A stretch of 64,000 bases of DNA, from the IMG/VR virus record IMGVR_UViG_3300027278_000009. One strand, given 5' to 3'. The position numbers were made by a program, and so were the translations under genes. This stretch comes from a virus. Below are positions 1 through 64,000 of the stretch, piece by piece. The notes beneath the pieces were generated by a model. That model was not told where the DNA came from. It worked only from the letters and a program-made list of their open reading frames with translations, and did no database searches. Each line of letters begins with the position of its first letter. Position 1 is the stretch's first letter.

Positions 1-20
1 TTTAATAATACAACAATAAT

Positions 21-380
21 ATGATTACTTCTTTTGGACTTTTTAAATCCGTTAGAGAAAATACACCCGACCCATGTATTGAAGTTTATTTTTCAAACAC
101 AGGTTCTAGTGATGCCTTTTTTGAGGTTGTAACATGTGATGGAAATAACATTACTATGGATTTAGCTCCGTTTGAATCAAGCATTAATTATTGTGTAACA
201 AATGACAGTTGGACTTTGGATCCAGGTATTGTTGTAAATACAGTACAACTTGATTGTTTGAATGATGGTGATATTACTACACCAGCTCCAGCACCAACTC
301 CAGCTCCGGCACCAACTCCAACACCATCTCCAGGCGGTAAAGGGTCACCACCTTCTCCGCCGCCAGGCCCAGAAGTATAA
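21..380 (+). CDS. Small Cys-containing protein with Pro/Ala/Thr/Ser-rich (extensin/AGP-like) C-terminal tail; probable virion protein
   Basis: 119-aa ORF; tail TPAPAPTPAPAPTPTPSPGGKGSPPSPPPGPEV. Confidence 0.65.
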   Translation: MITSFGLFKSVRENTPDPCIEVYFSNTGSSDAFFEVVTCDGNNITMDLAPFESSINYCVTNDSWTLDPGIVVNTVQLDCLNDGDITTPAPAPTPAPAPTPTPSPGGKGSPPSPPPGPEV

Positions 381-393
381 AGATATATACCGT

Positions 394-1140
394 ATGAAAA
401 GAATTAAATTATTTGAGGAGTTTATTAGTGAAGGCGTTCACGACCCAGGTATCTTAAAAGCCTTTTTTATGGCAGGTGGACCTGGTTCTGGTAAGTCTTA
501 TGTTGCTACTGAATTGTTTGATTTTCCAAAAGGAGCACAGTCATCGGTTTCGTATGCCACTGGTTTAAAGCTAGTTAACAATGATAATCAATTCGAAAAA
601 GCATTAAAAGACGCTGGATTAGATGCTGGTAAATTACACCAATATGCACAAGATGAAGAAACTTGGGCTGAAGTAATGAGCTTAAGAAATAAATCTAAAG
701 GCACCACAAAGCGTATGCAAGATAATTACATTGGTGGTAGATTAGGTCAAGTAATTGATGGTACTGGTAAAGATTATGATAAAATCAAAGGCCATCGCAG
801 TGTGTACCAAGATTTTGGATATGATACTTATATGATTTTTGTAAATACATCATTAGAAGTTGCGCTAGAACGTAATAGAATGAGAGAGCGCAAGCTTGAG
901 GATTCAATGGTTCAAAAAATGTGGCAAGAAGTCCAAAATAATTTAGGTAAATTTCAAAAACTATTTGGCGTTGACAAAATGTTAATTGTTGATAATTCTA
1001 CCTCTGATTCGGATGTACTAAAGCAAATTGAAAAGCAAATCAATAGACATTTAAGAACTCCTGTTCAAAATCCATTAGGAAAAAGATGGATTAAAGATAA
1101 TACCGGGGAGAACAGGTTTAGAAACCAACCTTCTAGATAA
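394..1140 (+). CDS. P-loop kinase (zeta-toxin/AAA_33, polynucleotide-kinase-like) with capsid-targeting-like leader
   Basis: Start moved from 262 to ATG 394 (MKRIKLFEEFISE), just after GATATATA; Walker A AGGPGSGKS; VIDGTG; FVNTSLEVALERN lid motif. Confidence 0.75.
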   Translation: MKRIKLFEEFISEGVHDPGILKAFFMAGGPGSGKSYVATELFDFPKGAQSSVSYATGLKLVNNDNQFEKALKDAGLDAGKLHQYAQDEETWAEVMSLRNKSKGTTKRMQDNYIGGRLGQVIDGTGKDYDKIKGHRSVYQDFGYDTYMIFVNTSLEVALERNRMRERKLEDSMVQKMWQEVQNNLGKFQKLFGVDKMLIVDNSTSDSDVLKQIEKQINRHLRTPVQNPLGKRWIKDNTGENRFRNQPSR

Positions 1141-1210
1141 TTTTTAATAAACTTATTGTCAAATCTTTATATAATTATTGGTTATATAGAACCAAAATAA
1201 AGATTTAATA

Positions 1211-1336
1211 ATGGTTTATCAACACATACGTCCAGAGATTATGGAGGATATTGCGCCGAGCAAACGGGTCCTTGCGCACAATCCAACTTCTTTTTTAATG
1301 CAAATGTTAATCATTTGGGTTAAGAAGAATATATAA
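1211..1336 (+). CDS. Possible 41-aa hypothetical protein
   Basis: Hand-translated MVYQHIRPEIMEDIAPSKRVLAHNPTSFLMQMLIIWVKKNI, downstream of the promoter motif at 1148-1175. Confidence 0.3.
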   Translation: MVYQHIRPEIMEDIAPSKRVLAHNPTSFLMQMLIIWVKKNI

Positions 1337-1339
1337 TTA

Positions 1340-1954
1340 ATGAAAAGAAATCTAAAAACATACGATCAATGGTTGACTGAGAAGGCCCGCCCATTCAGTG
1401 CAACTAGCATTGTTGTTTTTGATCTTGACGATACTCTTGTAATTACAAATGCAAAAATTAAAGTATGTAACCACAAAACTGGTGAATGTTTTGCATTAAC
1501 TCCTGAAGAATTTAACGATTACGAGAAACACCCAGACCATTATTTAGATTTTGATGATTTCAAATCTTTAGAAATCATGAAAGCTGGGGAATTAATCCAC
1601 TATTATTTAAAGATCTTAGCAGATGCTTATAAAATGAAGCGTGCTGTTGGTATTGTAACTGCTCGTGATGATCGTGAAATGATCTATAAATGGATGAAAG
1701 AGCATGTTGGATTCCATATTGCTAAAGATCTTATTTATGCAATCAATGATCCAGTTCATAAATTTAGCGGTTCAATTGCTGATAAAAAGAAGCAGGCTTT
1801 TAGAGAAATCATTGAGCGTGGTTATACAAATATTCAATTCTTCGATGACGATCAACATAACTTAACATTAGTAAAATCATTAGAGAAAGAATATCCAAAT
1901 ATTAGCTTAAATGTTTATAAAGCAGATAAGAAACTATTTAAGAGTAAGATTTAA
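1340..1954 (+). CDS. HAD-superfamily phosphatase
   Basis: Motif I VVFDLDDTLV, motif II IVTAR, motif IV FFDDD; leader MKRNLKTYDQWLTE. Confidence 0.8.
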   Translation: MKRNLKTYDQWLTEKARPFSATSIVVFDLDDTLVITNAKIKVCNHKTGECFALTPEEFNDYEKHPDHYLDFDDFKSLEIMKAGELIHYYLKILADAYKMKRAVGIVTARDDREMIYKWMKEHVGFHIAKDLIYAINDPVHKFSGSIADKKKQAFREIIERGYTNIQFFDDDQHNLTLVKSLEKEYPNISLNVYKADKKLFKSKI

Positions 1955-3120
1955 TGAATTTAAAAGTAGCAGTTACAGTAGATTTAAGAACAAGTCTATT
2001 TTCTAATGGTATTAATCAAAATGGTTTATATTTAGCCATGATGTACCAAGATCTTGGTTGTGAAGTAACTTTATTAAGCTCAACAGTAACTGAAGATGGT
2101 CCGACAAACGGATTAGGTCAATTAAAAGAGATTGGATTTGATCAAATTAAAATCAAGAGATTATTAGATACTTTTGAAGAGCATTATGACGTAGTTATTG
2201 GACTTGGTCTCTTAGTTGAACAAAAGTTTTTAAATGCTTGGAAAAATCAGAATCCAAATTTAAAATACGTAGCATATAAATGTGGAAATGAGCTTTTCAC
2301 AGATATGGAGACAATTATCCATAATTCACACGAAGAGAGATCTAAGATATTTAATAGCCTTCCTTTTCCAGCAATTCCTGATCAAATTTGGTCTATTCCA
2401 CAAATGGAAAAAACTAATCTTGATTATTATTCATTCACGCTCCATCAAGACAATGCAACAGTAGTTCCTTTCATTTGGGATCCAATTGTATTAGAGAATT
2501 ATCAACAAAAGAATGGGTATGCTGATTGGAGTGGTCATAAGAAAAAGATTGTTGGCGTAATGGAGCCAAATCTTTCAATCATGAAGAATCTATTACCTCC
2601 ACTTATGATTGTAGATCGTTATATAAATAATGGCAATGAATTAGATTCAACATACCTATTTTCAACTAAGAAATATAGCACTAATCCAAGATTGCTTAAA
2701 CTATTAAAAGAATCTAAGAGTGGATTAATCACAAAGGTTACGGCTGAAGATCGTTTACCAACATCATTGGTCTTACATAAATATCTTGATGTTGTGCTCT
2801 CTTGGCAATTGGAAAATAATCTTAATTATCTCTACTTTGACGTAGCATGGATGGGTTATCCAATCGTACATAATGCTAATCTATGTCAGGATATTGGATA
2901 TTATTATCCAGATCAAGATACCAGAGAGGCCTCTCAAAAATTATGGGAAGCATTCAATACTCATACAACTGAATGGAAAGAGGAGCAACGTGGGCGCATC
3001 AAAAGATTCACACGACATAATCCAAAACTATTACAACAATATAAGAAATTAACTGAAGATCTATTAGCGGATAAATTTAATAGATACAGATATGACTGGA
3101 AAACAAACTCAATCAAATGA
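1954..3120 (+). CDS. DUF2827-like protein, probable GT-B glycosyltransferase (paralogue 1)
   Basis: SLFSNGINQN N-terminus; WQLENNLNYLYFDVAWMGYPIVHN resembles the GT4 donor-binding motif; paralogous to 21560..22753. Confidence 0.65.
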   Translation: MNLKVAVTVDLRTSLFSNGINQNGLYLAMMYQDLGCEVTLLSSTVTEDGPTNGLGQLKEIGFDQIKIKRLLDTFEEHYDVVIGLGLLVEQKFLNAWKNQNPNLKYVAYKCGNELFTDMETIIHNSHEERSKIFNSLPFPAIPDQIWSIPQMEKTNLDYYSFTLHQDNATVVPFIWDPIVLENYQQKNGYADWSGHKKKIVGVMEPNLSIMKNLLPPLMIVDRYINNGNELDSTYLFSTKKYSTNPRLLKLLKESKSGLITKVTAEDRLPTSLVLHKYLDVVLSWQLENNLNYLYFDVAWMGYPIVHNANLCQDIGYYYPDQDTREASQKLWEAFNTHTTEWKEEQRGRIKRFTRHNPKLLQQYKKLTEDLLADKFNRYRYDWKTNSIK

Positions 3121-3713
3121 TACCTTTCGGCAATCAAGAAGATTTACCTAAATGCACAGAAACCGGGTTTCAATTGGTTAAATGTCCACAACGCACATGG
3201 GATATTATTCAAGAAATGTACCGTCTATTAAAGCTCAATCCAAAAAAAGAAGAGTTTAAAGGTATGGAAGAAATCATATTTGGTCAAAATGGCCAAGATC
3301 TTTTTTCATTTGATCAAATACCAACCATTAGAGGTATCATACATCAACAACTCTTGCCAATCCATCAAAATTGGTCAAATCAAAAACTCATACCAACCTG
3401 GATTTATGGGATCCGATCCTATAATAACGGTGCTCAATTAGTCCATCACGTAGATCAGTTACCAACACATCACATTTCAGCCATTATCATCGTAGATAAG
3501 GAGTTGAATGGGGAACAGGATTGGCCACTCGATATTCAAGCGCATGACGGCACTTGGCACAAAATCTATGCCGAGCCAGGTGATATGATTCTATATGAAT
3601 CTGCAATTTGCGAGCATGGTAGAATGGAGCCATTTAAGGGCAAATTCTTTCGTAATTTTTATGTCCATTACCGATTTGCAGATTATCAATTTGCGGCCCC
3701 TAAGGCAGAATAA
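3117..3713 (+). CDS. 2OG-Fe(II) oxygenase (prolyl-hydroxylase-like)
   Basis: HxD (HVD), distal His and Arg (EHGR), PGDMILYES strand of the double-stranded beta-helix. Confidence 0.7.
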   Translation: MIPFGNQEDLPKCTETGFQLVKCPQRTWDIIQEMYRLLKLNPKKEEFKGMEEIIFGQNGQDLFSFDQIPTIRGIIHQQLLPIHQNWSNQKLIPTWIYGIRSYNNGAQLVHHVDQLPTHHISAIIIVDKELNGEQDWPLDIQAHDGTWHKIYAEPGDMILYESAICEHGRMEPFKGKFFRNFYVHYRFADYQFAAPKAE

Positions 3714-3729
3714 AAAGAATAAATAAATC

Positions 3730-3897
3730 ATGATAGGAGACGAACTCTGGAATAGATATGTGGATACAGGAAAAGTACCAGAAGAGATACTTGACCATGT
3801 AGCTGAAAGAATTAAACTTGGAAAGAGAATGTCAATCCGAGAAAAACAAATCTATTCTACATACGCACAACAGATCGAACAGAGGTTGAGATCTTAA
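3730..3897 (+). CDS. 55-aa hypothetical protein
   Basis: Hand-translated MIGDELWNRYVDTGKVPEEILDHVAERIKLGKRMSIREKQIYSTYAQQIEQRLRS; A-rich leader. Confidence 0.6.
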   Translation: MIGDELWNRYVDTGKVPEEILDHVAERIKLGKRMSIREKQIYSTYAQQIEQRLRS

Positions 3898-3946
3898 TAC
3901 AATAGTTTAACACTAAAGTTAAGCACTAAAAAAACCTAATCATATC

Positions 3947-4126
3947 ATGAATCAAGAACAGATCTTTGGTTTAATTAGACATGGGTTAACTACACTCGGT
4001 GGTATTGCAATCGCTAAAGGTTGGATTAACGAAGAAGAAACTTACGAATTAATAGGTATCTTAATGTCAATTGTTGGTTTTGCTTGGTCTTACGGAGCTA
4101 AAATGAAGGCTCAAAAAGAGGCTTAA
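3947..4126 (+). CDS. 59-aa two-helix membrane protein, putative holin
   Basis: Hand-translated MNQEQIFGLIRHGLTTLGGIAIAKGWINEEETYELIGILMSIVGFAWSYGAKMKAQKEA; two hydrophobic segments and a basic C-terminus. Confidence 0.6.
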   Translation: MNQEQIFGLIRHGLTTLGGIAIAKGWINEEETYELIGILMSIVGFAWSYGAKMKAQKEA

Positions 4127-4150
4127 AAGGCATATTAATCCTACAGTATA

Positions 4151-4175
4151 AGGGTTCCATTAGGAACCCTTTTTC
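4151..4175 (+). terminator. Intrinsic terminator
   Basis: AGGGTTCC-ATTA-GGAACCCT followed by a T-run. Confidence 0.85.
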
Positions 4176-4339
4176 TTTTTTAGATTATAGGAGTATTTTG
4201 GGTTTTTTCGTTTTTTACCATTTCCTCACCCCTAAAGGGATCGATCCTTTTTTTAATTAGAATTTCATCTAGATTAAGATCAGGTCCTTAAACCCACTCA
4301 GTGAACCCCAGTTCAAGCAATCCGAACCGATGCGCGCAC

Positions 4340-4660
4340 ACTAAAGAGGATTACACAATAGACAATAAGAAAGAGGACAAATAGAATAGGAACAGGAACA
4401 AGATAATAAAAAAAGAAACTAAAGACAAGATAACACTACTAGAATAGACCAACTCACAAGCACATATATAGATATAAAGAACCTAAACATAGAATAGAAT
4501 CTAGATATAGATAAACAAGTAGGTATAGACAAGGATCCTATTCTCTATATAGAATAAGAACAAGATATAAGAAAGAAAGATAGACCTGTAAGGATCCCCA
4601 TTACCTAAGGTTCATTACTACCTAAAGGATCCTATGCTCTATATAATGAAAAGGATCCCA
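4340..4660. repeat. Purine-skewed low-complexity tract with four AAGGATCC direct repeats
   Basis: AAGGATCC at 4531, 4590, 4625, 4651; recurring TAGAATAG and ACAAGATA; no credible ORF. Confidence 0.6.
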
Positions 4661-4834
4661 TGTTGCAGGACCCTGCTTAAACCCCAATGGGCGTTACCAC
4701 ACACACCGGGAGACCCCCCTACCCTCCCAGCAATCTGGGCTCCATTGCCCCTTTCACACCGGGTTGCAGACTTAGGGATACTGCAAAGCCCTTGGCTCAC
4801 CACAAACCAAGGGCTCCAGTGGAAACCTCAAGAT

Positions 4835-5899
4835 TTAGATCTCCTGGGTCTCAGCTACTTCTTCTACCTCTCCAAAGCCAAATAGCTTGTCAAAGGCATC
4901 GGCCTCGTTCTCCAACTGCTTGCGCTCGTTGGCTACCAGCTCGTCGTTAAAGAGATCCCGAGCGTATCGTGCCTCGTCGAATTCTACCCTGTTCTGTATA
5001 TTAAAGTAGAGTTTCTTGTTTACGGCTCCTACACGGTTCTTACTGAACTCTAGGTATCGTCTGCCGTTTTCACCGCCCTCCCAGTCCAGGTGCATCATAC
5101 TGGTGGTCATGTGCTTTAGCTTATTACTACCAACAAAGGTGCCACCTTTAGAGAGCTGCAGGATGGTTACGAAGCAAGTGTACTTCTTCAGTTTGTTCTC
5201 AGCCTTATTGTGCTTGATCATCAGGTCTAGGAACCACTTCTCAGTTTTAGAGCGGGTCAAGTTACAGGCCTCTTTTACAGTGTCATTTACCTCAGTGTAG
5301 GAGTCGGTTAGGACTACATCCCAGCCTTGGGCTAGAACCGATTCAATTACAGTTTGAGGGCATTCCTCCACGTAATCAGAAAGAAATAAGATCGGCAGCT
5401 GGCCCCAATTAGGGAATCGCTGTAGGTAGCGAGCCATGTCGATCTGTGCCATTTCGGCTGAGATAAACAGGACTTTCTTGCCATTAGCATGTAGCTTAGC
5501 AAGCATCTCCAGAAGGACCGTGGTCTTACCGACACCAGGAGCACCAGCTGCCATTATATTAGTACCAGGCAGGAAGCCACCATCGGTTGATAGCACCTTG
5601 TCAAAGGTGGTACCTGTCTCCATAGAGTTGAAGAGACTTGCGTCGATGTTGAGGTCATCCAGCTTGGTTAAACTTACTTTTACTTGAGCCTTAGGCTGAG
5701 CTACTGCTGGCTTGTTATAGTAGCCCCAGTAGTCTTTGGTTGAGGTGAACTTGCCGTTATTATTCTTGATAAGACGGCCTTCGTTCTTTAGGAACCACCC
5801 GTATTTAGGGTGAGTAGTTTCGATGTAGGTTTGACCTTTGTTTTCGATGTTGGTTAGGCAGATCTGGCCAGAACCGTAGATTTCCATAGTATGTAGCAT
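4835..5899 (-). CDS. RecA-superfamily ATPase, RadA/Sms-like
   Basis: GGFLPGT, Walker A GAPGVGKT, VLFISAEM, Walker B LTDS, LKHMT, KNRVG; no Sms Zn finger or Lon-like domain seen. Confidence 0.75.
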   Translation of the reverse strand: MLHTMEIYGSGQICLTNIENKGQTYIETTHPKYGWFLKNEGRLIKNNNGKFTSTKDYWGYYNKPAVAQPKAQVKVSLTKLDDLNIDASLFNSMETGTTFDKVLSTDGGFLPGTNIMAAGAPGVGKTTVLLEMLAKLHANGKKVLFISAEMAQIDMARYLQRFPNWGQLPILFLSDYVEECPQTVIESVLAQGWDVVLTDSYTEVNDTVKEACNLTRSKTEKWFLDLMIKHNKAENKLKKYTCFVTILQLSKGGTFVGSNKLKHMTTSMMHLDWEGGENGRRYLEFSKNRVGAVNKKLYFNIQNRVEFDEARYARDLFNDELVANERKQLENEADAFDKLFGFGEVEEVAETQEI

Positions 5900-5924
5900 A
5901 GTGGTGATAGCTTTAATTACTTAG

Positions 5925-5955
5925 TAAATATAACAAAAAAAGGCGACATAAAAAA
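5925..5955 (-). promoter_or_regulatory. Class I (early-type) promoter
   Basis: TTTTTTATGTCG-N11-TATATTTA on the minus strand upstream of 5899. Confidence 0.8.
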
Positions 5956-5982
5956 ATTATATCGCACTTTTTTAAAAAAGTT

Positions 5983-6279
5983 TTAGGCTACTACCTCCTC
6001 CACAAGGGATAGAGGTACATTGTATCCGCCGAACATGGAACCACGAGGGCGAACAGCAGCCTTAGTACGCTTAATCTCGGTCAATTCGAAAGTACGACCA
6101 GCCAATTTAGGGTGGTTAACCTTTACGGTCATACCAATCTCTAGAGTAGCCTTAGCAGCGGCATTCTGTACTCGGCGCTCAACCTTAATAAGATCAACAA
6201 CATAACCATTAATAGCACGAAGATCTTCGTTGCTTAGGTTTGACTTTTGGATTTCGGCGATGATTTGCTTAACGTTCAT
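5983..6279 (-). CDS. Hypothetical protein (C-terminal KOW/SH3-like beta region)
   Basis: 98-aa ORF with its own class I promoter; LEIGMTVKV strand. Confidence 0.7.
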   Translation of the reverse strand: MNVKQIIAEIQKSNLSNEDLRAINGYVVDLIKVERRVQNAAAKATLEIGMTVKVNHPKLAGRTFELTEIKRTKAAVRPRGSMFGGYNVPLSLVEEVVA

Positions 6280-6305
6280 AATAGCTTTATCTTTTAATTA
6301 TAGTA

Positions 6306-6337
6306 TAAATATAAGCAATTTCCGCGACATAAAAAAA
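6306..6337 (-). promoter_or_regulatory. Class I promoter
   Basis: ATGTCG-N11-TATATTTA upstream of 6279. Confidence 0.8.
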
Positions 6338-6366
6338 TGTTTTGTGAAAAAAAGTGAAATATTTTC

Positions 6367-6393
6367 AAAAAAAAATAGGGCACATGGCCCTAT
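6367..6393 (-). terminator. Intrinsic terminator (minus strand)
   Basis: ATAGGGC/GCCCTAT stem; the plus-strand A9 run is the U-tail after gene 6420..7547. Confidence 0.7.
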
Positions 6394-6419
6394 CTTCTCA
6401 TAATTAAAAGCATGAACTA

Positions 6420-7547
6420 TTAGTTCATCATCGCACCGTCGTTACGAAGTTCGTTAAATACGTTAGGCATATAGTTTTCATGATCGAAAGAAGTACGACC
6501 AAGAATGTTACCAGCCTGTACCATCATCTGAGCAGCTTGGTGTTCTTCCATGTTGGTCTCCATAATCTTACGGCCATGAGTAGCAAAGTGAGTAAGACCA
6601 TTGATCACTGACCAAACACTCTGATTACTCTTAGCTCCTTTAGCTTGAGCAGGATTCAAATTCTCGAAACCAGCTTTGTTATAAGCGTTGAGGTTTTCGC
6701 TAAGAGGGATCCAGTTGTCAGTGCGTTCTCCAGCATGGCTACGAATAGCATTATAAGCATATTGCATCTCGCTGATTGATGCCGGAGTGGCTGCAGCGGC
6801 GCGGACACGATTACCAAATTCAGAAGAAACGAAGTTATCAGCACGTAATTGTTGCATGTGCTGGAAGAACTCATTTACATTATCATTAGATAGAGAATGT
6901 AATTGGTAAGTCTCCTGAGCAAACTGAGTGGTAAGACCATTAGTACACCATTGACGATTTACGTATGGCATAACTTGGAAACCTTGGATAGGTGAATTAC
7001 GGAAGGTAACACCACCGGTGAATACTTCATCGCTTAGACCTTTAATAGCTACCTCAGCTTTAGGGTTAAAGGCGTTGATGGTTACGATACCAGTCTTAGG
7101 ATCAGTAGACCAGTTGGTCACATCCATACTATGATCGTTAATCATGTTCTCAGCAAGACCAATAAACTGCTCGTTTGAGATCTTAAGAGTTTCATCCTTG
7201 GTAAAGTGAACCACTGCCTTAGAGATAGGGTTAAGTACCATGGTTACGTTGTTCAAGTTACCGCTGTTAGAAGACATAGCATTCTTCATACGGTTAATGA
7301 ACGTTGCTTTAGCATCAGCGTTAAAAAGCTTTTCAAACTTATCAGCGAACTGTTGGCTCATACCGATTAGGCGAAGAAGACTCTTAAAGGCATCCTTTGT
7401 GATACCAATGCGTGAACCATTATATTCAATGGTTTTTTCGTCGATCAAGTTGATCTGACTGAAAGGAACAACGCGACGAAGCGATTGAGCTTCGAGAGAC
7501 TCTTGTTTGCGTTGAGCGATAACGGGTTGTGATAATGTAGTGATCAT
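6420..7547 (-). CDS. DUF932-like protein
   Basis: FRNS...VNRQWCTNGL and SVWSVINGLTHFATH resemble the conserved DUF932 motifs. Confidence 0.5.
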   Translation of the reverse strand: MITTLSQPVIAQRKQESLEAQSLRRVVPFSQINLIDEKTIEYNGSRIGITKDAFKSLLRLIGMSQQFADKFEKLFNADAKATFINRMKNAMSSNSGNLNNVTMVLNPISKAVVHFTKDETLKISNEQFIGLAENMINDHSMDVTNWSTDPKTGIVTINAFNPKAEVAIKGLSDEVFTGGVTFRNSPIQGFQVMPYVNRQWCTNGLTTQFAQETYQLHSLSNDNVNEFFQHMQQLRADNFVSSEFGNRVRAAAATPASISEMQYAYNAIRSHAGERTDNWIPLSENLNAYNKAGFENLNPAQAKGAKSNQSVWSVINGLTHFATHGRKIMETNMEEHQAAQMMVQAGNILGRTSFDHENYMPNVFNELRNDGAMMN

Positions 7548-7564
7548 ACGGTGTTTGCTTTAGT

Positions 7565-7592
7565 ATTATACTTTGATTAAATAGAAAGTTTC
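7565..7592 (-). promoter_or_regulatory. Class II promoter
   Basis: GAAAC-N17-TATAAT on the minus strand upstream of 7547. Confidence 0.75.
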
Positions 7593-7595
7593 AAA

Positions 7596-7793
7596 TTAAT
7601 AGAACAAGGACAGCAACATATTATAGTCCTGAGTAGTCTTAATGCGGAATGATTTTTCATCAACCTCCAAGCCATCACTGTTAGCCCAACGCTTTTTAGC
7701 TTGAGCTATAGCTCCACGCTTAGTCTTAGCCAATTCACTGTTCCAACCTCCACCAATGAAGCTATAAAGGTATTCTTTGTTTTGTAGTGCCAT
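7596..7793 (-). CDS. Hypothetical protein
   Basis: 65-aa ORF in the early island, tightly packed with its neighbour. Confidence 0.65.
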   Translation of the reverse strand: MALQNKEYLYSFIGGGWNSELAKTKRGAIAQAKKRWANSDGLEVDEKSFRIKTTQDYNMLLSLFY

Positions 7794-7798
7794 AGTGA

Positions 7799-7990
7799 TT
7801 AAGAATAAAGTTGTTCTAAACGTCCGTAAACCTCTTTCTGACGAGCAACAAAGTAGTTAAGACTACTAGCGTAACGCTCAACCTCGTCAATGTCAATAAC
7901 CTCACGGTTAAGAGCCTCTTGCAGGCGCTCGTTATGGTATTGGATCTTGGGCAGGTAGCCGTTCTCGTATCGATTCTTTTTCTGTTTCAT
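7799..7990 (-). CDS. Hypothetical protein
   Basis: 63-aa ORF preceded by a class I promoter. Confidence 0.7.
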   Translation of the reverse strand: MKQKKNRYENGYLPKIQYHNERLQEALNREVIDIDEVERYASSLNYFVARQKEVYGRLEQLYS

Positions 7991-8018
7991 ATCTGATGTT
8001 TAACTAACAATTACATAG

Positions 8019-8050
8019 TAAATATAACACTTTTCCGCGACATAAAAAAA
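8019..8050 (-). promoter_or_regulatory. Class I promoter
   Basis: ATGTCG-N11-TATATTTA upstream of 7990. Confidence 0.8.
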
Positions 8051-8061
8051 TTATGGACCAA

Positions 8062-8181
8062 TTATTTTTTAATTGGTTCATAAATAGTGTGGGGTTCATT
8101 AATACCATAAGCGTTGTAGCTATTAACGGTAATCTCTCTGCAGTAACCAAGTCCCTCGATGTAAACAATGTCAGTGTTCAT
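8062..8181 (-). CDS. 39-aa hypothetical protein
   Basis: Hand-translated MNTDIVYIEGLGYCREITVNSYNAYGINEPHTIYEPIKK; dedicated class I promoter. Confidence 0.6.
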   Translation of the reverse strand: MNTDIVYIEGLGYCREITVNSYNAYGINEPHTIYEPIKK

Positions 8182-8204
8182 GTGTGTATCTTTTAATTAT
8201 AGTA

Positions 8205-8236
8205 TAAATATAAACAATTCCGACGACATAAAAAAA
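8205..8236 (-). promoter_or_regulatory. Class I promoter
   Basis: ATGTCG-N11-TATATTTA upstream of 8181. Confidence 0.8.
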
Positions 8237-8378
8237 TATTTGTGTAAATATTTTTGGCTATTTTTTTTTAAAAAAGCAGGTCGGAGTCTACTCTCCCTCC
8301 CCCGTGTAAAAGGGACCGCCCTTGGTGGCCATTCAAGGCCTGTAGTTATGTCAACATTAATAACTCATAAGCTATTTT

Positions 8379-8573
8379 TTATTGTTTAATGCGACCAAAA
8401 GAACTGAACAAGGAGATGATTCCCATGGTTGAAGCGATTACGAAACATCCAATCTCATTATCAGGACCTGCGAAAGGTACGTATTGAGCAGCGAGACCAG
8501 TGATGATTGCATAAGCAACGAACAAAGATGCAACAGCTGCAAGGAAGTTAAGGGGATAAAAAGCTACTTTCAT
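8379..8573 (-). CDS. 64-aa two-TM membrane protein
   Basis: Start moved to 8573 (MKVAFYPLNFLAAVASLFVAYAII...) because the class I promoter lies inside the longer track ORF. Confidence 0.65.
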   Translation of the reverse strand: MKVAFYPLNFLAAVASLFVAYAIITGLAAQYVPFAGPDNEIGCFVIASTMGIISLFSSFGRIKQ

Positions 8574-8597
8574 ATCGTTTATCTTTTGATTACATAG

Positions 8598-8629
8598 TAA
8601 ATATAAGCAAAAACCGCGACATAAAAAAA
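8598..8629 (-). promoter_or_regulatory. Class I promoter
   Basis: ATGTCG-N11-TATATTTA upstream of 8573. Confidence 0.8.
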
Positions 8630-8659
8630 TATTTGGTGAAAAAAAGTGAATTATTTTCT

Positions 8660-8687
8660 GAAACAAAAGTAAAAAAGTCACTATAAT
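8660..8687 (+). promoter_or_regulatory. Class II promoter
   Basis: GAAAC-N17-TATAAT; followed by a hairpin rather than an ORF. Confidence 0.6.
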
Positions 8688-8691
8688 ATAA

Positions 8692-8745
8692 TGTAGTAGG
8701 CTCACTCCACTGTCCCCTTGATGAGCCATCTGTTTCGCGCGGACT
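8692..8745 (+). ncRNA. Candidate small RNA or structured leader
   Basis: GGCTCA...TGAGCC stem just after a class II promoter; no ORF. Confidence 0.25.
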
Positions 8746-8784
8746 AAAAGAAATCAAAAAAAGACTAAAAAAGATCACCCTAGA

Positions 8785-8816
8785 TTTTTTTATGTCGCGG
8801 TTATTTGTTATATTTA
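8785..8816 (+). promoter_or_regulatory. Class I promoter
   Basis: TTTTTTTATGTCG-N11-TATATTTA upstream of 8841. Confidence 0.8.
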
Positions 8817-8840
8817 CTATATAATTAAAAGAAACAGACT

Positions 8841-9278
8841 ATGAAAGACTTGATCAACGTTGCCAACATCCGCACTGTAGACTTCATCCAGGGTAAAAAG
8901 ATCGTTAACGCTCGTTTTATTGTTAAAAGCCGTGCTGGTTTTATGACCGTAGTAGACGCTCGTGATTTTGAGATCGAAGGTTATAACAAGCACCCTGAGC
9001 GCTTAATCAGCGGTTATAATAAAGGAGCCCTTCAGTCCGTACAGGTACAGCTTGAAGGTAGTGATTATTTCTTTACGGTATTTGCTCGTCAGGGTAAGAA
9101 GATCAATATGATCGACGAACATATCCTGCGTGAAGTAACTGTAGGCACTATTAACTCAATGTTCTTTAATACTGAGCTCTATAACTATCAGCAGTATAAG
9201 GCTGTTAATAGTGCCACGTGGGCCAGCATGGCTTATGTGATGAATGAGCCCAAATTTGAAACCCTTCGCGTAGCTTAA
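8841..9278 (+). CDS. Hypothetical early-type protein
   Basis: 145-aa ORF with a class I promoter. Confidence 0.75.
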   Translation: MKDLINVANIRTVDFIQGKKIVNARFIVKSRAGFMTVVDARDFEIEGYNKHPERLISGYNKGALQSVQVQLEGSDYFFTVFARQGKKINMIDEHILREVTVGTINSMFFNTELYNYQQYKAVNSATWASMAYVMNEPKFETLRVA

Positions 9279-9350
9279 TTAACCGGCTGTATGGATGATG
9301 TCCCCCTCGGGCATCACTTAATGCGCGCCTTAACTTAGAATATATAAAAC

Positions 9351-9518
9351 ATGGAAAACTACAAACAAGAGATCCAACAACTACAGGAAGAGATCATAAC
9401 ACTTAAGATGGAACAACCATACCATCCTAGTATTAAGACTAAGATCCTAGAACTAGAGTCACTTATAAATGCTAGAAAATCCACAGAGCAAACTGAACCA
9501 ACAGGTTACACAAAGTAA
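9351..9518 (+). CDS. 55-aa coiled-coil hypothetical protein
   Basis: Hand-translated MENYKQEIQQLQEEIITLKMEQPYHPSIKTKILELESLINARKSTEQTEPTGYTK, after GAATATATA. Confidence 0.5.
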   Translation: MENYKQEIQQLQEEIITLKMEQPYHPSIKTKILELESLINARKSTEQTEPTGYTK

Positions 9519-9984
9519 TCTTAATAATAGGATAGATCAGTCCCAAGGGGATATCAGTACTCGTCAGCAGGAGAGGCCTATAGATACTAACCCTAACTTT
9601 AAGGCTAGTAACCTGCCCCCGGTATCACCTGATGTCAATAGCCAGGCGAGCAATCCGGTTAAAGACCCAAATGGCAAGTTGATCCAAGTACCAGAACAGG
9701 AGCAGGAAGGCTTTATAGCCAAGTTAAAACGTAAGATTAAGGAGGAAGGTCAGGCTTATGTAATGAATAAGCTCATGGGCAATATGCAACCAGATCAGAA
9801 GGAACCAAATAACGGACAACCTACCACAACTAAGCCCAACCAGCCAGATCTAGGCAAGGGTACACCAGAGCCCCAGAAGCCCAAGCCCCAACAACCGGAG
9901 CCCAATATGCCCAAGATGCAGAAGCCACAAATTAGGGCGCCACGCCTAGGCCGACCGCCGCAACCCAAGCCCCCAAGGTTTTAA
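9469..9984 (+). CDS. Pro/Gln/Asn-rich disordered protein
   Basis: 171-aa ORF; start uncertain (overlaps 9351..9518). Confidence 0.5.
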   Translation: MLENPQSKLNQQVTQSNLNNRIDQSQGDISTRQQERPIDTNPNFKASNLPPVSPDVNSQASNPVKDPNGKLIQVPEQEQEGFIAKLKRKIKEEGQAYVMNKLMGNMQPDQKEPNNGQPTTTKPNQPDLGKGTPEPQKPKPQQPEPNMPKMQKPQIRAPRLGRPPQPKPPRF

Positions 9985-11000
9985 GGATCCGGATTTATCA
10001 AAGTCTCTAGGGTGGAGGGCATAGGGGTCATGAAAGTCTCCTAGCTATAATTAACAATATGAGCAATCAATGTCCTTTAAGCGCCATAATTATCACCCCC
10101 CGGTGGAATCCTTATTTTTACCATGACGCACCTCTAGATTCTCAGAGTACTCATAGTACCCTAATAGCCGCGACATACCCCCACAAAGTCACCGGTACCC
10201 CGATATTTGCCCCGGGCCGAGGGGAGCCGCTCTACCATGAGCGGTGCCCATACAATGGACCCACTAAGATGTAAGGGTGACCCCCGCAGGGCACCACTCA
10301 GAGGACTCATATTGATTCACAGTACGCTGAATTGGGGATCCCCTAGTGCAGCGGGCGGCCCTGCGCTGGATCCAGCCCTCTAGGTACTCAGAATACATTG
10401 AGAAAAATATTACAAAAAAAGTTTCAGAGTTTTGAAACAAATCAGAGTACTGTGAATATAAGTTATGGTTTTATGCCTGAGGGTAAGACTAGGACGAAGC
10501 TCAGAGAAAAAACCAATCACAAACCTCTGTAGGTTTTAAGCCATGAACGCTTAAAGATAAAGGACTAGAAGATTCAGAATCTTATAATCTTGGAGTAACA
10601 TAATATAGGGGAGGATCCTCCTACGATACGGTGGAGTATCCGATACTGGTAGGGGATCTGGGACTGAGGGCCCTGACCCATGGAATCTCGGTATCAGTAC
10701 GGATTAAGGGGTCGCCCATTGGGTCTGAATGGTCGCCCTAGATGGAATATAGGGAAATATGAAAAAATGATTTTTTTAGTTTTTTGATTGTGATAGAAGA
10801 AATTTCCCCCGGCTTAGAGTATTATGAAAGTAACGTCGAAAAATTTCCAGGAATAAAAATTCCTAAAATTTCTTTTCCAATAAAACTATGAGTAGTAAGA
10901 GGAATTAGAAGAGAAATAACAAGAAGTAATCCTATCTTTTGAGTAGTTCTTTTTTGTGGGCGCACTTTTAGAATTGTGCCCCACTCTTTTTGGCTAGTGG
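9985..11000. other. About 1 kb largely non-coding tract with GC-rich palindromes and short repeats (candidate origin, packaging site or ncRNA locus)
   Basis: GGATCC at 9985, 10336, 10368, 10613; TCAGAG at 10142, 10298, 10424, 10442, 10501; several GC hairpins; C-rich left part, G-rich right part. Confidence 0.55.
10956..10991 (+). terminator. Terminator-like hairpin
   Basis: GTGGG(C)GCAC...GTGCCCCAC followed by TCTTTTT. Confidence 0.5.
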
Positions 11001-11026
11001 GGGCGCGTCACATAATATAATAATAC

Positions 11027-11054
11027 GAAACATAAGATGATCAGAGTGTATAAT
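11027..11054 (+). promoter_or_regulatory. Class II promoter
   Basis: GAAAC-N17-TATAAT upstream of the PMM operon. Confidence 0.75.
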
Positions 11055-11078
11055 AATAAGGTATTATAATATTTTATT

Positions 11079-11228
11079 ATGAAAAAAGAAAAATGGAATC
11101 CTGAAGATTGGCAAGGGAGATCTCAAAAGCAAGTTGAAGGCTATAATACTATTGTGGTGTATACGATGATAGTTCTTTTTGTTGCGATCCTTGGAACTAC
11201 AATCTATAATATTCTAACGCATATCTAA
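11079..11228 (+). CDS. 49-aa single-TM protein
   Basis: Hand-translated MKKEKWNPEDWQGRSQKQVEGYNTIVVYTMIVLFVAILGTTIYNILTHI. Confidence 0.6.
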   Translation: MKKEKWNPEDWQGRSQKQVEGYNTIVVYTMIVLFVAILGTTIYNILTHI

Positions 11229-11232
11229 GAAT

Positions 11233-11946
11233 ATGAAGAATATTTACGTATTTGATGTGGATGGCACTATGACGCCTAGCCGTCTTAAGATTAATCCAGA
11301 GTTTAAAGAGTTTTTCATTGATTGGATGCAGGATAAAAATGTGGTGTTTGTTACCGGCAGCGATAAAGAAAAAACTATTGAACAAATTGGATATCAAATC
11401 TGGAGTAGCGCATCGGCATGCTTACAGTCTTGTTGTAATCACATCTTCGAGAAAGGTGAGGAAACATATAAGATCGATTGGGAACCCTCTGATGAATTGA
11501 TTAAATTCTTAGAGTACGTATTAGATCATAGCCGATACGAAATTAGAACATCGAATCATATTGAAAAGAGGATAGGTTTATTGAACTTTTCAATTGTTGG
11601 TCGCGACTGCTCTCAAGAACAGCGTGAAGAATATTATGAATGGGACGCAATGACTAAAGAGCGTTTACAGATTGCTCATGACATTATGCTCCTATTTAAA
11701 GATGTTGAAGCTTCAGTAGGCGGTCAGATCTCAATTGATATTCATCCAATTGGAGCCAATAAGAGCCAGGCTAAAAAATGGATTCTTGAAAAATTTGGAT
11801 ATGATTCAGTAATTCATTTTTTTGGGGATAAAATGATGCCCGGTGGAAATGACTATGATTTAGCTCAAATTTTAGGTGGACCTCATCGAATCTATTCAGT
11901 CGAAGATTGGCATAATACATATAAGATTCTTAAGGGAATAAAATGA
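11233..11946 (+). CDS. Phosphomannomutase, eukaryote-type HAD-IIB
   Basis: FDVDGTMT, FVTGSD, IEKRIGLLNFSIVGR, GGQISIDI, FFGDKMMPGGNDY. Confidence 0.85.
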   Translation: MKNIYVFDVDGTMTPSRLKINPEFKEFFIDWMQDKNVVFVTGSDKEKTIEQIGYQIWSSASACLQSCCNHIFEKGEETYKIDWEPSDELIKFLEYVLDHSRYEIRTSNHIEKRIGLLNFSIVGRDCSQEQREEYYEWDAMTKERLQIAHDIMLLFKDVEASVGGQISIDIHPIGANKSQAKKWILEKFGYDSVIHFFGDKMMPGGNDYDLAQILGGPHRIYSVEDWHNTYKILKGIK

Positions 11947-12434
11947 AAATATTAATAGTATCACTCCCTAGAACAGGTTCATCTGAATTACTTTATAGAT
12001 TATGCAATACTCATAATTTAAAAAACATCTATGAACCGTTTGATAAAACAGGGTTAAGTGAATACATTAAAGGAGAAGATAACATTGGATTGAAATCTCT
12101 GATCTATGACAAAATAGAAGGCTATAAAGATAATGTAGAATTCTATGTTGAACTGTCAAAAGAATTTGATCAAATAATTTTATTAACTAGAAGAGATCTT
12201 AAGAAATGCGCTGAAAGTTGGGCCTACTATAGGCATATAAAAGATACAACTGGAGAGTCAACAATGCAACCATACAAATGGAAACTAACCGATAATTTTG
12301 AAAAATGCTATATCAACATAATTGATTGGGATAATCAGTTGAAGTTATTGAGTAAGAAACTTAATATAGGATTAACATATTATGAAGATATATTCGATGT
12401 TAATTCAAAAGAACGATACAGAACAAATATTTAA
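11943..12434 (+). CDS. Sulfotransferase-like P-loop protein
   Basis: N-terminal IVSLPRTGS (5'-PSB-like loop), YEPF, LLTRRD. Confidence 0.55.
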   Translation: MKILIVSLPRTGSSELLYRLCNTHNLKNIYEPFDKTGLSEYIKGEDNIGLKSLIYDKIEGYKDNVEFYVELSKEFDQIILLTRRDLKKCAESWAYYRHIKDTTGESTMQPYKWKLTDNFEKCYINIIDWDNQLKLLSKKLNIGLTYYEDIFDVNSKERYRTNI

Positions 12435-12445
12435 TAGAAAAAGAA

Positions 12446-12646
12446 ATGGCAAAAGAAAAAACAATTTGGAAAACAAAAGAAGTCGATGGTCAAATCTATA
12501 TGATTTGCCAAAATTCTAATCCTAGTCTTAGTAAGTATCCAGAGTGGGGTCCTGACAGTGGTGTATGCGATAAATGGTCTCAAGTAGTAAAAGAAACAGC
12601 AGCGGTTATTTGTAGTGATTGCACTCAAAGATCTCTGAAAATTTAA
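12446..12646 (+). CDS. Small 4-Cys protein, possible Zn finger
   Basis: 66 aa; C..C..CSDC. Confidence 0.55.
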   Translation: MAKEKTIWKTKEVDGQIYMICQNSNPSLSKYPEWGPDSGVCDKWSQVVKETAAVICSDCTQRSLKI

Positions 12647-12719
12647 CATTGAAATGGTATATTACCTTAATGTTAACTAATATATAAATTATTAACATTA
12701 AAATAACATTAGGGTAATT

Positions 12720-12899
12720 ATGAAAAATCTAAGAAACATTTCAATCGCAACCTTTGTTTTTTTAATCATTTCTTCTTGTGCATCTTCAAGAACAGATTTA
12801 GTTTCAAAAGCAGAATACAAGCCAGCTAGACTTTGTGCGTATGACTCGAATTGTCAAATTACAGCAATTCATTCTCACTTATTCTTAGCCGATAGATAG
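12720..12899 (+). CDS. 59-aa putative lipoprotein
   Basis: Hand-translated MKNLRNISIATFVFLIISSC-ASSRT...; basic N-terminus, hydrophobic core, lipobox-like ISSC. Confidence 0.55.
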   Translation: MKNLRNISIATFVFLIISSCASSRTDLVSKAEYKPARLCAYDSNCQITAIHSHLFLADR

Positions 12900-13017
12900 T
12901 ATCAAAAGAGACAATTTTTGTTAATTTTGCTAGTTTTACACAAAATATCATATTAACAAGATATATATGTTATCATAAACAAAATCGAATTTGTGGCCAC
13001 AATTTATGATATAGACT

Positions 13018-13043
13018 AAGGGAGCTTCGGCTCCCTTTTTTAT
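13018..13043 (+). terminator. Intrinsic terminator with UUCG loop
   Basis: AAGGGAGC-TTCG-GCTCCCTT plus T-run. Confidence 0.9.
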
Positions 13044-13060
13044 TTTAGGCAATACTCTAA

Positions 13061-13088
13061 GAAACAAAAGATAAATAGGGTATACAAT
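13061..13088 (+). promoter_or_regulatory. Class II promoter (TACAAT variant)
   Basis: GAAAC-N17-TACAAT upstream of clpC. Confidence 0.6.
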
Positions 13089-13120
13089 AAATATTAGTAT
13101 AAACATTCTATAATACAATT

Positions 13121-15094
13121 ATGGCTAAAAGCAAAAAATCGCTAATGATCGAACAGTTTGGAGAAGACCTAACTGCTATGGCAGCTGAAGGCAAATTAGA
13201 TCCAATTATTGGTCGTGATGAAGAGGTAAAAAGAATTTGTCAAATCCTTTCACGTAGAAAGAAAAATAACCCAATTATCTTAGGAGATCCCGGTGTTGGT
13301 AAAACTGCTATTGTTGAGGCAATAGCACAGATGATTGTCGATAAAAAAGTAGCAATGACGTTAACCAATAAAAGAATTATTTCTCTTAATATTTCAAACT
13401 TGGTAGCAGGTACTAAATATCGTGGTGAGTTTGAAGAACGAATGAAAATTATTGTTGATGAACTCAAGGCTGATTCAGACATTATTGTATTCATTGATGA
13501 AATCCATACTATTGTCGGAGCTGGTGGTGTTAGCGGGTCTCTAGATGCTTCTAACATTCTTAAGCCTGCTCTCGCTAGAGGCCAAGTTCAATGTATTGGT
13601 GCAACTACTCTTGATGAATACCGAGAAAATATCGAAGATGATGGTGCATTAACACGTCGTTTTCAAGAGGTATTTATCGATCCGCCATCAATCGATGATT
13701 CTATTTTAATCCTTAATAGAATTAAGGAGAAATACGAGGATTATCATGCAGTCCGTTATACTGATGAGGCAATTGAAGCTTGTGTAACTCTTTCTGATCG
13801 TTACATTACTCAACGAGAGTTACCAGATAAAGCAATTGATTTAATGGATGAAGCAGGCGCTAAAGTTCACTTAACTCAAGTTAATATTCCTAAGCACATT
13901 ACTAAAGCTGAGGAAGCAGCTGAAAAAGTTAAGCAAATGAAATTAGCCGCAGTAGAAGAACAAGACTATGAAAAAGCAGCAAAATACCGAGATGAAGAAC
14001 TTAAAAAACGAGATGAAGTAAAAGCCGTCACTGAAAAGTGGCAAGAAGAAATGCGCATTAATCGTAAACAAGTTACATACGATGATATCGCAGAAACGAT
14101 CTCTCAAGCAACAGGTATTCCAATCACCAGAATGACAGATGACGAAAGTAAGGTTATCATGGAAATGGAACAAAAACTAAAGAGCATGGTTATTGGCCAA
14201 GATTCTGCAGTAGCGGGTCTTACACGAGTAATTAAAAGATCTAGAACAGGAGTTAGTTCTTCTAGAAAACCAATTGGATCATTCATGTTTATTGGACCAA
14301 CTGGTGTAGGTAAAACTGAATTAGTTAAAGCTCTTACTGATTATTACTTCGGATCAGCCGATACAAACTTGATCCGAATTGACATGAGTGAATACCAAGA
14401 GAAATTCAATGTTTCTAAATTAATTGGTTCTCCTCCAGGATATGTTGGTCATGAAGATGGAGGTCAATTAACAGAACAAGTGCGTCGCAAACCATATTCA
14501 GTTGTTTTATTTGATGAGATCGAAAAAGCGCACCCAGATGTATTTAACACATTATTGCAAGTTCTTGATGAAGGTCGCTTAACAGATTCATTAGGTAGAA
14601 CTGTTGATTTTACAAATACAATTATTATTATGACCTCTAACGTAGGCGCTAAAAGAGTTGCAGATTTTGGAACAGGAATTGGATTTGAATCTCAATCTTC
14701 AGTTGCTACACAGAAAACACATGTAGAATCCATCATTCGTAAAGAACTTAAAAATAAGTTTAGCCCAGAATTTTTGAATCGAGTTGATGATATTATTCTA
14801 TTTGACGGATTATCTGAAGAAAACGTTCTTAAGATTGTTGATTTGGAATTGGTTAAAGTAATTGCAAGAATGGCTAATCAAGGATATTCCATTAAAGTAT
14901 CTAAGCCAGCAAAAGTATTCTTAGCAGAAAGAGGTTATGATCCTCAATTTGGAGCTCGCCCACTAAAGCGTGCTGTTCAAAATTATGTTGAAGATATTTT
15001 AGCAGATGCTATCATTGAAAAAAAGATGGTTGAAGGAGATACGGTGTATACAATCAACCATAAAAAAGGTGAAGATAAACTTTTCATCAAATAG
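13121..15094 (+). CDS. clpC: ClpC-like Hsp100 AAA+ ATPase lacking the N-terminal domain
   Basis: Two Walker A motifs (GDPGVGKT, GPTGVGKT), FIDEIH and FDEIEKAH, pore loops AGTKYRGEF and GYVG, UVR-type M-domain (EEQDYEKAAKYRD), IGF ClpP-docking loop (GIGF). Confidence 0.92.
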   Translation: MAKSKKSLMIEQFGEDLTAMAAEGKLDPIIGRDEEVKRICQILSRRKKNNPIILGDPGVGKTAIVEAIAQMIVDKKVAMTLTNKRIISLNISNLVAGTKYRGEFEERMKIIVDELKADSDIIVFIDEIHTIVGAGGVSGSLDASNILKPALARGQVQCIGATTLDEYRENIEDDGALTRRFQEVFIDPPSIDDSILILNRIKEKYEDYHAVRYTDEAIEACVTLSDRYITQRELPDKAIDLMDEAGAKVHLTQVNIPKHITKAEEAAEKVKQMKLAAVEEQDYEKAAKYRDEELKKRDEVKAVTEKWQEEMRINRKQVTYDDIAETISQATGIPITRMTDDESKVIMEMEQKLKSMVIGQDSAVAGLTRVIKRSRTGVSSSRKPIGSFMFIGPTGVGKTELVKALTDYYFGSADTNLIRIDMSEYQEKFNVSKLIGSPPGYVGHEDGGQLTEQVRRKPYSVVLFDEIEKAHPDVFNTLLQVLDEGRLTDSLGRTVDFTNTIIIMTSNVGAKRVADFGTGIGFESQSSVATQKTHVESIIRKELKNKFSPEFLNRVDDIILFDGLSEENVLKIVDLELVKVIARMANQGYSIKVSKPAKVFLAERGYDPQFGARPLKRAVQNYVEDILADAIIEKKMVEGDTVYTINHKKGEDKLFIK

Positions 15095-15103
15095 TAATAT
15101 AAT
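15076..15103 (+). promoter_or_regulatory. Class II promoter
   Basis: TAAAC-N17-TATAAT upstream of 15130. Confidence 0.75.
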
Positions 15104-15129
15104 ATTGTAATCAGTTATTACGATAATAT

Positions 15130-15981
15130 ATGAACTTCAATAAAGCATTTAAGCACATCATTCAGAGCATAGAAAAAAACGGAACTGTTGAACAACCAAG
15201 AGATCTTAAAGTAAAAGAACTCACTGTTCAACAGTTTGCTTTTGATTCTAATTTGCCTTTTGCAGATTTTGAAAATCGAGCATTCAATTTTAAATATTTT
15301 GCAGGTGAACTAGTATGGTACCTAAATAAAAATAGAGATGTTGCATACATTTCTAATTTCTCTAATTTTTGGTCTAATATTACGAATCCACACACAAATG
15401 AAATCAACTCTAATTATGGATCACTATTATTTGGTGATCAGTTAAAATGGGTTGTCAATTCGTTAAAACAAGATAAAAATACACGTCAAGCAATTGCATT
15501 CTTAAATCAACCTAAGTTTCAATTCGAAGGCAACAAAGATTTTGTTTGTACGATGTATTTGAATTTTTGGATTCGCGATAATAAACTGAATATGAAAGTT
15601 CAGATGAGATCCAACGATATCTTTTATGGATTGACATTTGATGCGCCTTTCTTTGCATTTGTTCATCAACATGTTAGATTGTGGTTATTGGATCAATATC
15701 AAGATCTTGAATTAGGTACATATCACCACTGCGTTGATAATATCCATTTTTATGAGCGCCATTTTGAATTAGCTAATAACATATTATCTGAATCAGATAA
15801 TCAAGGTTCTAATTATTCTTTTGAATTAAAAGAACCGCTGTTTAATATTGGCGATACAATGGAGTTGACAAACCATGGCGCTAAATTCATTCAATCGGTT
15901 AATTTCGCTCTTGAGAATGAAGCAAAAAAATCAGAATATTATAATATATTAAGAGATTATCTTAATATTAAAAAAATCTGA
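15130..15981 (+). CDS. Thymidylate-synthase-fold enzyme, T4 gp42-like dCMP hydroxymethylase
   Basis: EINSNYG, DFVCT (catalytic Cys), MRSNDIFYGLTFD with Asp where dUMP-specific ThyA has Asn, HFYERHF. Confidence 0.7.
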   Translation: MNFNKAFKHIIQSIEKNGTVEQPRDLKVKELTVQQFAFDSNLPFADFENRAFNFKYFAGELVWYLNKNRDVAYISNFSNFWSNITNPHTNEINSNYGSLLFGDQLKWVVNSLKQDKNTRQAIAFLNQPKFQFEGNKDFVCTMYLNFWIRDNKLNMKVQMRSNDIFYGLTFDAPFFAFVHQHVRLWLLDQYQDLELGTYHHCVDNIHFYERHFELANNILSESDNQGSNYSFELKEPLFNIGDTMELTNHGAKFIQSVNFALENEAKKSEYYNILRDYLNIKKI

Positions 15982-15987
15982 TTTTGA

Positions 15988-16296
15988 ATGAAAAGGCATA
16001 TACCGACGTTTACAATGAGGCTCGGAACCACTGATATTTTTGAAAAACCAGTCGATGAAGAGGATTTGTTTTATGAAAGACTTTTAGATTTTATTCAATT
16101 AAATTTAAAGTCAACATATAAAGAGAGAGTGCTTTGTTACTTAGAAGACCCAAAAGGAAATCTTAGTGAAGCAACACTTGAAGAAGAAGGATACTATAAA
16201 TCTCTAAATAAATGTATAGAATATTTTAGAGAAGAAGAACAATATGAAAAATGTACATACATTAAAAAATTAATTGAAAAATATGGACTACAATAA
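15988..16296 (+). CDS. Small protein with C-terminal UVR-like motif (paralogue 1)
   Basis: YFREEEQYEKCTYIKKL; overlaps the clpP start. Confidence 0.75.
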   Translation: MKRHIPTFTMRLGTTDIFEKPVDEEDLFYERLLDFIQLNLKSTYKERVLCYLEDPKGNLSEATLEEEGYYKSLNKCIEYFREEEQYEKCTYIKKLIEKYGLQ

Positions 16297-16951
16297 AGAA
16301 TTTAGAAAATATGCAATGAGCGACCATAATATCAGCTCTTCAAATATGGATTATTACCAAAAGCAAATTGAAGCTTCTATGACCCCATATATTTTAGAAG
16401 AAAGAGAGATGCGAGTTACTCAATTAGACATTTTCTCAAGATTAATGGCTGACCGTTTACTTTGGGTAGCAGGCCCAGTAAATGACAATATGTCAACTGT
16501 AGTACAAGCTCAATTAATGTTTTTGGATAGCGTTTCTTCTACAGATATCACAATGCACGTCGATAGCCCTGGAGGTTCAGTTAAGTCAGGTTTGTCGATG
16601 GTTGATGTTATGGAATACATTAAATGCGATATTCGCACGGTAAACACCGGTATGGCCGCATCGATGGGTTCAGTACTTCTTGGCGCTGGAACTAAAGGAA
16701 AGAGATCATCGCTAAGACATTCACGAACAATGTTACACCAATCTTCTGGAGGTTTCTCTGGAAATATTCAAGATGCTGAGATTGATTGGGCAGAGTGGCA
16801 GAAAGTAAATGATGAACTATTTGCATTGCTTGGAGAATATTGCGGAAAGAAAGCAGAACAAGTTAAAAAAGACGCAACTAGAGATTTTTGGTTAACCGCA
16901 GATGAAGCTTTAGCGTACGGAATCATTGATCAAGTTATTAAAAGAAACTAA
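16283..16951 (+). CDS. clpP: ClpP protease, Bacteroidota-type N-terminus
   Basis: SPGGSV, AASMG (Ser), MLHQ (His), RDFW (Asp); MTPYILEER...DIFSRLM leader; the track start 16274 is an alternative. Confidence 0.95.
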   Translation: MDYNKEFRKYAMSDHNISSSNMDYYQKQIEASMTPYILEEREMRVTQLDIFSRLMADRLLWVAGPVNDNMSTVVQAQLMFLDSVSSTDITMHVDSPGGSVKSGLSMVDVMEYIKCDIRTVNTGMAASMGSVLLGAGTKGKRSSLRHSRTMLHQSSGGFSGNIQDAEIDWAEWQKVNDELFALLGEYCGKKAEQVKKDATRDFWLTADEALAYGIIDQVIKRN

Positions 16952-16971
16952 TATTAAGATATTATTATAAT
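16944..16971 (+). promoter_or_regulatory. Class II promoter
   Basis: GAAAC-N17-TATAAT upstream of 16980. Confidence 0.7.
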
Positions 16972-16979
16972 ATAATATT

Positions 16980-17168
16980 ATGAAATTGTATTTTCACATA
17001 GAATTAGAACAGATTGATTTTTTAAATAAAATTATTAAAAATCCTTTTGTTGAATTTGAAAAAATTAAACTCTTTAAAAGTAGAGTTAGTGAAAATTTAA
17101 TTTTAGTGTCATTAGAATATGATACATATATTAGGTTATTAGATCAAAATAAAATTGAAATAGTATGA
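16980..17168 (+). CDS. Hypothetical protein
   Basis: 62-aa ORF with a class II promoter. Confidence 0.6.
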   Translation: MKLYFHIELEQIDFLNKIIKNPFVEFEKIKLFKSRVSENLILVSLEYDTYIRLLDQNKIEIV

Positions 17169-17461
17169 TGGATCGCAGACAAAAGACAACTGAACTATTC
17201 AAAGAGCTAATCAACAAACAGCTCGAGCCTCATGGCGTAACGTATGAAGATGTCAAAGACGATCCACAATGGTACATGAACTATTCAACCGATACAGATA
17301 CTGAAAAGGAATTTATTGAATACTGCATCTCTAGAATTAAAGAAGTTTTAAAATTAAATAACATGCTTGCGGAAAAAGAAGCGCAGTGGTTTATTTTACA
17401 ATGGGGACTAACTACAGTTCCACAAGAAGAGATTGTTCGAGGTAAGATTAAAAGCGAATAA
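17165..17461 (+). CDS. Hypothetical protein
   Basis: 98-aa ORF, overlapping coupled start. Confidence 0.7.
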   Translation: MMDRRQKTTELFKELINKQLEPHGVTYEDVKDDPQWYMNYSTDTDTEKEFIEYCISRIKEVLKLNNMLAEKEAQWFILQWGLTTVPQEEIVRGKIKSE

Positions 17462-17540
17462 GTTCAGACTAATATCATATTATATTAATATAAATACCAA
17501 TTAGAATAATATCATCTGATACAGTTTAAATAAATACTGT

Positions 17541-18221
17541 ATGGATATATTAAGAGAAAATTGGTGTATTGCACCTCCTCACGATTACGAGTTAAAAAAA
17601 TATCAGCTTTTAGGCGCTATTCAACATGTAGTTAATAGTGTTGAAGCTGGTAAATTGCTTTATGCTTTGAAAACAGTTGAGAGCACTTTGTACAACCTTT
17701 ATAAATTTCAGTCTAATAAAGGAACATTAGATAATAAAATGAAAATTATCAAAGGCATTAATTTAGATACTATGTCGTTAGATTACGAATATCCTTCTGA
17801 TTCTAAAGAGATGAAAGATATCTATGAATTATGTGATTTTGCGATAGAAGAATTTGAAACAGTTTTTAAATTGGTAAGATCTAAATGGAGGTTATTATCT
17901 GCTAAAATATATCTTACTGAAATCCCAAGCACGCGACCTACTAAAACTAAGATTCAGTTGTTCGTAGCTAGAAAGGATTCTGATAATATATTGATATATG
18001 AATATCATAATATTGGAATTGCCGATTGGAAAGATATTAATCCAATAAAAATTGGAGAAATAAAAAATGAAATCGGAGAATTATCAGAATATATTCAAAA
18101 TCTCGAAGACAGCGAGAATTATAGATTTTGGAGATGTAATCATACAATTGATCATGATGTTGATGCGTGCATTATACCATTAATCAAATATGCCTTGTTT
18201 TTCAAGATTCTAACCGCTTAA
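17541..18221 (+). CDS. Hypothetical protein
   Basis: 226-aa ORF after TAAATA motif. Confidence 0.75.
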   Translation: MDILRENWCIAPPHDYELKKYQLLGAIQHVVNSVEAGKLLYALKTVESTLYNLYKFQSNKGTLDNKMKIIKGINLDTMSLDYEYPSDSKEMKDIYELCDFAIEEFETVFKLVRSKWRLLSAKIYLTEIPSTRPTKTKIQLFVARKDSDNILIYEYHNIGIADWKDINPIKIGEIKNEIGELSEYIQNLEDSENYRFWRCNHTIDHDVDACIIPLIKYALFFKILTA

Positions 18222-18255
18222 TAGAATATATAGTTAAAATAAATAGATTAACTAT

Positions 18256-19500
18256 ATGGCAATTATTGCAAAGGACGATATCATCCTACAGATTGACGCT
18301 GAATTTAATTTTGTTCAAGGTAATGAGCAGGTCTATGAATTTAAGTTATACAAAGACTTTATTGGACAGGCACTAAATTTAAATGAACCAACATCAATTC
18401 ACGCGGCTATCTATAGAAATGATACTAAATATCTTCAATATTCTAACCCATCAACAATGGGTGTTTCTAGCAAATTAGAATTACATAAAACTGAGAATAG
18501 TGGTAGATGTTCTTTTACAATGATTCCACAGCAAACATTAGTGATTCCTCCTGGGGAGATCTATATGCAAGTTAGTGTAATTTATGAAAACTATTATCCG
18601 CAACCAAAGGTTTATGTATTCCCATTAATTAAATTAGGTGAAGCAGTTCAAGGCGCCGGTGGTGTAACTGATCCAAATCCAGGAACTGGAACTGGCGGAA
18701 ATACTGGCGGAAATACTGGTGGTGGAACAACTGCAATCTTTAATGGCAGTACATTTATGGTTGAAGCCGTTAATGGATCTAATCCTACTGATTCTGGTAA
18801 AGTAACTATTGATAATTATATTCCAAGTTTAGTTACAACAATTAAATTTAGAAATCTTGATGAGAAAGAATCTAGAATTACTCTTCTTGAAAATTTCTTA
18901 AAGAATAGAATTGGAGTAGATGGAGTTTCAGGAACAATTACACTTTCAGATTTAGGAGATACTAATATGTACGCAATTTATAAGATCTTAGATTGGTCTA
19001 GAATTGATATTAATCCCGGGGATGGCGATGACCAAAACACAGATGGTATTATGGTTAATGTTGTATTAGAAGACCTAGCGTCTGGACCTGGCGTAACAAG
19101 ATCTACATTCGTAGTTGGACAAAAAGTAACTTATTACTTAGATGCAATTGGAGGAGGATCAGTATCGGTTAAAGAAGGTATTAATACATATCTTGATAAA
19201 AATATTAATCCAATTGCAACATCAGGCGATAACGCCCCTACTGGAGTTGCAATAACTTATTCTCCATATTATGATTCTTACGTAATGGTAGAGGTTAATG
19301 GTATTTCAGCTGAAGTAGGTGATGGTGTTAAAACTAAAGCATGCTATTTCTCTGGCAACAACGGATTAACGGCGGTCGCAATTGAAGAAATTCGAAGCGG
19401 AGACCAATTAATTTGGAATGGCCAAATTTCCGGATACGACCTAGAAATTGGAGATCAAATCAACTTAATATACGAGGTTGATGTTGACGATTTAAGATAA
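18256..19500 (+). CDS. Putative virion structural protein; C-terminal domain paralogous to that of 24242..25006
   Basis: Beta-rich; GTGTGGNTGGNTGGG linker; VNG...YFS.N.G.TA..I.E...GD.L.WN...GY....GD...L.YE shared with the paralogue. Confidence 0.7.
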   Translation: MAIIAKDDIILQIDAEFNFVQGNEQVYEFKLYKDFIGQALNLNEPTSIHAAIYRNDTKYLQYSNPSTMGVSSKLELHKTENSGRCSFTMIPQQTLVIPPGEIYMQVSVIYENYYPQPKVYVFPLIKLGEAVQGAGGVTDPNPGTGTGGNTGGNTGGGTTAIFNGSTFMVEAVNGSNPTDSGKVTIDNYIPSLVTTIKFRNLDEKESRITLLENFLKNRIGVDGVSGTITLSDLGDTNMYAIYKILDWSRIDINPGDGDDQNTDGIMVNVVLEDLASGPGVTRSTFVVGQKVTYYLDAIGGGSVSVKEGINTYLDKNINPIATSGDNAPTGVAITYSPYYDSYVMVEVNGISAEVGDGVKTKACYFSGNNGLTAVAIEEIRSGDQLIWNGQISGYDLEIGDQINLIYEVDVDDLR

Positions 19501-19662
19501 TAATATATTAACGTAGTATTTCTAAAAAAATGAAAATCTCATTTTTTTGTTTAATTTTATTACTATAATATGTTATTTTTCAATAATAGTGTCATTTCAA
19601 CCTGAATATATAATCACGATAGCAATAAAGCTATCCGCCAAAATAAATTAATAAATAAAATT

Positions 19663-21447
19663 ATGGCACAAATTCGTTCAAAACAAATTGCAGACTTCTT
19701 ATCTACGGTAACTTGGTCTAATGTAACGTCTTCTCAGATCGCTAACGCGGCTGACATTAAGGCTTACGTTGATGCTCAACAAACTGCTTTAGGTGATGAA
19801 GTTAACGCTTCTATCGACTCTTTAGAGTTAGCGTTATCTGCTGAAATCGTAGCAACTAATGGTGATGTTACTGAGCTTCAAGCAGCTGACGGTTCTTTAG
19901 AGACAAGATTGTCTGTTGAAGAGACAAGAGTAGATGCGATCTTATTAGCTTCTCAAGCGGATAAGGACTCTTTTGCTGAGATCGTTTCATTAATCAACGC
20001 TGTTGATACTGTAAACGACGACGCATTAGCTGTTGTTATCTCTAACTTGAATGCTGAGATTGCTGCTACTAACGTTGATGTTGATTCTATCAACACAAGA
20101 ATCACTGCAGAAGAAGCTGCATTAGCTGCTGAGATTGTTGCTACTAACAGTGATGTAACTTCTATCAACTCTGCATTATCTGCTGAGTTAGTTGCAAGAG
20201 CTGCTGGTGACTCGTCTTTATCTACAGCTTTAGCTGCTGAAATCGCTGCTACTAATGCTGAAGTAACTTCTTTAACTGCTAAGGATTTATCTTTAGAGTC
20301 TAGAGTTTCTGTTGAAGAGGCTGCAAGAGCTACTGCAGATACATCGTTATCTACAGCTTTAGCTGCTGAAATCGCTGCTACTAACGCAGATGTTACTTCA
20401 ATCAACACTGCTATCGGTGCTGAAGCAACAGCAAGAGCAGCTGCAGATACATCGTTATCTACGGCTTTAGCTGCTGAAATCTCTGCAACTAACGCAGACG
20501 TTACAGCAATCAACGCTTCTGTTGATTCTCTAGAAGGTGATGTTGCATCTATCGACACTAGAGCTTTAGCTTTAGAAGGAGCTTTAGCTGCTGAAATCTC
20601 TACAACTAACGCTGAGGTTACTTCTATCAACACTAGAGTATTAGCTGAAGAAGGTAGAGTTGATGCAATCTTATTAGCTGCTGACGCTGATAAAGATTCA
20701 TTCGCTGAAATCGTTTCTTTAATCAACGCTGTTGATACAGTAAATGATGACGCTTTAGCAGTAGTTATCTCTAACTTAAACTCTGAAATCGCTTCAACTA
20801 ACGCTGATGTTGATTCTATCAACACAAGAGCTACTGCAGACGAAGCTGCTTTAGCTGCTGAGATTTCTAGAGCTCAAGCTGCAGAAGGTAACTTAATCGA
20901 TTCAGTTGATTCTATCGAAGTATTATTAGGCAATGTTAACGGTAACTTAGTTGATTCAGTTGATTCTTTAGAATTAGCTTTATCTGCTGAGATCGCTGCT
21001 ACTAACATTGATGTTACTTCTATCAACGTTGCTTTAGCTGCTGAAATCGCTGCTACTAATGCTGATTTCGTATCAGTTGACGCTGCACAAGTTTCTCAAG
21101 ATACTAGAATGACTGGTATCGAAGGTAACTTAGCTACTGAAATCGCTGCTACTAACGCTGATGTAAATTCTTTAGTTACTGTTGACGCTGGTTTAAACAC
21201 TAGAATCACTGCATTAGAAGGCTTCATCCAAGAAGATACACAGGAAGCTGTTGAAATCTTCATTGGTGCAGGTTTAGCTTACACTCTTGCTAACCCAGTA
21301 CAAGACGACTTAATTGCGTTAGTTGACGTTTACGTAAACGGTCACCACGTACAAGTTGAAACAGTTACTGGTAGCATCATCAACTTAGTTGATCCAGGTT
21401 ATGTGATCGACGGTGATGACCAAGTATTAGTTAACTACCAATACTAA
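19663..21447 (+). CDS. Ala-rich coiled-coil fibre protein
   Basis: Repeats LAAEIAATNADV; two ADKDSFAEIVSLINAVDT modules; MAQIR.KQIA N-terminus shared with 24242. Confidence 0.8.
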   Translation: MAQIRSKQIADFLSTVTWSNVTSSQIANAADIKAYVDAQQTALGDEVNASIDSLELALSAEIVATNGDVTELQAADGSLETRLSVEETRVDAILLASQADKDSFAEIVSLINAVDTVNDDALAVVISNLNAEIAATNVDVDSINTRITAEEAALAAEIVATNSDVTSINSALSAELVARAAGDSSLSTALAAEIAATNAEVTSLTAKDLSLESRVSVEEAARATADTSLSTALAAEIAATNADVTSINTAIGAEATARAAADTSLSTALAAEISATNADVTAINASVDSLEGDVASIDTRALALEGALAAEISTTNAEVTSINTRVLAEEGRVDAILLAADADKDSFAEIVSLINAVDTVNDDALAVVISNLNSEIASTNADVDSINTRATADEAALAAEISRAQAAEGNLIDSVDSIEVLLGNVNGNLVDSVDSLELALSAEIAATNIDVTSINVALAAEIAATNADFVSVDAAQVSQDTRMTGIEGNLATEIAATNADVNSLVTVDAGLNTRITALEGFIQEDTQEAVEIFIGAGLAYTLANPVQDDLIALVDVYVNGHHVQVETVTGSIINLVDPGYVIDGDDQVLVNYQY

Positions 21448-21484
21448 GAAATAGCTTAATCTGATTAAGACTATTAAATAGTTT

Positions 21485-21512
21485 AGGGGATCCCTTCGGG
21501 GATCCCCTTTTT
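21485..21512 (+). terminator. Intrinsic terminator with UUCG loop
   Basis: AGGGGATCCC-TTCG-GGGATCCCCT plus T-run. Confidence 0.92.
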
Positions 21513-21526
21513 TTATTATTGATATA

Positions 21527-21554
21527 TAAACTAGTTCAAAAAAATGAATATAAT
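21527..21554 (+). promoter_or_regulatory. Class II promoter overlapping a GATATATA motif
   Basis: TAAAC-N17-TATAAT upstream of 21560. Confidence 0.75.
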
Positions 21555-21559
21555 ATTGT

Positions 21560-22753
21560 ATGCGCATAGGAATTACTCTTTCCCTTACTGAAGAATACGA
21601 ATCAATGTGGATTAATGGTATTAAACTAAACGTATTGAATTTAGTTAAAACATTGAGCCAAATTGAAGGCTATGAGGTTTTCATTATGGAAACAGGTAGT
21701 AAAGTCACAGATCTAACTAAAGTAACTTGGGATTATAAGAAATATCCAATCTATAAATTTGGAGAAAAGATAAATGAAGTAGATATAATTTTTATGTTAG
21801 GGACTTCATTACCTTCTAAATTAATTTTAGATCTTAAATTAAAAAGACCAAGAGTTAAAATTGTAAAATACCAATGTGGTAATAACTATGTTGTAGATAT
21901 GGAGAGAGTAATCTTCGATACCGCAAAAGAAGCTCTTCCATCTTGGGACATTGGACATGATGAGACGTGGATGATTCCACAACAAGAATATCAGAATGGC
22001 GAATATTTCAAATTAGTATATAGACATAAAGATCATCAAATTAAAACGGTTCCATTTGTGTGGGATCCAGAGCATATTCAGCGTGCTTCTGATTTATTAA
22101 AATTATCTGGCAAGAAATATCCAGGATATCAACCTAAAGATAGGAAAGATAAAAAATTATCAATCATGGAGCCAAACTTAAATGTGGTTAAATGGTCTAT
22201 GATACCAATGATGATTGCTGAAAAAATGTATCGTGAATTCGGAGAAGGAGCTTATAAGCAATTGTATATTGCAAGTGGTCAACGAATTTTACAAAATTCT
22301 TATTATAAGCAAATGATTAAGAATTTTGATATAGTAAGACACGATCCACCTCTTGTTAAATATGTAGGTAGATATCCAGCAGCAGTATTCTTTGCTGAAG
22401 AAACCGATATAGTTCTATCACACCAATGGGAAAATCCACTTAATTATGCATATTTAGATGCAATGTATTTTGGTTACCCACTAGTACACAACGCCGACAT
22501 GGTAAAGGATGGCGGATATTATTATGAGGGATTTGATGTTACTGCTGGTTATAATCAACTTAAAGAAGTATTAGAAAATCATGACAATACTTTAGAAGAA
22601 TACAAGCAAAAAAATCAACCAATTTTAGACAGATATTTAACAACGAATCCAATTGTTGTGGATACATATAGAAAATTAATTGAAAACTTATTTGAACCTG
22701 GAAAACATCAAATGAGTTATGAATACGATTGGAAAACAAACGCATATAAATAA
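21560..22753 (+). CDS. DUF2827-like protein, probable GT-B glycosyltransferase (paralogue 2)
   Basis: SMWINGIKLN; VPFVWDP; IMEPNL; SHQWENPLNYAYLDAMYFGYPLVHN; C-terminal YDWKTN as in paralogue 1. Confidence 0.7.
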   Translation: MRIGITLSLTEEYESMWINGIKLNVLNLVKTLSQIEGYEVFIMETGSKVTDLTKVTWDYKKYPIYKFGEKINEVDIIFMLGTSLPSKLILDLKLKRPRVKIVKYQCGNNYVVDMERVIFDTAKEALPSWDIGHDETWMIPQQEYQNGEYFKLVYRHKDHQIKTVPFVWDPEHIQRASDLLKLSGKKYPGYQPKDRKDKKLSIMEPNLNVVKWSMIPMMIAEKMYREFGEGAYKQLYIASGQRILQNSYYKQMIKNFDIVRHDPPLVKYVGRYPAAVFFAEETDIVLSHQWENPLNYAYLDAMYFGYPLVHNADMVKDGGYYYEGFDVTAGYNQLKEVLENHDNTLEEYKQKNQPILDRYLTTNPIVVDTYRKLIENLFEPGKHQMSYEYDWKTNAYK

Positions 22754-23538
22754 TGAATGAATTAAACGAAATTTTAGAACAAGTAGATAAAGTTAAAATA
22801 TCTATAGTTATGCAAGTTAATCTACAGGATTATAATAATTCTAGAGTAGATTCACTTGGTAAATTTCACAGAGCCGTAGAAAGCTTTAGAAGTCAGATTT
22901 ATAAAAACTGTGAATTAATTATTGTTTCTGATGGTTGTTTAAAAACACAACAATTGTATAATAGATCTTATAAACAAGATAAAAATATTAAATTTGTTTA
23001 TTATGATCGCCATGATAGCGAATTAAAAATGTATGACACAAGGCCGGGCGATCCTGAAGAATATAAATACTATAGAGGATTTGCAAGAAGATTAGGTGTT
23101 ACAGCTGCTAGTGGTGATTTAATTACATATATGGATTCAGATGATATTCTTGCACCTGAATTTACAATGACCCTTATGTTGGTTTATAACCAAGATCAAG
23201 ATCATGACTGGTGGATGAATACAACATGGTATGACAATGAGAGGGCAGATTGGCCAGATAGCGAAACTTTATATGCTTCTTCTAATTTTCAACCAGTCCA
23301 ATTGGATTATGCACCTGGAATGTGGAAGCAATCAGTCCTAAAACCAGGTATGATTGTAATGTCTCCTTGGTTATTAATGCACAAACCTGGTTTAAGCGTT
23401 CAATGGAGAGACACGTATGGCAACGTATCTGAAGACGTAGATTTTAATAAGAGATTAAGAGATAAATACAAAAATGGAGTTACATACGCTAGACCAATTT
23501 ACGCGCGATGCCACTTTTCTAATTTGTGGGATATTTAA
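22753..23538 (+). CDS. GT2-family (GT-A) glycosyltransferase
   Basis: ISIVM, ELIIVSDG, GDLITYMDSDD, EDVDF. Confidence 0.8.
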   Translation: MNELNEILEQVDKVKISIVMQVNLQDYNNSRVDSLGKFHRAVESFRSQIYKNCELIIVSDGCLKTQQLYNRSYKQDKNIKFVYYDRHDSELKMYDTRPGDPEEYKYYRGFARRLGVTAASGDLITYMDSDDILAPEFTMTLMLVYNQDQDHDWWMNTTWYDNERADWPDSETLYASSNFQPVQLDYAPGMWKQSVLKPGMIVMSPWLLMHKPGLSVQWRDTYGNVSEDVDFNKRLRDKYKNGVTYARPIYARCHFSNLWDI

Positions 23539-24110
23539 TCCTTAGGCTTTAACGAATTTTTAAAAATATCTGCACATGTTTGCAGATATTTTTGTTTTAC
23601 AGCAGTATCATTTAAAGCATACCATTGATATGCCATCGAACCTTCATAAAGATTAATTTTCTTTCGAATTGATTCTATATTTTGTTGAATGTTTTGCATC
23701 TGCTCAACTGTTAAATCTTCAACATCAACGTTCAATTCCGCCGCTACTTTTAAAAGCAAACCCCAATCATAAGTATCATTAGCTTTATTAATATCTTCAT
23801 AACACTTTTTTAAAAATTTAGCTTCACGTTCACTAGCATCTTGAATTTTATCTGGATGACATTTTACTGCTAATTTTCTAAAGATCTTTTTAAAATCTTT
23901 ATCGTCAAATTTTACAACCTCTTCTTCAGATTCTATTTTAGGTTTAGCTTGACCTTTAGGTACTACTAAAGCTTCTAAAGCTTCTGGCGATTCTGTCATT
24001 AACGCTTCTCTAAATTCTCGCTCTGCTGCACTAGAAATTTCTGTCACATCATCTAGGGTTTCAATGACATAAATATAATCTCTAATAATTTTTTTAGTAA
24101 AAGAATTCAT
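23535..24110 (-). CDS. J-domain-containing protein
   Basis: FKKIFRKLAVKCHPDK (HPD) flanked by coiled-coil helices; GATAAATA upstream on the minus strand (24115-24122). Confidence 0.7.
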   Translation of the reverse strand: MNSFTKKIIRDYIYVIETLDDVTEISSAAEREFREALMTESPEALEALVVPKGQAKPKIESEEEVVKFDDKDFKKIFRKLAVKCHPDKIQDASEREAKFLKKCYEDINKANDTYDWGLLLKVAAELNVDVEDLTVEQMQNIQQNIESIRKKINLYEGSMAYQWYALNDTAVKQKYLQTCADIFKNSLKPKD

Positions 24111-24241
24111 GTAATATTTATCTAAAATAATATAATAACACCTACATTAGTGGACTATGCCCTATATAAAATATGATATATACTTAGAAAATTAAGGGCC
24201 ACAAGGCCTTTAGCTTATAACTTAAAAAAAAAATTAAATCT

Positions 24242-25006
24242 ATGGCACAAATTAGGATTAAGCAAATTGCAGGATTGCAAGACAGGCTTGACCAGATTAA
24301 CGCTCAATTAGCTTCAGGGTCTTTGAAATCTAATTACACACAGGTAAACCATGGTTTTGTAGCAGGCAAAGTTATTGCTTATTACAATGGTTCTTGGGGT
24401 TTAGCAGATGCAAAGACAGCTGACAAATTGGGTCGTTTAGTTGTAGACGAAGTGATCGACGCAAACACGTTTTCAGCAGTACAGATCGGTAACATCACAG
24501 TAGATACATGGAACTTAATTCCAGGTACATTCTACGTTGTTGATGATACAGACTCTGGTTCTATTGTTCCTTTCGTGAATGAATACGATCCAACGTACAC
24601 ATACTCTAATCCGGTTCTTCAAGCTTTATCTGCAACGTCTGCACAAGTACTTCCATGGAGACCTTCTTTAGGTCCTCAAGCGATTGCAGTTGGCGAAGAG
24701 TTTTCTCAGTCTGACTTAACACCGTTAGCATCTAACGGTAATGGTTCAGCAACTGGTATTACTTTAGACTTCACACCATACGCAGATTCTACGGTTCAGG
24801 TTTACATCAACGGTGTTGCTGTTACTGAAACTTATGGAAACTTAGATGGTGATGTTTACTTCTCAAACGACGGAGGTATCACTGCTAAAAACATCTCTGA
24901 ATTAGCAGCAGGGGACGAATTATATTGGAACTCTGATAACGCTGGTTACGAAATCGGCGCGGGAGATACATTTGATTTAGTATACGAAAAAAGCTCGTTA
25001 GATTAA
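24242..25006 (+). CDS. Putative virion structural / fibre attachment protein
   Basis: MAQIRIKQIA N-terminus; HGFVAG; C-terminal domain shared with 18256..19500. Confidence 0.75.
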   Translation: MAQIRIKQIAGLQDRLDQINAQLASGSLKSNYTQVNHGFVAGKVIAYYNGSWGLADAKTADKLGRLVVDEVIDANTFSAVQIGNITVDTWNLIPGTFYVVDDTDSGSIVPFVNEYDPTYTYSNPVLQALSATSAQVLPWRPSLGPQAIAVGEEFSQSDLTPLASNGNGSATGITLDFTPYADSTVQVYINGVAVTETYGNLDGDVYFSNDGGITAKNISELAAGDELYWNSDNAGYEIGAGDTFDLVYEKSSLD

Positions 25007-25047
25007 TCTAACTAAAAATTAAAAAAAAAATAAAAACGTAAAAAATT

Positions 25048-28000
25048 ATGGCATATTCAGCTTATATTGCTACGTCGGGCCCTCAAGGGGAAACAGGTCC
25101 TATTGGATCACAAGGTGATCAGGGTTTCCAAGGTTTCCAAGGAGATCAAGGTACCCAAGGTACACAAGGTACCCAAGGTAATCAAGGCGATCAAGGTTTC
25201 CAAGGTTTCCAAGGCGATCAAGGTTTCCAAGGTTTCCAAGGTGATCAAGGTACCCAAGGTACTCAAGGTACTCAAGGTACTCAGGGTGACCAAGGTACTC
25301 AAGGTACTCAAGGTACTCAGGGTGACCAAGGTTTCCAAGGTTTCCAAGGTGATCAAGGAACTCAAGGTACTCAAGGTACTCAGGGTGACCAAGGTACTCA
25401 AGGTACTCAAGGTACTCAGGGTGACCAAGGTTTCCAAGGTTTCCAAGGTGATCAAGGAACTCAAGGTACTCAAGGTACTCAAGGTTTCCAAGGTGATCAA
25501 GGAACTCAAGGTACTCAAGGTACTCAAGGTTTCCAAGGTTTCCAAGGTGCTCAAGGCGTACAAGGTTTTCAAGGTAATACACTCCCAGTTGGTGGTGGTA
25601 TTACAGACGGTGTTGCCGTTGCTGTTGATTCATCAAATGTAACTACTTACGCGGGGTTAACTTACTCCGATGGTGATTTAAATGTTTCAGGTAACATTAA
25701 CGCGACAAACATTACAGATATCAATAATGATATCGCAACTTTACAATCAGACTTAACAACTGAAGTATCTACAAGAGCTGCAGCAGACATTACTTTACAA
25801 GGTAACATTGACGCTGAGGCATCTGCAAGAGATGCTGCTGACGTTACTTTGCAAGCTAACGTTGATGCGGAAGCATCTGCAAGAATTGCATCTGATGCTA
25901 CTTTACAAGATAATATCGATGCTGAAGCAGTTGCAAGAGCTGCTGCTGACGTAGTATTATCTACAGCTGATGTTACTTTACAAGGTAACATTAATGCTGA
26001 AGCATCTGCAAGAGCTGCAGCTATCGCTACAGTATCTTCAGCTGTTTCTACAGAAGCATCTACAAGAGCTGCAGCAGACGTTACTTTACAAGGTAACATT
26101 GATGCTGAAGCATCTGCAAGAATTTCTGGTGATGCTACTTTATCTTCAGCAATTTCTACGGAGGTTTCTAATAGAACTTCAGCTGATGCTACTTTATCTT
26201 CAGCTATTTCTACAGAAGCAGCAGTAAGAGATTCAGGTGATGCATCTTTAACTCAAGCAATTGCACAAACTAATCTTATCACGGCACAAAACTACGGTTT
26301 TGTATCAACAGATATTTTAGAAGAAGAAGCGGCAAGAATTGCAGCTGATGTTGTTTTACAAGATAACATCGATGCTGAAGCAGTTGCAAGAGCAAACGCA
26401 GATACATCATTAGCAACTTCAGTTTCTGCTGAAGCAACAGCTAGAGCATCTGCTGATGTTACTTTACAAGGTAACATTGATGCTGAAGCATCTGCAAGAA
26501 TTTCTGGTGATGCTACTTTATCTTCAGCAGTTTCTACAGAGGTTTCTAACAGAGTTTCTGCTGATGTAGTTTTACAAGACAATATTGATGTTGAAGCATC
26601 TGCAAGAGCAAATGCCGACATTACATTACAAGCTAACGTTAATGCTGAAGCATCTGCAAGAGCTGCGGCTGACGTTACTTTACAAGCTAACGTTGATGCT
26701 GAAGCATCTGCAAGAATTTCTGCAGTTTCATCTTTAGCAACTTCAATTGGTGTTGAACAATCTAGAATCGATGCTATCTTATTAGCGTCAGACGCAGATA
26801 AAGATTCTTTCGCTGAGATTGTATCTTTAATCAACGCAGTTGATACAACAAACGATGACGCTTTAGCAGTAGTTATTGCAAACTTAAATGCAGAAATTTC
26901 TTCAACAAATGCTGATGTTATTTCTATTAATACTGCAATTTCTGACGAAGCTTCTTTAAGAGTATCTGGTGATTCAACTTTATCTTCAGCTATTTCTTCT
27001 GAGGCATCTGCAAGAGCTACAGCGGATTCAACATTACAAGCAAACATCAATGCTGAGGCTACTGCTAGAGCATCTGCTGCTTCATCTTTAACTTCAAGAG
27101 TTTCTGTTGAAGAAGATGCAAGAGCTGCGGCTGACGTTACTTTACAAGCTAACGTTAATGCTGAAGCATCTGCAAGAGCTGCGGCTGACGTTACTTTACA
27201 AGCTAACGTTGATGCTGAAGCAACTGCAAGAGCTGCTGCTGACTTAACTCTTCAAGGTAACATTGATGCTGAAGCATCTGCAAGAGCTGCAGCTATCGCT
27301 ACAGTATCTTCAGCTGTTTCTACAGAAGCATCTGCAAGAGCTACTGCTGATACATCTTTAGCAACTTCAATTTCTACAGAGGTTTCTAATAGAACAACAG
27401 CTGATGCTACATTATCTTCAGCAATTTCTACAGAAGTTTCTAACAGAACATCTGCTGACGCTACTTTATCTTCAGCAATCTCTACAGAAGTTTCTAACAG
27501 AACATCAGTTGACACTGTATTATCTTCGGCTATTTCTTCTGAAGTTTCTACAAGATCTACAGCTGATACTTCTTTAACTTCAAGAATTTCTACTGAAGAA
27601 TCTACAAGATCTACAGCTGATACTTCTTTAACTTCAAGAATTTCTACTGAAGAATCTACAAGAGCTACAGCAATTGGTTCAGTATCTACAGCAGTTTCTG
27701 CTGAAGCATCTACAAGAGCTACAGCTGACGTATCTTTAGCTGGTTCGGTTTCTGCTGAAGCATCTGCAAGAGCTGCAGCTGACGCAGTATTATCTACTGC
27801 TGATGTTGCTTTACAAGACAACATTGATGCTGAAGCGGTTGCAAGAGCTGCTGCTGACGTAACTCTTCAAGGTAATATTGACGCTGAAGCATCTACAAGA
27901 GCAGCAGCTGATGTTACTTTACAATCAAATATTGATATTGAAGTTTCCGCAAGAATTTCTGCAGTTTCATCTTTAGCAACTTCGATTGGTGTTGAACAAT

Positions 28001-31000
28001 CTAGAATCGATGCTATCTTATTAGCTTCTTCAGCTGATAAAGATTCATTTGCTGAAATTGTTTCATTAATCAATGCAGTTGACACAGTTAATGATGACGC
28101 TTTAGCAGTAGTTATTGCAAACTTAAATGCAGAAATCTCAGCTACTAACACAGAGGTTAATTCTTTAGTTGCAGTTGATTCTTCATTATCTTCAGCTATT
28201 TCTACGGAAGCATCTACAAGAGCTACAGCAGATACATCATTATCTACTGCAATCTCTACGGAAACATCTACAAGAGCCGCTGCTGATACTTCTTTATCTA
28301 CAGCAATTTCTACTCAAGCTTCTGCAAGAGTTACGGCTGATGCTTCTTTATCTACAGCAATTTCTGCTGAAGCAGTTGCAAGAGCTGCGGCTGACGTTAC
28401 TTTACAAGCTAACGTTAATGCTGAAGCATCTGCAAGAGCTGCTGCTGATTTAGCTTTAGATTTAAGAATTCAACCAATTGAAACTGAGCTTCCTAATATA
28501 GAAGCTTCAATCGATTCTTTAGAATCTGTAGATGCTGGTTTACAAGCTCAAATCAACGCAATCCCTGCAACAGAGGATTATGTTGATGCTGCTGCACTTT
28601 CTGGTAATATTCTTACATTAACTAGAGTATTAGGCGGACAAGTTTCTGTTGATTTAAGCCAGTTTATGGATGACACAGATACAGATAACTTTGTAACTTC
28701 AGGTTCATTCGATTCTAATACGCAGCAATTAACATTAGTAAAAGCAAATGGCAATGTTACAATTGATTTAACACAATTAGTAAATGAATCAGAATTAGCA
28801 GCCGCACTTTTAGCAGCTAATCAGTATTCAGACGATAACGACACTTTCGTAAACGGTGCAACATTTAACGATACAACTAGAGTTTTAACAATTTCTAGAA
28901 ATGATGGTACTAATTACGATGTAAATATTACGGGAGCTCAAGGTTTCCAAGGCTTCCAAGGTATAAAAGGAGATAAAGGTTTCCAAGGTTTCCAAGGAGC
29001 TAAAGGTGACCAAGGTTTCCAAGGTTTCCAAGGAGCTAAAGGTGACCAAGGCTTCCAAGGTTTCAAAGGAGATCAAGGTTTCCAAGGTATCAAAGGAGAT
29101 CAAGGTTTCCAAGGTATCAAAGGTGATCAAGGTTTCCAAGGTATAAAAGGAGATAAAGGTGACCAAGGCTTCCAAGGTATAAAAGGAGATAAAGGTTTCC
29201 AAGGTTTCCAAGGAGACAGAGGTTTCCAAGGTTTCCAAGGAGACAGAGGTTTCCAAGGTTTCCAAGGAGATAAAGGTTTCCAAGGAGATAAAGGTTTCCA
29301 AGGTTTCCAAGGAGACAGAGGTTTCCAAGGTTTCCAAGGAGATAAAGGTTTCCAAGGAGACAGAGGTTTCCAAGGTTTCCAAGGAGATAAAGGTTTCCAA
29401 GGAGACAGAGGTTTCCAAGGTTTCCAAGGAGACAGAGGTTTCCAAGGTTTCCAAGGAGATAAAGGTTTCCAAGGAGACAGAGGTTTCCAAGGTTTCCAAG
29501 GAGATAAAGGTTTCCAAGGCTTCCAAGGAGCTAAAGGTGACCAAGGTTTCCAAGGAGCTAAAGGTGACCAAGGCTTCAAAGGCGATCAAGGCGCACAAGG
29601 TACACAAGGTAACAAAGGTGATCAAGGCGCTAAAGGTGATCAAGGATTTAAAGGTGATCAGGGTTCTACTGGTCAAAGAGGTAGTGATTGGACAAGCGGA
29701 GCCGGTCTTCCGGATCCAGGCGATAACGGCCAGCTTATAGGAGATCAGTACTTACAAACAGGAACAGGCAACGTATATGTATGGAATGGTTCTACATGGG
29801 TATTATCTGGAAATATCAAAGGTGCTCAAGGTTTCAAAGGTGATCAAGGTGCTCAAGGTGCTCAAGGTAACCAAGGTATGAAAGGATCATTATCAGGTAC
29901 TTCTACAAATCCTGGTGGAGATGGTATTGTTGGTGAATTCGTTGGCCAATTATACATTTCATCTTCTGGTGCAATCTTCTCTTGGTCAGGCTCTTATTGG
30001 GCTCCAGCCGGTAACTGGACAGGCGCTCAAGGTGCTCAAGGTAACCAAGGTGCTGCAGGTACTAACGGTACTAACGGTACTCAAGGTTCTCAAGGTTCTT
30101 CAGCAATGGTTGAAGGTATTTGGAAATGGCAGAATGATGGTCAATCATCAAATTCTGGTGAAATCTCTGGCCCAACGTCATTTACTAACCCATTCATGGA
30201 AGTAGGTAATACTTATATTACTTCATTAACATTCAATGTACTTGATAAGGACGGAGATAGCTTTGCATCTGCATTCGCAGCGGCAGGCCCAGGTACTCAA
30301 ATGATGATATCGACCGTTAACGCTCCACACGCAGGTGCCGGCACGTTTACAGTTAGTAGCATCACAACAGTTGGCAACTACTACATTGTCAACGGTACAA
30401 TGAACAGTACTGTGCTTCCATTTAACAATGCATTCCCAGATGACAAATGGGTTTATGTTGAATTTGCAATTGTTGCGCAACAAGGTGTTCAAGGTTCTTC
30501 AGGTAACCAAGGTTTCCAAGGTGCTCAAGGTACACAAGGTCGTCAAGGTCCACAAGGTTTCCAAGGTATCAAAGGTGCTCAAGGTACTCAAGGTAACCAA
30601 GGTAATCAGGGTATCAAAGGTGATCAAGGTTTCCAAGGTATCAAAGGTGATCAAGGTTTCCAAGGTATCAAAGGTGATCAAGGTTTCCAAGGTTTCAAAG
30701 GTAACCAAGGTCTTTACGGTGCTCAAGGTACTCAAGGTAACCAAGGTAATCAGGGTATCAAAGGTGATCAAGGTTTCCAAGGTATCAAAGGTGATCAAGG
30801 TTTCCAAGGTATCAAGGGTAACCAAGGTAATCAGGGTCCTACGGGTCCTGAAGGTCCTTCAGGAACTGATGGTTCTAATGGTTCACAAGGTAACCAAGGT
30901 CCTACAGGTACTCAAGGTACACAAGGTCGCCAAGGTCCTACAGGCCCTACGTTATCAGTTGTGAATAACACTAACAATAACATTATTACAGCAACTGGTG

Positions 31001-31497
31001 GTTCAACAGTTAATGGTGAAGGTGGTTTAACGTTCAGCGGTACTACATTCAGTTTCCAGAATGGTGAAATCAAAATGACTAATGACACTGACGCAGGAAC
31101 AGCTTATGGTACTCCGTGGCACCTTAACATTGTTCCAGGCAATATGCCTAACGATGGCGTATTTGACGCACCAGTTCCAGTAATGTTTGATATGCTAGGT
31201 GGAGGTATTGGTATCCAAGCATCTTCATTAAGATTCAAATCTGACGTTGAACCTTTAGAGTTTAATATGGGAGCATTCCTAAGCTTGAACGCTAGAGAGT
31301 TCACATGGACAGAAACAGGTAAGAGAGATATTGGTTTCATCGCCGAAGAAGTTGTAGAATTCGATCCAAGAATCGGTGTTACAGACGGCCAAGGAGGTTA
31401 TATCTCAATGCACTATGACAAAATGACAGTCTACTTATTCCAAGTGGTTAAGCACTTAAATGCTAGAATCGCAGAATTGGAGAGCAGATTAAAATAA
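25048..31497 (+). CDS. Giant fibre protein: collagen-like segments, long coiled coil and C-terminal intramolecular chaperone (peptidase S74-like)
   Basis: Gly-X-Y runs, 18-aa AEASARAAADVTLQANVD repeats, terminal SSLRFKSDV...IGFIAEEV...YDKM...coiled coil. Confidence 0.9.
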   Translation: MAYSAYIATSGPQGETGPIGSQGDQGFQGFQGDQGTQGTQGTQGNQGDQGFQGFQGDQGFQGFQGDQGTQGTQGTQGTQGDQGTQGTQGTQGDQGFQGFQGDQGTQGTQGTQGDQGTQGTQGTQGDQGFQGFQGDQGTQGTQGTQGFQGDQGTQGTQGTQGFQGFQGAQGVQGFQGNTLPVGGGITDGVAVAVDSSNVTTYAGLTYSDGDLNVSGNINATNITDINNDIATLQSDLTTEVSTRAAADITLQGNIDAEASARDAADVTLQANVDAEASARIASDATLQDNIDAEAVARAAADVVLSTADVTLQGNINAEASARAAAIATVSSAVSTEASTRAAADVTLQGNIDAEASARISGDATLSSAISTEVSNRTSADATLSSAISTEAAVRDSGDASLTQAIAQTNLITAQNYGFVSTDILEEEAARIAADVVLQDNIDAEAVARANADTSLATSVSAEATARASADVTLQGNIDAEASARISGDATLSSAVSTEVSNRVSADVVLQDNIDVEASARANADITLQANVNAEASARAAADVTLQANVDAEASARISAVSSLATSIGVEQSRIDAILLASDADKDSFAEIVSLINAVDTTNDDALAVVIANLNAEISSTNADVISINTAISDEASLRVSGDSTLSSAISSEASARATADSTLQANINAEATARASAASSLTSRVSVEEDARAAADVTLQANVNAEASARAAADVTLQANVDAEATARAAADLTLQGNIDAEASARAAAIATVSSAVSTEASARATADTSLATSISTEVSNRTTADATLSSAISTEVSNRTSADATLSSAISTEVSNRTSVDTVLSSAISSEVSTRSTADTSLTSRISTEESTRSTADTSLTSRISTEESTRATAIGSVSTAVSAEASTRATADVSLAGSVSAEASARAAADAVLSTADVALQDNIDAEAVARAAADVTLQGNIDAEASTRAAADVTLQSNIDIEVSARISAVSSLATSIGVEQSRIDAILLASSADKDSFAEIVSLINAVDTVNDDALAVVIANLNAEISATNTEVNSLVAVDSSLSSAISTEASTRATADTSLSTAISTETSTRAAADTSLSTAISTQASARVTADASLSTAISAEAVARAAADVTLQANVNAEASARAAADLALDLRIQPIETELPNIEASIDSLESVDAGLQAQINAIPATEDYVDAAALSGNILTLTRVLGGQVSVDLSQFMDDTDTDNFVTSGSFDSNTQQLTLVKANGNVTIDLTQLVNESELAAALLAANQYSDDNDTFVNGATFNDTTRVLTISRNDGTNYDVNITGAQGFQGFQGIKGDKGFQGFQGAKGDQGFQGFQGAKGDQGFQGFKGDQGFQGIKGDQGFQGIKGDQGFQGIKGDKGDQGFQGIKGDKGFQGFQGDRGFQGFQGDRGFQGFQGDKGFQGDKGFQGFQGDRGFQGFQGDKGFQGDRGFQGFQGDKGFQGDRGFQGFQGDRGFQGFQGDKGFQGDRGFQGFQGDKGFQGFQGAKGDQGFQGAKGDQGFKGDQGAQGTQGNKGDQGAKGDQGFKGDQGSTGQRGSDWTSGAGLPDPGDNGQLIGDQYLQTGTGNVYVWNGSTWVLSGNIKGAQGFKGDQGAQGAQGNQGMKGSLSGTSTNPGGDGIVGEFVGQLYISSSGAIFSWSGSYWAPAGNWTGAQGAQGNQGAAGTNGTNGTQGSQGSSAMVEGIWKWQNDGQSSNSGEISGPTSFTNPFMEVGNTYITSLTFNVLDKDGDSFASAFAAAGPGTQMMISTVNAPHAGAGTFTVSSITTVGNYYIVNGTMNSTVLPFNNAFPDDKWVYVEFAIVAQQGVQGSSGNQGFQGAQGTQGRQGPQGFQGIKGAQGTQGNQGNQGIKGDQGFQGIKGDQGFQGIKGDQGFQGFKGNQGLYGAQGTQGNQGNQGIKGDQGFQGIKGDQGFQGIKGNQGNQGPTGPEGPSGTDGSNGSQGNQGPTGTQGTQGRQGPTGPTLSVVNNTNNNIITATGGSTVNGEGGLTFSGTTFSFQNGEIKMTNDTDAGTAYGTPWHLNIVPGNMPNDGVFDAPVPVMFDMLGGGIGIQASSLRFKSDVEPLEFNMGAFLSLNAREFTWTETGKRDIGFIAEEVVEFDPRIGVTDGQGGYISMHYDKMTVYLFQVVKHLNARIAELESRLK
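25078..25578 (+). repeat. Pro-poor collagen-like repeat (GFQ/GDQ/GTQ)
   Basis: 9-nt periodic CAAGGT-rich tandem repeat. Confidence 0.95.
25723..28560 (+). repeat. Ala/Ser-rich coiled-coil repeat region
   Basis: Recurrent GCTGAAGCATCTGCAAGA blocks, approx. 54-nt units. Confidence 0.9.
28933..29673 (+). repeat. Collagen-like repeat (GFQ/GDK/GDR/GIK)
   Basis: Tandem GGTTTCCAA / GGAGATAAA / GGAGACAGA units. Confidence 0.95.
30481..30948 (+). repeat. Collagen-like repeat ([12 protein letters not shown])
   Basis: Gly-X-Y run before the [10 protein letters not shown] module. Confidence 0.9.
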
Positions 31498-31511
31498 TTA
31501 AACTTAGAAAA

Positions 31512-31533
31512 AGGGCCGGTTTCGGCCGGCCCT
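31512..31533. terminator. Strong GC hairpin without a plus-strand U-tail
   Basis: AGGGCCGGT-TTCG-GCCGGCCCT between two fibre genes. Confidence 0.55.
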
Positions 31534-31562
31534 AATTCTAATAAAAAAAATTAAACAAAAAA

Positions 31563-33656
31563 ATGGCAACAAGAATTAGTTTAAAAGATTTAGCATCGCT
31601 AAGATCTAATTTGAAGCTTGTATCTGATGAGGCTGCTATACTTAAACAAAAGTATACTGCTTCAAGATTAACAGGTGAAAGCAAGCCACTTCAGTATGGT
31701 GCAGATGAGACATACACTTCTCTTTTCAAATTAGGTCCGATTGTTTCTGAATTAGTTGACGGTGTTGCAGGTCTTGAAACGGAACTCCAACACATTCACC
31801 AATATATTGAGGGACAGTTAGGTAGAGATGCTGACGTATCTATCTTACCACCAAACGTTCAAATCGATAATAACGGTACTCCAGTGCAGCTTTTATCTAT
31901 TGGCGCAAATGGTACTGAATTGCACATTGATGAATTATACGTGGGTCCTAATTCGTTATATGTTAACGGAAAGAAGGTTATCCACGATAGTTCTGATACA
32001 ATTATCTTATCAACAGATAGAGATAAAGCATTTGTAGTACAAACGACAGGTGCTGGTGTTTTACAATTACAAGCACAAGCTGGTGGTATTAATGTAACAT
32101 CAGAAGGTGGACTGACAATTAACTCTGATATCACAGTTAATTCATCAAAATCTATCTCAGGATCAAACGCAACAACTGGCTTACAAGTTGGTAAAACTCA
32201 AGTTAATGGTCAATTAACAGTTGATGGTAACATCATCTTAGACCAGCAATTTAAAATTGCATTTGCAGGCGATGCATTAAATACATTTATTGCAGCAAAT
32301 ACAAACACACCAGAGGATTTAGAAATCCACGCAGATCAAAACATTAACCTTAAACCAGATAACAACGTATTAGTTAATGGCACGCCAATTATCAATGAAT
32401 TAGGTCAGTGGATTGGTTCAGTAGCTGGTATGCAAGGTGCTCAAGGTACTCAAGGTAATACAGGTCGTGATGGTAACCAAGGTTTCCAAGGTGCTACAGG
32501 CGCTAAAGGTGATCAAGGTACTCAAGGTAGACAAGGTCCTACAGGTCCACAAGGTTTCCAAGGTGCTACAGGTGCTAAAGGTGATCAAGGTTTCAAAGGT
32601 GATCAAGGCGCTAAAGGTGATCAAGGTTTCCAAGGGGCTCAAGGAGCTAAAGGCGATCAAGGCTTCCAAGGCGCTAAAGGTGATCAAGGTATCAAAGGTG
32701 ATCAAGGTACTCAAGGTAGACAAGGTCCTACGGGTCCACAAGGTTTCCAAGGTACTACAGGCGCTAAAGGTGATCAAGGTTTCCAAGGTGCAGCTGGTAG
32801 AGATGGTTCTACAGGCGCTAAAGGTGATCAAGGTTTCAAAGGTGATCAAGGCGCTAAAGGTGATCAAGGTTTCCAAGGTGCTACAGGCATTAAAGGTGAT
32901 CAAGGTATCAAAGGTGATCAAGGTATTACAGGTGCTCAAGGTACTCAAGGTAGACAAGGTCCAACCGGTCCACAAGGAGTTACAGGTACTAAAGGTGATA
33001 CTGGTGCTACTGGTTCTGCGGGTGGTTCAATCACAAATGCTAGATTACAAGGTCTTGATTTATTAATCACTGGCGATGCGTTTGGAGAATTAAACGTAGG
33101 TAGAGTATATGGTGAAACTGGAGCAACTGGCGCACAGGGTTCTACTGGAGCTAAAGGTGATCAAGGTTTCCAAGGAGCTACAGGAGCTACAGGTGCTAAA
33201 GGCGATACAGGTATCAAAGGTGATCAAGGTATTACAGGTGCTCAAGGTACTCAAGGTAGACAAGGTCCTACAGGTCCACAAGGTTCTACTGGAGCTCAAG
33301 GTTCTACTGGAGCTCAAGGTTTCCAAGGTGCTAAAGGCGATACAGGTATCAAAGGTGATCAAGGTATTACAGGTGCTCAAGGTACTCAAGGTAGACAAGG
33401 TCCAACCGGTCCACAAGGTTCTACTGGAGCTCAAGGTTTCAAGGGTGATCAAGGTTCTACTGGTCCAACTGGTCCTACTTTAGCTGTTGTAAATAACACA
33501 AACAATAACATTATTACAGCAACTGGTGGTTCAACAGTTAATGGCGAGTCTAACTTAACATTCGACGGTTCAACACTTTACACAACGGCTTTAAGAGTTG
33601 ATGGTTTCATCATCGATCAAAACGCTAATGGTGATTTAGAGTTTAGAATTGTATAA
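31563..33656 (+). CDS. Collagen-like fibre protein with N-terminal coiled-coil and beta-rich domains
   Basis: GAKGDQGFQ and [12 protein letters not shown] repeats; C-terminal [15 protein letters not shown] module shared with 25048. Confidence 0.88.
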
Positions 33657-33673
33657 TAAACTTAATATATAGA

Positions 33674-33708
33674 TTGTAGGGGGTTCAACACCCCCTGCAA
33701 TTTATTTT
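33674..33708 (+). terminator. Terminator-like hairpin
   Basis: TTGTAGGGGG-TTCAACA-CCCCCTGCAA plus TTTATTTT. Confidence 0.7.
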
Positions 33709-33730
33709 TATAATCAAAGAAATTAAAGCA

Positions 33731-33916
33731 ATGTACATCGTATCATTTACAAATAAATACATAGTTTTCGATAATAGCGGTAATAATATTGCTGAATTTG
33801 GCTCTTCTGAAGATGCCAAAAATTTCATTTTAAATAATGAAGAAACAACTACAGAAAATATAAAAGAATATCCTTTTTATGAAGTGGACGAACACGGCCA
33901 ACCTATTGGCAACTGA
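33731..33916 (+). CDS. 61-aa acidic hypothetical protein
   Basis: ORF with an A-rich leader; overlaps the next gene by 38 nt. Confidence 0.6.
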   Translation: MYIVSFTNKYIVFDNSGNNIAEFGSSEDAKNFILNNEETTTENIKEYPFYEVDEHGQPIGN

Positions 33917-34964
33917 GATTAACGAAACGTTATCATACGACGAAACCTTAGGCCGTACTAATTTGTACACTAATGGAAATTTCGAATTTGGTAACAATTA
34001 TAATTTTACAGGAGCATCGATCTCTTCAGCAGATCCGCATTCTGGAAATTATCACTTATCACAAACAAATACTAATCAATGGTTATCTGATGAGTTTGTT
34101 TCAGTCGATACTTCAAAGGAATATGAAATTTCTTTATGGGCTAAAACAGCTCAAAGAAATGCGCAAGGCAGCTTATCCGGCAGTTATCTTGGATTTGCAT
34201 GTTTTGACGCATTTTATAATTTTATTGATTTAAGAAACTGTGGAGATATTGGTAACACATATTTGACAAGACCTGCTAACCCAGGTGATAGCATCATTTA
34301 TATCGAATCTTCAAATAACTGGTATGTCGGCACTGATGTAACTTCGAATACATGGTATTTTAGACATGTTCTTTTCTTTCCGCCATCACATCCAGAATAT
34401 GGTCAACCACACAGATACACAAGAATCGGATATGGCGATTATAACATTATATACAGAGGACTAGTACAGGTTAGCCCTAATGAGTGGCAGATGACCCTAG
34501 AATCACCCCTTCCAAATATTGGATATGAATTACCAGCTGGAACACCGATTTCACGAGGTGTAGCGGGAGGGACTTATAACTACGCATTTGGAGCGCCATA
34601 CATTCCAGAAACGTGGACTAACTATAGACAAATAATACCTGCAAATGCTGAATGTTACAATTCAGACACCAGGTTTAGATATAACGCAGCATACATTAAA
34701 TTTATGATTTTAGGCAATTATCTAGTTGCCGGCCAAGGTTCTCCTTATCCTACATTATATTTAGATGATATTGCAATTGCATGTTCTTCAGAATTCCAAG
34801 GAAATGAATCAAACCAGGTAGCAAAATCAAAGAAAGCTTCATCTGGCATAATGTATGCACAAGAATTTAATGAATTAAATACAGGAGGTCCTATTAACGG
34901 TCAAATTGGAGTCTTAAGTAGAGACGGAGAATTAACAGTTAACGGCGAAATCATAGAAGAATAA
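33879..34964 (+). CDS. Putative tail/fibre protein with carbohydrate-binding-like beta-sandwich
   Basis: NLYTNGNFEFG and YEISLWAK resemble CBM4/9-type motifs; aromatic-rich. Confidence 0.55.
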   Translation: MKWTNTANLLATEINETLSYDETLGRTNLYTNGNFEFGNNYNFTGASISSADPHSGNYHLSQTNTNQWLSDEFVSVDTSKEYEISLWAKTAQRNAQGSLSGSYLGFACFDAFYNFIDLRNCGDIGNTYLTRPANPGDSIIYIESSNNWYVGTDVTSNTWYFRHVLFFPPSHPEYGQPHRYTRIGYGDYNIIYRGLVQVSPNEWQMTLESPLPNIGYELPAGTPISRGVAGGTYNYAFGAPYIPETWTNYRQIIPANAECYNSDTRFRYNAAYIKFMILGNYLVAGQGSPYPTLYLDDIAIACSSEFQGNESNQVAKSKKASSGIMYAQEFNELNTGGPINGQIGVLSRDGELTVNGEIIEE

Positions 34965-34966
34965 AA

Positions 34967-36451
34967 ATGGCTAATCATTCAAAATTTATCGCTAGTGAAA
35001 GCGAATTTCAAGTAGAAAATGGCTCCTTAATTGAAGGGGCTTCTTTAGGTACTAATGTTGTTGCTAAAATGAATAGAACAACTGGTGATTTAGAAGCTTT
35101 AAATATTAGTGAGACTTATAATGCATTAGATGCTCTTGGATGGCACATTAACGAAGACGGCCGAAGATGGTGGTCTAATCCAAACAGCCAAACATTTGGT
35201 ACAGAAAATGCCGGAGGCGCTGGCCCAGGTTGGTATGTTTATAAACAATCAAATATTTATACAACAATGCGTAAATATGCTGGTAAAGATTCTCTTTACG
35301 GTATGCATATTTTTAGATATCCTAATATCACTTCAGATTCTACTTGGGGTGGTTTAAGTTTATATCCGCCAGCAGCTTGTAAATTAAGAGGCCATAAGTA
35401 TAGATTCTCATTTGATTACAGAGGATCTACTAATGGAAATTATATGGAAATTTTCCAAAACCATACAATTGGTTGGGGTAGCTTAGGTATTGGTTTACCA
35501 ACTCCATGGAACCAACCCATCGGAGCATTCGATACAGATTGGGAATGGCAAAGATATGAATATGATTTTACAATTGAAGATCAATATTTAGATTGGGTAC
35601 CGGGTTCTAATGGAACGGTATGGGATCCAAATGTTCAATACGGTCATTGGAGTTTGGTTACACATGAAGGATATGTATATAGAAAACCAAGCTGGACTGG
35701 AACTCCAACAAAAGGTGTTCCACCAAGTGAAGAGTATCCAAGTATTTGGGATTATAGAACAGAACAGGTTGCTGGATCTTTTGATTTGTATAATAATCTT
35801 AAAATTGGATTTACGTACCAATCGCAAGGGTCTAGAGGCACTCACGTATTTATTGATAATATTCAAATCACAGATATTACTAATAATAATAGATTTAAGT
35901 ATAACGGAACAGGTTGGGAAGCTGATAACTTAGCTGAAAAGACAACACACATTTTTGCTAAAGGAACCGCGTATGGTGGAGTTTTCCAAAATGGTGATGT
36001 TGCCCAGGGAGATGTTTTTGCAATTGAAGGTTCTAGAGTTGTTAGAATTAATGGAATCGATGCTGGTGTTCCAGGCGGTAGAGGTATGGCTTTAACAGTT
36101 ATAGAAGAATCTTCAGGCACTGTTCTTTCACAAGAAGTATTTGATATTTATAGTGTTGATGCTAGAAGAACTGATCTTGCTAATGCTTTAGCAGCAATTG
36201 GTCCAGAACAACTTTGGGTTTTAACGTCGTTTGACGCTATTAATCCTAATGCTGCATTAGATGCTCAAATGGCTTCAATGGGATCAATTCTTTTAGTTAA
36301 TGATGGAAATGAATATTCAGTATTTAAGAACGGTGGATACAGAAGCACATACGCTGCGGTTGGTAGAGGTCAAAAACTTATCAAAGAAGACGGATCTACA
36401 CAAGGCGAAACAGTGTATAAGAGAAAAGGGGTTATCGATCTAAAAGTTTAA
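34967..36451 (+). CDS. Putative receptor-binding protein: CBM5/12-like insert plus C-terminal ILEI/GG-type lectin-like domain
   Basis: WDPNVQY...LVTHEGYVY; GRGMALTVI...FDIY...LANALAAI...VLTSFDA...YRSTYAAVG. Confidence 0.55.
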   Translation: MANHSKFIASESEFQVENGSLIEGASLGTNVVAKMNRTTGDLEALNISETYNALDALGWHINEDGRRWWSNPNSQTFGTENAGGAGPGWYVYKQSNIYTTMRKYAGKDSLYGMHIFRYPNITSDSTWGGLSLYPPAACKLRGHKYRFSFDYRGSTNGNYMEIFQNHTIGWGSLGIGLPTPWNQPIGAFDTDWEWQRYEYDFTIEDQYLDWVPGSNGTVWDPNVQYGHWSLVTHEGYVYRKPSWTGTPTKGVPPSEEYPSIWDYRTEQVAGSFDLYNNLKIGFTYQSQGSRGTHVFIDNIQITDITNNNRFKYNGTGWEADNLAEKTTHIFAKGTAYGGVFQNGDVAQGDVFAIEGSRVVRINGIDAGVPGGRGMALTVIEESSGTVLSQEVFDIYSVDARRTDLANALAAIGPEQLWVLTSFDAINPNAALDAQMASMGSILLVNDGNEYSVFKNGGYRSTYAAVGRGQKLIKEDGSTQGETVYKRKGVIDLKV

Positions 36452-36477
36452 AACAAATCAAAAATATTTTATATAAT
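36450..36477 (+). promoter_or_regulatory. Class II promoter
   Basis: AAAAC-N17-TATAAT upstream of 36483 and the collagen trio. Confidence 0.65.
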
Positions 36478-36482
36478 AGAAA

Positions 36483-36641
36483 ATGGAAGAGCAAATTCAA
36501 GGTATAGAAAATGAATTAGGTTTTATTACTTTAGAGATAAATTCTGCCCAAACCGAACAAGAAAGGCAATCTATCGAGGATAGATATAGTAATAAAATCC
36601 AAAACTTAGTTCAACAATTAGAACAGTTAAAAAACAATTAA
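36483..36641 (+). CDS. 52-aa coiled-coil protein
   Basis: Hand-translated MEEQIQGIENELGFITLEINSAQTEQERQSIEDRYSNKIQNLVQQLEQLKNN. Confidence 0.65.
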   Translation: MEEQIQGIENELGFITLEINSAQTEQERQSIEDRYSNKIQNLVQQLEQLKNN

Positions 36642-36649
36642 TATAGACA

Positions 36650-38311
36650 ATGGCTCAATTAAAATCAGGAACTACAATCGGAGGTCATTTAGTATTACAT
36701 GCTGGCAACTTTGACCAAAACTCTTATTTGAGTTTTAAAGGAGCAACAGGTCCTCAAGGTTATAAAGGTGTCCAGGGTTATAAAGGAGCAACTGGTAACC
36801 AAGGTGCTCAAGGATCTCAAGGGGTTCAGGGTACTAAAGGATTTACAGGATTTAATGGTGACCAAGGTTATGTTGGTCCAACTGGTCCAACAGGATATAC
36901 CGGTGCTAATGGTTATAAAGGTATTACAGGAGATACAGGTTATCAAGGCGCAACTGGACCAACTGCTTACGTTGGTTATCAAGGTGCTAAAGGTCCAACT
37001 GGCACGCAAGGTGCTAAAGGTTATGTTGGTCCAACTGGTAACCAAGGATCTACTGGTCAAATTGGCCCAATAGGTCCACAAGGATATACTGGTGTTCAAG
37101 GTGTTGCAGGACCATTAGGTCCTCAAGGTGGTAATGGAGCAGTAGGTGCTCAAGGTCCACAAGGCGCTCAAGGTGTTCAAGGTACTGGTGGTAACCAAGG
37201 AAGTACTGGAGGCCCGGGTCCAAGAGGCCCACAAGGTGCTGCACAAACAACGAGAGGTCCACAAGGGGCTAAAGGTAATCAAGGTGCAAGAGGTCCACAA
37301 GGTTCTCAAGGTAATACAGGCCCACAAGGTTATGTTGGATTTCAAGGAGATCAAGGTGTACAAGGTACTGCACAAACAACAACAGGTCCACAAGGGGCTA
37401 AAGGTTCACAAGGACCTAGAGGTCCACAAGGCGATATGGGTCCTGATGGTTATATTGGATATATTGGTTATCAAGGTGATCAAGGTGTACAAGGTCCAGC
37501 ACAAACAAATGCTGGCCCACAAGGAGGTACAGGACCAAGAGGTCCACAAGGAGACCAAGGTCCAAGAGGTGATCAAGGTTATATTGGTTTCCAAGGAGGT
37601 CAAGGTCCAAGAGGTCCTCAAGGTACTGCGCAGACAAATACAGGTCCACAAGGTGGTAAAGGTTCAACCGGTCCACAAGGCCCACAAGGCCCAAGAGGTC
37701 CACAAGGATATGTTGGTCCAATTGGTCCAAGAGGTCCACAAGGGGATCAAGGATCTGCACAAACAAACGCAGGTCCACAAGGAGCTAAAGGTATTCAAGG
37801 ACCGATTGGTCCGCAAGGAGAAAGAGGTGTTCAAGGATACCAAGGTACCATTGGTTTAACAGGATATACTGGACCAATTGGTATAACTCAAACAACTGTT
37901 GGCCCAACAGGCCCAACTGGACCAATAGGTCCAGTTGGATATATAGGTGGAACAGGTCCACAAGGACATACCGGATATATTGGTGTAACAGGATATATTG
38001 GTCCAGTTGGCCCAGGAGGTCCACAAGGTCCAAGAGGAGCTCAAGGTCCTCAGGGTGGAGATGGTCCACAAGGTCCACAAGGAGATACGGGCGGTAAAGG
38101 TCCTACATCGACTGCAGGTCCTACAGGTCCTAATGGTCCACAAGGAGCAACAGGAACTAAAGGTGCTACTGGATCTCCAGGTCCTAGAGGAGCTACAGGT
38201 TCTACACCACCATTAACCTTGGTTCTTCCAGGCGGTTATAATGGAACATTACAAGATGATAACTACCAAAACTTTACAGTAACTTCTGGTTTTATATCAA
38301 GTATCTATTAA
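36650..38311 (+). CDS. Collagen-like protein A (tandem trio)
   Basis: 30-aa leader [12 protein letters not shown].....HAGN then Gly-X-Y; six G.AQTN/T-type interruptions. Confidence 0.9.
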
Positions 38312-38349
38312 TAAGATAAACTAATTTGAAAAAGAATATAATATAAAAA

Positions 38350-39972
38350 ATGGCAAAATTATCATTAAATACAACAATTGCTGGACAAACGGTTTTTCAC
38401 ACCGGTAATTTTGATAAAAATGCATACACAGCATGGATCGGTAATACCGGTCCAGTTGGTTTAACTGGTGATCAAGGAGTTATTGGTGATCAGGGAGCAA
38501 CAGGATATACAGGTCCAATTGGTTATACTGGTGGTACTGGTAATACTGGAGCTACAGGCTATGTTGGTAATCAAGGTGCTAAAGGAGCAGTTGGAGCAAA
38601 TTCAGCAGTTACTGGAGCACAAGGCGATACTGGATCAACAGGTCCAAAAGGTCCTACAAGCTCAACAGGTCCTAATGGTCCACAAGGTCCTCAAGGTGAT
38701 TCACCTAGAGGTTTCCAAGGAGACCGCGGTCCACAAGGAGCACAGGGATCTTTTCCAACAGGCCCAACAGGGCCAGTAGGTCCACAGGGTGCTAAAGGTA
38801 TTGCTCCAACAGGTCCAACTGGTTACCAAGGATCTCAAGGTGCTACTGGATTTATTGGAAATATTGGTCCTCAAGGTTCTAATGGTCCATTAGGTCCACA
38901 AGGTGCTCAAGGTGTTGATGGTTATCAAGGAGTTGCTGGTCCAATTGGTGAAAGAGGTTTCCAAGGAGATGTTGGAGATACTGGTTATACTGGATATATT
39001 GGCCCTCAAGGTGCTAAAGGATTTACTGGGGCAACAGGTTATGTTGGTTATCAAGGTGGTGCTGGCCCAATTGGTCCAAGAGGTTTCCAAGGAGATACTG
39101 GTGTTCAAGGATATATTGGTAGAACAGGCCCAACAGGTCCAACTGGCCCACAAGGCCCACAAGGATATACTGGAGTTCAAGGTACTGCAGGTCCTTTAGG
39201 CCCAAGAGGTCCACAAGGAGCAACAGGATATACTGGAACAATTGGAGTTACAGGATACAATGGTTTAGTTGGCCCAACAGGTTACATTGGAGTACAAGGT
39301 TATCAAGGTACTGCAGGTCCTGAAGGCCCAAGAGGTTTCCAAGGAGATCAAGGTACACCTGGTTATATTGGCGTTCAAGGATATAAAGGTCCAAATGGTC
39401 CACAAGGCCCACAAGGATATACTGGAGTTCAAGGTACTGCAGGTCCTTTAGGCCCAAGAGGTCCACAAGGAGATATTGGTCCAAATGGTCCTACTGGAGT
39501 AACTGGTTATACTGGTTATATTGGTCCAATTGGCCCTCCTGGAGCAAGAGGTATACAAGGTGCTGCAGGTCCACAAGGTCCTCAAGGTTCTAAAGGACCT
39601 CAAGGTTCTAATGGAACACCTGGTCCATCTGGTCCAACTGGCCTAATTGGCCCACAAGGTCCAAGAGGTCCACAAGGTGCTGTAGGTCCACAAGGTCCTC
39701 AAGGTAATATTGGATATAATGGTTTTACAGGTAGACAAGGTCAACAAGGATACATTGGCCCAACAGGTGGACCAGGAGATTCAACACCAGGTCCACAAGG
39801 CCCACAAGGCCCAAGAGGTCCACAAGGCGGTCCAGGTCCAACTGGACCAAATGGCCCACAAGGATATCAAGGCGTAGATAATGTTAGCGTTTATGCTGGT
39901 GTAGATGGTCAGCTCTTCTTTGAAGGTGGATCAGTTTCCAGACCAGTAGAAGGTGGGTTAATAATGTTCTAA
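38350..39972 (+). CDS. Collagen-like protein B (tandem trio)
   Basis: Paralogous 30-aa leader; long uninterrupted Tyr/Pro/Thr-rich Gly-X-Y run. Confidence 0.9.
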
Positions 39973-40007
39973 TAAATTGAAATTGAAATAAATTATAATA
40001 TAAAAAA

Positions 40008-41702
40008 ATGGCTGTATTAAAAATAGGAACAACAATTGGAGGAAACGTAGCATTACATGCTGGTAATCTTAATCCTTCTAATTTTCCTCAATTCATAGGT
40101 GCTCAAGGTTCTAGAGGCACTCAAGGAGCTAGAGGTCCTCAAGGAGACAAAGGCTACACTGGCCCAACTGGCCCAACTGGTCCAAATGGTGCACAGGGTC
40201 CTCAAGGTTTCCAAGGCTCTAGAGGTTCTCAAGGTGCTACTGGATTCCAAGGTAATCAAGGTGCTATAGGTTCTCAAGGAGCTAAAGGTTCTCAAGGTTC
40301 TCAAGGAATTATTGGAGATAGAGGTCCTCAAGGAGTACAAGGTACTATTGGTTTTACTGGAGCTCCAGGAGCAATAGGATATCAAGGTGAAACAGGATAT
40401 ACTGGATACTTAGGACAACAAGGTCCTCAAGGAGCTAGAGGTTCACAAGGCCTTGTTGGAGTTACTGGAGATCAAGGAGTAACTGGTCCAACTGGTCCAA
40501 CTGGATTTACAGGATATAATGGTCCTGTTGGAGCACCTGGTCCTAAAGGAATTGCACCTACTGGATATACAGGCTATACAGGTAGAACTGGACCAACAGG
40601 TCCATTAGTTACTGGTCCAACAGGATATACTGGCACACAAGGTGGAGCTGGTGGTACTGGTCCTGAAGGCCCAAGAGGTCCACAAGGAGATAAAGGAGCA
40701 GCTGGCCCAACGGGAGCAGTCGGTCCATTAGTTACTGGTCCAACTGGATATACTGGCCCAACAGGCCCTACTGGTGTTCAAGGACCAAGAGGTACACAAG
40801 GTACACAAGGAACTAAAGGAGTTACAGGTTCAACTGGTATTGTGGGTCCTTTAGTTACAGGCCCTACAGGTTATATTGGAGTTAAAGGTCCAGGCGGTCC
40901 ACAAGGTCCAAGAGGTACTCAAGGAACTACAGGCCCAGGCGGTCCAACAGGCCCAACTGGTATTATTGGTCCTTTAGTTACAGGTCCAACTGGATATGTT
41001 GGATATATTGGCACGACAGGTATACCAGGACCAAGAGGACCACAAGGAGATACTGGTCCAATTGGCTATAAAGGCCCAACTGGTCCTGTTGGTCCATTAG
41101 TTACTGGTCCACAAGGATACACTGGCCCAACAGGCCCAAGAGGACCACAAGGTTCTAGAGGTCCACAAGGTCCACAAGGTCCAAGAGGTCCACAAGGTCC
41201 ACAAGGTTATACTGGTCCTCTTGTAACAGGATATCAAGGTGTTCAAGGAGACAGAGGTAATCAAGGAACTTTCCCAAGAGGTCCACAAGGTTCACAAGGA
41301 CCTAGAGGTTACCAAGGTTATGTTGGCCCAACAGGACCAACAGGATTAATTGGTCCAAACTCAACAACCCCTGGTCCAGGCGGTCTACAAGGTTATAAAG
41401 GCCCAACAGGACCAGCAGGATCTGCTGGATCCTCGCCTAACGGCCCACCAGGGCCAAATGGCCCAACAGGCTATACAGGTACAACTGGAGCCCCAGGTGG
41501 AACAGGTGCAAAAGGATTCCCTGGATTTGGATGGGATTCAACAAACCACGTTGGAGGTACATTAACAATAGATCACGTAATGAATGGATATATTGTTAAT
41601 ATTTATAAAGGTAGAATTACAGGTGTTACTCCACAAGCACCACCACCATCTCCATCACCATCTCCAACACCGTCCCCAAGACCAGGAAGAGGTTCAGCTT
41701 AA
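40008..41702 (+). CDS. Collagen-like protein C (tandem trio) with (Ser/Thr-Pro)n tail
   Basis: Paralogous 30-aa leader; six GPLVT interruptions; [17 protein letters not shown] tail. Confidence 0.9.
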
Positions 41703-41722
41703 TATTAACAAATATTTTAGAT

Positions 41723-41751
41723 AAAAAAGAGGACTACGGTCCTCTTTTTTT
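41723..41751. terminator. Bidirectional intrinsic terminator (cUACGg loop)
   Basis: AAAAAAGAGGAC-TACG-GTCCTCTTTTTT. Confidence 0.92.
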
Positions 41752-41796
41752 ATGAGATATATACAACATAATAACAGAGTAATATAATAACTTATT

Positions 41797-42882
41797 ATGA
41801 TTAACAACTTTTGTATTTGTACTTTAACACATTCAACTCAAGGTAGAGGTAGAGCTTTAAAGTATACTATAAAATCTTTTATGGATGATTATAGTGGCAG
41901 CAAGTTTGAATGGTTTATTTGGGTAAATATAACCGATGACACTATTAATGAAACTTTAGAATGGGCACAAGAAACTTATTCTGACCGTGTTAAATTTAAT
42001 ATCCGGATTAGCGATGTAAATTTAGGTCCAGGCGGAGGGATTAATAGATTAAGCGAAATGTCTAAGGAATACGAATATAGTATCTTCTTAGAAGGAGATT
42101 GGTTATACATTCCAAGTTGGGTTTCAGGATTAAGTCATAATTGGATTCAAGAAAGTATTGAGTTTCTTGAAGTTAATAAAGATGTAACTCATATTCAATT
42201 AAGAAAATATCTAGATGATATGGATGATCGACAATATACATTTGGATATTGGGTCAGACCTGAAAACGTTGAGCAGGTTGTAGATTGGACTGGTAATGAA
42301 TATGCAATTATGCATAAAAGAATGTACACAAATACGCCATGTCTTCGTAGAATGAGTGCATATTATGATTTAGGCGTTTTTCCATTAAAAGAGTTTTATG
42401 ATGAACATGGAAATCCAACCGAACATAAAGGTAATCAAGATTGGGGACAAGCAGAATTACAGACACCAGATGATATGAAAGCTGCTTGGATTTATTATGG
42501 TACATTTGTTCACTTTGAGGATTGGGCTTATGAAGATGATTGGCAACATTATGCAGAAGGTAAATTTGGTTGTGGAGTTTATCCAGCTAGAGGACTTAAC
42601 AGATGTAAATATGGATATTTAGTACCAAACCATTCTTTCTGTACGATGTGTAAGAAGGATAAAGATATTACAGATCATGTTGAGCATATTAAACGCCACA
42701 CAGATCATGTGATTATGCTTAAAGAAGAATTTAAAAACAATCCTCAAGATCTTACATTTGACGTATTCTTAAGTAGAATTGAAGGTTTAATTGAAAATCC
42801 AACAATTAATCCTAGAGAATATAACGATATTGAACTATACCACAATATAGGTGTAATCAGAAAGAAAAATAAACAATCTTAA
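41797..42882 (+). CDS. GT-A/GT2-like glycosyltransferase with Cys-containing C-terminal extension
   Basis: NLGPGGGIN, SIFLEGDW; C...C...CTMC tail. Confidence 0.55.
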   Translation: MINNFCICTLTHSTQGRGRALKYTIKSFMDDYSGSKFEWFIWVNITDDTINETLEWAQETYSDRVKFNIRISDVNLGPGGGINRLSEMSKEYEYSIFLEGDWLYIPSWVSGLSHNWIQESIEFLEVNKDVTHIQLRKYLDDMDDRQYTFGYWVRPENVEQVVDWTGNEYAIMHKRMYTNTPCLRRMSAYYDLGVFPLKEFYDEHGNPTEHKGNQDWGQAELQTPDDMKAAWIYYGTFVHFEDWAYEDDWQHYAEGKFGCGVYPARGLNRCKYGYLVPNHSFCTMCKKDKDITDHVEHIKRHTDHVIMLKEEFKNNPQDLTFDVFLSRIEGLIENPTINPREYNDIELYHNIGVIRKKNKQS

Positions 42883-42906
42883 TAAACAGAATATAAATAT
42901 AAAAAT

Positions 42907-43860
42907 TTGACAATTATGCACGAAACAGCAAGTTCAAATGTATTACTAAACTTAGATAGAGCAGTTAAAAGTGATACTCTCTATACCTTAACAGGTTGGG
43001 TTGCTTCAAATCTTGGTAAGATTACCGAGTTTTGGACAGCTAATGAGAACGGTTACAAACACATTAAATTAGGGGCTAAATTCTATTCTCGCCCTGATGT
43101 ATTGGATTTTTATCCACAATTTGCAAATAATGTAGATTCATTAGGATTTGAATTTGGATTAAGCAGATCAGCAATTTCTACAGGGTTTGTGGTTGTATTA
43201 GAAGATGGTACTGAGCATTTCATTGGTAGTTTACATGCTGCTATTATTGAAAAATCAGGATTTATGCCAACAACTCATAAAGATCTTATTGTTGTTGATG
43301 ATTTCTACGCGGACCCAGATGCTGTTCGAGAATTTGCAATTAATAATTTAGAATTCCAACCTTCAAATTACCATAAGGGCCAAAGAACACATGGCAGATT
43401 TATTCTTGAAGGAACTAAAGAAAAGCTTGAAGAAATTATCGGCCGTAAGATTATTAATTGGAACCACACTTCTTATGCTAATGGTGTTTTCCAATTCTGT
43501 ACTGCGGATCAACCTATTGTGTACCATATCGATACACAAATGCTAGCAGCAATGGTATATCTTACGCCAAATGCTCCAGTTTCTTCTGGTACAGCGATGT
43601 ACAAGAGTAAGATTAATGGTGTTCGCAATTTCCCAGGTGATAGTAGAAATTCTAATCTATATGAAGAAGTATTTAAAGGAATTAGTGATTCAATGAATTT
43701 CTACGATTCATCACAATATGAAATGGTAGATACTTTAGGTAACGTATATAACCGATTAGTTATTTTCAATTCTTCTAATATTCACGCAGCAACTCAGTAT
43801 TTTGGTGATGCAATCCATAATGCTAGATTCTTTCACATGTTCTTCTTTGATGTTGAATAA
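42907..43860 (+). CDS. Two-domain protein: unknown N-terminus plus DUF6445-like 2OG-Fe(II) oxygenase
   Basis: IVVDDFYADPDAVR, HxD (HID), AAMVYL.P.AP...GT, YNRLVIF, IHA; start may be ATG 42916. Confidence 0.65.
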   Translation: MTIMHETASSNVLLNLDRAVKSDTLYTLTGWVASNLGKITEFWTANENGYKHIKLGAKFYSRPDVLDFYPQFANNVDSLGFEFGLSRSAISTGFVVVLEDGTEHFIGSLHAAIIEKSGFMPTTHKDLIVVDDFYADPDAVREFAINNLEFQPSNYHKGQRTHGRFILEGTKEKLEEIIGRKIINWNHTSYANGVFQFCTADQPIVYHIDTQMLAAMVYLTPNAPVSSGTAMYKSKINGVRNFPGDSRNSNLYEEVFKGISDSMNFYDSSQYEMVDTLGNVYNRLVIFNSSNIHAATQYFGDAIHNARFFHMFFFDVE

Positions 43861-43873
43861 AATAAATTTATAA

Positions 43874-45772
43874 ATGGCTTATAATTTACATATCTTAACA
43901 AGATGTACGCGTCCTAAAAATTTAACGACAGTACAAAATTCTGTTTTCACAGATACACACGGATTAAACATAACTTGGCACGTTATATTTGATACAGCAC
44001 CTTTAAAGGATATTGATGCTGAATTATTATCAAGTATTTCAGGTCCACAAACTAAAATTCATTTCATCAATGCAGGGGATGGCGGTCTTTTATATCCACA
44101 ATGCACTGAATTAATTAAAGGAATTGAAGATCAAGATGCATGGATTTATTTCCTTGATGATGATAATATCTTACATGAAAACTTTTACAATAGAGTTTCT
44201 GAGTTTGTAAAAGAAAATGCAAAGATCCATGTATTTTCCCAATATATTGGTGGAAAAGATTTTACAGGATTAGAAGTTAGGCATGCGACTTTTGAAAATA
44301 CTGGTTTCCAAAAAACAGATATTGCACAGATTATTTTCAAAAGATCATTGATGGAAGATTATACGTTTGGAAGTAATTATGCAGCAGATGGATATTTTAT
44401 TTCAGCAGTTCTCAAAGATCACTTTGATTGGTTTAGCTGGCATAATGAAATCTTATCTTATTATAACCATTTGGAAAAGCCATCAAAGGCTAGAATTCCA
44501 AAGGTAATTTACATTGGTCCAGGCCAGCCTGAATTAATTAGCCGTCAATTTGTAAATTACGAGGCAAACGATCTTGACGTAAAGTATTTTGAGAATGATA
44601 ATGGCATTGTTCAACAAATTATAGAATTTAATCCAGATTCTATTGTTACAGTAGGAGGCACTTGGCAAGATTATCCAAATCTTGCATCTCTTCCAATTTC
44701 TTTACGTAGAAAATGGAATCATGTTGAAGATGTAAATATACCAATCGATGAAATCGGTTCAAGAGCGTATATGGGAGCAATGACAACCATGCTCAGTCCT
44801 CAATATTTAAATGATGAAGAAACTATTTCGTTTGTTACACCAATCTATAACACTGGTACTAAATTATATCAAACATACCAATCTCTCGCTCGTCAGACTT
44901 ATGAAAACTGGGAATGGGTTCTAGTGAATGATTCATCCGATGGTGGTAAAACATTGAAGATCGCTGAGAAGATTGCAGCAATGGATCCTAGAGTTAAGGT
45001 ATATGACTTTAGAGAAAAATCAGGTGGAATTATCGGTGAAGTTAAATATCGTGGTAACGCTCTTGCAAGAGGATACATTTTGGCAGAATTCGATCATGAT
45101 GATATTTTAACACCAAACGCAGCAATGGATATTCATTTAGCGGCGAAAAAGCACCCAGAGTGCGGATTCTTCTACACTGATTGTACTGAATGGACAGAAG
45201 AAGGAGAATCATTAAGATATGATCCAGGCTTTGCATTCTCTTATGGTAATTATAGATTAGAAGAATATGAAGGTAAAGATGTTTGGGTATGTAATCAACA
45301 TGACATTAATCCTAAAACAATTCGACATATTGTTGGTGTACCTAACCACGTAAGAGCTTGGAGAAAATCTACATACTTTGAAATTGGTGGTCATAACCGA
45401 GGATTAGCAATTGCTGATGATTATGAATTAGTTGTACGCACATTCTTACATACTAAGATGTGTCGTATTCCAAATCTATGTTACATTCAATATATCTACA
45501 ATAATGCAGGTGGACAAAATACACACAATTTGGCCCGAGCAGATATTCAACGTAGAGTTCGTACTATTATGTACTACTATAATGAACAAATTAAAGATAG
45601 ATTTGAAGAACTTGGATTATACGACTGGGCATACTATGAAAATCCAAATGCACCATTACATGTTCAATCCAAATTTGGTGAAGAAGAACAAGTTGCAAAT
45701 ATTACATACGTTGAAGGAGAAACCCTCAATCCAGACGCTGTAAACAAACCAGCTCTACAAGAAACATGGTAA
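43874..45772 (+). CDS. Tandem (two-domain) GT2 glycosyltransferase
   Basis: WIYFLDDDN in domain 1; ISFVTPIYN, WEWVLVNDSSD, AEFDHDD, ADDYEL in domain 2. Confidence 0.85.
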   Translation: MAYNLHILTRCTRPKNLTTVQNSVFTDTHGLNITWHVIFDTAPLKDIDAELLSSISGPQTKIHFINAGDGGLLYPQCTELIKGIEDQDAWIYFLDDDNILHENFYNRVSEFVKENAKIHVFSQYIGGKDFTGLEVRHATFENTGFQKTDIAQIIFKRSLMEDYTFGSNYAADGYFISAVLKDHFDWFSWHNEILSYYNHLEKPSKARIPKVIYIGPGQPELISRQFVNYEANDLDVKYFENDNGIVQQIIEFNPDSIVTVGGTWQDYPNLASLPISLRRKWNHVEDVNIPIDEIGSRAYMGAMTTMLSPQYLNDEETISFVTPIYNTGTKLYQTYQSLARQTYENWEWVLVNDSSDGGKTLKIAEKIAAMDPRVKVYDFREKSGGIIGEVKYRGNALARGYILAEFDHDDILTPNAAMDIHLAAKKHPECGFFYTDCTEWTEEGESLRYDPGFAFSYGNYRLEEYEGKDVWVCNQHDINPKTIRHIVGVPNHVRAWRKSTYFEIGGHNRGLAIADDYELVVRTFLHTKMCRIPNLCYIQYIYNNAGGQNTHNLARADIQRRVRTIMYYYNEQIKDRFEELGLYDWAYYENPNAPLHVQSKFGEEEQVANITYVEGETLNPDAVNKPALQETW

Positions 45773-46440
45773 CATTTATCATACCTACTTTATGGAAGTC
45801 TGAATGCATCTACAAAACAATAGATGCCATTCAGGCTTCTACTATTTCAGGTATTGAATTGTTTATATTTGATAATGCAAAATCAGGATATGAATCACCA
45901 GACTCTAGAATTAAAGTAGTTAATGATAAAGATTATTGGGTTAATCCAGCATGGAACCGCGGGGTCGAATTAGCAAGCAACGAGTGGATTTGCTTATTAA
46001 ATGATGATATACACGTCAATGTAGATCTTTTATGTAAAACATTTAAAAGAGACGTAATAGATAAGCCTGAAGTTGTATCATCCTTTGGTAATTTAGGTTA
46101 TAAAACTTCTCAACCGTTTTATGAAGAGATAAATGGAGATAATGAGGAATTAAATGTAATTCCACAGCCTTTTAAAGGAAATGGATACGGCCAACTTATA
46201 ATTATTAACAAAAAAGATTGGTCGCCTATTCCTGAATATTTTAGAGTTTATTTTGGAGACGATTTTATACACTATGTAACTGAAAATCTTCTCCAAAAAC
46301 AAAGTTTATGTTTCGATAACTTAAAAGCCATTGGACAATACAGCGCAACTTCACGAGAGATCGAATATATTTTACAACAAGAATTTACGTTTTGGAATAA
46401 AGCCGTAAATGATATTAGAGACAAATTAACAAACAATTAA
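45766..46440 (+). CDS. GT2-family glycosyltransferase
   Basis: TFIIPT, FIFDN, VNPAWNRG, CLLNDD, YFGDD. Confidence 0.8.
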   Translation: MVTFIIPTLWKSECIYKTIDAIQASTISGIELFIFDNAKSGYESPDSRIKVVNDKDYWVNPAWNRGVELASNEWICLLNDDIHVNVDLLCKTFKRDVIDKPEVVSSFGNLGYKTSQPFYEEINGDNEELNVIPQPFKGNGYGQLIIINKKDWSPIPEYFRVYFGDDFIHYVTENLLQKQSLCFDNLKAIGQYSATSREIEYILQQEFTFWNKAVNDIRDKLTNN

Positions 46441-46444
46441 AATT

Positions 46445-47041
46445 ATGAAAACAGATTACGTTTTTCCGTACAAACACAATGATCCACAACAGTGGTATTG
46501 GTTTAAAGAAGGATTTTCTAGATCAGAATTGCATAAGATTTATGCAGACTTGCAGAATATTCCTTTTGAAAGAGCAACAACGTTAGGTAGCACCGATGGT
46601 GGTGAAGTAAGACGTTCAAATATTAAGTGGCTCCCGCGTGATGAACATTGGGGATGGGTATATGAAAAATTAATCAATATGGCTGTTGAGGCTAATAACT
46701 CTCTTTGGCATTTTGATTTGCATACTGCGCCTGAACAGATTCAATACACCGAATATGATGCAGCCGAGTTAGGTCATTACGATTGGCACCAAGATATTGG
46801 ACACGGCGGAGCTTCTCTTAGAAAGGTTTCTATTACGGTTCAATTATCGGAGTCAAACGAATATGATGGAGGAGATCTTGAAATCTGGCAAGGTGGAGAT
46901 ATCGATACAGCACAATACACACCGCGTGGAGCAGGTAATGTGATCATTTTCCCAAGCTATATGCCTCACCGTGTAAAACCAGTTACAAAAGGACTTAGAC
47001 GTTCCTTTGTATTATGGGTAGGCGGAGAGCATTACAAATAA
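46445..47041 (+). CDS. 2OG-Fe(II) oxygenase (prolyl-4-hydroxylase/PKHD-like)
   Basis: YDWHQD, RKVSITVQL, YDGGDLE, IFPS..PHRVKPVTKG.R.S. Confidence 0.85.
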   Translation: MKTDYVFPYKHNDPQQWYWFKEGFSRSELHKIYADLQNIPFERATTLGSTDGGEVRRSNIKWLPRDEHWGWVYEKLINMAVEANNSLWHFDLHTAPEQIQYTEYDAAELGHYDWHQDIGHGGASLRKVSITVQLSESNEYDGGDLEIWQGGDIDTAQYTPRGAGNVIIFPSYMPHRVKPVTKGLRRSFVLWVGGEHYK

Positions 47042-47051
47042 TAAATAGTAT

Positions 47052-47294
47052 ATGGACAAATACCCTGATATGAAATCAATGTTCGTTACAATCTATGTAC
47101 ACCACATGGACATAGACGCGATGTATGATTATATCAATGGTAGAATTAAGACTCCACCTCACTATTGGATTGATTATAAAGAGCTACCAGATTTAATATC
47201 TGGTGGCTTTTTAGAAATCCATATTACCTATGAAATCTATTCTCTAATCAGAGAAGTAAAAGACCACACATCATTCTTAGATTCTAGATTATAA
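47052..47294 (+). CDS. Hypothetical protein
   Basis: 80-aa ORF after TAAATA. Confidence 0.65.
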   Translation: MDKYPDMKSMFVTIYVHHMDIDAMYDYINGRIKTPPHYWIDYKELPDLISGGFLEIHITYEIYSLIREVKDHTSFLDSRL

Positions 47295-47319
47295 ACTTTA
47301 TTCATTGGCCATATATAAT
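47292..47319 (+). promoter_or_regulatory. Class II promoter
   Basis: TAAAC-N17-TATAAT upstream of 47338. Confidence 0.75.
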
Positions 47320-47337
47320 ACTTGAAACATATTTAAG

Positions 47338-47577
47338 ATGGCCAAGAAAAAGAAAGAGGATCGCAAAATTACTGTTAAGTCTCCAAAGAAAGGAGAACAG
47401 TATTATTTTACATTCGCAGGAGGCATCATTAAAGGAACATTAGGGGATCGTATTGAAAGGTTAGAAATTCATTACGGCGAAAAGTGGTATCGTATGCATA
47501 TTATTGAAGGCGACAAGGAGATGAGATACCCAATTCCTCTTAGAAATATTGCACTAACTTATGAAGAATTAAAATAA
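47338..47577 (+). CDS. Hypothetical protein
   Basis: 79-aa ORF with a class II promoter. Confidence 0.7.
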   Translation: MAKKKKEDRKITVKSPKKGEQYYFTFAGGIIKGTLGDRIERLEIHYGEKWYRMHIIEGDKEMRYPIPLRNIALTYEELK

Positions 47578-47578
47578 T

Positions 47579-48292
47579 ATGTACAATCAAACAGACTTTA
47601 AAGATTTTTTATTCATTGATATCGAGACAGCTGGCCAATATCAAGATCTTTCTGGGGTTTCAGATAGATTAAGCAAACTTTGGCAAATTAAGGCTGATTT
47701 TCAACGTAAAAATGAAGATGGCATGCAGGACCTTTCCGATGAAGATATTTACGAAAAAGGAGCGGCGTGGTTTCCAGAATTTGGAAAGATTATTTGTATT
47801 TCTATTGGCCAAATTAAATTTGATGAACAAGGTGTTCCTCAAACGGCTAATATAAGATCTTTTTATGGAGATGATGAAAGGGTATTACTTGAAGAATTTA
47901 ACGGAGTTATGCAGGCTGTTTTTAATAAGAATCCTAAGATTCAACTAGTTGGTCATAACATTAAGCGATTTGATATGCCGTGGATTGTTAAGAGATCTTT
48001 AATTAATGGATTAAAAGTACCTTATCAATTTCATTTCCAGAAGCAAAAGCCTTGGGAAAACTGCTTATTAGATACTTATGAAATTTGGAAATTTGGTGGA
48101 GTAAATAGTACTTCATTAGATTTAATTTGCGCAGCATTAGATATTCCTTCACCTAAACAAGATATTTCAAATGATCAAGTTTCAGATCGTTATTGGGCTG
48201 GTGAACTTGAAAATATTAAAACGTATTGCGAAGGAGATGTTAAGGCTACTATGAATGTAATGCTTAGAATCGCAAATCTAGATATTTTATGA
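47579..48292 (+). CDS. DnaQ-like (PolB-exo2-type) 3'-5' exonuclease
   Basis: ExoI IDIET, ExoII GHNIKRFD, ExoIII YCEGDV; KPWE..LLDT. Confidence 0.85.
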   Translation: MYNQTDFKDFLFIDIETAGQYQDLSGVSDRLSKLWQIKADFQRKNEDGMQDLSDEDIYEKGAAWFPEFGKIICISIGQIKFDEQGVPQTANIRSFYGDDERVLLEEFNGVMQAVFNKNPKIQLVGHNIKRFDMPWIVKRSLINGLKVPYQFHFQKQKPWENCLLDTYEIWKFGGVNSTSLDLICAALDIPSPKQDISNDQVSDRYWAGELENIKTYCEGDVKATMNVMLRIANLDIL

Positions 48293-49122
48293 AAGTATGG
48301 GCATACGTCCTAGTATGGAATGAGGAGTTAATGCTTCCTTATTACCTAAAGCACTATTCTCAATTTTGTGATAAAATTATCATATACGATAATATGTCCA
48401 CAGATTCAACCTGTGACATTGCACGGGAATATGGAAATCAGGTTGAAATAATCCCATTTGAAACTAACGGCGAGTTCAATGATTATACGCATATTGAATT
48501 AAAGAGAAAGAGTATTCAACATGCTAAAGGACAGGCCGACTTTATCATTTTAACGGACTGTGATGAGTTTGTGTATCATACAGACTTGAAATCATTTCTA
48601 TCTCAAAATCAAAATTGTAGCGTATTCTATCCAGCAGGTTTTCAAATGGCATCCGATGATTTTCCATACGATTTACCTGGACAATTATATGATTATGTAC
48701 AATGGGGAGAACCTAATCCATGGTATGTAAAACCAATGATTGTTAATTTAAATCTAATAGATGATTTAGAATGGGTTGAAGGTGCACATGAATTAGAATT
48801 AAGTTACGATTTAGGAGAATTCTACCACCCAGTTCCTAAAGATATTCGACCAATGGGGGAATATCTAGGTCACCAATGGGGTCGTTGGCAAAAACTATTT
48901 GAGATCTTAGATGATTTTAACCGCGAACCATTAAAGATGCTTCATTATAAATTTCTTGGAGAGAAGTATGTAACTGACCGATATAATCAATATATGGTTA
49001 AAATGAGCGCGAAGAACCATGAAAACTCGGTTGGTATGCACTATCAAGAGGCAATTGATAATGGGACAGTGCTAGATCAAATTAATCAAATCAAGGCTAA
49101 AGCAATAAGAGTGTCATTGTGA
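48289..49122 (+). CDS. GT2-like glycosyltransferase
   Basis: VWNEELMLPYYLKHY, YDNMSTDST, DCDEF, LHYKF. Confidence 0.8.
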   Translation: MKVWAYVLVWNEELMLPYYLKHYSQFCDKIIIYDNMSTDSTCDIAREYGNQVEIIPFETNGEFNDYTHIELKRKSIQHAKGQADFIILTDCDEFVYHTDLKSFLSQNQNCSVFYPAGFQMASDDFPYDLPGQLYDYVQWGEPNPWYVKPMIVNLNLIDDLEWVEGAHELELSYDLGEFYHPVPKDIRPMGEYLGHQWGRWQKLFEILDDFNREPLKMLHYKFLGEKYVTDRYNQYMVKMSAKNHENSVGMHYQEAIDNGTVLDQINQIKAKAIRVSL

Positions 49123-49177
49123 CATATTTAACTACAGTAAATTAATTAAAAAGTGACTATTTGACATATTTTAACAA

Positions 49178-49193
49178 TGGCATGATTATTGCA
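49178..49193 (+). promoter_or_regulatory. Sigma54-type -24/-12 promoter candidate upstream of hsp20
   Basis: TGGCATGATTATTGCA versus consensus TGGCACG-N4-TTGCW (one mismatch). Confidence 0.5.
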
Positions 49194-49252
49194 TTATAAT
49201 ATATGTTATGACAATAACTCAAAAAAATGTTTAACTAAATAGAAATTAAATT

Positions 49253-49612
49253 ATGAGTATTTTAAATCAACTTATGTTTAGCGATTTTATTTTCAACAAC
49301 AACATTCCATCTTATGGAACTTCAAATTCTTGGAATATTGACAAGAATGAAAACGGTTACGTATTAACTGTTAATGTACCGGGATTCTCTAAAGATGATA
49401 TTGGAATCGATATTGAAGAAGATGTACTACATGTTCAAGGATCTAAGGGAACAGAAGATTCAAAGAAGGTTGTAAACAAAAGATTTAATCTAGAGACTCT
49501 TGAAATCGATTATGACAAGGTAACTGCAAAATGCGAAAATGGAGAGCTCGCGATTAATTTACCGATGTTAGATGAGAACATTTCTAGAAAAAAATCTGTA
49601 AAAATTAGCTAA
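49253..49612 (+). CDS. hsp20: Small heat-shock protein (Hsp20)
   Basis: VNVPGFSKDDI.I.IE...L.V.G; A.CENGEL.INLP; I-x-I tail (VKIS). Confidence 0.88.
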   Translation: MSILNQLMFSDFIFNNNIPSYGTSNSWNIDKNENGYVLTVNVPGFSKDDIGIDIEEDVLHVQGSKGTEDSKKVVNKRFNLETLEIDYDKVTAKCENGELAINLPMLDENISRKKSVKIS

Positions 49613-49616
49613 AACA

Positions 49617-49648
49617 TTTTTTTATATCGCGGATTTTTGTTATATTTA
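49617..49648 (+). promoter_or_regulatory. Class I promoter (ATATCG variant)
   Basis: TTTTTTTATATCG-N11-TATATTTA upstream of 49674. Confidence 0.75.
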
Positions 49649-49673
49649 CCTTATAAAACAAAATACAGATACT

Positions 49674-49928
49674 ATGTTTGACTTTAACGAAGATTTTGAA
49701 GAGGATTTCACACCAGAGTTTGACAATTCTCAAGAACACATGGAGATCTTGAAGGATCGATTGGCTCGAGCAAATTATACTGCTATCAAAAATTATGGTA
49801 TCAATACAGAATATCACAATAATTCTAGAATGCTCAAGCAAATTATCAGCGAGACTATGCAGTATTTTGAAGAACTTGAGGAATATGAAAAATGCACAGA
49901 TTTAAAGAGGGTACTTGATACCATCTAA
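49674..49928 (+). CDS. Small protein with C-terminal UVR-like motif (paralogue 2)
   Basis: YFEELEEYEKCTDLKRVL. Confidence 0.75.
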   Translation: MFDFNEDFEEDFTPEFDNSQEHMEILKDRLARANYTAIKNYGINTEYHNNSRMLKQIISETMQYFEELEEYEKCTDLKRVLDTI

Positions 49929-49932
49929 AACC

Positions 49933-49957
49933 AACCGGGTTAGCCCGGTTTTTTTTA
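49933..49957 (+). terminator. Intrinsic terminator
   Basis: AACCGGG-TTAG-CCCGGTT plus T-run. Confidence 0.88.
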
Positions 49958-49961
49958 TGTT

Positions 49962-49989
49962 TAAACATTGACAAAATGTGATATATAAT
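49962..49989 (+). promoter_or_regulatory. Class II promoter
   Basis: TAAAC-N17-TATAAT upstream of the dnaJ-bS21 operon. Confidence 0.75.
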
Positions 49990-50010
49990 ATAATATTAGA
50001 ATAACATATT

Positions 50011-50142
50011 ATGAACGATCAATTATTAGAACGCATTGCAATTGCATTAGAAAAGATTGCAGCTAAGATGGAGAATTCGGAGAAGCGTGAAGTTGCTGAA
50101 AAACGCAGAGCGCTTAAGGAATCGCGTAATAAAAAAGCATAA
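50011..50142 (+). CDS. 43-aa helical protein
   Basis: Hand-translated MNDQLLERIAIALEKIAAKMENSEKREVAEKRRALKESRNKKA; stop overlaps the dnaJ ATG. Confidence 0.65.
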   Translation: MNDQLLERIAIALEKIAAKMENSEKREVAEKRRALKESRNKKA

Positions 50143-50927
50143 TGAATTATTACGAAGTCTTAGGGGTAAATTCTAATGCTTCTCACGATGAGATAAAAAA
50201 AGCTTATCGGGATTTGGTGAAGATTCATCACCCTGATAAAGGTGGGTCTGAAGATAGATTCAAACAAATCTCTGAGGCGTATGATATTTTAGGCGATACC
50301 AATAAGAGACAAGAATACGATTTTAAGCAAAGTGGAGATTCCAGCTTTAGAGATTTCTTTGTTAAGTTTGGTGGAGATTGGTCTGGAATGTTTAATCAAT
50401 CGTTTGGTCAAGAGGCCCGAGGATTAGATGTTAGGATTTCAGTTCCATTAACGATGTCAGAAGTTTATAATGGTTGTTCTAAATATATTGATTTAGGCGG
50501 TGATAGCTTTAATATTAAAATTCCAGCTGGAGTTTTAAATGGCGCTAAACTTAAAGTAAACGGTAAAGGAGATTATCATCCAATCAATCGATCCGCCCCT
50601 CGAGGAAATGCAATCATAACCATACAATATATTATCGATCCCGATATTATTATACAGGGACACGATATCTGGACTGAATGTACCTTATCTTTTGTTGATT
50701 TATTACTTGGAACAAAGATAAATATAAAGAATAGTTTGTATGATATTACAGTCAATATACCTAAAAATTCATACGAAGGAAAGGTACTTAGAATTTCTGG
50801 CAAAGGAATGCCAATATATAATACAAATGAATATGGCAGTTTATTGATTAAACTCAGAACTCTACCACCAAATCTAAACGAAGAGCAACTAAAATTAGTA
50901 GAAAAAATTAAAGAATTATATGCTTAG
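50142..50927 (+). CDS. dnaJ: DnaJ/CbpA-type chaperone (class II, no Zn finger)
   Basis: YYEVLGV...HHPDK...ISEAYDILGD; G/F region; C-terminal LRISGKGMP. Confidence 0.9.
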   Translation: MNYYEVLGVNSNASHDEIKKAYRDLVKIHHPDKGGSEDRFKQISEAYDILGDTNKRQEYDFKQSGDSSFRDFFVKFGGDWSGMFNQSFGQEARGLDVRISVPLTMSEVYNGCSKYIDLGGDSFNIKIPAGVLNGAKLKVNGKGDYHPINRSAPRGNAIITIQYIIDPDIIIQGHDIWTECTLSFVDLLLGTKINIKNSLYDITVNIPKNSYEGKVLRISGKGMPIYNTNEYGSLLIKLRTLPPNLNEEQLKLVEKIKELYA

Positions 50928-51153
50928 CGAATTTGAAGACAACGGTATTGAACACATCATCCAAGGATCGAAAGATACTATGATGAATATGATCTATAAA
51001 GCGATTGTTAATAATGAACAAGATGCTTTAAGCAGCAACACACCAGCTAATGAAAAGTTAGATGCTCTTACTAACGTTCTACAATATTTTGAAGGCACTG
51101 AAGAATATGAAAAGTGCTTTAATATTAAAAAAATCATTGATAAAATATGTTGA
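50920..51153 (+). CDS. Small protein with C-terminal UVR-like motif (paralogue 3)
   Basis: YFEGTEEYEKCFNIKKII. Confidence 0.75.
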   Translation: MLSEFEDNGIEHIIQGSKDTMMNMIYKAIVNNEQDALSSNTPANEKLDALTNVLQYFEGTEEYEKCFNIKKIIDKIC

Positions 51154-51344
51154 TTATTAATGTTGATAATGGAAATATCGAAAAGGCCTTAAAGGTCTTA
51201 AAATATAAAGTAAATAAAACTAAACAAACTAAAACACTTCGCGACCAAAAGGAGTATACAAAGCCATCCGTAACCAAAAGGATTAAGAATCAAAAAGCTA
51301 AGTATATTCAGCAAAAATTCGGTGATAATCAGTCTGCCGAATAA
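51147..51344 (+). CDS. rpsU: Ribosomal protein bS21, Bacteroidota-like
   Basis: MLIINV...NIEKALK..K.K...T......YTKPSV.KR....KAKYIQ; 65 aa, basic. Confidence 0.85.
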   Translation: MLIINVDNGNIEKALKVLKYKVNKTKQTKTLRDQKEYTKPSVTKRIKNQKAKYIQQKFGDNQSAE

Positions 51345-51450
51345 AGTTAACAGAGTATAATATCATTATATTTTTTTACCAAATTAACTAACAGGTTTAA
51401 CCCGGTTTAAATATATACACTGTTAAAACAAAACATAGAAGGTCGCAATC

Positions 51451-51708
51451 ATGGATGAAATATTAGGTCAAGACAGAGATTCACTAATGCGAGCTTCGTA
51501 CTATACAATCACTCGAAACTTTACTAAAACAGTTAATCGATTTGTTGTATTTAGAGAAGGAAGCGATATTATTGAAATCCCTCACGGTATTGGTCAACGC
51601 TCAAAATTCATTGATATCTTAATTGGATATTTTGAAGGTCTTGAGGAGTATGAGAAGTGCGACAAGTTAATGAAATTGAAAGATCTTGTCATAATGGCAG
51701 GTGATTAA
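51451..51708 (+). CDS. Small protein with C-terminal UVR-like motif (paralogue 4)
   Basis: YFEGLEEYEKCDKLMKL. Confidence 0.75.
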   Translation: MDEILGQDRDSLMRASYYTITRNFTKTVNRFVVFREGSDIIEIPHGIGQRSKFIDILIGYFEGLEEYEKCDKLMKLKDLVIMAGD

Positions 51709-51722
51709 TTAAATTTTAATGA

Positions 51723-52427
51723 ATGAATCAAAACAATGAAAACCGAAAGGTTGGTCGAAAAAAGATTTCGATTAAACCAGAGACTGTTAAAGCTCAATTA
51801 AGACAATCTCAACAACACTATGTACAAACCATTCTAGAGAATGACATAACATTTTGCCACGGCCCAGCCGGAACATCTAAAACATTTACCGCATGTTATG
51901 TCGCATTAAAATTATTTGCAGAAAAAAAGATTGACACTATTATTCTTTGTAAGCCTATTCAAGAAGCTGGTGAAAAGCTAGGATTCTTGCCAGGTGATAT
52001 TAGTGAAAAGATCGATCCGTATATGCAATCATACGTTTCCAATTTAAGTAAGATTATTGGCCCACAGATTACAGAGCAATTAGTAGAGTCTGAAGTTATT
52101 CAATTCCGTCCACTTGCATTTATGAGAGGAGATACTTTCGATGGATCTCTTATGATTCTTGACGAGGCGCAGAACGCTACATTTAAACAATTAATGTTAT
52201 TCGTTACTAGAATGGGTAATGGATCTAAAGTAATTGTAACTGGCGACGTTAGCCAATATGATATTGCTAAAAATAATATTGGACTAGAATCATTTGCTGA
52301 ATTAATGAAAGGCATTAAAGGTGTTGGTGAACATGTGTTTACACAAAAGGATATTGTGAGAGCTAAGATCTTACAAGATGTTGTAAACCGTTATGACAAA
52401 TGGAGAATGGATAATCCTGAGAAATAA
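51723..52427 (+). CDS. phoH: PhoH-family ATPase
   Basis: GPAGTSKT, LGFLPGD, MRGDTF, ILDEAQN, TRMG, VTGDVSQ. Confidence 0.92.
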   Translation: MNQNNENRKVGRKKISIKPETVKAQLRQSQQHYVQTILENDITFCHGPAGTSKTFTACYVALKLFAEKKIDTIILCKPIQEAGEKLGFLPGDISEKIDPYMQSYVSNLSKIIGPQITEQLVESEVIQFRPLAFMRGDTFDGSLMILDEAQNATFKQLMLFVTRMGNGSKVIVTGDVSQYDIAKNNIGLESFAELMKGIKGVGEHVFTQKDIVRAKILQDVVNRYDKWRMDNPEK

Positions 52428-52452
52428 ACATTATCAATATTTTGGATATAAT
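52425..52452 (+). promoter_or_regulatory. Class II promoter
   Basis: TAAAC-N17-TATAAT upstream of rnhB. Confidence 0.75.
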
Positions 52453-52468
52453 TATAAAATAAGCTTTT

Positions 52469-53101
52469 ATGTCCAAACACATTCTTCTTAAAGATTCATT
52501 TAACGATAATCCTGAAATTATAGAAATAGGAGTAGATGAAGCGGGCCGTGGGGCTCTTGCAGGTCCAGTAACTGTAGCGGCTTGTATTATGCCACGTGGA
52601 TTTAATCACCCATTGATTAAAGACTCCAAACTGCTAAGTGAAGGCGAACGCCAAGAAGCATTAAAGATTGTTTGCAAAAATGCGATCGCATGGCACGTTA
52701 CACACATTGCCGTTGATAAAATTGAGGAGATGAATATCCTTAGGGCAACATTAAAAGGGATGCATGATTGTTTAGAATATTTAGATGATCGCGCTAATCG
52801 ATTTGATTTTATCCTCGTCGATGGGGATCAATTTCATGGATTTGCTGGAATTCCATACGAAACTGTAGTTGGTGGAGATAATAAATATGTTTCAATTGCG
52901 GCTGCTTCAATCTTGGCTAAAACTACTCGTGATGAGTACATGAAGCAAATTAGTAAAGATCACCCAGAATACGGTTGGGGTTCTAATAAAGGGTACGGGA
53001 CTAAACAACATATTACAGCAATTAAGAATTCTGGAAAAACAGAATACCACCGCGAATCGTTTATTTCCCATCTATTAACTTCAGCTGGTCAATTGTTTTG
53101 A
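52469..53101 (+). CDS. rnhB: Ribonuclease HII
   Basis: GVDEAGRGALAGPV, DSK.L, VDG, IAAASILAK..RD, KGYGT..H. Confidence 0.95.
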   Translation: MSKHILLKDSFNDNPEIIEIGVDEAGRGALAGPVTVAACIMPRGFNHPLIKDSKLLSEGERQEALKIVCKNAIAWHVTHIAVDKIEEMNILRATLKGMHDCLEYLDDRANRFDFILVDGDQFHGFAGIPYETVVGGDNKYVSIAAASILAKTTRDEYMKQISKDHPEYGWGSNKGYGTKQHITAIKNSGKTEYHRESFISHLLTSAGQLF

Positions 53102-53442
53102 GAGGATTATTATATGGCATATTGCTTTATACGGTTGGCCAATCTATAATATGGTTTCAAAGCAATGGTCAATTCATGTGGCCATGGTTTAAAAAAAATC
53201 CATTTATAGTGGCTTTAATGGGAGGAACTTTAGTATCATATATGTTTATTAAAGCAACCGCGTTTGTTGCCAGTTATTATGACGGATTGATTTGGCCAGG
53301 TAGATTTATTGGATTTGCAATTGGTATTCTATCATTTGCTCTATTAACTAATTATTTTATGAATGAAGGCGTAAATGCCAAGACCTTTATATCGCTGATA
53401 CTGGCCACTGCAATCATTGCGATCCAGTTATTTTGGAAATAA
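53098..53442 (+). CDS. Four-TM membrane protein (DMT/SMR-like)
   Basis: 114 aa, four hydrophobic helices. Confidence 0.55.
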   Translation: MRGLLYGILLYTVGQSIIWFQSNGQFMWPWFKKNPFIVALMGGTLVSYMFIKATAFVASYYDGLIWPGRFIGFAIGILSFALLTNYFMNEGVNAKTFISLILATAIIAIQLFWK

Positions 53443-53467
53443 TTTGAAAAAAAGTGAAAAAAGTTTG

Positions 53468-53506
53468 CCCGACATTTTTTTATGTCGGGTTTTTTGTTTA
53501 TATTTA
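53468..53506 (+). promoter_or_regulatory. Class I promoter embedded in a terminator-like palindrome
   Basis: CCCGACAT-T6-ATGTCGGG, T-run, then TATATTTA at the 11-bp spacer. Confidence 0.8.
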
Positions 53507-53529
53507 TACTATAATTAAAAGATAAACAC

Positions 53530-53856
53530 ATGACAAGAAAAACTTTCACCGCGAACGAAGACATGATTGGCAAGTACATCAACGAGTATCTTTACTCAGA
53601 CATTAATCCAATTGGAAAAATAGTTGGTATCAAATCCAAAACGATTTTGTATGTACAACCTATTGAGGCCACTGAGAATAAGACAAAGATGGACTTTGTT
53701 CCTGGTGGATTTTCAGCCCACTGCACTAATAACTCTGACCAGAAATGGGAATTCAAAGAGGTTGGTGAAGTTATTGAAATGCGTATGACAAATGGTCGGT
53801 ATGATTGGCGCAAAATCGCCGATGCTCCACGTAAATATTATGACTATAATTTTTAA
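53530..53856 (+). CDS. Hypothetical early-type protein
   Basis: 108-aa ORF with a class I promoter. Confidence 0.75.
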   Translation: MTRKTFTANEDMIGKYINEYLYSDINPIGKIVGIKSKTILYVQPIEATENKTKMDFVPGGFSAHCTNNSDQKWEFKEVGEVIEMRMTNGRYDWRKIADAPRKYYDYNF

Positions 53857-53865
53857 AAAAAGTGG

Positions 53866-53905
53866 GTCTGACATTTTTTTATGTCAGACTTTTTTATTAT
53901 ATTTA
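53866..53905 (+). promoter_or_regulatory. Class I promoter embedded in a terminator-like palindrome
   Basis: GTCTGACAT-T6-ATGTCAGAC, T-run, then TATATTTA at the 11-bp spacer. Confidence 0.8.
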
Positions 53906-53921
53906 CCTAGTAATTAAACAA

Positions 53922-54341
53922 ATGACAAATATGAATTTAGAATTTAACGCAACAGAAGTAAAATGTAATGGTATTTTGGTTGGAGCAGTTCAATCTCTAA
54001 CCGAAGATAATATATCAAAGCTCAAAGTATTTTTAAAGACGCATTTCATGATGACTGATCAAGCCACTATTCTGCAAGAACTTGAAGATTCTGGCATTTT
54101 AATTGAACCCTGGATAGTTGGAAGACGAGTTTCTGACATTGATTCAATTATTACTCGAATGGCTAGTGGTCTTATGAAATATGCCACCTCTAAATTTGAA
54201 GATAAATTACTGGCTGAAATGTGGATTAACTCTCAATTAGATATGATGACAGCAAAACAGATTATTACTGTTATGGAATCTGCTCTCATAGATTGTGCAA
54301 CTGCAGACCATTGGTACACATACGAGAAGCAATGGGATTGA
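53922..54341 (+). CDS. Hypothetical early-type protein
   Basis: Start moved to 53922 (MTNMNLEF) because the promoter lies in the track ORF's 5' part. Confidence 0.7.
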   Translation: MTNMNLEFNATEVKCNGILVGAVQSLTEDNISKLKVFLKTHFMMTDQATILQELEDSGILIEPWIVGRRVSDIDSIITRMASGLMKYATSKFEDKLLAEMWINSQLDMMTAKQIITVMESALIDCATADHWYTYEKQWD

Positions 54342-54532
54342 TTTTTTGGTACATCTTAATTGGTACAATATTTAATATTGTTTTTGATTACTTAGTTAAT
54401 CAATTGGGTGAAGAAAATGAAGATCTTCGGTTAACCAATTCTGAGAGGATAGTTGCAATCATAGTTTGGCCATTGGTATTTTATCAATTTCTTAAATATT
54501 TCTTTAATGATAACGATCGAACAGAGGATTGA
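54332..54532 (+). CDS. Small two-TM membrane protein
   Basis: MGLIFWYILIGTIFNIVF...IVAIIVWPLVFY; start moved from 54293. Confidence 0.6.
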   Translation: MGLIFWYILIGTIFNIVFDYLVNQLGEENEDLRLTNSERIVAIIVWPLVFYQFLKYFFNDNDRTED

Positions 54533-54734
54533 GCGCCTTCAAGGCGAATCTAAAATCATATATTTAGAGGATATGACAATTCATGAGGTCGATTCAGTTG
54601 ATCGACTAGGTAATCATGTATTTATTACTACAGTTGGCGGATTTATGTTTCAAGATGTTGATGTGTTTACACTTAATGAAATCTATGAGGCTGAAACAGC
54701 TATAAACAAATTAAAAAAACAATATAAAATATAA
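54507..54734 (+). CDS. Hypothetical protein
   Basis: 75-aa ORF. Confidence 0.65.
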   Translation: MITIEQRIERLQGESKIIYLEDMTIHEVDSVDRLGNHVFITTVGGFMFQDVDVFTLNEIYEAETAINKLKKQYKI

Positions 54735-54735
54735 T

Positions 54736-55662
54736 ATGAGCAAAGTAAACTTAGGATATTGTTGTATCAATCTAACTCTTGACGAACAAGGTATTAAGAT
54801 TGGTCGATCTATGATTAAACGTACATTCCAACAAAAAGGAATTAAGTATGCTGGTGAACTAGCAGAAGCTAATGTACGCGATATGATTGAGATTATTAAA
54901 TGGAATCATAGAAATGGTATCAAAGTTTACCGTATGAGTAGCTCTATGTTTCCTTGGATGAGTGAATATGAGCTTACTGATTTGCCTAACTGGTCAACAA
55001 TCTCTAACTTACTCAAGGGATCAGGTACATTGGTTCAAAAATATGGCCAACGCGTTGGATTCCACCCTGGTCAATTTTGTGTTCTTCCATCACCGACTAA
55101 AAAAGTTGTTGATGCTACTGTCAAAGAATTGAATCAACATGCTGAAATCCTTGATGCTATGGGATTACCGGTAAACCAATATTATTCGATGAATATCCAT
55201 CTTGGTGGTTCTTATGGCGACAAAGAATCTACTAAAGCCCGCTTTGTTCAAAATTTCAAAATGTTATCCCGATCTGCACAAGCTCGTTTGATTCTTGAAA
55301 ATGACGACAAACCAGCACAATATTCGGTTCAAGATCTTTATGACATCTATTTGCAAGTTGGCACACCAATTACATTTGACTATCACCACCACCGATGCTA
55401 TGAAGATCCAATGCCCGAAGAAGAAGCATTGCGCCTAGCGGCTTTAACCTGGCCTAAAGGTATTCGTCAATTGTGCCACTATTCATCTGCTAAAAAGATT
55501 CATGAAGATGCTAGTGTTATCTTGCGCGCTCATGCAGATTACATTTATGAATATATTGAAACTTATGGCCTAGATCTTGATATAGAAATAGAAGCAAAAG
55601 CTAAGGAATTGTCTCTACTCAAATATCGTGAGCAATTTCTAAATGAATTAGTTTTAAGTTGA
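54736..55662 (+). CDS. uvsE: UV-damage endonuclease
   Basis: LGYCC, VYRMSS.MFPW, FHPGQF..L.SP, LENDD, FDYHHH, AHADY, IEAKAKE. Confidence 0.92.
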   Translation: MSKVNLGYCCINLTLDEQGIKIGRSMIKRTFQQKGIKYAGELAEANVRDMIEIIKWNHRNGIKVYRMSSSMFPWMSEYELTDLPNWSTISNLLKGSGTLVQKYGQRVGFHPGQFCVLPSPTKKVVDATVKELNQHAEILDAMGLPVNQYYSMNIHLGGSYGDKESTKARFVQNFKMLSRSAQARLILENDDKPAQYSVQDLYDIYLQVGTPITFDYHHHRCYEDPMPEEEALRLAALTWPKGIRQLCHYSSAKKIHEDASVILRAHADYIYEYIETYGLDLDIEIEAKAKELSLLKYREQFLNELVLS

Positions 55663-55672
55663 TATATAATGT

Positions 55673-56212
55673 ATGAGATTTATTAAAACATTTGAGGACT
55701 GGAAGAGTGTTTCGCCTGAACTTAAAGCACACATCGAAGAAGGTTTAGATCTTCAAACGACGTTCTTTAGGCTGGGTAGCGATGCTTATGTCAAATTATT
55801 TGAAGAGGTAAAACAATACTGGGATAAGGGCAATATTATTTTGAAAGGTCCTTCAGGCTGGATGGCTAAAAACCTAGAGGTTGGCAAGGCGGCTGTATAT
55901 ACTCCAAGGGGTGGTAATACTGTCAAAGTTAAATTGGATTCACCTGAACGTGGTGGAGACAAGAAATATATTGTTTACCGCAATTCCGGCAGAGAAGATA
56001 AAGAAGGTAATATTATTGCTAAGAAAATTGAATGGGGAGATCCTAACTTAACTGTTAAGAATGATGATCCAGGAAAAGCTGCTAGTTTTTGGGCAAGACA
56101 TGGTTGCGATAAGATGGAAAAGATGGATCCAAATAAAGCTGGATTCTGGGCTTGTTATGGGCCAACCCTCTTTGGTAAACAATTAGGTTTAAAGTCCGAT
56201 TCCCCGTGGTAG
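55673..56212 (+). CDS. Hypothetical protein with capsid-targeting-like leader
   Basis: MRFIKTFEDW; C-terminal ASFWARHGC...AGFWAC; GATATATA upstream. Confidence 0.75.
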   Translation: MRFIKTFEDWKSVSPELKAHIEEGLDLQTTFFRLGSDAYVKLFEEVKQYWDKGNIILKGPSGWMAKNLEVGKAAVYTPRGGNTVKVKLDSPERGGDKKYIVYRNSGREDKEGNIIAKKIEWGDPNLTVKNDDPGKAASFWARHGCDKMEKMDPNKAGFWACYGPTLFGKQLGLKSDSPW

Positions 56213-56556
56213 AAAATTGTAAATGTAAAAATTGTGGCTGTGGAAAAATGACAGCCGAACAAATGTGGGAAATGATTGAAGATCAAACCCTACCATTTAC
56301 AGAAGAAAAGATTGATGAGAATACAATCATTAGAACATTTATTCCAAATTCACCAGAACACCTATTCAAGTGGCACTTTGATAACGAAGACAGGATTGTT
56401 GAAGTTTTAGCCGATTCAGATTGGAAATTTCAATATGATAATGAACTACCAATACCACTGCTCACAGGTATTGATATTAAAATACCTGCTGGATTATATC
56501 ATAGATTGATCCCAGGTTCATCCCAATTGTCTTTAAAAATTAATAAGATAATATAG
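56206..56556 (+). CDS. Cupin-fold hypothetical protein
   Basis: KWHFDNEDR; IP.GLYHRL. Confidence 0.55.
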   Translation: MVENCKCKNCGCGKMTAEQMWEMIEDQTLPFTEEKIDENTIIRTFIPNSPEHLFKWHFDNEDRIVEVLADSDWKFQYDNELPIPLLTGIDIKIPAGLYHRLIPGSSQLSLKINKII

Positions 56557-56596
56557 ATATATAGTTTATAACTAAAAAAAAATAAAATTTAGTATA

Positions 56597-57229
56597 ATGG
56601 CAAAATTAAAATCATTCGAGCAGTTTGTTGCAGAAATGGACAGAACTGAAGAAATCGAACAGGATGTAGTTGATACGGCCGAAGTTGATTCAAAAGAAAT
56701 TGAAGAAGTAGAAGACGAAGCTGAAGAGGTTCAAGAAGAAGAAGCTGAAGAAGTGGAATCAGAAGAAACTCCAGAAGAGGAAGCAGCTGAAGAAGCCGAA
56801 GAGGAAAAAGAAAAAGATGAAGATTCTGATGACGAAGATGAATCTGAAGAAAAAGAAGAAGAATCTGAGGAAGAAGTTTCTGAAGCTGAAGAAGTTGAGG
56901 AAGAAGAGCACGAAGGTGCTTCTGAGGCTCCAGTTGAAGTAAAGACCGTTGCTGAAATGTTAAAAGAAGTATATGAATCTTCTTGTAAGAACGAAGCTAA
57001 AGCATACGAAGAGGATGCACATGACGAGCATACTGTCGAATCTTACATGAAAGAGAATGCAGCTTTAATTGCTGCATTAGCTGCAAATACTCTTAAAGAG
57101 ATGAAAGAAGAATATGCAGTTGAAGCTTTCGAAGCAGCTTGTAATGAGATGATCGAAGCATATACTAAGAAAATGAATGAAATGAAGGAAATGGATTCAG
57201 CACCAGAAGCTGAAGATACTGCTGAATAA
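56597..57229 (+). CDS. Highly acidic protein with capsid-targeting-like leader (internal head/scaffold-like)
   Basis: MAKLKSFEQFVAE; long Glu/Asp tract; GATATATA at 56556. Confidence 0.7.
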   Translation: MAKLKSFEQFVAEMDRTEEIEQDVVDTAEVDSKEIEEVEDEAEEVQEEEAEEVESEETPEEEAAEEAEEEKEKDEDSDDEDESEEKEEESEEEVSEAEEVEEEEHEGASEAPVEVKTVAEMLKEVYESSCKNEAKAYEEDAHDEHTVESYMKENAALIAALAANTLKEMKEEYAVEAFEAACNEMIEAYTKKMNEMKEMDSAPEAEDTAE

Positions 57230-57249
57230 AACAATAATTATTATAGCTT

Positions 57250-57771
57250 GTGAAACGTATAAAATTATTTGAGCAATTTGTTCTTGAAGCTTCTAATCTT
57301 GAAAAAGGAGACAAAGATCAAGAGAAAGTTAGACCAGTTGTTGCAAAAACAATTCAAATTATTGGAGAATTGAGTTATCAATCTTCTAAATGGTCTGCAA
57401 TGTTGCAACACGTTCTACCAGATAAGAAAGATACAATGAAATCTTTGAAAGAGAGAGACGAAGCAGAGGAGGCGGAAGCAGATGCAAAGGCGGAAAAAGC
57501 GATTGCTAAATGCGATAAATTAGAGAATAAAATGTCGCCAGATATGTTAGCTCTATATTCTTTTGCTAAAGGTGAATATAGATCATCAAGAAAAGATTTC
57601 ATGAAAGCTGGACAAGCATTACAAGGTGTAAAAGAGACTTGTAAAGATATTAAAAAAGGTTGCGATGAAGTTGCAGATCGTAAAAAGACATACGACGAAG
57701 CATTTTCTAAATTTCAGCAAGCTCAAGCTAAATTAAAAGAATTAGCAAAAGTAGCTGATGTTAGAGCTTAA
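57250..57771 (+). CDS. Helical protein with capsid-targeting-like leader
   Basis: MKRIKLFEQFVLE (track start is GTG). Confidence 0.7.
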   Translation: MKRIKLFEQFVLEASNLEKGDKDQEKVRPVVAKTIQIIGELSYQSSKWSAMLQHVLPDKKDTMKSLKERDEAEEAEADAKAEKAIAKCDKLENKMSPDMLALYSFAKGEYRSSRKDFMKAGQALQGVKETCKDIKKGCDEVADRKKTYDEAFSKFQQAQAKLKELAKVADVRA

Positions 57772-57802
57772 TTTTTTTTATCTAACTTTTCAATAATTTT
57801 TT

Positions 57803-57830
57803 AAAGGGCTCTATACGGGCCCTTTTTCTT
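57803..57830 (+). terminator. Intrinsic terminator
   Basis: AAAGGGCTC-TATAC-GGGCCCTTT plus T-run. Confidence 0.75.
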
Positions 57831-57834
57831 TTCG

Positions 57835-57862
57835 TAAACAATCTCAAACTAAGGTGTATAAA
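57835..57862 (+). promoter_or_regulatory. Class II promoter (TATAAA variant)
   Basis: TAAAC-N17-TATAAA upstream of the dCMP deaminase. Confidence 0.65.
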
Positions 57863-57884
57863 TAGTATTATAATAATATAATAT

Positions 57885-58394
57885 ATGCCAAGAATTCCAA
57901 TAGAGGTTATCTACATGCAAACGGCGTATCAATTTGCTAAATTGAGTTATGCTGAACGACGAAAGGTAGGTTGCGTTATCGTTAAAGATAAGCAGTTAAT
58001 TTCTTTCGGGTATAATGGTATGCCACATGGTTTTGAAAACAAATGCGAAGAGGAACAGATTCGATCTTATGAAAATCCAGATCATGCGCATGTGTTAATT
58101 GATAAGGGTTATGTTTGTGATAATGGATGTTGCTCTAAGACGGTTACTCGCCGTGAGGTTTTACATGCGGAATCAAATGCAATTATGAAAGTCGCTAAAT
58201 CAACTATGAATTGTGATGGTGCTGAGTTATATACGACAACATGTCCATGTTTTGATTGTGCTAAATTAATTATTCAAGCAGGTATTTCAAAAGTGTATTA
58301 TTGCGAAGATTATCGTGATATGAGCGGCGTTGAATTATTGGAAAAGGCAAATATTGAAGTAGAATGTGTAACAGTTTGGAATGATGGGATTTAA
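57885..58394 (+). CDS. dCMP deaminase
   Basis: KVGCVIV, GYNGMP.G, LHAESNAI, PCFDC. Confidence 0.9.
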   Translation: MPRIPIEVIYMQTAYQFAKLSYAERRKVGCVIVKDKQLISFGYNGMPHGFENKCEEEQIRSYENPDHAHVLIDKGYVCDNGCCSKTVTRREVLHAESNAIMKVAKSTMNCDGAELYTTTCPCFDCAKLIIQAGISKVYYCEDYRDMSGVELLEKANIEVECVTVWNDGI

Positions 58395-58569
58395 CAAGAG
58401 ATATTTACCAGAAGTTGAAAAACTACAAGAGACATTAGATCGATTAGGCCCAGATCTATTTTACAAAATTTATATAGAATCACCTGATGCAGTTATTGGC
58501 CCAACTGAAAGTTTTGAGTTTGTTGAACAGTTTCAAAAGGGATATGAAGATTCTAGAATTATTCAATAA
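58381..58569 (+). CDS. Hypothetical protein
   Basis: 62-aa ORF (MGFNKRYLP...). Confidence 0.6.
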   Translation: MMGFNKRYLPEVEKLQETLDRLGPDLFYKIYIESPDAVIGPTESFEFVEQFQKGYEDSRIIQ

Positions 58570-59146
58570 AAATAAATCAAATGTTATGTCGGAAGTTATG
58601 GCTGATCAAAAATTAAAAAGGTATCAATGGAAAAAAGGGGATAACTTTGGTAAGATTGTCGAGTTACAATCTACTGATGCTGAATTTCTATATTTTACCG
58701 ATGGCACTAGAATCTTTAAAAATATTCAATCAGAATTTTTAGAAGAAATTAAAGACGGTAGAGTACCACTTCCTGGGGCTGACAAAATTTCATCTAAATT
58801 GACCAGTGAAATTCTGCAAACTGGTCCTATTCAAGATCAAACAAATACAGTTGCAACAAACTCTTCAGATGCTGTAATCATTCAACAACCGACAGTCGCT
58901 AAAGAACCTTCTGTTATGGGTAAGATGATTATGAAGATGAGTAAAAAGAATCTTGTAACTATTCCTATTAAAATCAATCTTAATATTCCAACTCCAGCGC
59001 TTCATGCAATGTTATCAGAAGGTATGGAAGAACAGGATCTTAATGATGAGATTATGGAAGTTGCACTTTCTCAAATTGAAATGGATAAGCTTCAAGATTA
59101 TATTAAAAGCAACATCACGGATTATTTACGTGAATATTACAGTTAA
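58544..59146 (+). CDS. Hypothetical protein
   Basis: Frame of track ORF 58487..59146; likelier start MKILELF at 58544 or later. Confidence 0.7.
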   Translation: MKILELFNKNKSNVMSEVMADQKLKRYQWKKGDNFGKIVELQSTDAEFLYFTDGTRIFKNIQSEFLEEIKDGRVPLPGADKISSKLTSEILQTGPIQDQTNTVATNSSDAVIIQQPTVAKEPSVMGKMIMKMSKKNLVTIPIKINLNIPTPALHAMLSEGMEEQDLNDEIMEVALSQIEMDKLQDYIKSNITDYLREYYS

Positions 59147-59192
59147 AAACTAAATAGGATAAATAAAAAGTTAACAATTAATTTAAAACAAC

Positions 59193-59579
59193 ATGAGTAA
59201 GAATACAACAATGTCGCGCCGTAATCGCAGATCTCAATTTCGTAGCGCTAACTTCTTAAAGATTAAAAACATGTTCAGCCGTTTTTCTCCACAGGCTCTT
59301 TCGTGGTATGCTAAAATGAGTGAAGATGGAAAGATGATGCATGAAGCATATCAAAAGCGTACAATGGATCAAATTGAAGAGCAATTGGAATCTAAGTTAA
59401 AGGCAATGAAAGAAACCTGGTCAAACATGGGTTACAACACAGAAGAAATCGCTCTTCTTGAAGAAGCATGGTCACTTACTACTGTAAAAGATTCAGACCC
59501 TGCTCAGCGCAAATTAGATAAAAAACAATCTCGTCAATTAACAAAACAAGCGCAAGAAATGCGCAAAGCACGAGCTTAA
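59193..59579 (+). CDS. Basic helical hypothetical protein
   Basis: 128-aa ORF; Arg-rich N-terminus; GATAAATA upstream. Confidence 0.75.
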   Translation: MSKNTTMSRRNRRSQFRSANFLKIKNMFSRFSPQALSWYAKMSEDGKMMHEAYQKRTMDQIEEQLESKLKAMKETWSNMGYNTEEIALLEEAWSLTTVKDSDPAQRKLDKKQSRQLTKQAQEMRKARA

Positions 59580-59583
59580 TATT

Positions 59584-59898
59584 ATGCAAATAGTTACACT
59601 ACAAATCGCCGATAATGGTATTATTAAAACCATTAATGATGACAATATCAATGGGGCTGGCGAGTCTTATGAATCTACTGTGGTGTATGAATTTGCAACA
59701 AATCAAAAGAAGATTGAATTCATCTATGATTTGTGTATAGATATCGGATTAGAGCTCGGCAATTCAAGGTCGAGCTCTCAAATCCAAATCAACGAAGGTT
59801 GGGGAGAAGATTACCAACCTACGCCAGAGCAGATTAAAAATAAGATTGAAGAGCTGAAGTCCGAATTACAAGGACTGATGCCACCTAAAGATGAATAA
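59584..59898 (+). CDS. Hypothetical protein
   Basis: 104-aa ORF in operon. Confidence 0.7.
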   Translation: MQIVTLQIADNGIIKTINDDNINGAGESYESTVVYEFATNQKKIEFIYDLCIDIGLELGNSRSSSQIQINEGWGEDYQPTPEQIKNKIEELKSELQGLMPPKDE

Positions 59899-60298
59899 GT
59901 TTATTATAGAATGCGTTTGGTACAAATCTAAAAGGGACTTCAATAAATTTATTAAATCTATTGAGGATCCAAGCCTTGTCATAATTGATTATTTAAATAT
60001 TAAAAATAAATTAATCAAAGCGGACCCGTATAAGGCAGAACCAAACGATTCTATAATAGCTCTTCATATTATTAACACAGTTAGATCTATTTTTTCTGAA
60101 GAGAAGCAGACCCCAACAACCATCGTATATACATTCAAAAATTTATCGACTGACACGGTTTCTAACTTTAGAGAGTTAATCGAGTCAAATACTGAAGAAT
60201 CCTATACTCTTGCATTAAATGTATTAAAGATGGAAAGAACACCATCTAGAGTTATTCTTAATAAGTTTGATTGCGTTAAGTTTATTGACAATGATTAA
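59891..60298 (+). CDS. Hypothetical protein
   Basis: 135-aa ORF, coupled. Confidence 0.7.
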   Translation: MNKFIIECVWYKSKRDFNKFIKSIEDPSLVIIDYLNIKNKLIKADPYKAEPNDSIIALHIINTVRSIFSEEKQTPTTIVYTFKNLSTDTVSNFRELIESNTEESYTLALNVLKMERTPSRVILNKFDCVKFIDND

Positions 60299-60881
60299 AC
60301 ACAGATTATTTAGTAAAGGTGAATATATCCACGCCCTAATCTCTAACACTTCTTTTACGAATGTGTTATTTCCAGTTCGCGCAATTATCTATGATGTTAA
60401 GTTTGACGAAAAAATGCCTAAATATCAGATTAGAATTGTTAGATTTTATGATGATCTATCATTCTTAAAAAGGTATTTCTTTGACACAAACTTTGAAAAA
60501 AACTTTAATGGTGCTAATACTAAATTTAGATTTAAGCGCTCTCAATTCTCTACAAAGAATGAATTACAAGAACACTTAGAAGCAAATGCTGAAACATATC
60601 TAATCACGGTTGATTCGGTTATGTGTACAAAAACGTTAAATCAAGTGATGGATTTGTACAATAGCATTCAAGACTTTTTAGTTGAAAAGAATCTACGGGA
60701 GCTATATGAGATGTCAACTCGCCAAGTATATAAAGATGGCAAATATTACTATGAAACTCGAGGAGTCTTTGAAGCACACATCAAAAAGTTCTTAGGAGAT
60801 AGAGTTCCTAATCAAAAGGACTATTTCGATAAACTTTTATATCGTCCTAACGGGCCAGATTACGATAATTTAAATATGTAA
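60291..60881 (+). CDS. Hypothetical protein
   Basis: Start moved to MIKHRLF at 60291, overlapping the upstream stop. Confidence 0.7.
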   Translation: MIKHRLFSKGEYIHALISNTSFTNVLFPVRAIIYDVKFDEKMPKYQIRIVRFYDDLSFLKRYFFDTNFEKNFNGANTKFRFKRSQFSTKNELQEHLEANAETYLITVDSVMCTKTLNQVMDLYNSIQDFLVEKNLRELYEMSTRQVYKDGKYYYETRGVFEAHIKKFLGDRVPNQKDYFDKLLYRPNGPDYDNLNM

Positions 60882-60927
60882 ATTAATCGAATATATATAG
60901 TAGGATAAAAACAGCTACTATATATTA

Positions 60928-62721
60928 ATGGGATTAGATACTTTTTCTTTAAATCAAATTACTTCCAATATTCATCTAGATGAATTGGGTAGTTCATTAG
61001 ACGACGGTGTTAAAAAAATATCGGACCAGGGTGTTGACTCTGGTGATGCGCTTGGTAGCTTTTTAAATGATCCTGTTAACTATTTCTCAGGGTCTTCACC
61101 AGATAATGTGACAACTTCTTTTGAAAAAGGTTGGGCTGCACATAGAACAGGTAATAAATTAACTGCATTTGCTCAGATTGATATAGATGCAAACGCATCT
61201 GCAAACCCTCCACAATTAACAGAAACTACAGTGTCTGATGACGCTAGTATATTTTATAATCAGATTGTAGAATCTGAAGAATTTAAATTACCAGAAGGTA
61301 GCTCAAAGGCGACAACTACACAAGGCCCAAGACCATATTCAGTTTTTAACAAATATTCTTTAGTTAATTATCAAGGTACTCCTCTCTTTCCAGAGACCGG
61401 CGGTGAATCTAAATCATATAATCAACTATCACCATCTGCTATTAAAAATCCAACAGCTTCTCAAATCATTGAGATCACTAGCGGAATAGAAGGTAACGTC
61501 GGTTATAGATATGATTATTCTGATTTTGCATTAACTAGATTCTTTGGTAAGATTCCAAATAACATGATGATTACGGTTCGTAGATTTGCATTCCCATGCC
61601 CTGATGATATTATTTCACCGAAGGGGGTTGATGGTCAAACAACGCCTCAACCTGATCTCGCCAGAGCAATTACTTGGCTTGGCGAACAAAGCGGTAATAA
61701 TATGACCGATATTTTAAAGTTTTCACATGGTTTTAATTGGAAGAATGCTGAAGCTGCGGTTCAAGAGATTCAATCTAAGAAGGGAGAATCTGCAGGTTCA
61801 TTTGGTAATCTTGTTGAGAGCAATTCTTTCTTAAGAAACTTTGCAAATGCTGCACAAGGTGGAGACGCAGTAAGTTTACAGAGCCAAAGAGCCAATTCTG
61901 GCTATGATTCATTTAGTAATACGTATCCTAACCACGTATTTGGTCCATTAAACGTTATTAAAGAGGTTTATATGAGGGATCAAGGTTTGACATTTGAACA
62001 AGAATTTACACTTAAATTTGAATATGAATTAAGAGAACTTGGTGGAGCTAATCCAAAACTTTTGATGCTGGATCAATTAGCAAATATTCTTGTTTTAACT
62101 TCAAATAATGCTCCGTTCTGGGGTGGTTCAGTTCGATATATTGGTGATGGATCAGTCACTAGACCTTTAGGCAATCTTGAGCATATTCGTAATGGAGATT
62201 ATGGAAGCTTCTTAAAATCAGTTGTTACAGATTTAGGAGGTGGATCCGGCGGTCTTATGGATCAATTTAAAAATATTGTTGGTAATGCTGGTAAAGCTTT
62301 AGGTGGTATGTTGGGTGGATCGTTAATGGAAATGTTTAATTCGCCAGCAGGTGGACAAGCGGTTAACTCATTATTAACTGGAGATCCAACCGGCCAATGG
62401 CACGTAACAATTGGTAATCCATTAAATCCAATTATGGTATTAGGTAACTTAGCATGTACAGGGACTGATGTTGCATTTGAAGGCAACATGGGACCTGAAG
62501 ATTTTCCAGAAAGAATGGTTGTTACAATTAAATTAAAACCAGGTAGACCAAGAGATAAGGCTGAAATTGAATCAATGTTTAACTCAGGTAGAGGAAGGTT
62601 CTATGTTTCTCCTAAAGATGGTGTTGATGTAAACAATACATTAGATGTTAGCGCATACGGTAATAAGGATCGTAAAGCCAATGAATTTACAAATACATTT
62701 AGAAAAATTGCAAACGGTTAA
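60928..62721 (+). CDS. Putative baseplate / tail-tube-initiator-like structural protein
   Basis: 597 aa; Gly-rich amphipathic stretch; tube-fold-like strands FTLKFEYEL and WHVTIGNPLNP...VTIKLKP; GAATATATA upstream. Confidence 0.45.
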   Translation: MGLDTFSLNQITSNIHLDELGSSLDDGVKKISDQGVDSGDALGSFLNDPVNYFSGSSPDNVTTSFEKGWAAHRTGNKLTAFAQIDIDANASANPPQLTETTVSDDASIFYNQIVESEEFKLPEGSSKATTTQGPRPYSVFNKYSLVNYQGTPLFPETGGESKSYNQLSPSAIKNPTASQIIEITSGIEGNVGYRYDYSDFALTRFFGKIPNNMMITVRRFAFPCPDDIISPKGVDGQTTPQPDLARAITWLGEQSGNNMTDILKFSHGFNWKNAEAAVQEIQSKKGESAGSFGNLVESNSFLRNFANAAQGGDAVSLQSQRANSGYDSFSNTYPNHVFGPLNVIKEVYMRDQGLTFEQEFTLKFEYELRELGGANPKLLMLDQLANILVLTSNNAPFWGGSVRYIGDGSVTRPLGNLEHIRNGDYGSFLKSVVTDLGGGSGGLMDQFKNIVGNAGKALGGMLGGSLMEMFNSPAGGQAVNSLLTGDPTGQWHVTIGNPLNPIMVLGNLACTGTDVAFEGNMGPEDFPERMVVTIKLKPGRPRDKAEIESMFNSGRGRFYVSPKDGVDVNNTLDVSAYGNKDRKANEFTNTFRKIANG

Positions 62722-62723
62722 TC

Positions 62724-63221
62724 ATGGATTTTAGAAATATTGATAATAAACAAATAAAAAATGGCAAGCTTAGAATGACTGAGCCATATATTTTATTTGG
62801 TGATCAAGTAAAGTTAATTGCTAGACACGTTGTCACGATTGACGAAATCGGTAGGATTGATATGATTTCTCGTAAATATTATAATGGCGACAATTTATCA
62901 GATCTTATTCTAAAATTTAATAATATTTCTAACCCTTTTTCTATCAATGAGGGTGATATTATTTTAATCCCATCAATGGATACTAATTTTAAGAAGTGGG
63001 ATAGAATAAAAGAAATTTCAGATATTGAAGTAGAAATTGATAATATTAGAGGTCAATTTATAGACACTAAAAGATTATCTAAAAAGGACGCGGCTAGGGT
63101 TGAATATTTACAAAGAAAAGCTGCCCAACTTAAAAATGGATCATCACAACCTTTACCACCTAACGTTTTAAAACCAGGTGAAAAGAATATAGATATTAGT
63201 AACGGTAAAATTACAATTTAA
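62724..63221 (+). CDS. Putative baseplate wedge protein with LysM-like fold (T4 gp53-like)
   Basis: RIDMISRKYY....DLILKFNNISNPF.I.EGD.ILIP. Confidence 0.6.
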   Translation: MDFRNIDNKQIKNGKLRMTEPYILFGDQVKLIARHVVTIDEIGRIDMISRKYYNGDNLSDLILKFNNISNPFSINEGDIILIPSMDTNFKKWDRIKEISDIEVEIDNIRGQFIDTKRLSKKDAARVEYLQRKAAQLKNGSSQPLPPNVLKPGEKNIDISNGKITI

Positions 63222-63223
63222 CA

Positions 63224-64000
63224 ATGGCATTAAGTAATCACATACTTACGATTATTGAGCCTTCTATTAAACTTGACGAATATACTTTCGAGTCATTCAA
63301 AGAGGAAGAAGGTAAATCAAATATTAGTGATGGTTTAGGGGCAGAAAAACCATTAGTGATTATCAATGGTTATTCATTTGGCGATGCTGACATTCAAACA
63401 TTGGAAATCGATTCAACTGGAGCTATTCCAATTATTAAAGTTTCTCTAGTAGATAATCAAGCATTTTTTAGTGTTGATGCATTTCCGCGAGATGGTGATG
63501 TGTTATCTTTAAGAATTGCTGCTCGACAAAAGGATGTTTATAAAGATTTAAGAATTGACTTTGATATTGATGATGTTCAAACTCCAGCTCAAACAACATT
63601 AACTAGCGGACTTGCTAGTAAATTTGTATTTACTGGAACTATGAAGGTGCCATCTCTATATGCAGAGGTTTGTAAAAGTTATCCTAAAGATACTTCATTA
63701 AATCAATTACAATCTATTGCTCAAGATCTTGGTTTAGGATTTGCAACAAATATTGATGCGGCTGATGATAGTATGAATATGCTTATTGCAAATGATTCAA
63801 TTATGGATTCAATTCAAAAAAGGGTTGAACACTCATATATTAATGATGAATCTTTTCAGACATTTTCAATTGATCCATATTACTATTTAAACTATGTTAA
63901 CATAAATCATCTAATTAATTCTGAAGAAGATTTTGAAACTATTAAAGTTAACTTTTCTCAAAATGTTACAGACGTTAAAGGTATTGATAAAGATGCTAAT
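63224..64000 (+). CDS. Partial structural protein, probably baseplate hub / tail protein (truncated by window end)
   Basis: Open frame MALSNHILTIIEPSIKLDEY... with no stop before the window end; follows the gp53-like gene. Confidence 0.5.
   Translation, partial: MALSNHILTIIEPSIKLDEYTFESFKEEEGKSNISDGLGAEKPLVIINGYSFGDADIQTLEIDSTGAIPIIKVSLVDNQAFFSVDAFPRDGDVLSLRIAARQKDVYKDLRIDFDIDDVQTPAQTTLTSGLASKFVFTGTMKVPSLYAEVCKSYPKDTSLNQLQSIAQDLGLGFATNIDAADDSMNMLIANDSIMDSIQKRVEHSYINDESFQTFSIDPYYYLNYVNINHLINSEEDFETIKVNFSQNVTDVKGIDKDAN

What the first reader, a model, noticed from the sequence alone, without database searches (positions are those of the whole stretch)
13121..51708. Phage ClpCP without an N-domain plus four UVR-motif small proteins: candidate adaptor-programmed protease system
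Seen: four otherwise unrelated 77-102 aa ORFs (15988, 49674, 50920, 51451) end in the motif YF(E/R)xxE(E/Q)YEKCxxL/I. This aligns with the M-domain of the phage ClpC (AVEEQDYEKAAKYRD). One copy sits between clpC and clpP and overlaps the clpP start; the others are interleaved with hsp20, dnaJ and bS21. The ClpC begins directly at the AAA1 entry motif (IEQFGEDLT), so it lacks the usual N-terminal adaptor/substrate-docking domain, but it keeps the IGF loop for ClpP. Known: UVR helical hairpins pair head-to-head, ClpC M-domains control the resting state, and adaptors such as MecA and McsA contact them. Inference: the UVR-like tails dock on the M-domain while the variable N-termini select substrates, giving a modular phage-encoded proteolysis system. 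The copies follow different promoters (class I for 49674, class II operons for others), which could stage the programme in time.
Basis: partly seen in the sequence, partly recalled or inferred. Interest (0 to 1): 0.82.

Follow-up and report, generated by a model that had tools for sequence, protein, structure and literature searches.

The report
Phage EEYEKC hairpin proteins beside ClpCP
Four small genes in a large marine phage share an EEYEKC-tipped helical hairpin and sit among the phage's own protease and chaperone genes; they belong to a large uncharacterised phage protein family, and the idea that they steer the phage ClpC-ClpP protease is plausible but only weakly supported.

Summary
Four ORFs (102, 84, 77 and 85 aa) end in [YF][FY]xxxE(E/Q)YEKC, against 0 copies expected by chance. 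The phage ClpC (657 aa) really lacks an N-domain but keeps the M-domain UVR motif and the GIGF loop, and ClpP, Hsp20, DnaJ, bS21 and PhoH are confirmed.

The tails do not match the UVR family by any test: Pfam on 37 tails, a six-frame UVR scan of relatives, a profile search of PDB sequences, and hhalign against the ClpC M-domain (0.64% probability, 12 columns). Its Tyr matches ClpC Y283, which aligns with B. subtilis F436, the M-domain contact residue.

One complex prediction (ClpC 1-345 with the 102-aa protein) gave weak support: 0.42 against 0.00 for the best control.

The order clpC-thy-Y102-clpP is conserved in seven relatives. However, the domain defines at least 829 clusters of small phage proteins.

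First-stage readers noted the same pattern on other genomes. My best reading, at about 0.3, is that these are M-domain-directed regulators.

The parts
13121..15094 (+). ClpC-type double-ring AAA+ unfoldase without an N-domain (657 aa). Walker A at residues 55-62 and 392-399, M-domain DYEKAA at 282-287, ClpP-docking GIGF at 519-522.
   Evidence: Pfam AAA_2 1.6e-70, AAA_lid_9, ClpB_D2-small and UVR at 267-295. phrog_4871 aligns from profile position 169. Homologues are 648-658 aa. Motif positions.
13919..14005 (+). M-domain UVR motif of ClpC (residues 267-295). Y283 is equivalent to B. subtilis ClpC F436.
   Evidence: Pfam PF02151 E 1.7e-4, 21.7 bits against a cut-off of 21.5. Alignment to 3J3R, where residue 436 starts FEKAA.
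15130..15981 (+). Thymidylate-synthase-like gene, a conserved member of the clpC-thy-Y102-clpP block.
   Evidence: Pfam Thymidylat_synt 8.3e-23. Synteny in L001-L006 and L142.
15988..16296 (+). Y102: 102-aa EEYEKC-family protein. Motif YFREEEQYEKC at residues 79-89 (nt 16222-16254). Overlaps the clpP start.
   Evidence: AF2 pLDDT 88.9: strand 7-10, helix 25-41, strands 48-53 and 59-63, helices 66-82 and 86-99. Weak complex support with ClpC 1-345.
16274..16951 (+). ClpP peptidase with Ser, His and Asp motifs present.
   Evidence: Pfam CLP_protease 3e-58. Motifs GMAASMG, LHQ and RDFW.
49253..49612 (+). Hsp20 small heat-shock protein.
   Evidence: Pfam HSP20 3.5e-13.
49674..49928 (+). Y84: 84-aa EEYEKC-family protein with an acidic N-terminus. 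Motif at nt 49863-49895.
   Evidence: Orthologues lie next to dnaJ in L001 and L003-L006.
49933..49950 (+). Terminator-like hairpin directly after Y84.
50142..50927 (+). DnaJ-type co-chaperone (J domain plus C-terminal domain).
   Evidence: Pfam DnaJ 3.9e-23 and DnaJ_C 4.5e-27.
50920..51153 (+). Y77: 77-aa EEYEKC-family protein. Overlaps the dnaJ stop and the bS21 start. Motif at nt 51085-51117.
   Evidence: Orthologues.
51147..51344 (+). Ribosomal protein bS21 homologue.
   Evidence: Pfam Ribosomal_S21 8e-13.
51451..51708 (+). Y85: 85-aa EEYEKC-family protein, the most conserved paralogue, always just upstream of phoH. Motif at nt 51628-51660.
   Evidence: AF2 pLDDT 84.2: helices 3-21 and 24-29, strands 31-36 and 39-43, helices 49-63 and 67-82.
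51723..52427 (+). PhoH-like ATPase, the end of the conserved module.
   Evidence: Pfam PhoH 8.2e-65.

Best explanation
The four ORFs are real genes. They are paralogous members of a large, phage-specific and so far undescribed family of small proteins. The family signature is a C-terminal helix-turn-helix hairpin carrying [IL]xx[YF][FY]xxxEEYEKCxx[IL]KK at its acidic tip.

In this phage clade all four sit inside a phage proteostasis module: N-domain-less ClpC, ClpP, Hsp20 and DnaJ.

The most likely single mechanism is inferred, not shown. The hairpin tip copies the tip of the ClpC M-domain (QDYEKAA; the Tyr is equivalent to F436) and engages that M-domain. This would break the M-domain to M-domain contacts that keep an N-domain-less ClpC proteolytically inert, and so switch on or redirect the phage ClpC-ClpP.

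The 102-aa protein, encoded between clpC and clpP, is the best candidate. The same hairpin in phages without their own ClpC would then act on the host's ClpC or ClpB.

Shown: the genes, the family, the hairpin, the motif correspondence and the synteny. Inferred: binding, the binding site and the effect on activity.
For: - Motif and fold: the motif is invariant in the four copies and absent by chance. It lies at the turn and the start of the last helix in two confident AF2 models.
- Correspondence to ClpC: window ClpC Y283 in DYEKAA aligns with F436 of B. subtilis ClpC. In PMC12583610, F436A abolishes M-domain contacts and activates ClpC. In the same paper, deltaN-ClpC binds ClpP and has raised ATPase activity, but has no proteolytic activity unless the M-domain contacts are also broken.
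- Complex prediction of ClpC 1-345 with Y102: score 0.42 against a best control of 0.00; the three runs agree in 100% of contacts; partner pLDDT at least 79. The mark was reached by 58 of 80 solved complexes and 2 of 110 mismatched pairs. At 0.60 or under it was reached by only 7 of the 80 and by both mismatches, so the tool's verdict is weak support.
- Synteny: clpC-thy-Y102-clpP with an abutting or overlapping Y102/clpP junction in the window, L001-L003, L005, L006 and L142, where ClpC is 67-77% identical where measured (L004 holds the thy-Y102-clpP part). A YEKC-like protein (EDYEMC) lies 0.7 kb downstream of a 52%-identical ClpC in G010.
- No separate Clp_N domain is encoded in five relatives' records, so another route for regulation is needed.
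- Precedents: the phage adaptor-like protein SPO1 Gp53 (PMC6873191) and UVR-domain proteins enriched among plastid CLPC1 interactors (PMC8889267).
Against: - No significant sequence relation to UVR or to the M-domain. Pfam UVR hit 0 of 37 tails at E<=10 and 3 of 148 diverse members, best E 0.008. A per-genome UVR scan finds only ClpC. hhalign against the M-domain gives 0.64% probability, E 0.09.
- The complex score is in the band the tool calls 'more often wrong than right unless the guess was likely beforehand', and no interface was returned, so M-domain docking is untested.
- The family is much broader than ClpC-encoding phages. Of 33 motif-bearing viral records, 8 have ClpC. The three most complete records (100%, 97%, 85%) have none.
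- 65 of 125 sampled copies are a ~145-aa subfamily whose recurrent neighbours have no proteostasis annotation; most are unannotated.
- A 484-kb phage with ClpC has no copy. G007 has clpC, an MGS-like gene and clpP with no YEKC gene between them.
- Synteny among close relatives may simply be inherited.
Confidence: 0.3

Rival explanations
1. The EEYEKC proteins are general small phage effectors (host take-over or anti-defence type). Their conserved hairpin tip binds some other highly conserved partner, and their position next to clpC, clpP, dnaJ and hsp20 only reflects a shared early or auxiliary gene region.
For: - The family has at least 829 clusters at 50% identity. Nearly all members are 45-150 aa and none has a fused known domain.
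- It is present in near-complete 59-70 kb phages without ClpC and in a 642-kb phage about 255-285 kb from its clpC.
- The ~145-aa subfamily has recurrent neighbours with no proteostasis annotation.
- There is no detectable UVR homology.
Against: - It does not explain why all four paralogues of this clade stay inside the proteostasis module across relatives.
- It does not explain the motif's match to the M-domain tip.
- It does not explain the weak but control-clean complex score.
- No alternative partner is indicated by any result.
Confidence: 0.35
2. The proteins are substrates rather than regulators. The hairpin would be a recognition tag that delivers them to ClpC-ClpP for timed degradation.
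For: In plastids, UVR-domain proteins are trapped by CLPC1 and may be substrates or adaptors (PMC8889267). The weak predicted binding fits either role.
Against: The hairpin is a well-packed part of a compact fold, not a disordered degron. The occurrence in ClpC-less phages counts against this reading as much as against the adaptor reading.
Confidence: 0.1
3. The motif is conserved for folding or self-association of a small helical domain, for example hairpin-to-hairpin dimers or a Cys-dependent link. The paralogues would have unrelated functions, and the likeness to the M-domain would be convergence of helical-hairpin sequence.
For: - Structure searches return only generic helical or TPR-like matches at Z about 5 and unnamed phage proteins.
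- Y, F, C and I/L of the motif are the kind of residues that pack two helices.
- hhalign against the M-domain is not significant.
Against: - Pure packing would tolerate Ala or Ser at the Cys position. Yet Cys is found in 131 of 132 of the best hits.
- The exposed acidic residues E, E and E are as conserved as the core residues.
Confidence: 0.15

Closest known systems
UVR motif (Pfam PF02151) as found in the ClpC M-domain, UvrB/UvrC, McsA and plant CLPF/EXE proteins
   Same: Both are helix-turn-helix hairpins. The second helix opens with an aromatic residue, Glu, any residue, then a small residue, followed by a hydrophobic and a basic residue. Compare EEYEKCxxIKK with QDYEKAAKYRD.
   Different: There is no HMM or profile-level match. 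Cys replaces the Ala-Ala pair and is nearly invariant. In the two modelled proteins the hairpin is packed into a small alpha/beta domain rather than standing as a free coiled coil.
ClpC adaptors and activators MecA and McsA/McsB (Bacillus)
   Same: The proposed role is the same: a small partner protein that releases ClpC from its inactive state and selects substrates. McsA carries a UVR motif (from my own knowledge).
   Different: There is no sequence similarity to MecA or McsA domains in Pfam. According to PMC12583610, partner proteins activate ClpC by binding the N-domain, which this ClpC lacks.
[quoted passage not shown]
   Same: It is a phage protein that binds ClpC, stimulates its ATPase and re-programmes ClpCP during infection.
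   Different: Gp53 is a 25-kDa protein that acts on the host's full-length ClpC. Here the phage brings its own N-domain-less ClpC and ClpP. I did not compare the sequences.
Engineered deltaN-ClpC of S. aureus (PMC12583610)
   Same: The domain content is the same as the phage ClpC: AAA1, M-domain and AAA2 with no N-domain.
   Different: The laboratory construct is proteolytically inert unless M-domain contacts are mutated. The phage version is a natural protein conserved in hundreds of contigs, which implies that it works, by a route still unknown.

Membership tests
UVR domain (PF02151) | Match to the Pfam UVR model at or near its gathering score | tested here: not met
   None of the four ORFs hits at E<=1. 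0 of 37 tails hit at E<=10. 3 of 148 diverse members hit, best E 0.008. A six-frame scan of G001, G002 and G003 at E<=10 finds only the ClpC M-domain.
UVR domain (PF02151) | Profile-level similarity to a bona fide UVR segment (the ClpC M-domain) | tested here: not met
   hhalign of A2 against A5: probability 0.64%, E 0.09, 12 columns. The tail profile against PDB sequences at E<=10 returns no UvrB, ClpC or McsA.
UVR domain (PF02151) | Helical hairpin with the aromatic-Glu-x-small motif opening the second helix | tested here: met
   AF2 models: Y102 helices 66-82 and 86-99 with Y86-E-K-C89; Y85 helices 49-63 and 67-82.
ClpC adaptor or regulator (functional class: MecA, McsA/B, CLPF, Gp53) | Physical binding to ClpC | tested here: inconclusive
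   Prediction only. Score 0.42 against a best control of 0.00; runs agree in 100% of contacts; partner pLDDT at least 79; verdict 'weak support'; no interface given.
ClpC adaptor or regulator (functional class: MecA, McsA/B, CLPF, Gp53) | Changes ClpC ATPase activity, assembly state or ClpCP substrate degradation | not testable with these tools
   Needs biochemistry.
ClpC adaptor or regulator (functional class: MecA, McsA/B, CLPF, Gp53) | Occurs together with the ClpC it serves | tested here: not met
   Only 8 of 33 motif-bearing viral records encode ClpC. The three records that are 85-100% complete do not. A host ClpC target is not excluded.
ClpC / class I Hsp100 unfoldase | Two AAA+ modules, a short UVR-type M-domain and a ClpP-docking (I/L/V)GF loop | tested here: met
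   Pfam AAA, AAA_lid_9, UVR, AAA_2 and ClpB_D2-small. GIGF at 519-522 and Walker motifs. E 3.4e-41 to B. subtilis ClpC over residues 180-350.
ClpC / class I Hsp100 unfoldase | N-terminal double Clp_N repeat domain | tested here: not met
   No Clp_N among the 25 Pfam families listed. The phrog_4871 alignment starts at position 169. The gene starts right after a terminator and promoter. 120 homologues are 648-658 aa. No separate Clp_N is found in five relatives.
ClpP peptidase (PF00574) | Pfam match and Ser-His-Asp motifs | tested here: met
   3e-58; motifs.

The most novel reading that the evidence does not exclude
The EEYEKC hairpin is a phage-invented mimic of the Hsp100 M-domain tip. A family of at least 829 clusters of small phage proteins would use it as a decoy for M-domain to M-domain contacts, unlocking or redirecting ClpC-type unfoldases: the phage's own N-domain-less ClpC in this clade, and the host's ClpC or ClpB elsewhere. 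The four paralogues would give the phage protease different specificities or timing.
Probability: 0.2. Interest if true: 0.85.

Novelty: new variant of a known kind. Interest (0 to 1): 0.55.

Why it matters
ClpC is normally held inactive by its N-domain and by M-domain contacts, and it is switched on by adaptors that bind the N-domain. A large clade of abundant marine phages carries a complete ClpC-ClpP with no N-domain, so how that machine is controlled and aimed is an open question.

A phage-specific small-protein family whose invariant tip resembles the M-domain contact site gives a concrete, cheap hypothesis to test. If it holds, it would add a new class of M-domain-directed regulators of AAA+ proteases.

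Independently of that, the EEYEKC family is large (at least 829 clusters), has no Pfam or PHROG model, and deserves a family definition.

Tried and rejected
- UVR homology of the tails is rejected at sequence level. Even the rarer Ala variants (FExxEEYEKAA, a separate 100-106 aa phage family) do not hit Pfam UVR.
- The ESM Atlas feature search gave one lead: a 63-aa viral cluster in which 32% of members carry UVR, score 0.82. That is below the tool's own trust level.
- Known-fold searches: Foldseek against PDB found nothing at E<=0.001. VIA-align wide gave a best Z of 5.5, only generic helical or TPR-like rows. AFDB clusters, Atlas and BFVD returned only unnamed phage or metagenome proteins.
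- Fused domains in the ten longest of the listed family members (146-235 aa): none.
- PHROGs: no family for any of the four.
- The GenBank phage collection has no DNA or tblastn match for the small proteins.
- A separately encoded Clp_N domain was not found in five relatives.
- The annotated neighbours of the ~145-aa subfamily have no proteostasis function; most have no annotation.
- The whole genome is not held.
Full report
**Observation.** The four ORFs are present exactly as listed. Each ends in a stretch whose core is YF(E/R)xxE(E/Q)YEKC. A six-frame regular-expression scan finds only these four copies in 64 kb. The degenerate DNA pattern for EYEKC occurs 3 times against 0.00 expected in shuffles. 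The 102-aa ORF (Y102) lies between a thymidylate-synthase-like gene and clpP and overlaps the clpP start. The 84-, 77- and 85-aa ORFs (Y84, Y77, Y85) are interleaved with genes confirmed by Pfam as Hsp20, DnaJ, bS21 and PhoH.

**The protease.** The ClpC gene encodes 657 aa with both AAA+ modules, a Pfam UVR hit in the M-domain (residues 267-295, 21.7 bits) and a GIGF loop at 519-522. It has no N-domain:
- It aligns to phrog_4871 only from profile position 169.
- The gene begins right after a terminator-like hairpin and a TATAAT box.
- The 120 best homologues in the large protein collection are all 648-658 aa, on contigs of up to 242 kb.
- No separate Clp_N domain is encoded in five related records.

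ClpP is intact. The N-domain-less ClpC-ClpP pair is therefore a conserved feature of a large, mostly marine, uncultured phage clade. CheckV estimates put relatives of 145-170 kb at 46-61% complete.

**The small proteins are a big family.** A profile of the four proteins finds 977 proteins that fall into four orthologous groups. An exhaustive HMMER search with the 41-position tail profile finds 829 clusters at 50% identity. Nearly all members are 45-150 aa with the domain at the C-terminus, and Cys is present in 131 of 132 of the best hits that carry the E[YFW]E motif. No Pfam or PHROG family covers these proteins, and the ten longest of the listed members have no fused known domain.

**Is the tail a UVR motif?** By sequence statistics it is not.
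- Pfam UVR hits none of the four ORFs, none of 37 tails at E<=10, and 3 of 148 diverse members at best E 0.008.
- A six-frame UVR scan of three related records, with per-genome E-values up to 10, finds only the ClpC M-domain.
- The tail profile finds no UvrB, ClpC or McsA chain in the PDB sequences.
- hhalign of the tail profile against an alignment of the phage ClpC M-domain gives 0.64% probability (E 0.09) over 12 columns. Those columns are exactly EEYEKCxxlK against QDYEKAAxfR.

The resemblance is real as a motif but is not evidence of homology.

**Structure.** AF2 models are confident for Y102 (pLDDT 88.9, pTM 0.80) and Y85 (pLDDT 84.2). Both show the order helix, beta-hairpin, helix, helix. 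The motif spans the end of the penultimate helix, a three-residue acidic turn and the start of the last helix. The tail is therefore a helical hairpin, but it is part of a compact small domain rather than a free appendage. Between the two families only the 26-column hairpin is alignable. Fold searches return only generic helical or TPR-like matches (Z about 5) and unnamed phage proteins.

**Link to ClpC.** Four results favour a link.
- The Tyr of the ClpC motif, Y283, aligns with F436 of B. subtilis ClpC. In PMC12583610, F436A removes the M-domain contacts and activates ClpC. A ClpC lacking the N-domain binds ClpP and hydrolyses more ATP, but stays proteolytically inert unless those M-domain contacts are also broken. 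A natural N-domain-less ClpC therefore plausibly needs an M-domain-directed activator.
- The single complex prediction allowed (ClpC 1-345 with Y102) scored 0.42 against 0.00 for the best of three controls. All three runs agreed in 100% of contacts and partner pLDDT was at least 79. The mark was reached by 58 of 80 solved complexes and 2 of 110 mismatched pairs. At 0.60 or under it was reached by only 7 of the 80 and by both mismatches. The tool's verdict is weak support, and no interface was reported.
- The order clpC-thy-Y102-clpP, and about 5 kb further on Y84-dnaJ-Y77-Y85-phoH, is conserved in relatives whose ClpC is 67-77% identical where measured. In the window the two halves are separated by about 33 kb of other genes.
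- A YEKC-like protein (EDYEMC) lies 0.7 kb from a 52%-identical ClpC in G010.

**Against a dedicated link.**
- Of 33 viral records that carry the motif, 8 encode ClpC. Most of the rest are fragments, but the three most complete records (100%, 97% and 85%) lack it. The two tested with the tail profile, G003 and G023, each have one copy.
- 65 of 125 sampled copies belong to a ~145-aa subfamily whose recurrent neighbours have no proteostasis annotation; most are unannotated.
- A 642-kb phage has two copies about 255-285 kb from its clpC, and a 484-kb phage with ClpC has none.
- In G007 an MGS-like gene, not a YEKC gene, lies between clpC and clpP.

The hypothesis survives only if the hairpin can also act on host ClpC-type proteins. 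Earlier first-reader notes place clpC in Bacteroidota genomes, and a neighbour gene in L012 looks to me like a Bacteroidota type IX secretion C-terminal sorting domain, judged from the sequence alone. I could not test host targeting.

**Verdict.** The EEYEKC proteins are a large new phage family with no known function. The adaptor or activator model is the best single mechanism, but I put it at about 0.3. A different, unknown target is collectively at least as likely. First-stage readers of other genomes noted the same pattern. Those notes are repeats of the idea, not independent evidence.

Noticed in passing
L002 5486-9101 (relative G001, IMGVR_UViG_3300037295_000360): In this relative, clpC is encoded as two genes. 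The first ends ...GPTGVGK|CFTGETLI... followed by a stop. The second starts with about 115 extra residues ending ...GILSHN|TETVKALAEYYFG. These look like intein block A and block G around the D2 Walker A P-loop. That would make it a naturally split intein with a very short N-fragment (~32 aa) and a long C-fragment. A 96-aa ORF lies between the two genes, and there is no Rfam intron match.
   Followed up: partly
window 16952-49252: In five relatives (L001, L003-L006) the clpC-thy-Y102-clpP block and the Y84-dnaJ-Y77-Y85-phoH block are only about 5 kb apart. In the window they are about 33 kb apart.
   Followed up: partly
L020 3297-3731 (-), L024 1032-1454, L031 537-971 and about 60 other loci: A ~145-aa subfamily of the EEYEKC family has a conserved N-terminal half (MDxxKIFxLF ... 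PxFxIGMFxKLIxN ... YxRAWxYI). It makes up about half of the copies sampled in viral contigs. Its recurrent neighbours are not proteostasis genes: DUF932, a T5orf172 nuclease and several unknowns.
   Followed up: partly
L146 1155-1469, L153 7291-7608, L149 1669-1968: A separate family of 100-106 aa phage proteins carries the Ala form of the motif (MIFEDKEEYEKAAMILKKI). It is much rarer than the Cys form and is also not recognised by Pfam UVR.
   Followed up: partly
L139 4943-5314 (relative G007): A 123-aa ORF that looks methylglyoxal-synthase-like, judged by eye from the sequence, sits between clpC and clpP. This is where the window's clade has the thy-like gene and Y102.
   Followed up: no
window 15988-16296: The Y102 family has a second invariant Cys (C50, in LC) besides the motif Cys (C89), and a third mostly conserved Cys (C76). 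No metal-site pattern is obvious.
   Followed up: no
window 49933-49950: A strong terminator-like hairpin (AACCGGG-TTAG-CCCGGTT followed by a T run) lies directly after the 84-aa gene. It separates an hsp20-Y84 unit from the dnaJ-Y77-bS21 unit.
   Followed up: no
PDB entries 9if4 and 8ycx: Solved ClpC1 chains of 657-658 aa align with the same numbering as the phage ClpC (about 174-344), so structures of N-domain-less ClpC1 forms exist. I did not look up whether they are natural proteins or constructs.
   Followed up: no

What the first reader, a model, noticed from the sequence alone, without database searches (positions are those of the whole stretch)
37235..41228. Exact 12-triplet segmentation in two collagen paralogues
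Seen (counted by hand): in 36650..38311 six 7-residue interruptions ([42 protein letters not shown]) are each separated by exactly 12 Gly-X-Y triplets (43-aa period, nt 37235-37900). In 40008..41702 six 5-residue GPLVT interruptions are also separated by exactly 12 triplets (41-aa period, nt 40599-41228). The triplet sequences differ between segments while the count does not, which argues for selection on length rather than recent duplication. Inference: rigid rods of about 10 nm (36 residues at about 0.29 nm) joined by Thr-containing hinges, giving a jointed fibre with regularly spaced kinks, modification sites or decoration-protein sites.
Basis: partly seen in the sequence, partly recalled or inferred. 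Interest (0 to 1): 0.75.

Follow-up and report, generated by a model that had tools for sequence, protein, structure and literature searches.

The report
Jointed three-chain phage collagen fibre
Three neighbouring tail-fibre genes of an uncultured large phage most likely each supply one strand of a single mixed collagen rope, with matched breaks that form regularly spaced joints; such mixed collagens are so far described only in animals.

Summary
The 12-triplet count is exact, but the reason is not two separate rods selected for 10 nm. Genes A (36650), B (38350) and C (40008) look like three chains of one heterotrimeric collagen.
- B is unbroken yet has a hidden 14-triplet period in phase with the joints of A (+1 residue) and C (-1 residue): periods 43/42/41 aa.
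- Lengths in triplet-equivalents match within a phage and differ between phages: 161/161/162 here; 176/176/176, 115/115/116 and 212/213/213 in relatives. Periods are 14, 13, 12 and 7.
- 21 of 27 lysines pair with Asp/Glu of another chain at the exact axial offsets, in cyclic order C-A-B. Homotrimers give 0-1; nulls reach at most 9. Three relatives show the same order.
- Single-gene relatives keep these pairs inside one chain.
- The N-termini resemble T4 gp36 and follow a gp35-like gene.
The joints probably kink as in C1q. Nothing is shown physically, and three assemblies mismatch by whole repeat units. The scan noted similar three-chain collagens on other DNA, and this idea on this same stretch.

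The parts
34967..36451 (+). gp35-like knee/hinge protein (CBM-like plus ILEI domain), the presumed anchor of the fibre
   Evidence: PHROG 1154 long tail fibre proximal connector E=1.6e-6; AF2 model pLDDT 90.7 matches gp35 models over about 175 columns at 3.1-4.3 A
36483..36641 (+). Conserved 52-aa acidic helical ORF between knee gene and collagen(s); possible assembly factor (inference)
   Evidence: Same place in three-gene and one-gene relatives; no family above cut-off
36650..38311 (+). Chain A (middle strand), 553 aa, 161 triplet-equivalents, gp36-like N-terminus
37235..37900 (+). Six +1 joints of chain A (G6G type), 43-aa period
38350..39972 (+). Chain B (trailing strand), 540 aa, 161 triplet-equivalents; -1 breaks at slots 30, 36, 42
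38929..39576 (+). Six unbroken joint-equivalents of chain B (G-x-A-G-P-x), 42-aa period, in phase with A and C
40008..41702 (+). Chain C (leading strand), 564 aa, 162 triplet-equivalents, Pro-rich tip
40599..41228 (+). Six -1 joints of chain C (G4G type, GPLVT), 41-aa period
41720..41752 (.). Hairpin flanked by A and T runs just after gene C; terminator-like by eye, coordinates approximate
   Evidence: Seen in the sequence; not listed by the consensus scan

Best explanation
A, B and C are the three chains of one 1:1:1 heterotrimeric collagen, the distal tail fibre of a large T4-like aquatic phage (about 161 triplets, roughly 140 nm by the standard rise). Three related 30-residue beta tails nucleate the trimer at the C-end (inferred; model support). 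The helix zips toward the N-end in one register, fixed by Lys-Asp/Glu and cation-aromatic pairs between different chains in cyclic order C-A-B (pattern shown in sequence). Three gp36-like N-termini dock on the gp35-like knee (inferred by homology). Every 14 triplets A carries one extra residue and C lacks one, at three consecutive core layers where only B keeps its glycine (shown in sequence). One side of the rope is therefore longer than the other, giving a directional C1q-like kink (inferred). The 12-triplet count is equal in A and C because they are rods of the same helix. If the twist is near 7/2, 14 triplets are two full turns and the kinks add up to an arc (speculative, about 0.45).
For: (1) Triplet-equivalent totals agree within a phage while residue counts do not: 161/161/162, 176/176/176 (531/525/515 residues), 115/115/116, 212/213/213 (656/633/618 residues). 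(2) Periods are shared by the chains of a phage and differ between phages: 43/42/41 aa here, 22/21/20 in L058, 39/39/37 in L002; 21 triplets in all three chains of L065. (3) All 6 +1 breaks of A lie one slot before a -1 break of C; in L058 20 of 20 lie within two slots. (4) Axial K-D/E pairs: 21 of 27 K in order C-A-B at offsets +1, +1, +2; homotrimers 1, 0, 0; best-of-register nulls reach at most 8-9 in 1000. Relatives: 16, 7, 18 against null maxima 6-7, 5-6, 9-10. (5) Internal control: most single-gene relatives and the two upstream collagens carry K-G-D/E inside one chain (8 of 8 K in L006; 20 of 20 at 31563), whereas A, B and C carry none. (6) A and B chains from different phages lose the pairs (0-4 against 9-10). 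(7) L002 has swapped N- and C-termini but keeps one of each type. (8) Model of the three C-terminal pieces: score 0.65, best control 0.03; the mark was reached by 58 of 80 solved complexes and 2 of 110 mismatched pairs; runs agree in at least 94% of contacts, partner pLDDT at least 79. Collagen likeness may help this pass, and no homotrimer was folded.
Against: No physical data. Only four concordant genomes. In L059, L065 and L055/L060 the chain totals disagree (191/213/213, 245/224/238, 141/105/154). The register holds near the N-terminus and jumps by whole repeat units (21, 21, 36 and 12 triplets), which fits assembly collapse but could be real tolerated mismatch. Some breaks have no partner (B slots 30, 36, 42; most of L065 chain 3). 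The lateral Gln-aromatic excess was found post hoc, and lateral Gln-Phe is not stabilising in peptides (PMC9599227). Kink direction and angle are untested; at 10/3 twist successive joints would turn by 144 degrees.
Confidence: 0.87

Rival explanations
1. Three separate homotrimeric fibres, each selected for 10-nm rods with Thr hinges.
For: Exact 12-triplet count after silent sites have largely diverged; prokaryotic collagens are described as homotrimers (PMC8968730).
Against: Period varies from 7 to 14 among relatives but is locked among the chains; homotrimers would have 0-1 axial salt bridges against 21; B has the period without breaks; Thr is not conserved at joints.
Confidence: 0.04
2. The match is a relic of shared ancestry or gene conversion among three recently triplicated genes, without co-assembly.
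For: The three genes are paralogues with related ends; repeats arose by tandem duplication; N/C swaps in L002 show recombination between them.
Against: Ancestry predicts like residues at like positions, not Lys in one chain facing Asp in another at offsets +1, +1, +2. Repeat units differ in sequence among chains and arose separately in each lineage, while the chain types are older.
Confidence: 0.03
3. A heterotrimer, but the joints are neutral or merely flexible spots: +1 and -1 breaks tolerate each other, or mark binding sites for a decoration protein or sugar-adding enzymes, and the fibre is straight on average.
For: L065 has about 30 unpartnered -1 breaks; single-gene relatives also carry breaks; glycosyltransferase and oxygenase genes follow the trio.
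Against: Break spacing clusters at 5-7 and 12-14 triplets in all six three-gene sets, about one or two superhelical turns; comparable breaks bend C1q and MBL (PMC9898670, PMC11463431).
Confidence: 0.35

Closest known systems
Complement C1q collagen stalk (A, B, C chains)
   Same: ABC heterotrimer in which breaks in two of the three chains coincide and are thought to make the bend (PMC11463431; PMC9898670).
   Different: C1q has one kink, a globular head, hydroxyproline and an 18-chain bundle. Here six to about twenty joints repeat at a fixed pitch, tails are about 30-55 residues, and Pro at Y is 1-4%.
Collagen IV, VI and IX heterotrimers; designed ABC peptides
   Same: Register set by axial Lys-Asp pairs, with competing compositions disfavoured (PMC7824840); breaks of unequal length in the three chains, proposed to kink, with no crystal structure available (PMC11923368).
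   Different: Viral, hydroxyproline-poor, periodic joints, coordinated repeat expansion in three genes.
T4 long tail fibre distal half (gp35 knee, gp36, gp37)
   Same: gp36-type N-terminal motif and gene order after a gp35-like gene.
   Different: The shaft is collagen, is encoded by three genes, and has no large tip domain; T4 gp36 is a homotrimer (own knowledge).
Bacterial and phage collagen-like proteins (Scl2, BclA, EPclA, 80alpha FibU)
   Same: Gly-X-Y without hydroxyproline, Pro at X, Thr/Gln/Lys at Y, salt-bridge stabilisation.
   Different: Described as homotrimers (PMC8968730); C. difficile BclA heterotrimers were modelled and rejected (PMC13188886).

Membership tests
ABC heterotrimeric collagen | Three distinct Gly-X-Y chains of matched helical length | tested here: met
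   161/161/162; three relatives likewise; three assemblies mismatch by whole repeat units
ABC heterotrimeric collagen | One register favoured by inter-chain pairs, homotrimers disfavoured | tested here: met
   21 axial K-D/E pairs against 0-1; C-A-B best of 27 compositions
ABC heterotrimeric collagen | Chain-selecting non-collagen domain | tested here: inconclusive
   C-terminal pieces pass at 0.65 against 0.03, but no homotrimer control
ABC heterotrimeric collagen | Physical 1:1:1 triple helix | not testable with these tools
   Needs co-expression or virions
C1q/collectin family | Globular C1q or lectin head | tested here: not met
   Pfam finds only Collagen; tails are 30-56 aa
C1q/collectin family | Coincident breaks in two of three chains | tested here: met
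   6 of 6 joints
T4 gp36 distal connector | N-terminal motif and position after gp35 | tested here: met
   phrog_1425 E=1.9e-4 for A and 0.009 for C, no hit for B, which aligns with A and C; best tblastn hits are gp36 genes, weak E-values
T4 gp36 distal connector | Non-collagen shaft from a single gene | tested here: not met
   Shaft is collagen from three genes
bS21 phage clades of PMC9723584 | bS21 on the reverse strand among core structural genes | tested here: not met
   bS21 present but co-oriented, between a DnaJ-like gene and PhoH

The most novel reading that the evidence does not exclude
A natural viral ABC collagen whose three genes co-evolve a programmed shape: +1/0/-1 joints placed every one or two superhelical turns bend the rope to the same side and give a curved tail fibre, whose length and curvature are tuned by coordinated repeat expansion in three separate genes.
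Probability: 0.45. Interest if true: 0.9.

Novelty: new variant of a known kind. Interest (0 to 1): 0.8.

Why it matters
Prokaryotic collagens are described as homotrimers, which limits their use as models of animal heterotrimers (PMC8968730); ten literature searches found no viral heterotrimer. This would be a hydroxyproline-poor, bacterially expressible, self-registering ABC collagen. It offers natural rules for chain selection and a small candidate hetero-trimerisation domain. It also gives many repeats of breaks of unequal length in the three chains, for which no crystal structure was available (PMC11923368), so the C1q kink question becomes directly testable. The homotrimer-to-heterotrimer transition can be followed within one phage clade, since one-gene and three-gene forms sit at the same locus.

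Tried and rejected
Scans of viral contigs with single proteins found no relatives; cultured phages hold no close relative of the knee protein. No solved structure matches the N-terminal motif. Rejected: a universal 12-triplet ruler; hinge Thr as a conserved modification site; reading G4G as +2 (the inter-chain pairs stay in register only with -1); very recent duplication as the sole cause. The altered B tail in L001 looks like a fold-back assembly artefact. Lateral Gln-aromatic counts were not used as primary evidence. The promoter/terminator scan was at chance level. The host was not determined.

Full report
Observation. Parsing the glycine register confirms the finding exactly: six 7-residue breaks in gene A (36650-38311) and six 5-residue breaks in gene C (40008-41702), each separated by 12 plain triplets. 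An independent assembly has identical A and C. The segments arose by tandem duplication (129-nt and 123-nt periods; in-register identity above 20000 shuffles). Silent sites are near background, so the copies are old and have kept their length.

Context. The window belongs to a large, gene-dense, 31-46% GC phage; relatives carry T4-type sheath, tube and baseplate genes. The gene upstream (34967) resembles the gp35 knee by profile and fold. A and C begin with the gp36 N-terminal motif and B aligns with them; the order parallels gp35-gp36 in T4-like phages. So these are most likely distal tail-fibre proteins (inference from homology).

The missing third gene. B (38350-39972) lies between A and C. 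Its unbroken 108-triplet run has a 14-triplet period, with a conserved G-x-A-G-P-x-G-P-R motif at the positions of the joints in A and C. I counted each break as the nearest whole number of triplets ('slots'). A's joint is then +1 residue, C's is -1, B's is 0; the period is 14 slots in all three, and the totals are 161, 161 and 162. All three end with a break followed by 10 triplets and a short tail.

Relatives. Homologues of the knee gene and of the gene after C led to loci of two kinds. Many have one gp36-type collagen gene. Others have three. Their totals are 176/176/176 (L002), 115/115/116 (L004) and 212/213/213 (L058), although residue counts differ by up to 38 within a phage. Periods are 13, 12 and 7 slots; L058 repeats the +1/0/-1 design at 22/21/20 residues. 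L065 has a 21-slot period in all chains. In L002 the N- and C-terminal types are permuted among the genes, but one of each remains. The number 12 is therefore not conserved; agreement among the three chains is.

Register test. In a triple helix a Y residue contacts the X residue one triplet on in the next chain (PMC9599227), and two triplets on from trailing to leading chain (standard geometry, own knowledge). Axial Lys-Asp pairs set composition and register (PMC7824840). Here K of A meets D/E of B at +1 ten times (0.9 expected), K of B meets C at +2 five times, and K of C meets A at +1 six times. C-A-B is the best of 27 compositions on a combined score (118, next 71, homotrimers 23-33). For K-D/E alone it gives 21 pairs, against null maxima of 8 (shuffle) and 9 (rotation) in 1000 trials that take the best order and shift. 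L002, L004 and L058 give the same cyclic order by N-terminal type, with 16, 7 and 18 pairs. The pairs run before, between and after the joints at unchanged offsets, which confirms the +1 and -1 reading. Controls: chains from different phages lose the pairs; most one-gene relatives and the two upstream collagens of the window carry K-G-D/E within one chain, whereas A, B and C carry none. Which chain is called 'leading' depends on numbering from the first triplet; the cyclic order does not.

Model. The three C-terminal pieces folded together scored 0.65 against a best control of 0.03. That mark was reached by 58 of 80 solved complexes and 2 of 110 mismatched pairs; runs agreed in at least 94% of contacts and partner pLDDT was at least 79. 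The most confident contacts are among the tails. Collagen likeness may contribute, and homotrimers were not folded, so this is modest support.

The joint. In the C-A-B register the missing glycine of A (slot 57), the kept glycine of B (57) and the missing glycine of C (58) occupy three consecutive core layers. All six A breaks sit one slot before a C break; in L058 20 of 20 are within two slots. One strand is longer and another shorter, as in C1q, where breaks in chains A and C are thought to cause the branch (PMC11463431) and an extra residue gives a kink in solution (PMC9898670). A kink is therefore likely but inferred. Break spacings cluster at 5-7 and 12-14 slots. Imino-rich helices approach 7/2 symmetry and others 10/3 (PMC4518226). 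At 7/2, spacings of 7 and 14 put all kinks on one face; at 10/3 they do not. With Pro at 37-39% of X and 1-4% of Y the twist is uncertain, so the arc is a hypothesis.

Against. Three sets mismatch: L059 (191/213/213), L065 (245/224/238) and L055/L060 (141/105/154, from two samples). In each the register holds near the N-terminus and jumps by whole repeat units. L058 and L059 differ only in A's copy number, and L063 has a six-slot unit that L065 lacks. Assembly collapse is likely but unproven. Some breaks have no partner. Nothing is shown physically.

Comparison and verdict. It works like C1q or collagen IV and like designed ABC peptides, but it is not a C1q family member (no head domain) and only its N-terminus is gp36-like. 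Reviews call prokaryotic collagens homotrimers (PMC8968730), and my searches found no viral heterotrimer, though the library is incomplete. I noted the heterotrimer reading before consulting earlier scan notes; the scan has similar unverified notes on other DNA and on this stretch, which I do not count as support. Verdict: observation confirmed, interpretation partly supported, heterotrimer 0.87, same-side bending about 0.45, new variant of a known kind, interest 0.8.

Noticed in passing
window 25048-31497 and 31563-33656: Two further collagen fibre genes, nearly Pro-free at Y and rich in intrachain K-G-D (21 and 20 pairs), consistent with homotrimers; the first ends in an S74 chaperone domain.
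   Followed up: partly
window 41797-47041: Glycosyltransferase and 2OG-Fe(II) oxygenase-type genes follow the trio; Thr fills 22-29% of Y positions while Pro at Y is rare, so Thr glycosylation is a more plausible target than proline hydroxylation.
   Followed up: partly
window 41797-42882: This 361-aa gene was found only in loci of the three-gene type among those fetched; it may serve the heterotrimer.
   Followed up: partly
window 36483-36641: A 52-aa acidic helical ORF is conserved between knee and collagen genes in both one-gene and three-gene relatives.
   Followed up: partly
window 51147-51344: Phage bS21 gene, co-oriented between DnaJ-like and PhoH genes, unlike the context reported in PMC9723584.
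   Followed up: partly
L002:11663-17071: N- and C-terminal types are permuted among the three collagen genes relative to the window, while one of each type and the total of 176 triplets are kept.
   Followed up: yes
L004:2330-5315: Two gp35-like genes in tandem before the collagen trio.
   Followed up: no
L065:3035-12492: Three-chain collagen without the gp35-like gene in front; the first chain has a 99-aa N-terminus, and one chain alone carries about 30 -1 breaks at 7-triplet spacing.
   Followed up: partly
L006:2471-4531, L010:11655-13148, L016:11639: One-gene relatives carry a 133-aa non-collagen insert and variable C-terminal tails in the fibre.
   Followed up: no
L001:10640-10720: Fold-back duplication in the tail of gene B in this assembly, probably an artefact, shortens B to 532 aa.
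   Followed up: yes

What the first reader, a model, noticed from the sequence alone, without database searches (positions are those of the whole stretch)
36650..41702. Three tandem collagens may form a heterotrimer with a 7/6/5 hinge geometry
Seen: the three adjacent genes are of similar length (553, 540, 564 aa), and each has a homologous leader of exactly 30 aa before the first Gly-X-Y. In chains A and C the first 12-triplet module starts at residue 203, and chain B also has a Gly in register there. Over the six joints A inserts 7 residues, C inserts 5, and B is uninterrupted (two triplets = 6). Known: eukaryotic C1q is a three-gene heterotrimeric collagen whose kink comes from chain-specific interruptions; described prokaryotic and phage collagens are generally treated as homotrimers. 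Inference (speculative): an A/B/C heterotrimer would bend the same way at each joint and give a curved or coiled fibre. Caveat: B's own interruptions at residues 82-154 have no matching partners in A or C.
Basis: inference. Interest (0 to 1): 0.7.

Follow-up and report, generated by a model that had tools for sequence, protein, structure and literature searches.

The report
Three-chain curved phage collagen fibre
Three neighbouring genes of an uncultured giant aquatic bacteriophage each appear to supply one strand of a single mixed collagen triple helix with regularly spaced one-sided hinges, a design so far described only in animals; the case rests on strong sequence evidence and has not been shown physically.

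Summary
Observation confirmed. The three genes (553/540/564 aa) share a 30-aa leader. A has six 7-residue joints (period 43), C six 5-residue joints (period 41), and uninterrupted B hides a 42-residue repeat.

The ABC heterotrimer is strongly supported by sequence. Chain lengths are 161/161/162 triplet-equivalents here and stay locked in ten phages (161-277, r>0.998), with indels shared by all three genes. Lys-Asp/Glu pairs fit one register, C leading, A middle, B trailing: 21 bridges against 0-1 for homotrimers, the best of 100,467 registers. The same chain order wins in all ten genomes.

Corrections: the residue-203 alignment is one triplet off for A. 7/6/5 is clade-specific; distant relatives shorten only the trailing chain by one residue every 7 triplets. 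B's unpartnered breaks are that ancestral hinge.

Hinge spacing of 7 or 14 triplets matches whole turns of a 7/2 collagen helix, so a curved or coiled fibre is plausible (about 0.55) but unproven. The leader resembles the T4 gp36 N-terminus next to a gp35-like gene, suggesting a tail fibre.

A 2022 review calls prokaryotic collagens homotrimers. This scan noted similar candidate trios earlier in other genomes.

The parts
36650..38311 (+). Chain A (553 aa), middle strand: leader type 1 (36650-36739), 161 triplet-equivalents (36740-38206), tail type 2 (38207-38311)
37235..37903 (+). Six +1-residue joints of chain A (Gly-to-Gly 7, e.g. GTAQTTTG) at 37235, 37364, 37493, 37622, 37751, 37880; triplets 55, 69, 83, 97, 111, 125
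38350..39972 (+). Chain B (540 aa), trailing strand: leader type 3 (38350-38439), 161 triplet-equivalents (38440-39879) with a hidden 14-triplet repeat, tail type 1 (39880-39972)
38593..38814 (+). B's early breaks: +1 at triplet 17, Gly substitution at 23 (partnered by A at 24), solo -1 hinges at 28, 34, 40, matching the trailing-chain hinges of relatives (29, 34, 41)
40008..41702 (+). Chain C (564 aa), leading strand: leader type 2 (40008-40097), 162 triplet-equivalents (40098-41531), tail type 3 with a Pro-rich extension (41532-41702)
40599..41231 (+). Six -1-residue joints of chain C (GPLVTG) at 40599, 40722, 40845, 40968, 41091, 41214; triplets 56, 70, 84, 98, 112, 126, each one triplet after an A joint
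34967..36451 (+). 494-aa protein with a T4 gp35-like (long tail fibre proximal connector) / ILEI-like domain; candidate docking partner of the three leaders
   Evidence: PHROG 1154 E 1.6e-6; Pfam ILEI E 5.6e-5, below cut-off; same place in L179 and L183
33879..34964 (+). 361-aa protein with a weak CBM_4_9 hit; conserved upstream of the trio in the window's clade
36483..36641 (+). 52-aa ORF conserved directly before chain A in the window's clade; role unknown
   Evidence: gene calls; no PHROG hit
42907..47041 (+). Downstream enzyme cassette: DUF6445, two GT2 glycosyltransferases and a 2OG-Fe(II) oxygenase; candidate collagen-modifying enzymes (inferred)
   Evidence: DUF6445 follows the trio in all relatives, but also follows single collagens in more distant phages

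Best explanation
The three genes encode the three different strands of one collagen triple helix, about 161 triplets or roughly 140 nm long, staggered C (leading), A (middle), B (trailing). Cross-chain Lys-Asp/Glu pairs, and Gln/Lys/Arg-aromatic pairs, hold the register in a hydroxyproline-poor sequence. Three distinct 30-aa leaders and three distinct short C-terminal tails probably select one chain of each kind. At regular intervals one strand is one residue short, and in this clade the neighbouring strand is one residue long at the same turn, while the third runs through. These are built-in asymmetric hinges. Because they recur every 14 triplets here and every 7 in distant relatives, they probably bend the rod to a consistent side, giving an arc or coil. 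The fibre is probably a virion appendage docked through gp36-like leaders on a gp35-like connector. Shown (by sequence statistics): locked lengths, register, chain order, hinge positions. Inferred: physical assembly (about 0.9), chain selection by the ends (0.6), consistent curvature (0.55), tail-fibre location (0.6).
For: Triplet-equivalents 161/161/162, 176/176/176, 220/222/220, 241/243/241, 262/263/263, 276/277/277 (twice), 185/184/185, 267/260/259, 190/191/190; r>0.998; 0 of 100,000 permutations. Concerted indels: L101 to L102 +14 triplets in all three genes, L099 to L100 +21 in all three. Repeat periods 43/42/41 here and 63/63/60 in L001. Lys(Y)-acid(X) pairs: C to A at +1, 6 vs 0.6 expected; A to B at +1, 10 vs 0.9; B to C at +2, 5 vs 0.3. 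This is the i+2, i+2, i+5 geometry given in PMC11923368. No in-chain KGD/KGE in A, B or C, against 20 of 20 KG in the upstream 697-aa collagen. Best of 100,467 order-by-shift registers, 21 vs next 14; outside the repeats 11 vs 0.9 expected. The same chain order is best in all ten genomes. Gene ends were permuted in this clade, yet each genome keeps one of each leader and tail, in the same cyclic order. Joints in the other two chains lie at the trailing-chain hinges in 38 of 61 cases vs about 0.27 by chance. Bend coherence is higher with the salt-bridge handedness than with the opposite one (0.75-0.78 vs 0.35-0.54 here; 0.84-0.90 vs 0.47-0.56 in L179). Complex prediction of the three C-terminal ends: weak support, 0.44 vs best control 0.02, runs agree in at least 91% of contacts, partner pLDDT at least 70; that mark was reached by 58 of 80 solved and 2 of 110 mismatched pairs, but at 0.60 or under by only 7 of the 80 and by both mismatches.
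Against: No physical data and no cultured relative. The ten genomes are related and some are near-duplicates (L101, L102, L105). In L108 the margin over a homotrimer is small (62 vs 55) and chain 1 is 7-8 triplets longer by my parsing. The complex job contained collagen triplets and had no homotrimer arm. Curvature: regular spacing is coherent at 360/7 degrees by construction; imino-poor collagen may twist nearer 10/3 (own knowledge), where coherence falls to 0.18 or less; twist can be lost near breaks (PMC11463431); hinges may be floppy rather than fixed. The gp35/gp36 matches are short and weak (E 1e-4 to 2e-6).
Confidence: 0.85

Rival explanations
1. Three homotrimers (AAA, BBB, CCC) that pack side by side in register, so that length and breaks are locked at the bundle level.
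For: Would explain locked lengths and matched periods. Described prokaryotic collagens are homotrimers (PMC8968730).
Against: Lys-acid pairs fall only between different chains, at the +1, +1, +2 offsets of contacts inside one triple helix and in one direction only; homotrimer scores are 1/0/0. A homotrimer of the trailing chain of relatives would be broken in all three strands every 20 residues.
Confidence: 0.06
2. The heterotrimer is real, but the hinges are flexible joints or twist adjusters and the fibre has no fixed curvature.
For: Structures of incommensurate interruptions are not available and loops are proposed (PMC11923368). L179 alternates 6- and 7-triplet spacing (best-fit twist 55 degrees). 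Some +1 joints in distant relatives point elsewhere.
Against: 104 of 153 spacings between -1 hinges are exactly 7 triplets and 10 are 14. The +1/-1 pairs point within 0-36 degrees of each other, and coherence depends on the correct handedness.
Confidence: 0.35
3. Independent paralogues from a recent triplication; the shared length and period are simply inherited.
For: All three share homologous leaders, tails and composition.
Against: Local DNA identity between A and B is only 65-80% over short repeats. Leaders of one type group across phages, best for type 2. Length changed from 161 to 277 triplets and period from 14 to 21 in all three genes together. Inheritance would give within-chain or symmetric pairing, not a directional cross-chain cycle.
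Confidence: 0.02

Closest known systems
Complement C1q collagen stalk (A, B, C chains)
   Same: Three genes, one ABC triple helix, a kink within the helix (PMC5632799); C1q-derived peptides fold only as the three-chain mix (PMC11463431).
   Different: No gC1q head (Pfam finds only Collagen). About 161 triplets with many periodic hinges instead of one kink. Viral; Pro at Y is rare.
Collagen IV heterotrimers
   Same: Long helix with chain-specific, incommensurate interruptions and cross-chain Lys-Asp/Glu bridges (PMC11923368).
   Different: No NC1 domain; hinges are periodic and one-sided; ends are 30-aa motifs.
Prokaryotic and phage collagen-like proteins (Scl, BclA, SPP1 gp12, PRD1 spike)
   Same: PF01391 repeats, Thr/Gln-rich Y positions, short terminal domains.
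   Different: Reviewed as homotrimers, and phage collagens as only about 18 residues (PMC8968730). Here three chains lack in-chain KGD and pair only with each other.
T4 long tail fibre distal half (monomeric gp35 knee plus trimeric gp36)
   Same: Leader matches residues 1-22 of PHROG 1425 (gp36-like) and distal fibre PHROGs; the upstream gene matches PHROG 1154 (gp35-like).
   Different: T4 gp36 is trimeric, from one gene, and predicted mainly beta (PMC3004832); here the shaft is collagen from three genes. The match is limited to a short motif.

Membership tests
Collagen triple-helix proteins (PF01391) | Long Gly-X-Y repeat above the Pfam cut-off | tested here: met
   188-213 bits vs cut-off 27; 152-155 in-register Gly per chain
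Heterotrimeric (ABC) collagen | Three different chains of matched triplet number | tested here: met
   161/161/162; locked in ten genomes
Heterotrimeric (ABC) collagen | One register with cross-chain i+2, i+2, i+5 Lys-acid pairs | tested here: met
   21 bridges for C-A-B vs 1/0/0 for homotrimers; best of 100,467 registers (geometry from PMC11923368)
Heterotrimeric (ABC) collagen | Non-collagenous domain that selects the chains | tested here: inconclusive
   One of each leader and tail type per genome; complex prediction only weak support, no homotrimer arm
Heterotrimeric (ABC) collagen | Physical 1:1:1 triple helix | not testable with these tools
   needs co-expression, CD, cross-linking or EM
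C1q family | C-terminal gC1q domain | tested here: not met
   Tails are 30-56 aa; Pfam finds only Collagen
Collagen IV | C-terminal NC1 (C4) domain | tested here: not met
   no Pfam hit
T4 gp36-type distal fibre protein | N-terminal gp36-like motif next to a gp35-like gene | tested here: met
   PHROG 1425 E 1.3e-4 (11 of 30 leaders); PHROG 1154 E 1.6e-6 upstream; weak
T4 gp36-type distal fibre protein | Single-gene trimer with a beta-structured body | tested here: not met
   body is collagen from three genes
bS21 phage clades a-e of Chen et al. 2022 | bS21 on the reverse strand within the terminase-capsid-portal region | tested here: not met
   bS21 at 51147-51344 is co-oriented between DnaJ and PhoH genes

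The most novel reading that the evidence does not exclude
A virus-encoded, obligate ABC collagen whose periodic single-chain residue deletions and insertions are phased to the supercoil, so that the genes programme a coiled fibre of set radius; length, hinge pattern and single-copy side domains are retuned in all three genes together.
Probability: 0.5. Interest if true: 0.88.

Novelty: new variant of a known kind. Interest (0 to 1): 0.78.

Why it matters
Heterotrimeric collagen is regarded as an animal trait. [quoted passage not shown] This family looks like a natural, bacterially made ABC collagen with a readable register code. It also carries dozens of copies of incommensurate interruptions, for which no crystal structure exists (PMC11923368), so the open question of whether such breaks kink a triple helix becomes directly testable. 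It could serve as a scaffold for register-controlled or curved collagen materials. Length-locked trios in at least two unrelated phage groups seen here suggest the design is recurrent in large aquatic phages.

Tried and rejected
No whole genome is held for this window. Searches with the upstream gene or the leader alone found no trios. The whole-chain homologue search returned unrelated collagens. The metagenome scan gave one short contig. INPHARED has no close cultured relative. The leader profile has no PDB match; among representatives it mostly finds repeats in long fibre proteins and other leader-plus-collagen proteins, so the leader alone does not mark heterotrimers. The host search with bS21 was uninformative (36-48% identity to many phyla); a Bacteroidota host is only a guess from A-rich start regions. 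Rejected: the equal-residue register at 203 (no salt-bridge signal), 7/6/5 as a family rule, and B's early breaks as evidence against. Bend directions were wrong for 1- and 3-triplet joints and were recomputed; the random-placement p-value is not used, because tandem duplication alone gives regular spacing. The salt-bridge test was uninformative for the L063 and L085 trios (almost no charges). Literature searches found no phage heterotrimeric collagen, but the library lacks most subscription papers.
Full report
Context. The window is part of a large AT-rich phage-like genome: ClpB-like protease, DnaB-like helicase, endonuclease, PhoH, RNase HII, DnaJ and ribosomal protein S21, with relatives in IMG/VR. 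The same DNA occurs in several JGI assemblies. No close cultured relative exists in INPHARED. It is not one of the published bS21 clades, because its bS21 lies in another context.

Observation. Leaders are 30 aa. A has six Gly-to-Gly joints of 7 residues every 43 aa, C six joints of 5 every 41 aa, and B is unbroken from 155 to 476. New here: B's X/Y residues repeat at 14, 28 and 42 triplets (z 6.1, 6.7, 3.9), so the three periods are 43/42/41. Counting a 5-, 6- or 7-residue joint as two triplets, the chains have 161, 161 and 162 triplets.

Relatives. Using the downstream DUF6445 and GT2 genes as bait, I recovered nine further complete trios and three partial ones. Every complete locus with this collagen family has exactly three genes. 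Triplet counts are locked within each genome (range 0-2, one case 8) while varying from 161 to 277 between genomes (r>0.998; 0 of 100,000 permutations, also with seven less redundant genomes). Indels are concerted: L101 to L102 adds 14 triplet-equivalents to each gene and L099 to L100 adds 21. L001 has periods 63/63/60. In L106 and L110, inserts of 157-175 residues sit in one chain without changing the count. More distant DUF6445 loci mostly carry one large collagen of other families.

Register. In a triple helix, Lys at Y pairs with Asp/Glu at i+2 from leading to middle and middle to trailing, and at i+5 from trailing to leading (PMC11923368). I scored all chain pairs and offsets. In the window the three large excesses are C to A at +1 triplet (6 vs 0.6), A to B at +1 (10 vs 0.9) and B to C at +2 (5 vs 0.3), with hypergeometric p of 7e-7, 2e-12 and 1e-7. 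None of the three chains has an in-chain KGD or KGE, whereas the upstream 697-aa collagen has 20 of 20, the homotrimer signature. C-A-B at zero shift scores 21, against 1/0/0 for homotrimers and 14 for the next best of 100,467 registers; 11 pairs lie outside the repeats, where 0.9 are expected. The pairs run from triplet 2 to 148 across all joints, which confirms the two-triplet reading of both joint types. Five distant relatives pooled give 74/33.5, 78/24.4 and 61/20.0 for the same cycle, and the same order is best in all ten genomes. Gln/Lys/Arg-aromatic pairs follow the same chain cycle. This separates one ABC helix from a bundle of homotrimers.

Gene ends. By similarity, leaders and tails each fall into three types; tree support on such short segments is modest. 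Most phages have leader 1-tail 1, 2-2, 3-3. The window, and as far as recovered L180, L183 and L186, have 1-2, 3-1, 2-3, which one block transposition through the collagen repeats would give (inference). Each genome still has one of each type, in the same cyclic order. Complex prediction of the three C-terminal ends gave only weak support (0.44 vs 0.02) and did not test homotrimers.

Hinges. In the supported register, A's +1 joints start at triplets 55, 69, 83, 97, 111, 125 and C's -1 joints one triplet later, with B intact between them. The 7/6/5 description is right; the residue-203 alignment is one triplet off for A. The same pairing appears in L183 (49/50, 63/64) and L179 (107/108, 121/122, 127/128). 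Distant relatives instead shorten only the trailing chain by one residue every 7 triplets: 104 of 153 spacings are 7. Joints in their other two chains cluster at those hinges (38 of 61 vs about 0.27). The length difference between longest and shortest chain is one residue per 7 triplets in both designs.

Curvature (inference). Seven triplets is one supercoil turn of the 7/2 helix (own knowledge). In a simple model the A and C joints bend within 26 degrees (7/2) or 36 degrees (10/3) of each other. Best-fit twists are 51.5-55 degrees per triplet with coherence 0.68-0.90, and coherence is clearly higher with the handedness from the salt bridges than with the opposite one. Against this, regular spacing makes coherence at 360/7 automatic, the real twist is unknown, and breaks may untwist or loosen the helix. 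I put consistent curvature at about 0.55.

Location (inference). The leader matches the first 20-22 residues of T4-like gp36 and distal tail-fibre families. The 494-aa upstream gene matches the gp35-like proximal connector, a monomeric, asymmetric knee in T4 (PMC3004832). A monomeric dock would give three chains three different environments, a plausible route to heterotrimer evolution. The downstream GT2 and 2OG enzymes may modify the Thr-rich chains; this was not tested.

Known and new. It works like C1q or collagen IV but is a member of neither. A review describes prokaryotic collagens as homotrimers, and I found no paper on a phage heterotrimeric collagen. Earlier notes of this scan propose ABC collagens in other phage and giant-virus genomes. 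They are unchecked AI notes and not independent support; two mentioned cross-chain contacts before I ran my salt-bridge test. Verdict: real feature, ABC heterotrimer about 0.9, curved fibre about 0.55, new variant of a known kind, interest 0.78.

Noticed in passing
L063:1895-6969 (also L055, L060): An unrelated T4-like phage has another trio: 562/569/560 aa, first Gly at 36 in all, 128/128/127 triplet-equivalents, +1 joints in two chains, next to 2OG and GT2 genes. Too few charges to test the register.
   Followed up: partly
L085:1811-9940: Three tandem collagens with leaders of about 60 aa and 204/208/205 triplet-equivalents with 14-triplet joint spacing, preceded by a Gly/Ser/Asn-rich repeat protein.
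   Followed up: partly
L021:2285-9305 (also L026, L032): Only two collagen genes, 313 and 314 triplet-equivalents, one with a -1 hinge every 7-8 triplets; possible AAB heterotrimer. Lys-acid signal ambiguous.
   Followed up: partly
L106:4861-7203; L110:2891-5554 and 5584-7932; L106:7228-9510; L108:6927-9890: Domains of 157-175 aa inserted into a single chain, and long C-terminal extensions on chain 3, with no Pfam hit; candidate single-copy binding heads.
   Followed up: partly
window 25048-31497 and 31563-33656: Upstream 2149-aa fibre (collagen, long Ala/Ser-rich repeat region, C-terminal S74 chaperone) and 697-aa collagen rich in in-chain KGD, probably homotrimers.
   Followed up: partly
window 51147-51344: Phage-encoded ribosomal protein bS21, co-oriented between DnaJ and PhoH genes, unlike the context of the published bS21 phage clades.
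   Followed up: partly
L003:9123-10721 (window about 39882): One assembly has a 67-bp insertion at the end of chain B's collagen that changes its tail (532 aa); probably an assembly artefact.
   Followed up: no
window 41797-42882: 361-aa ORF between the trio and DUF6445 with no Pfam or PHROG hit, present in the window's clade; looks glycosyltransferase-like by eye.
   Followed up: partly
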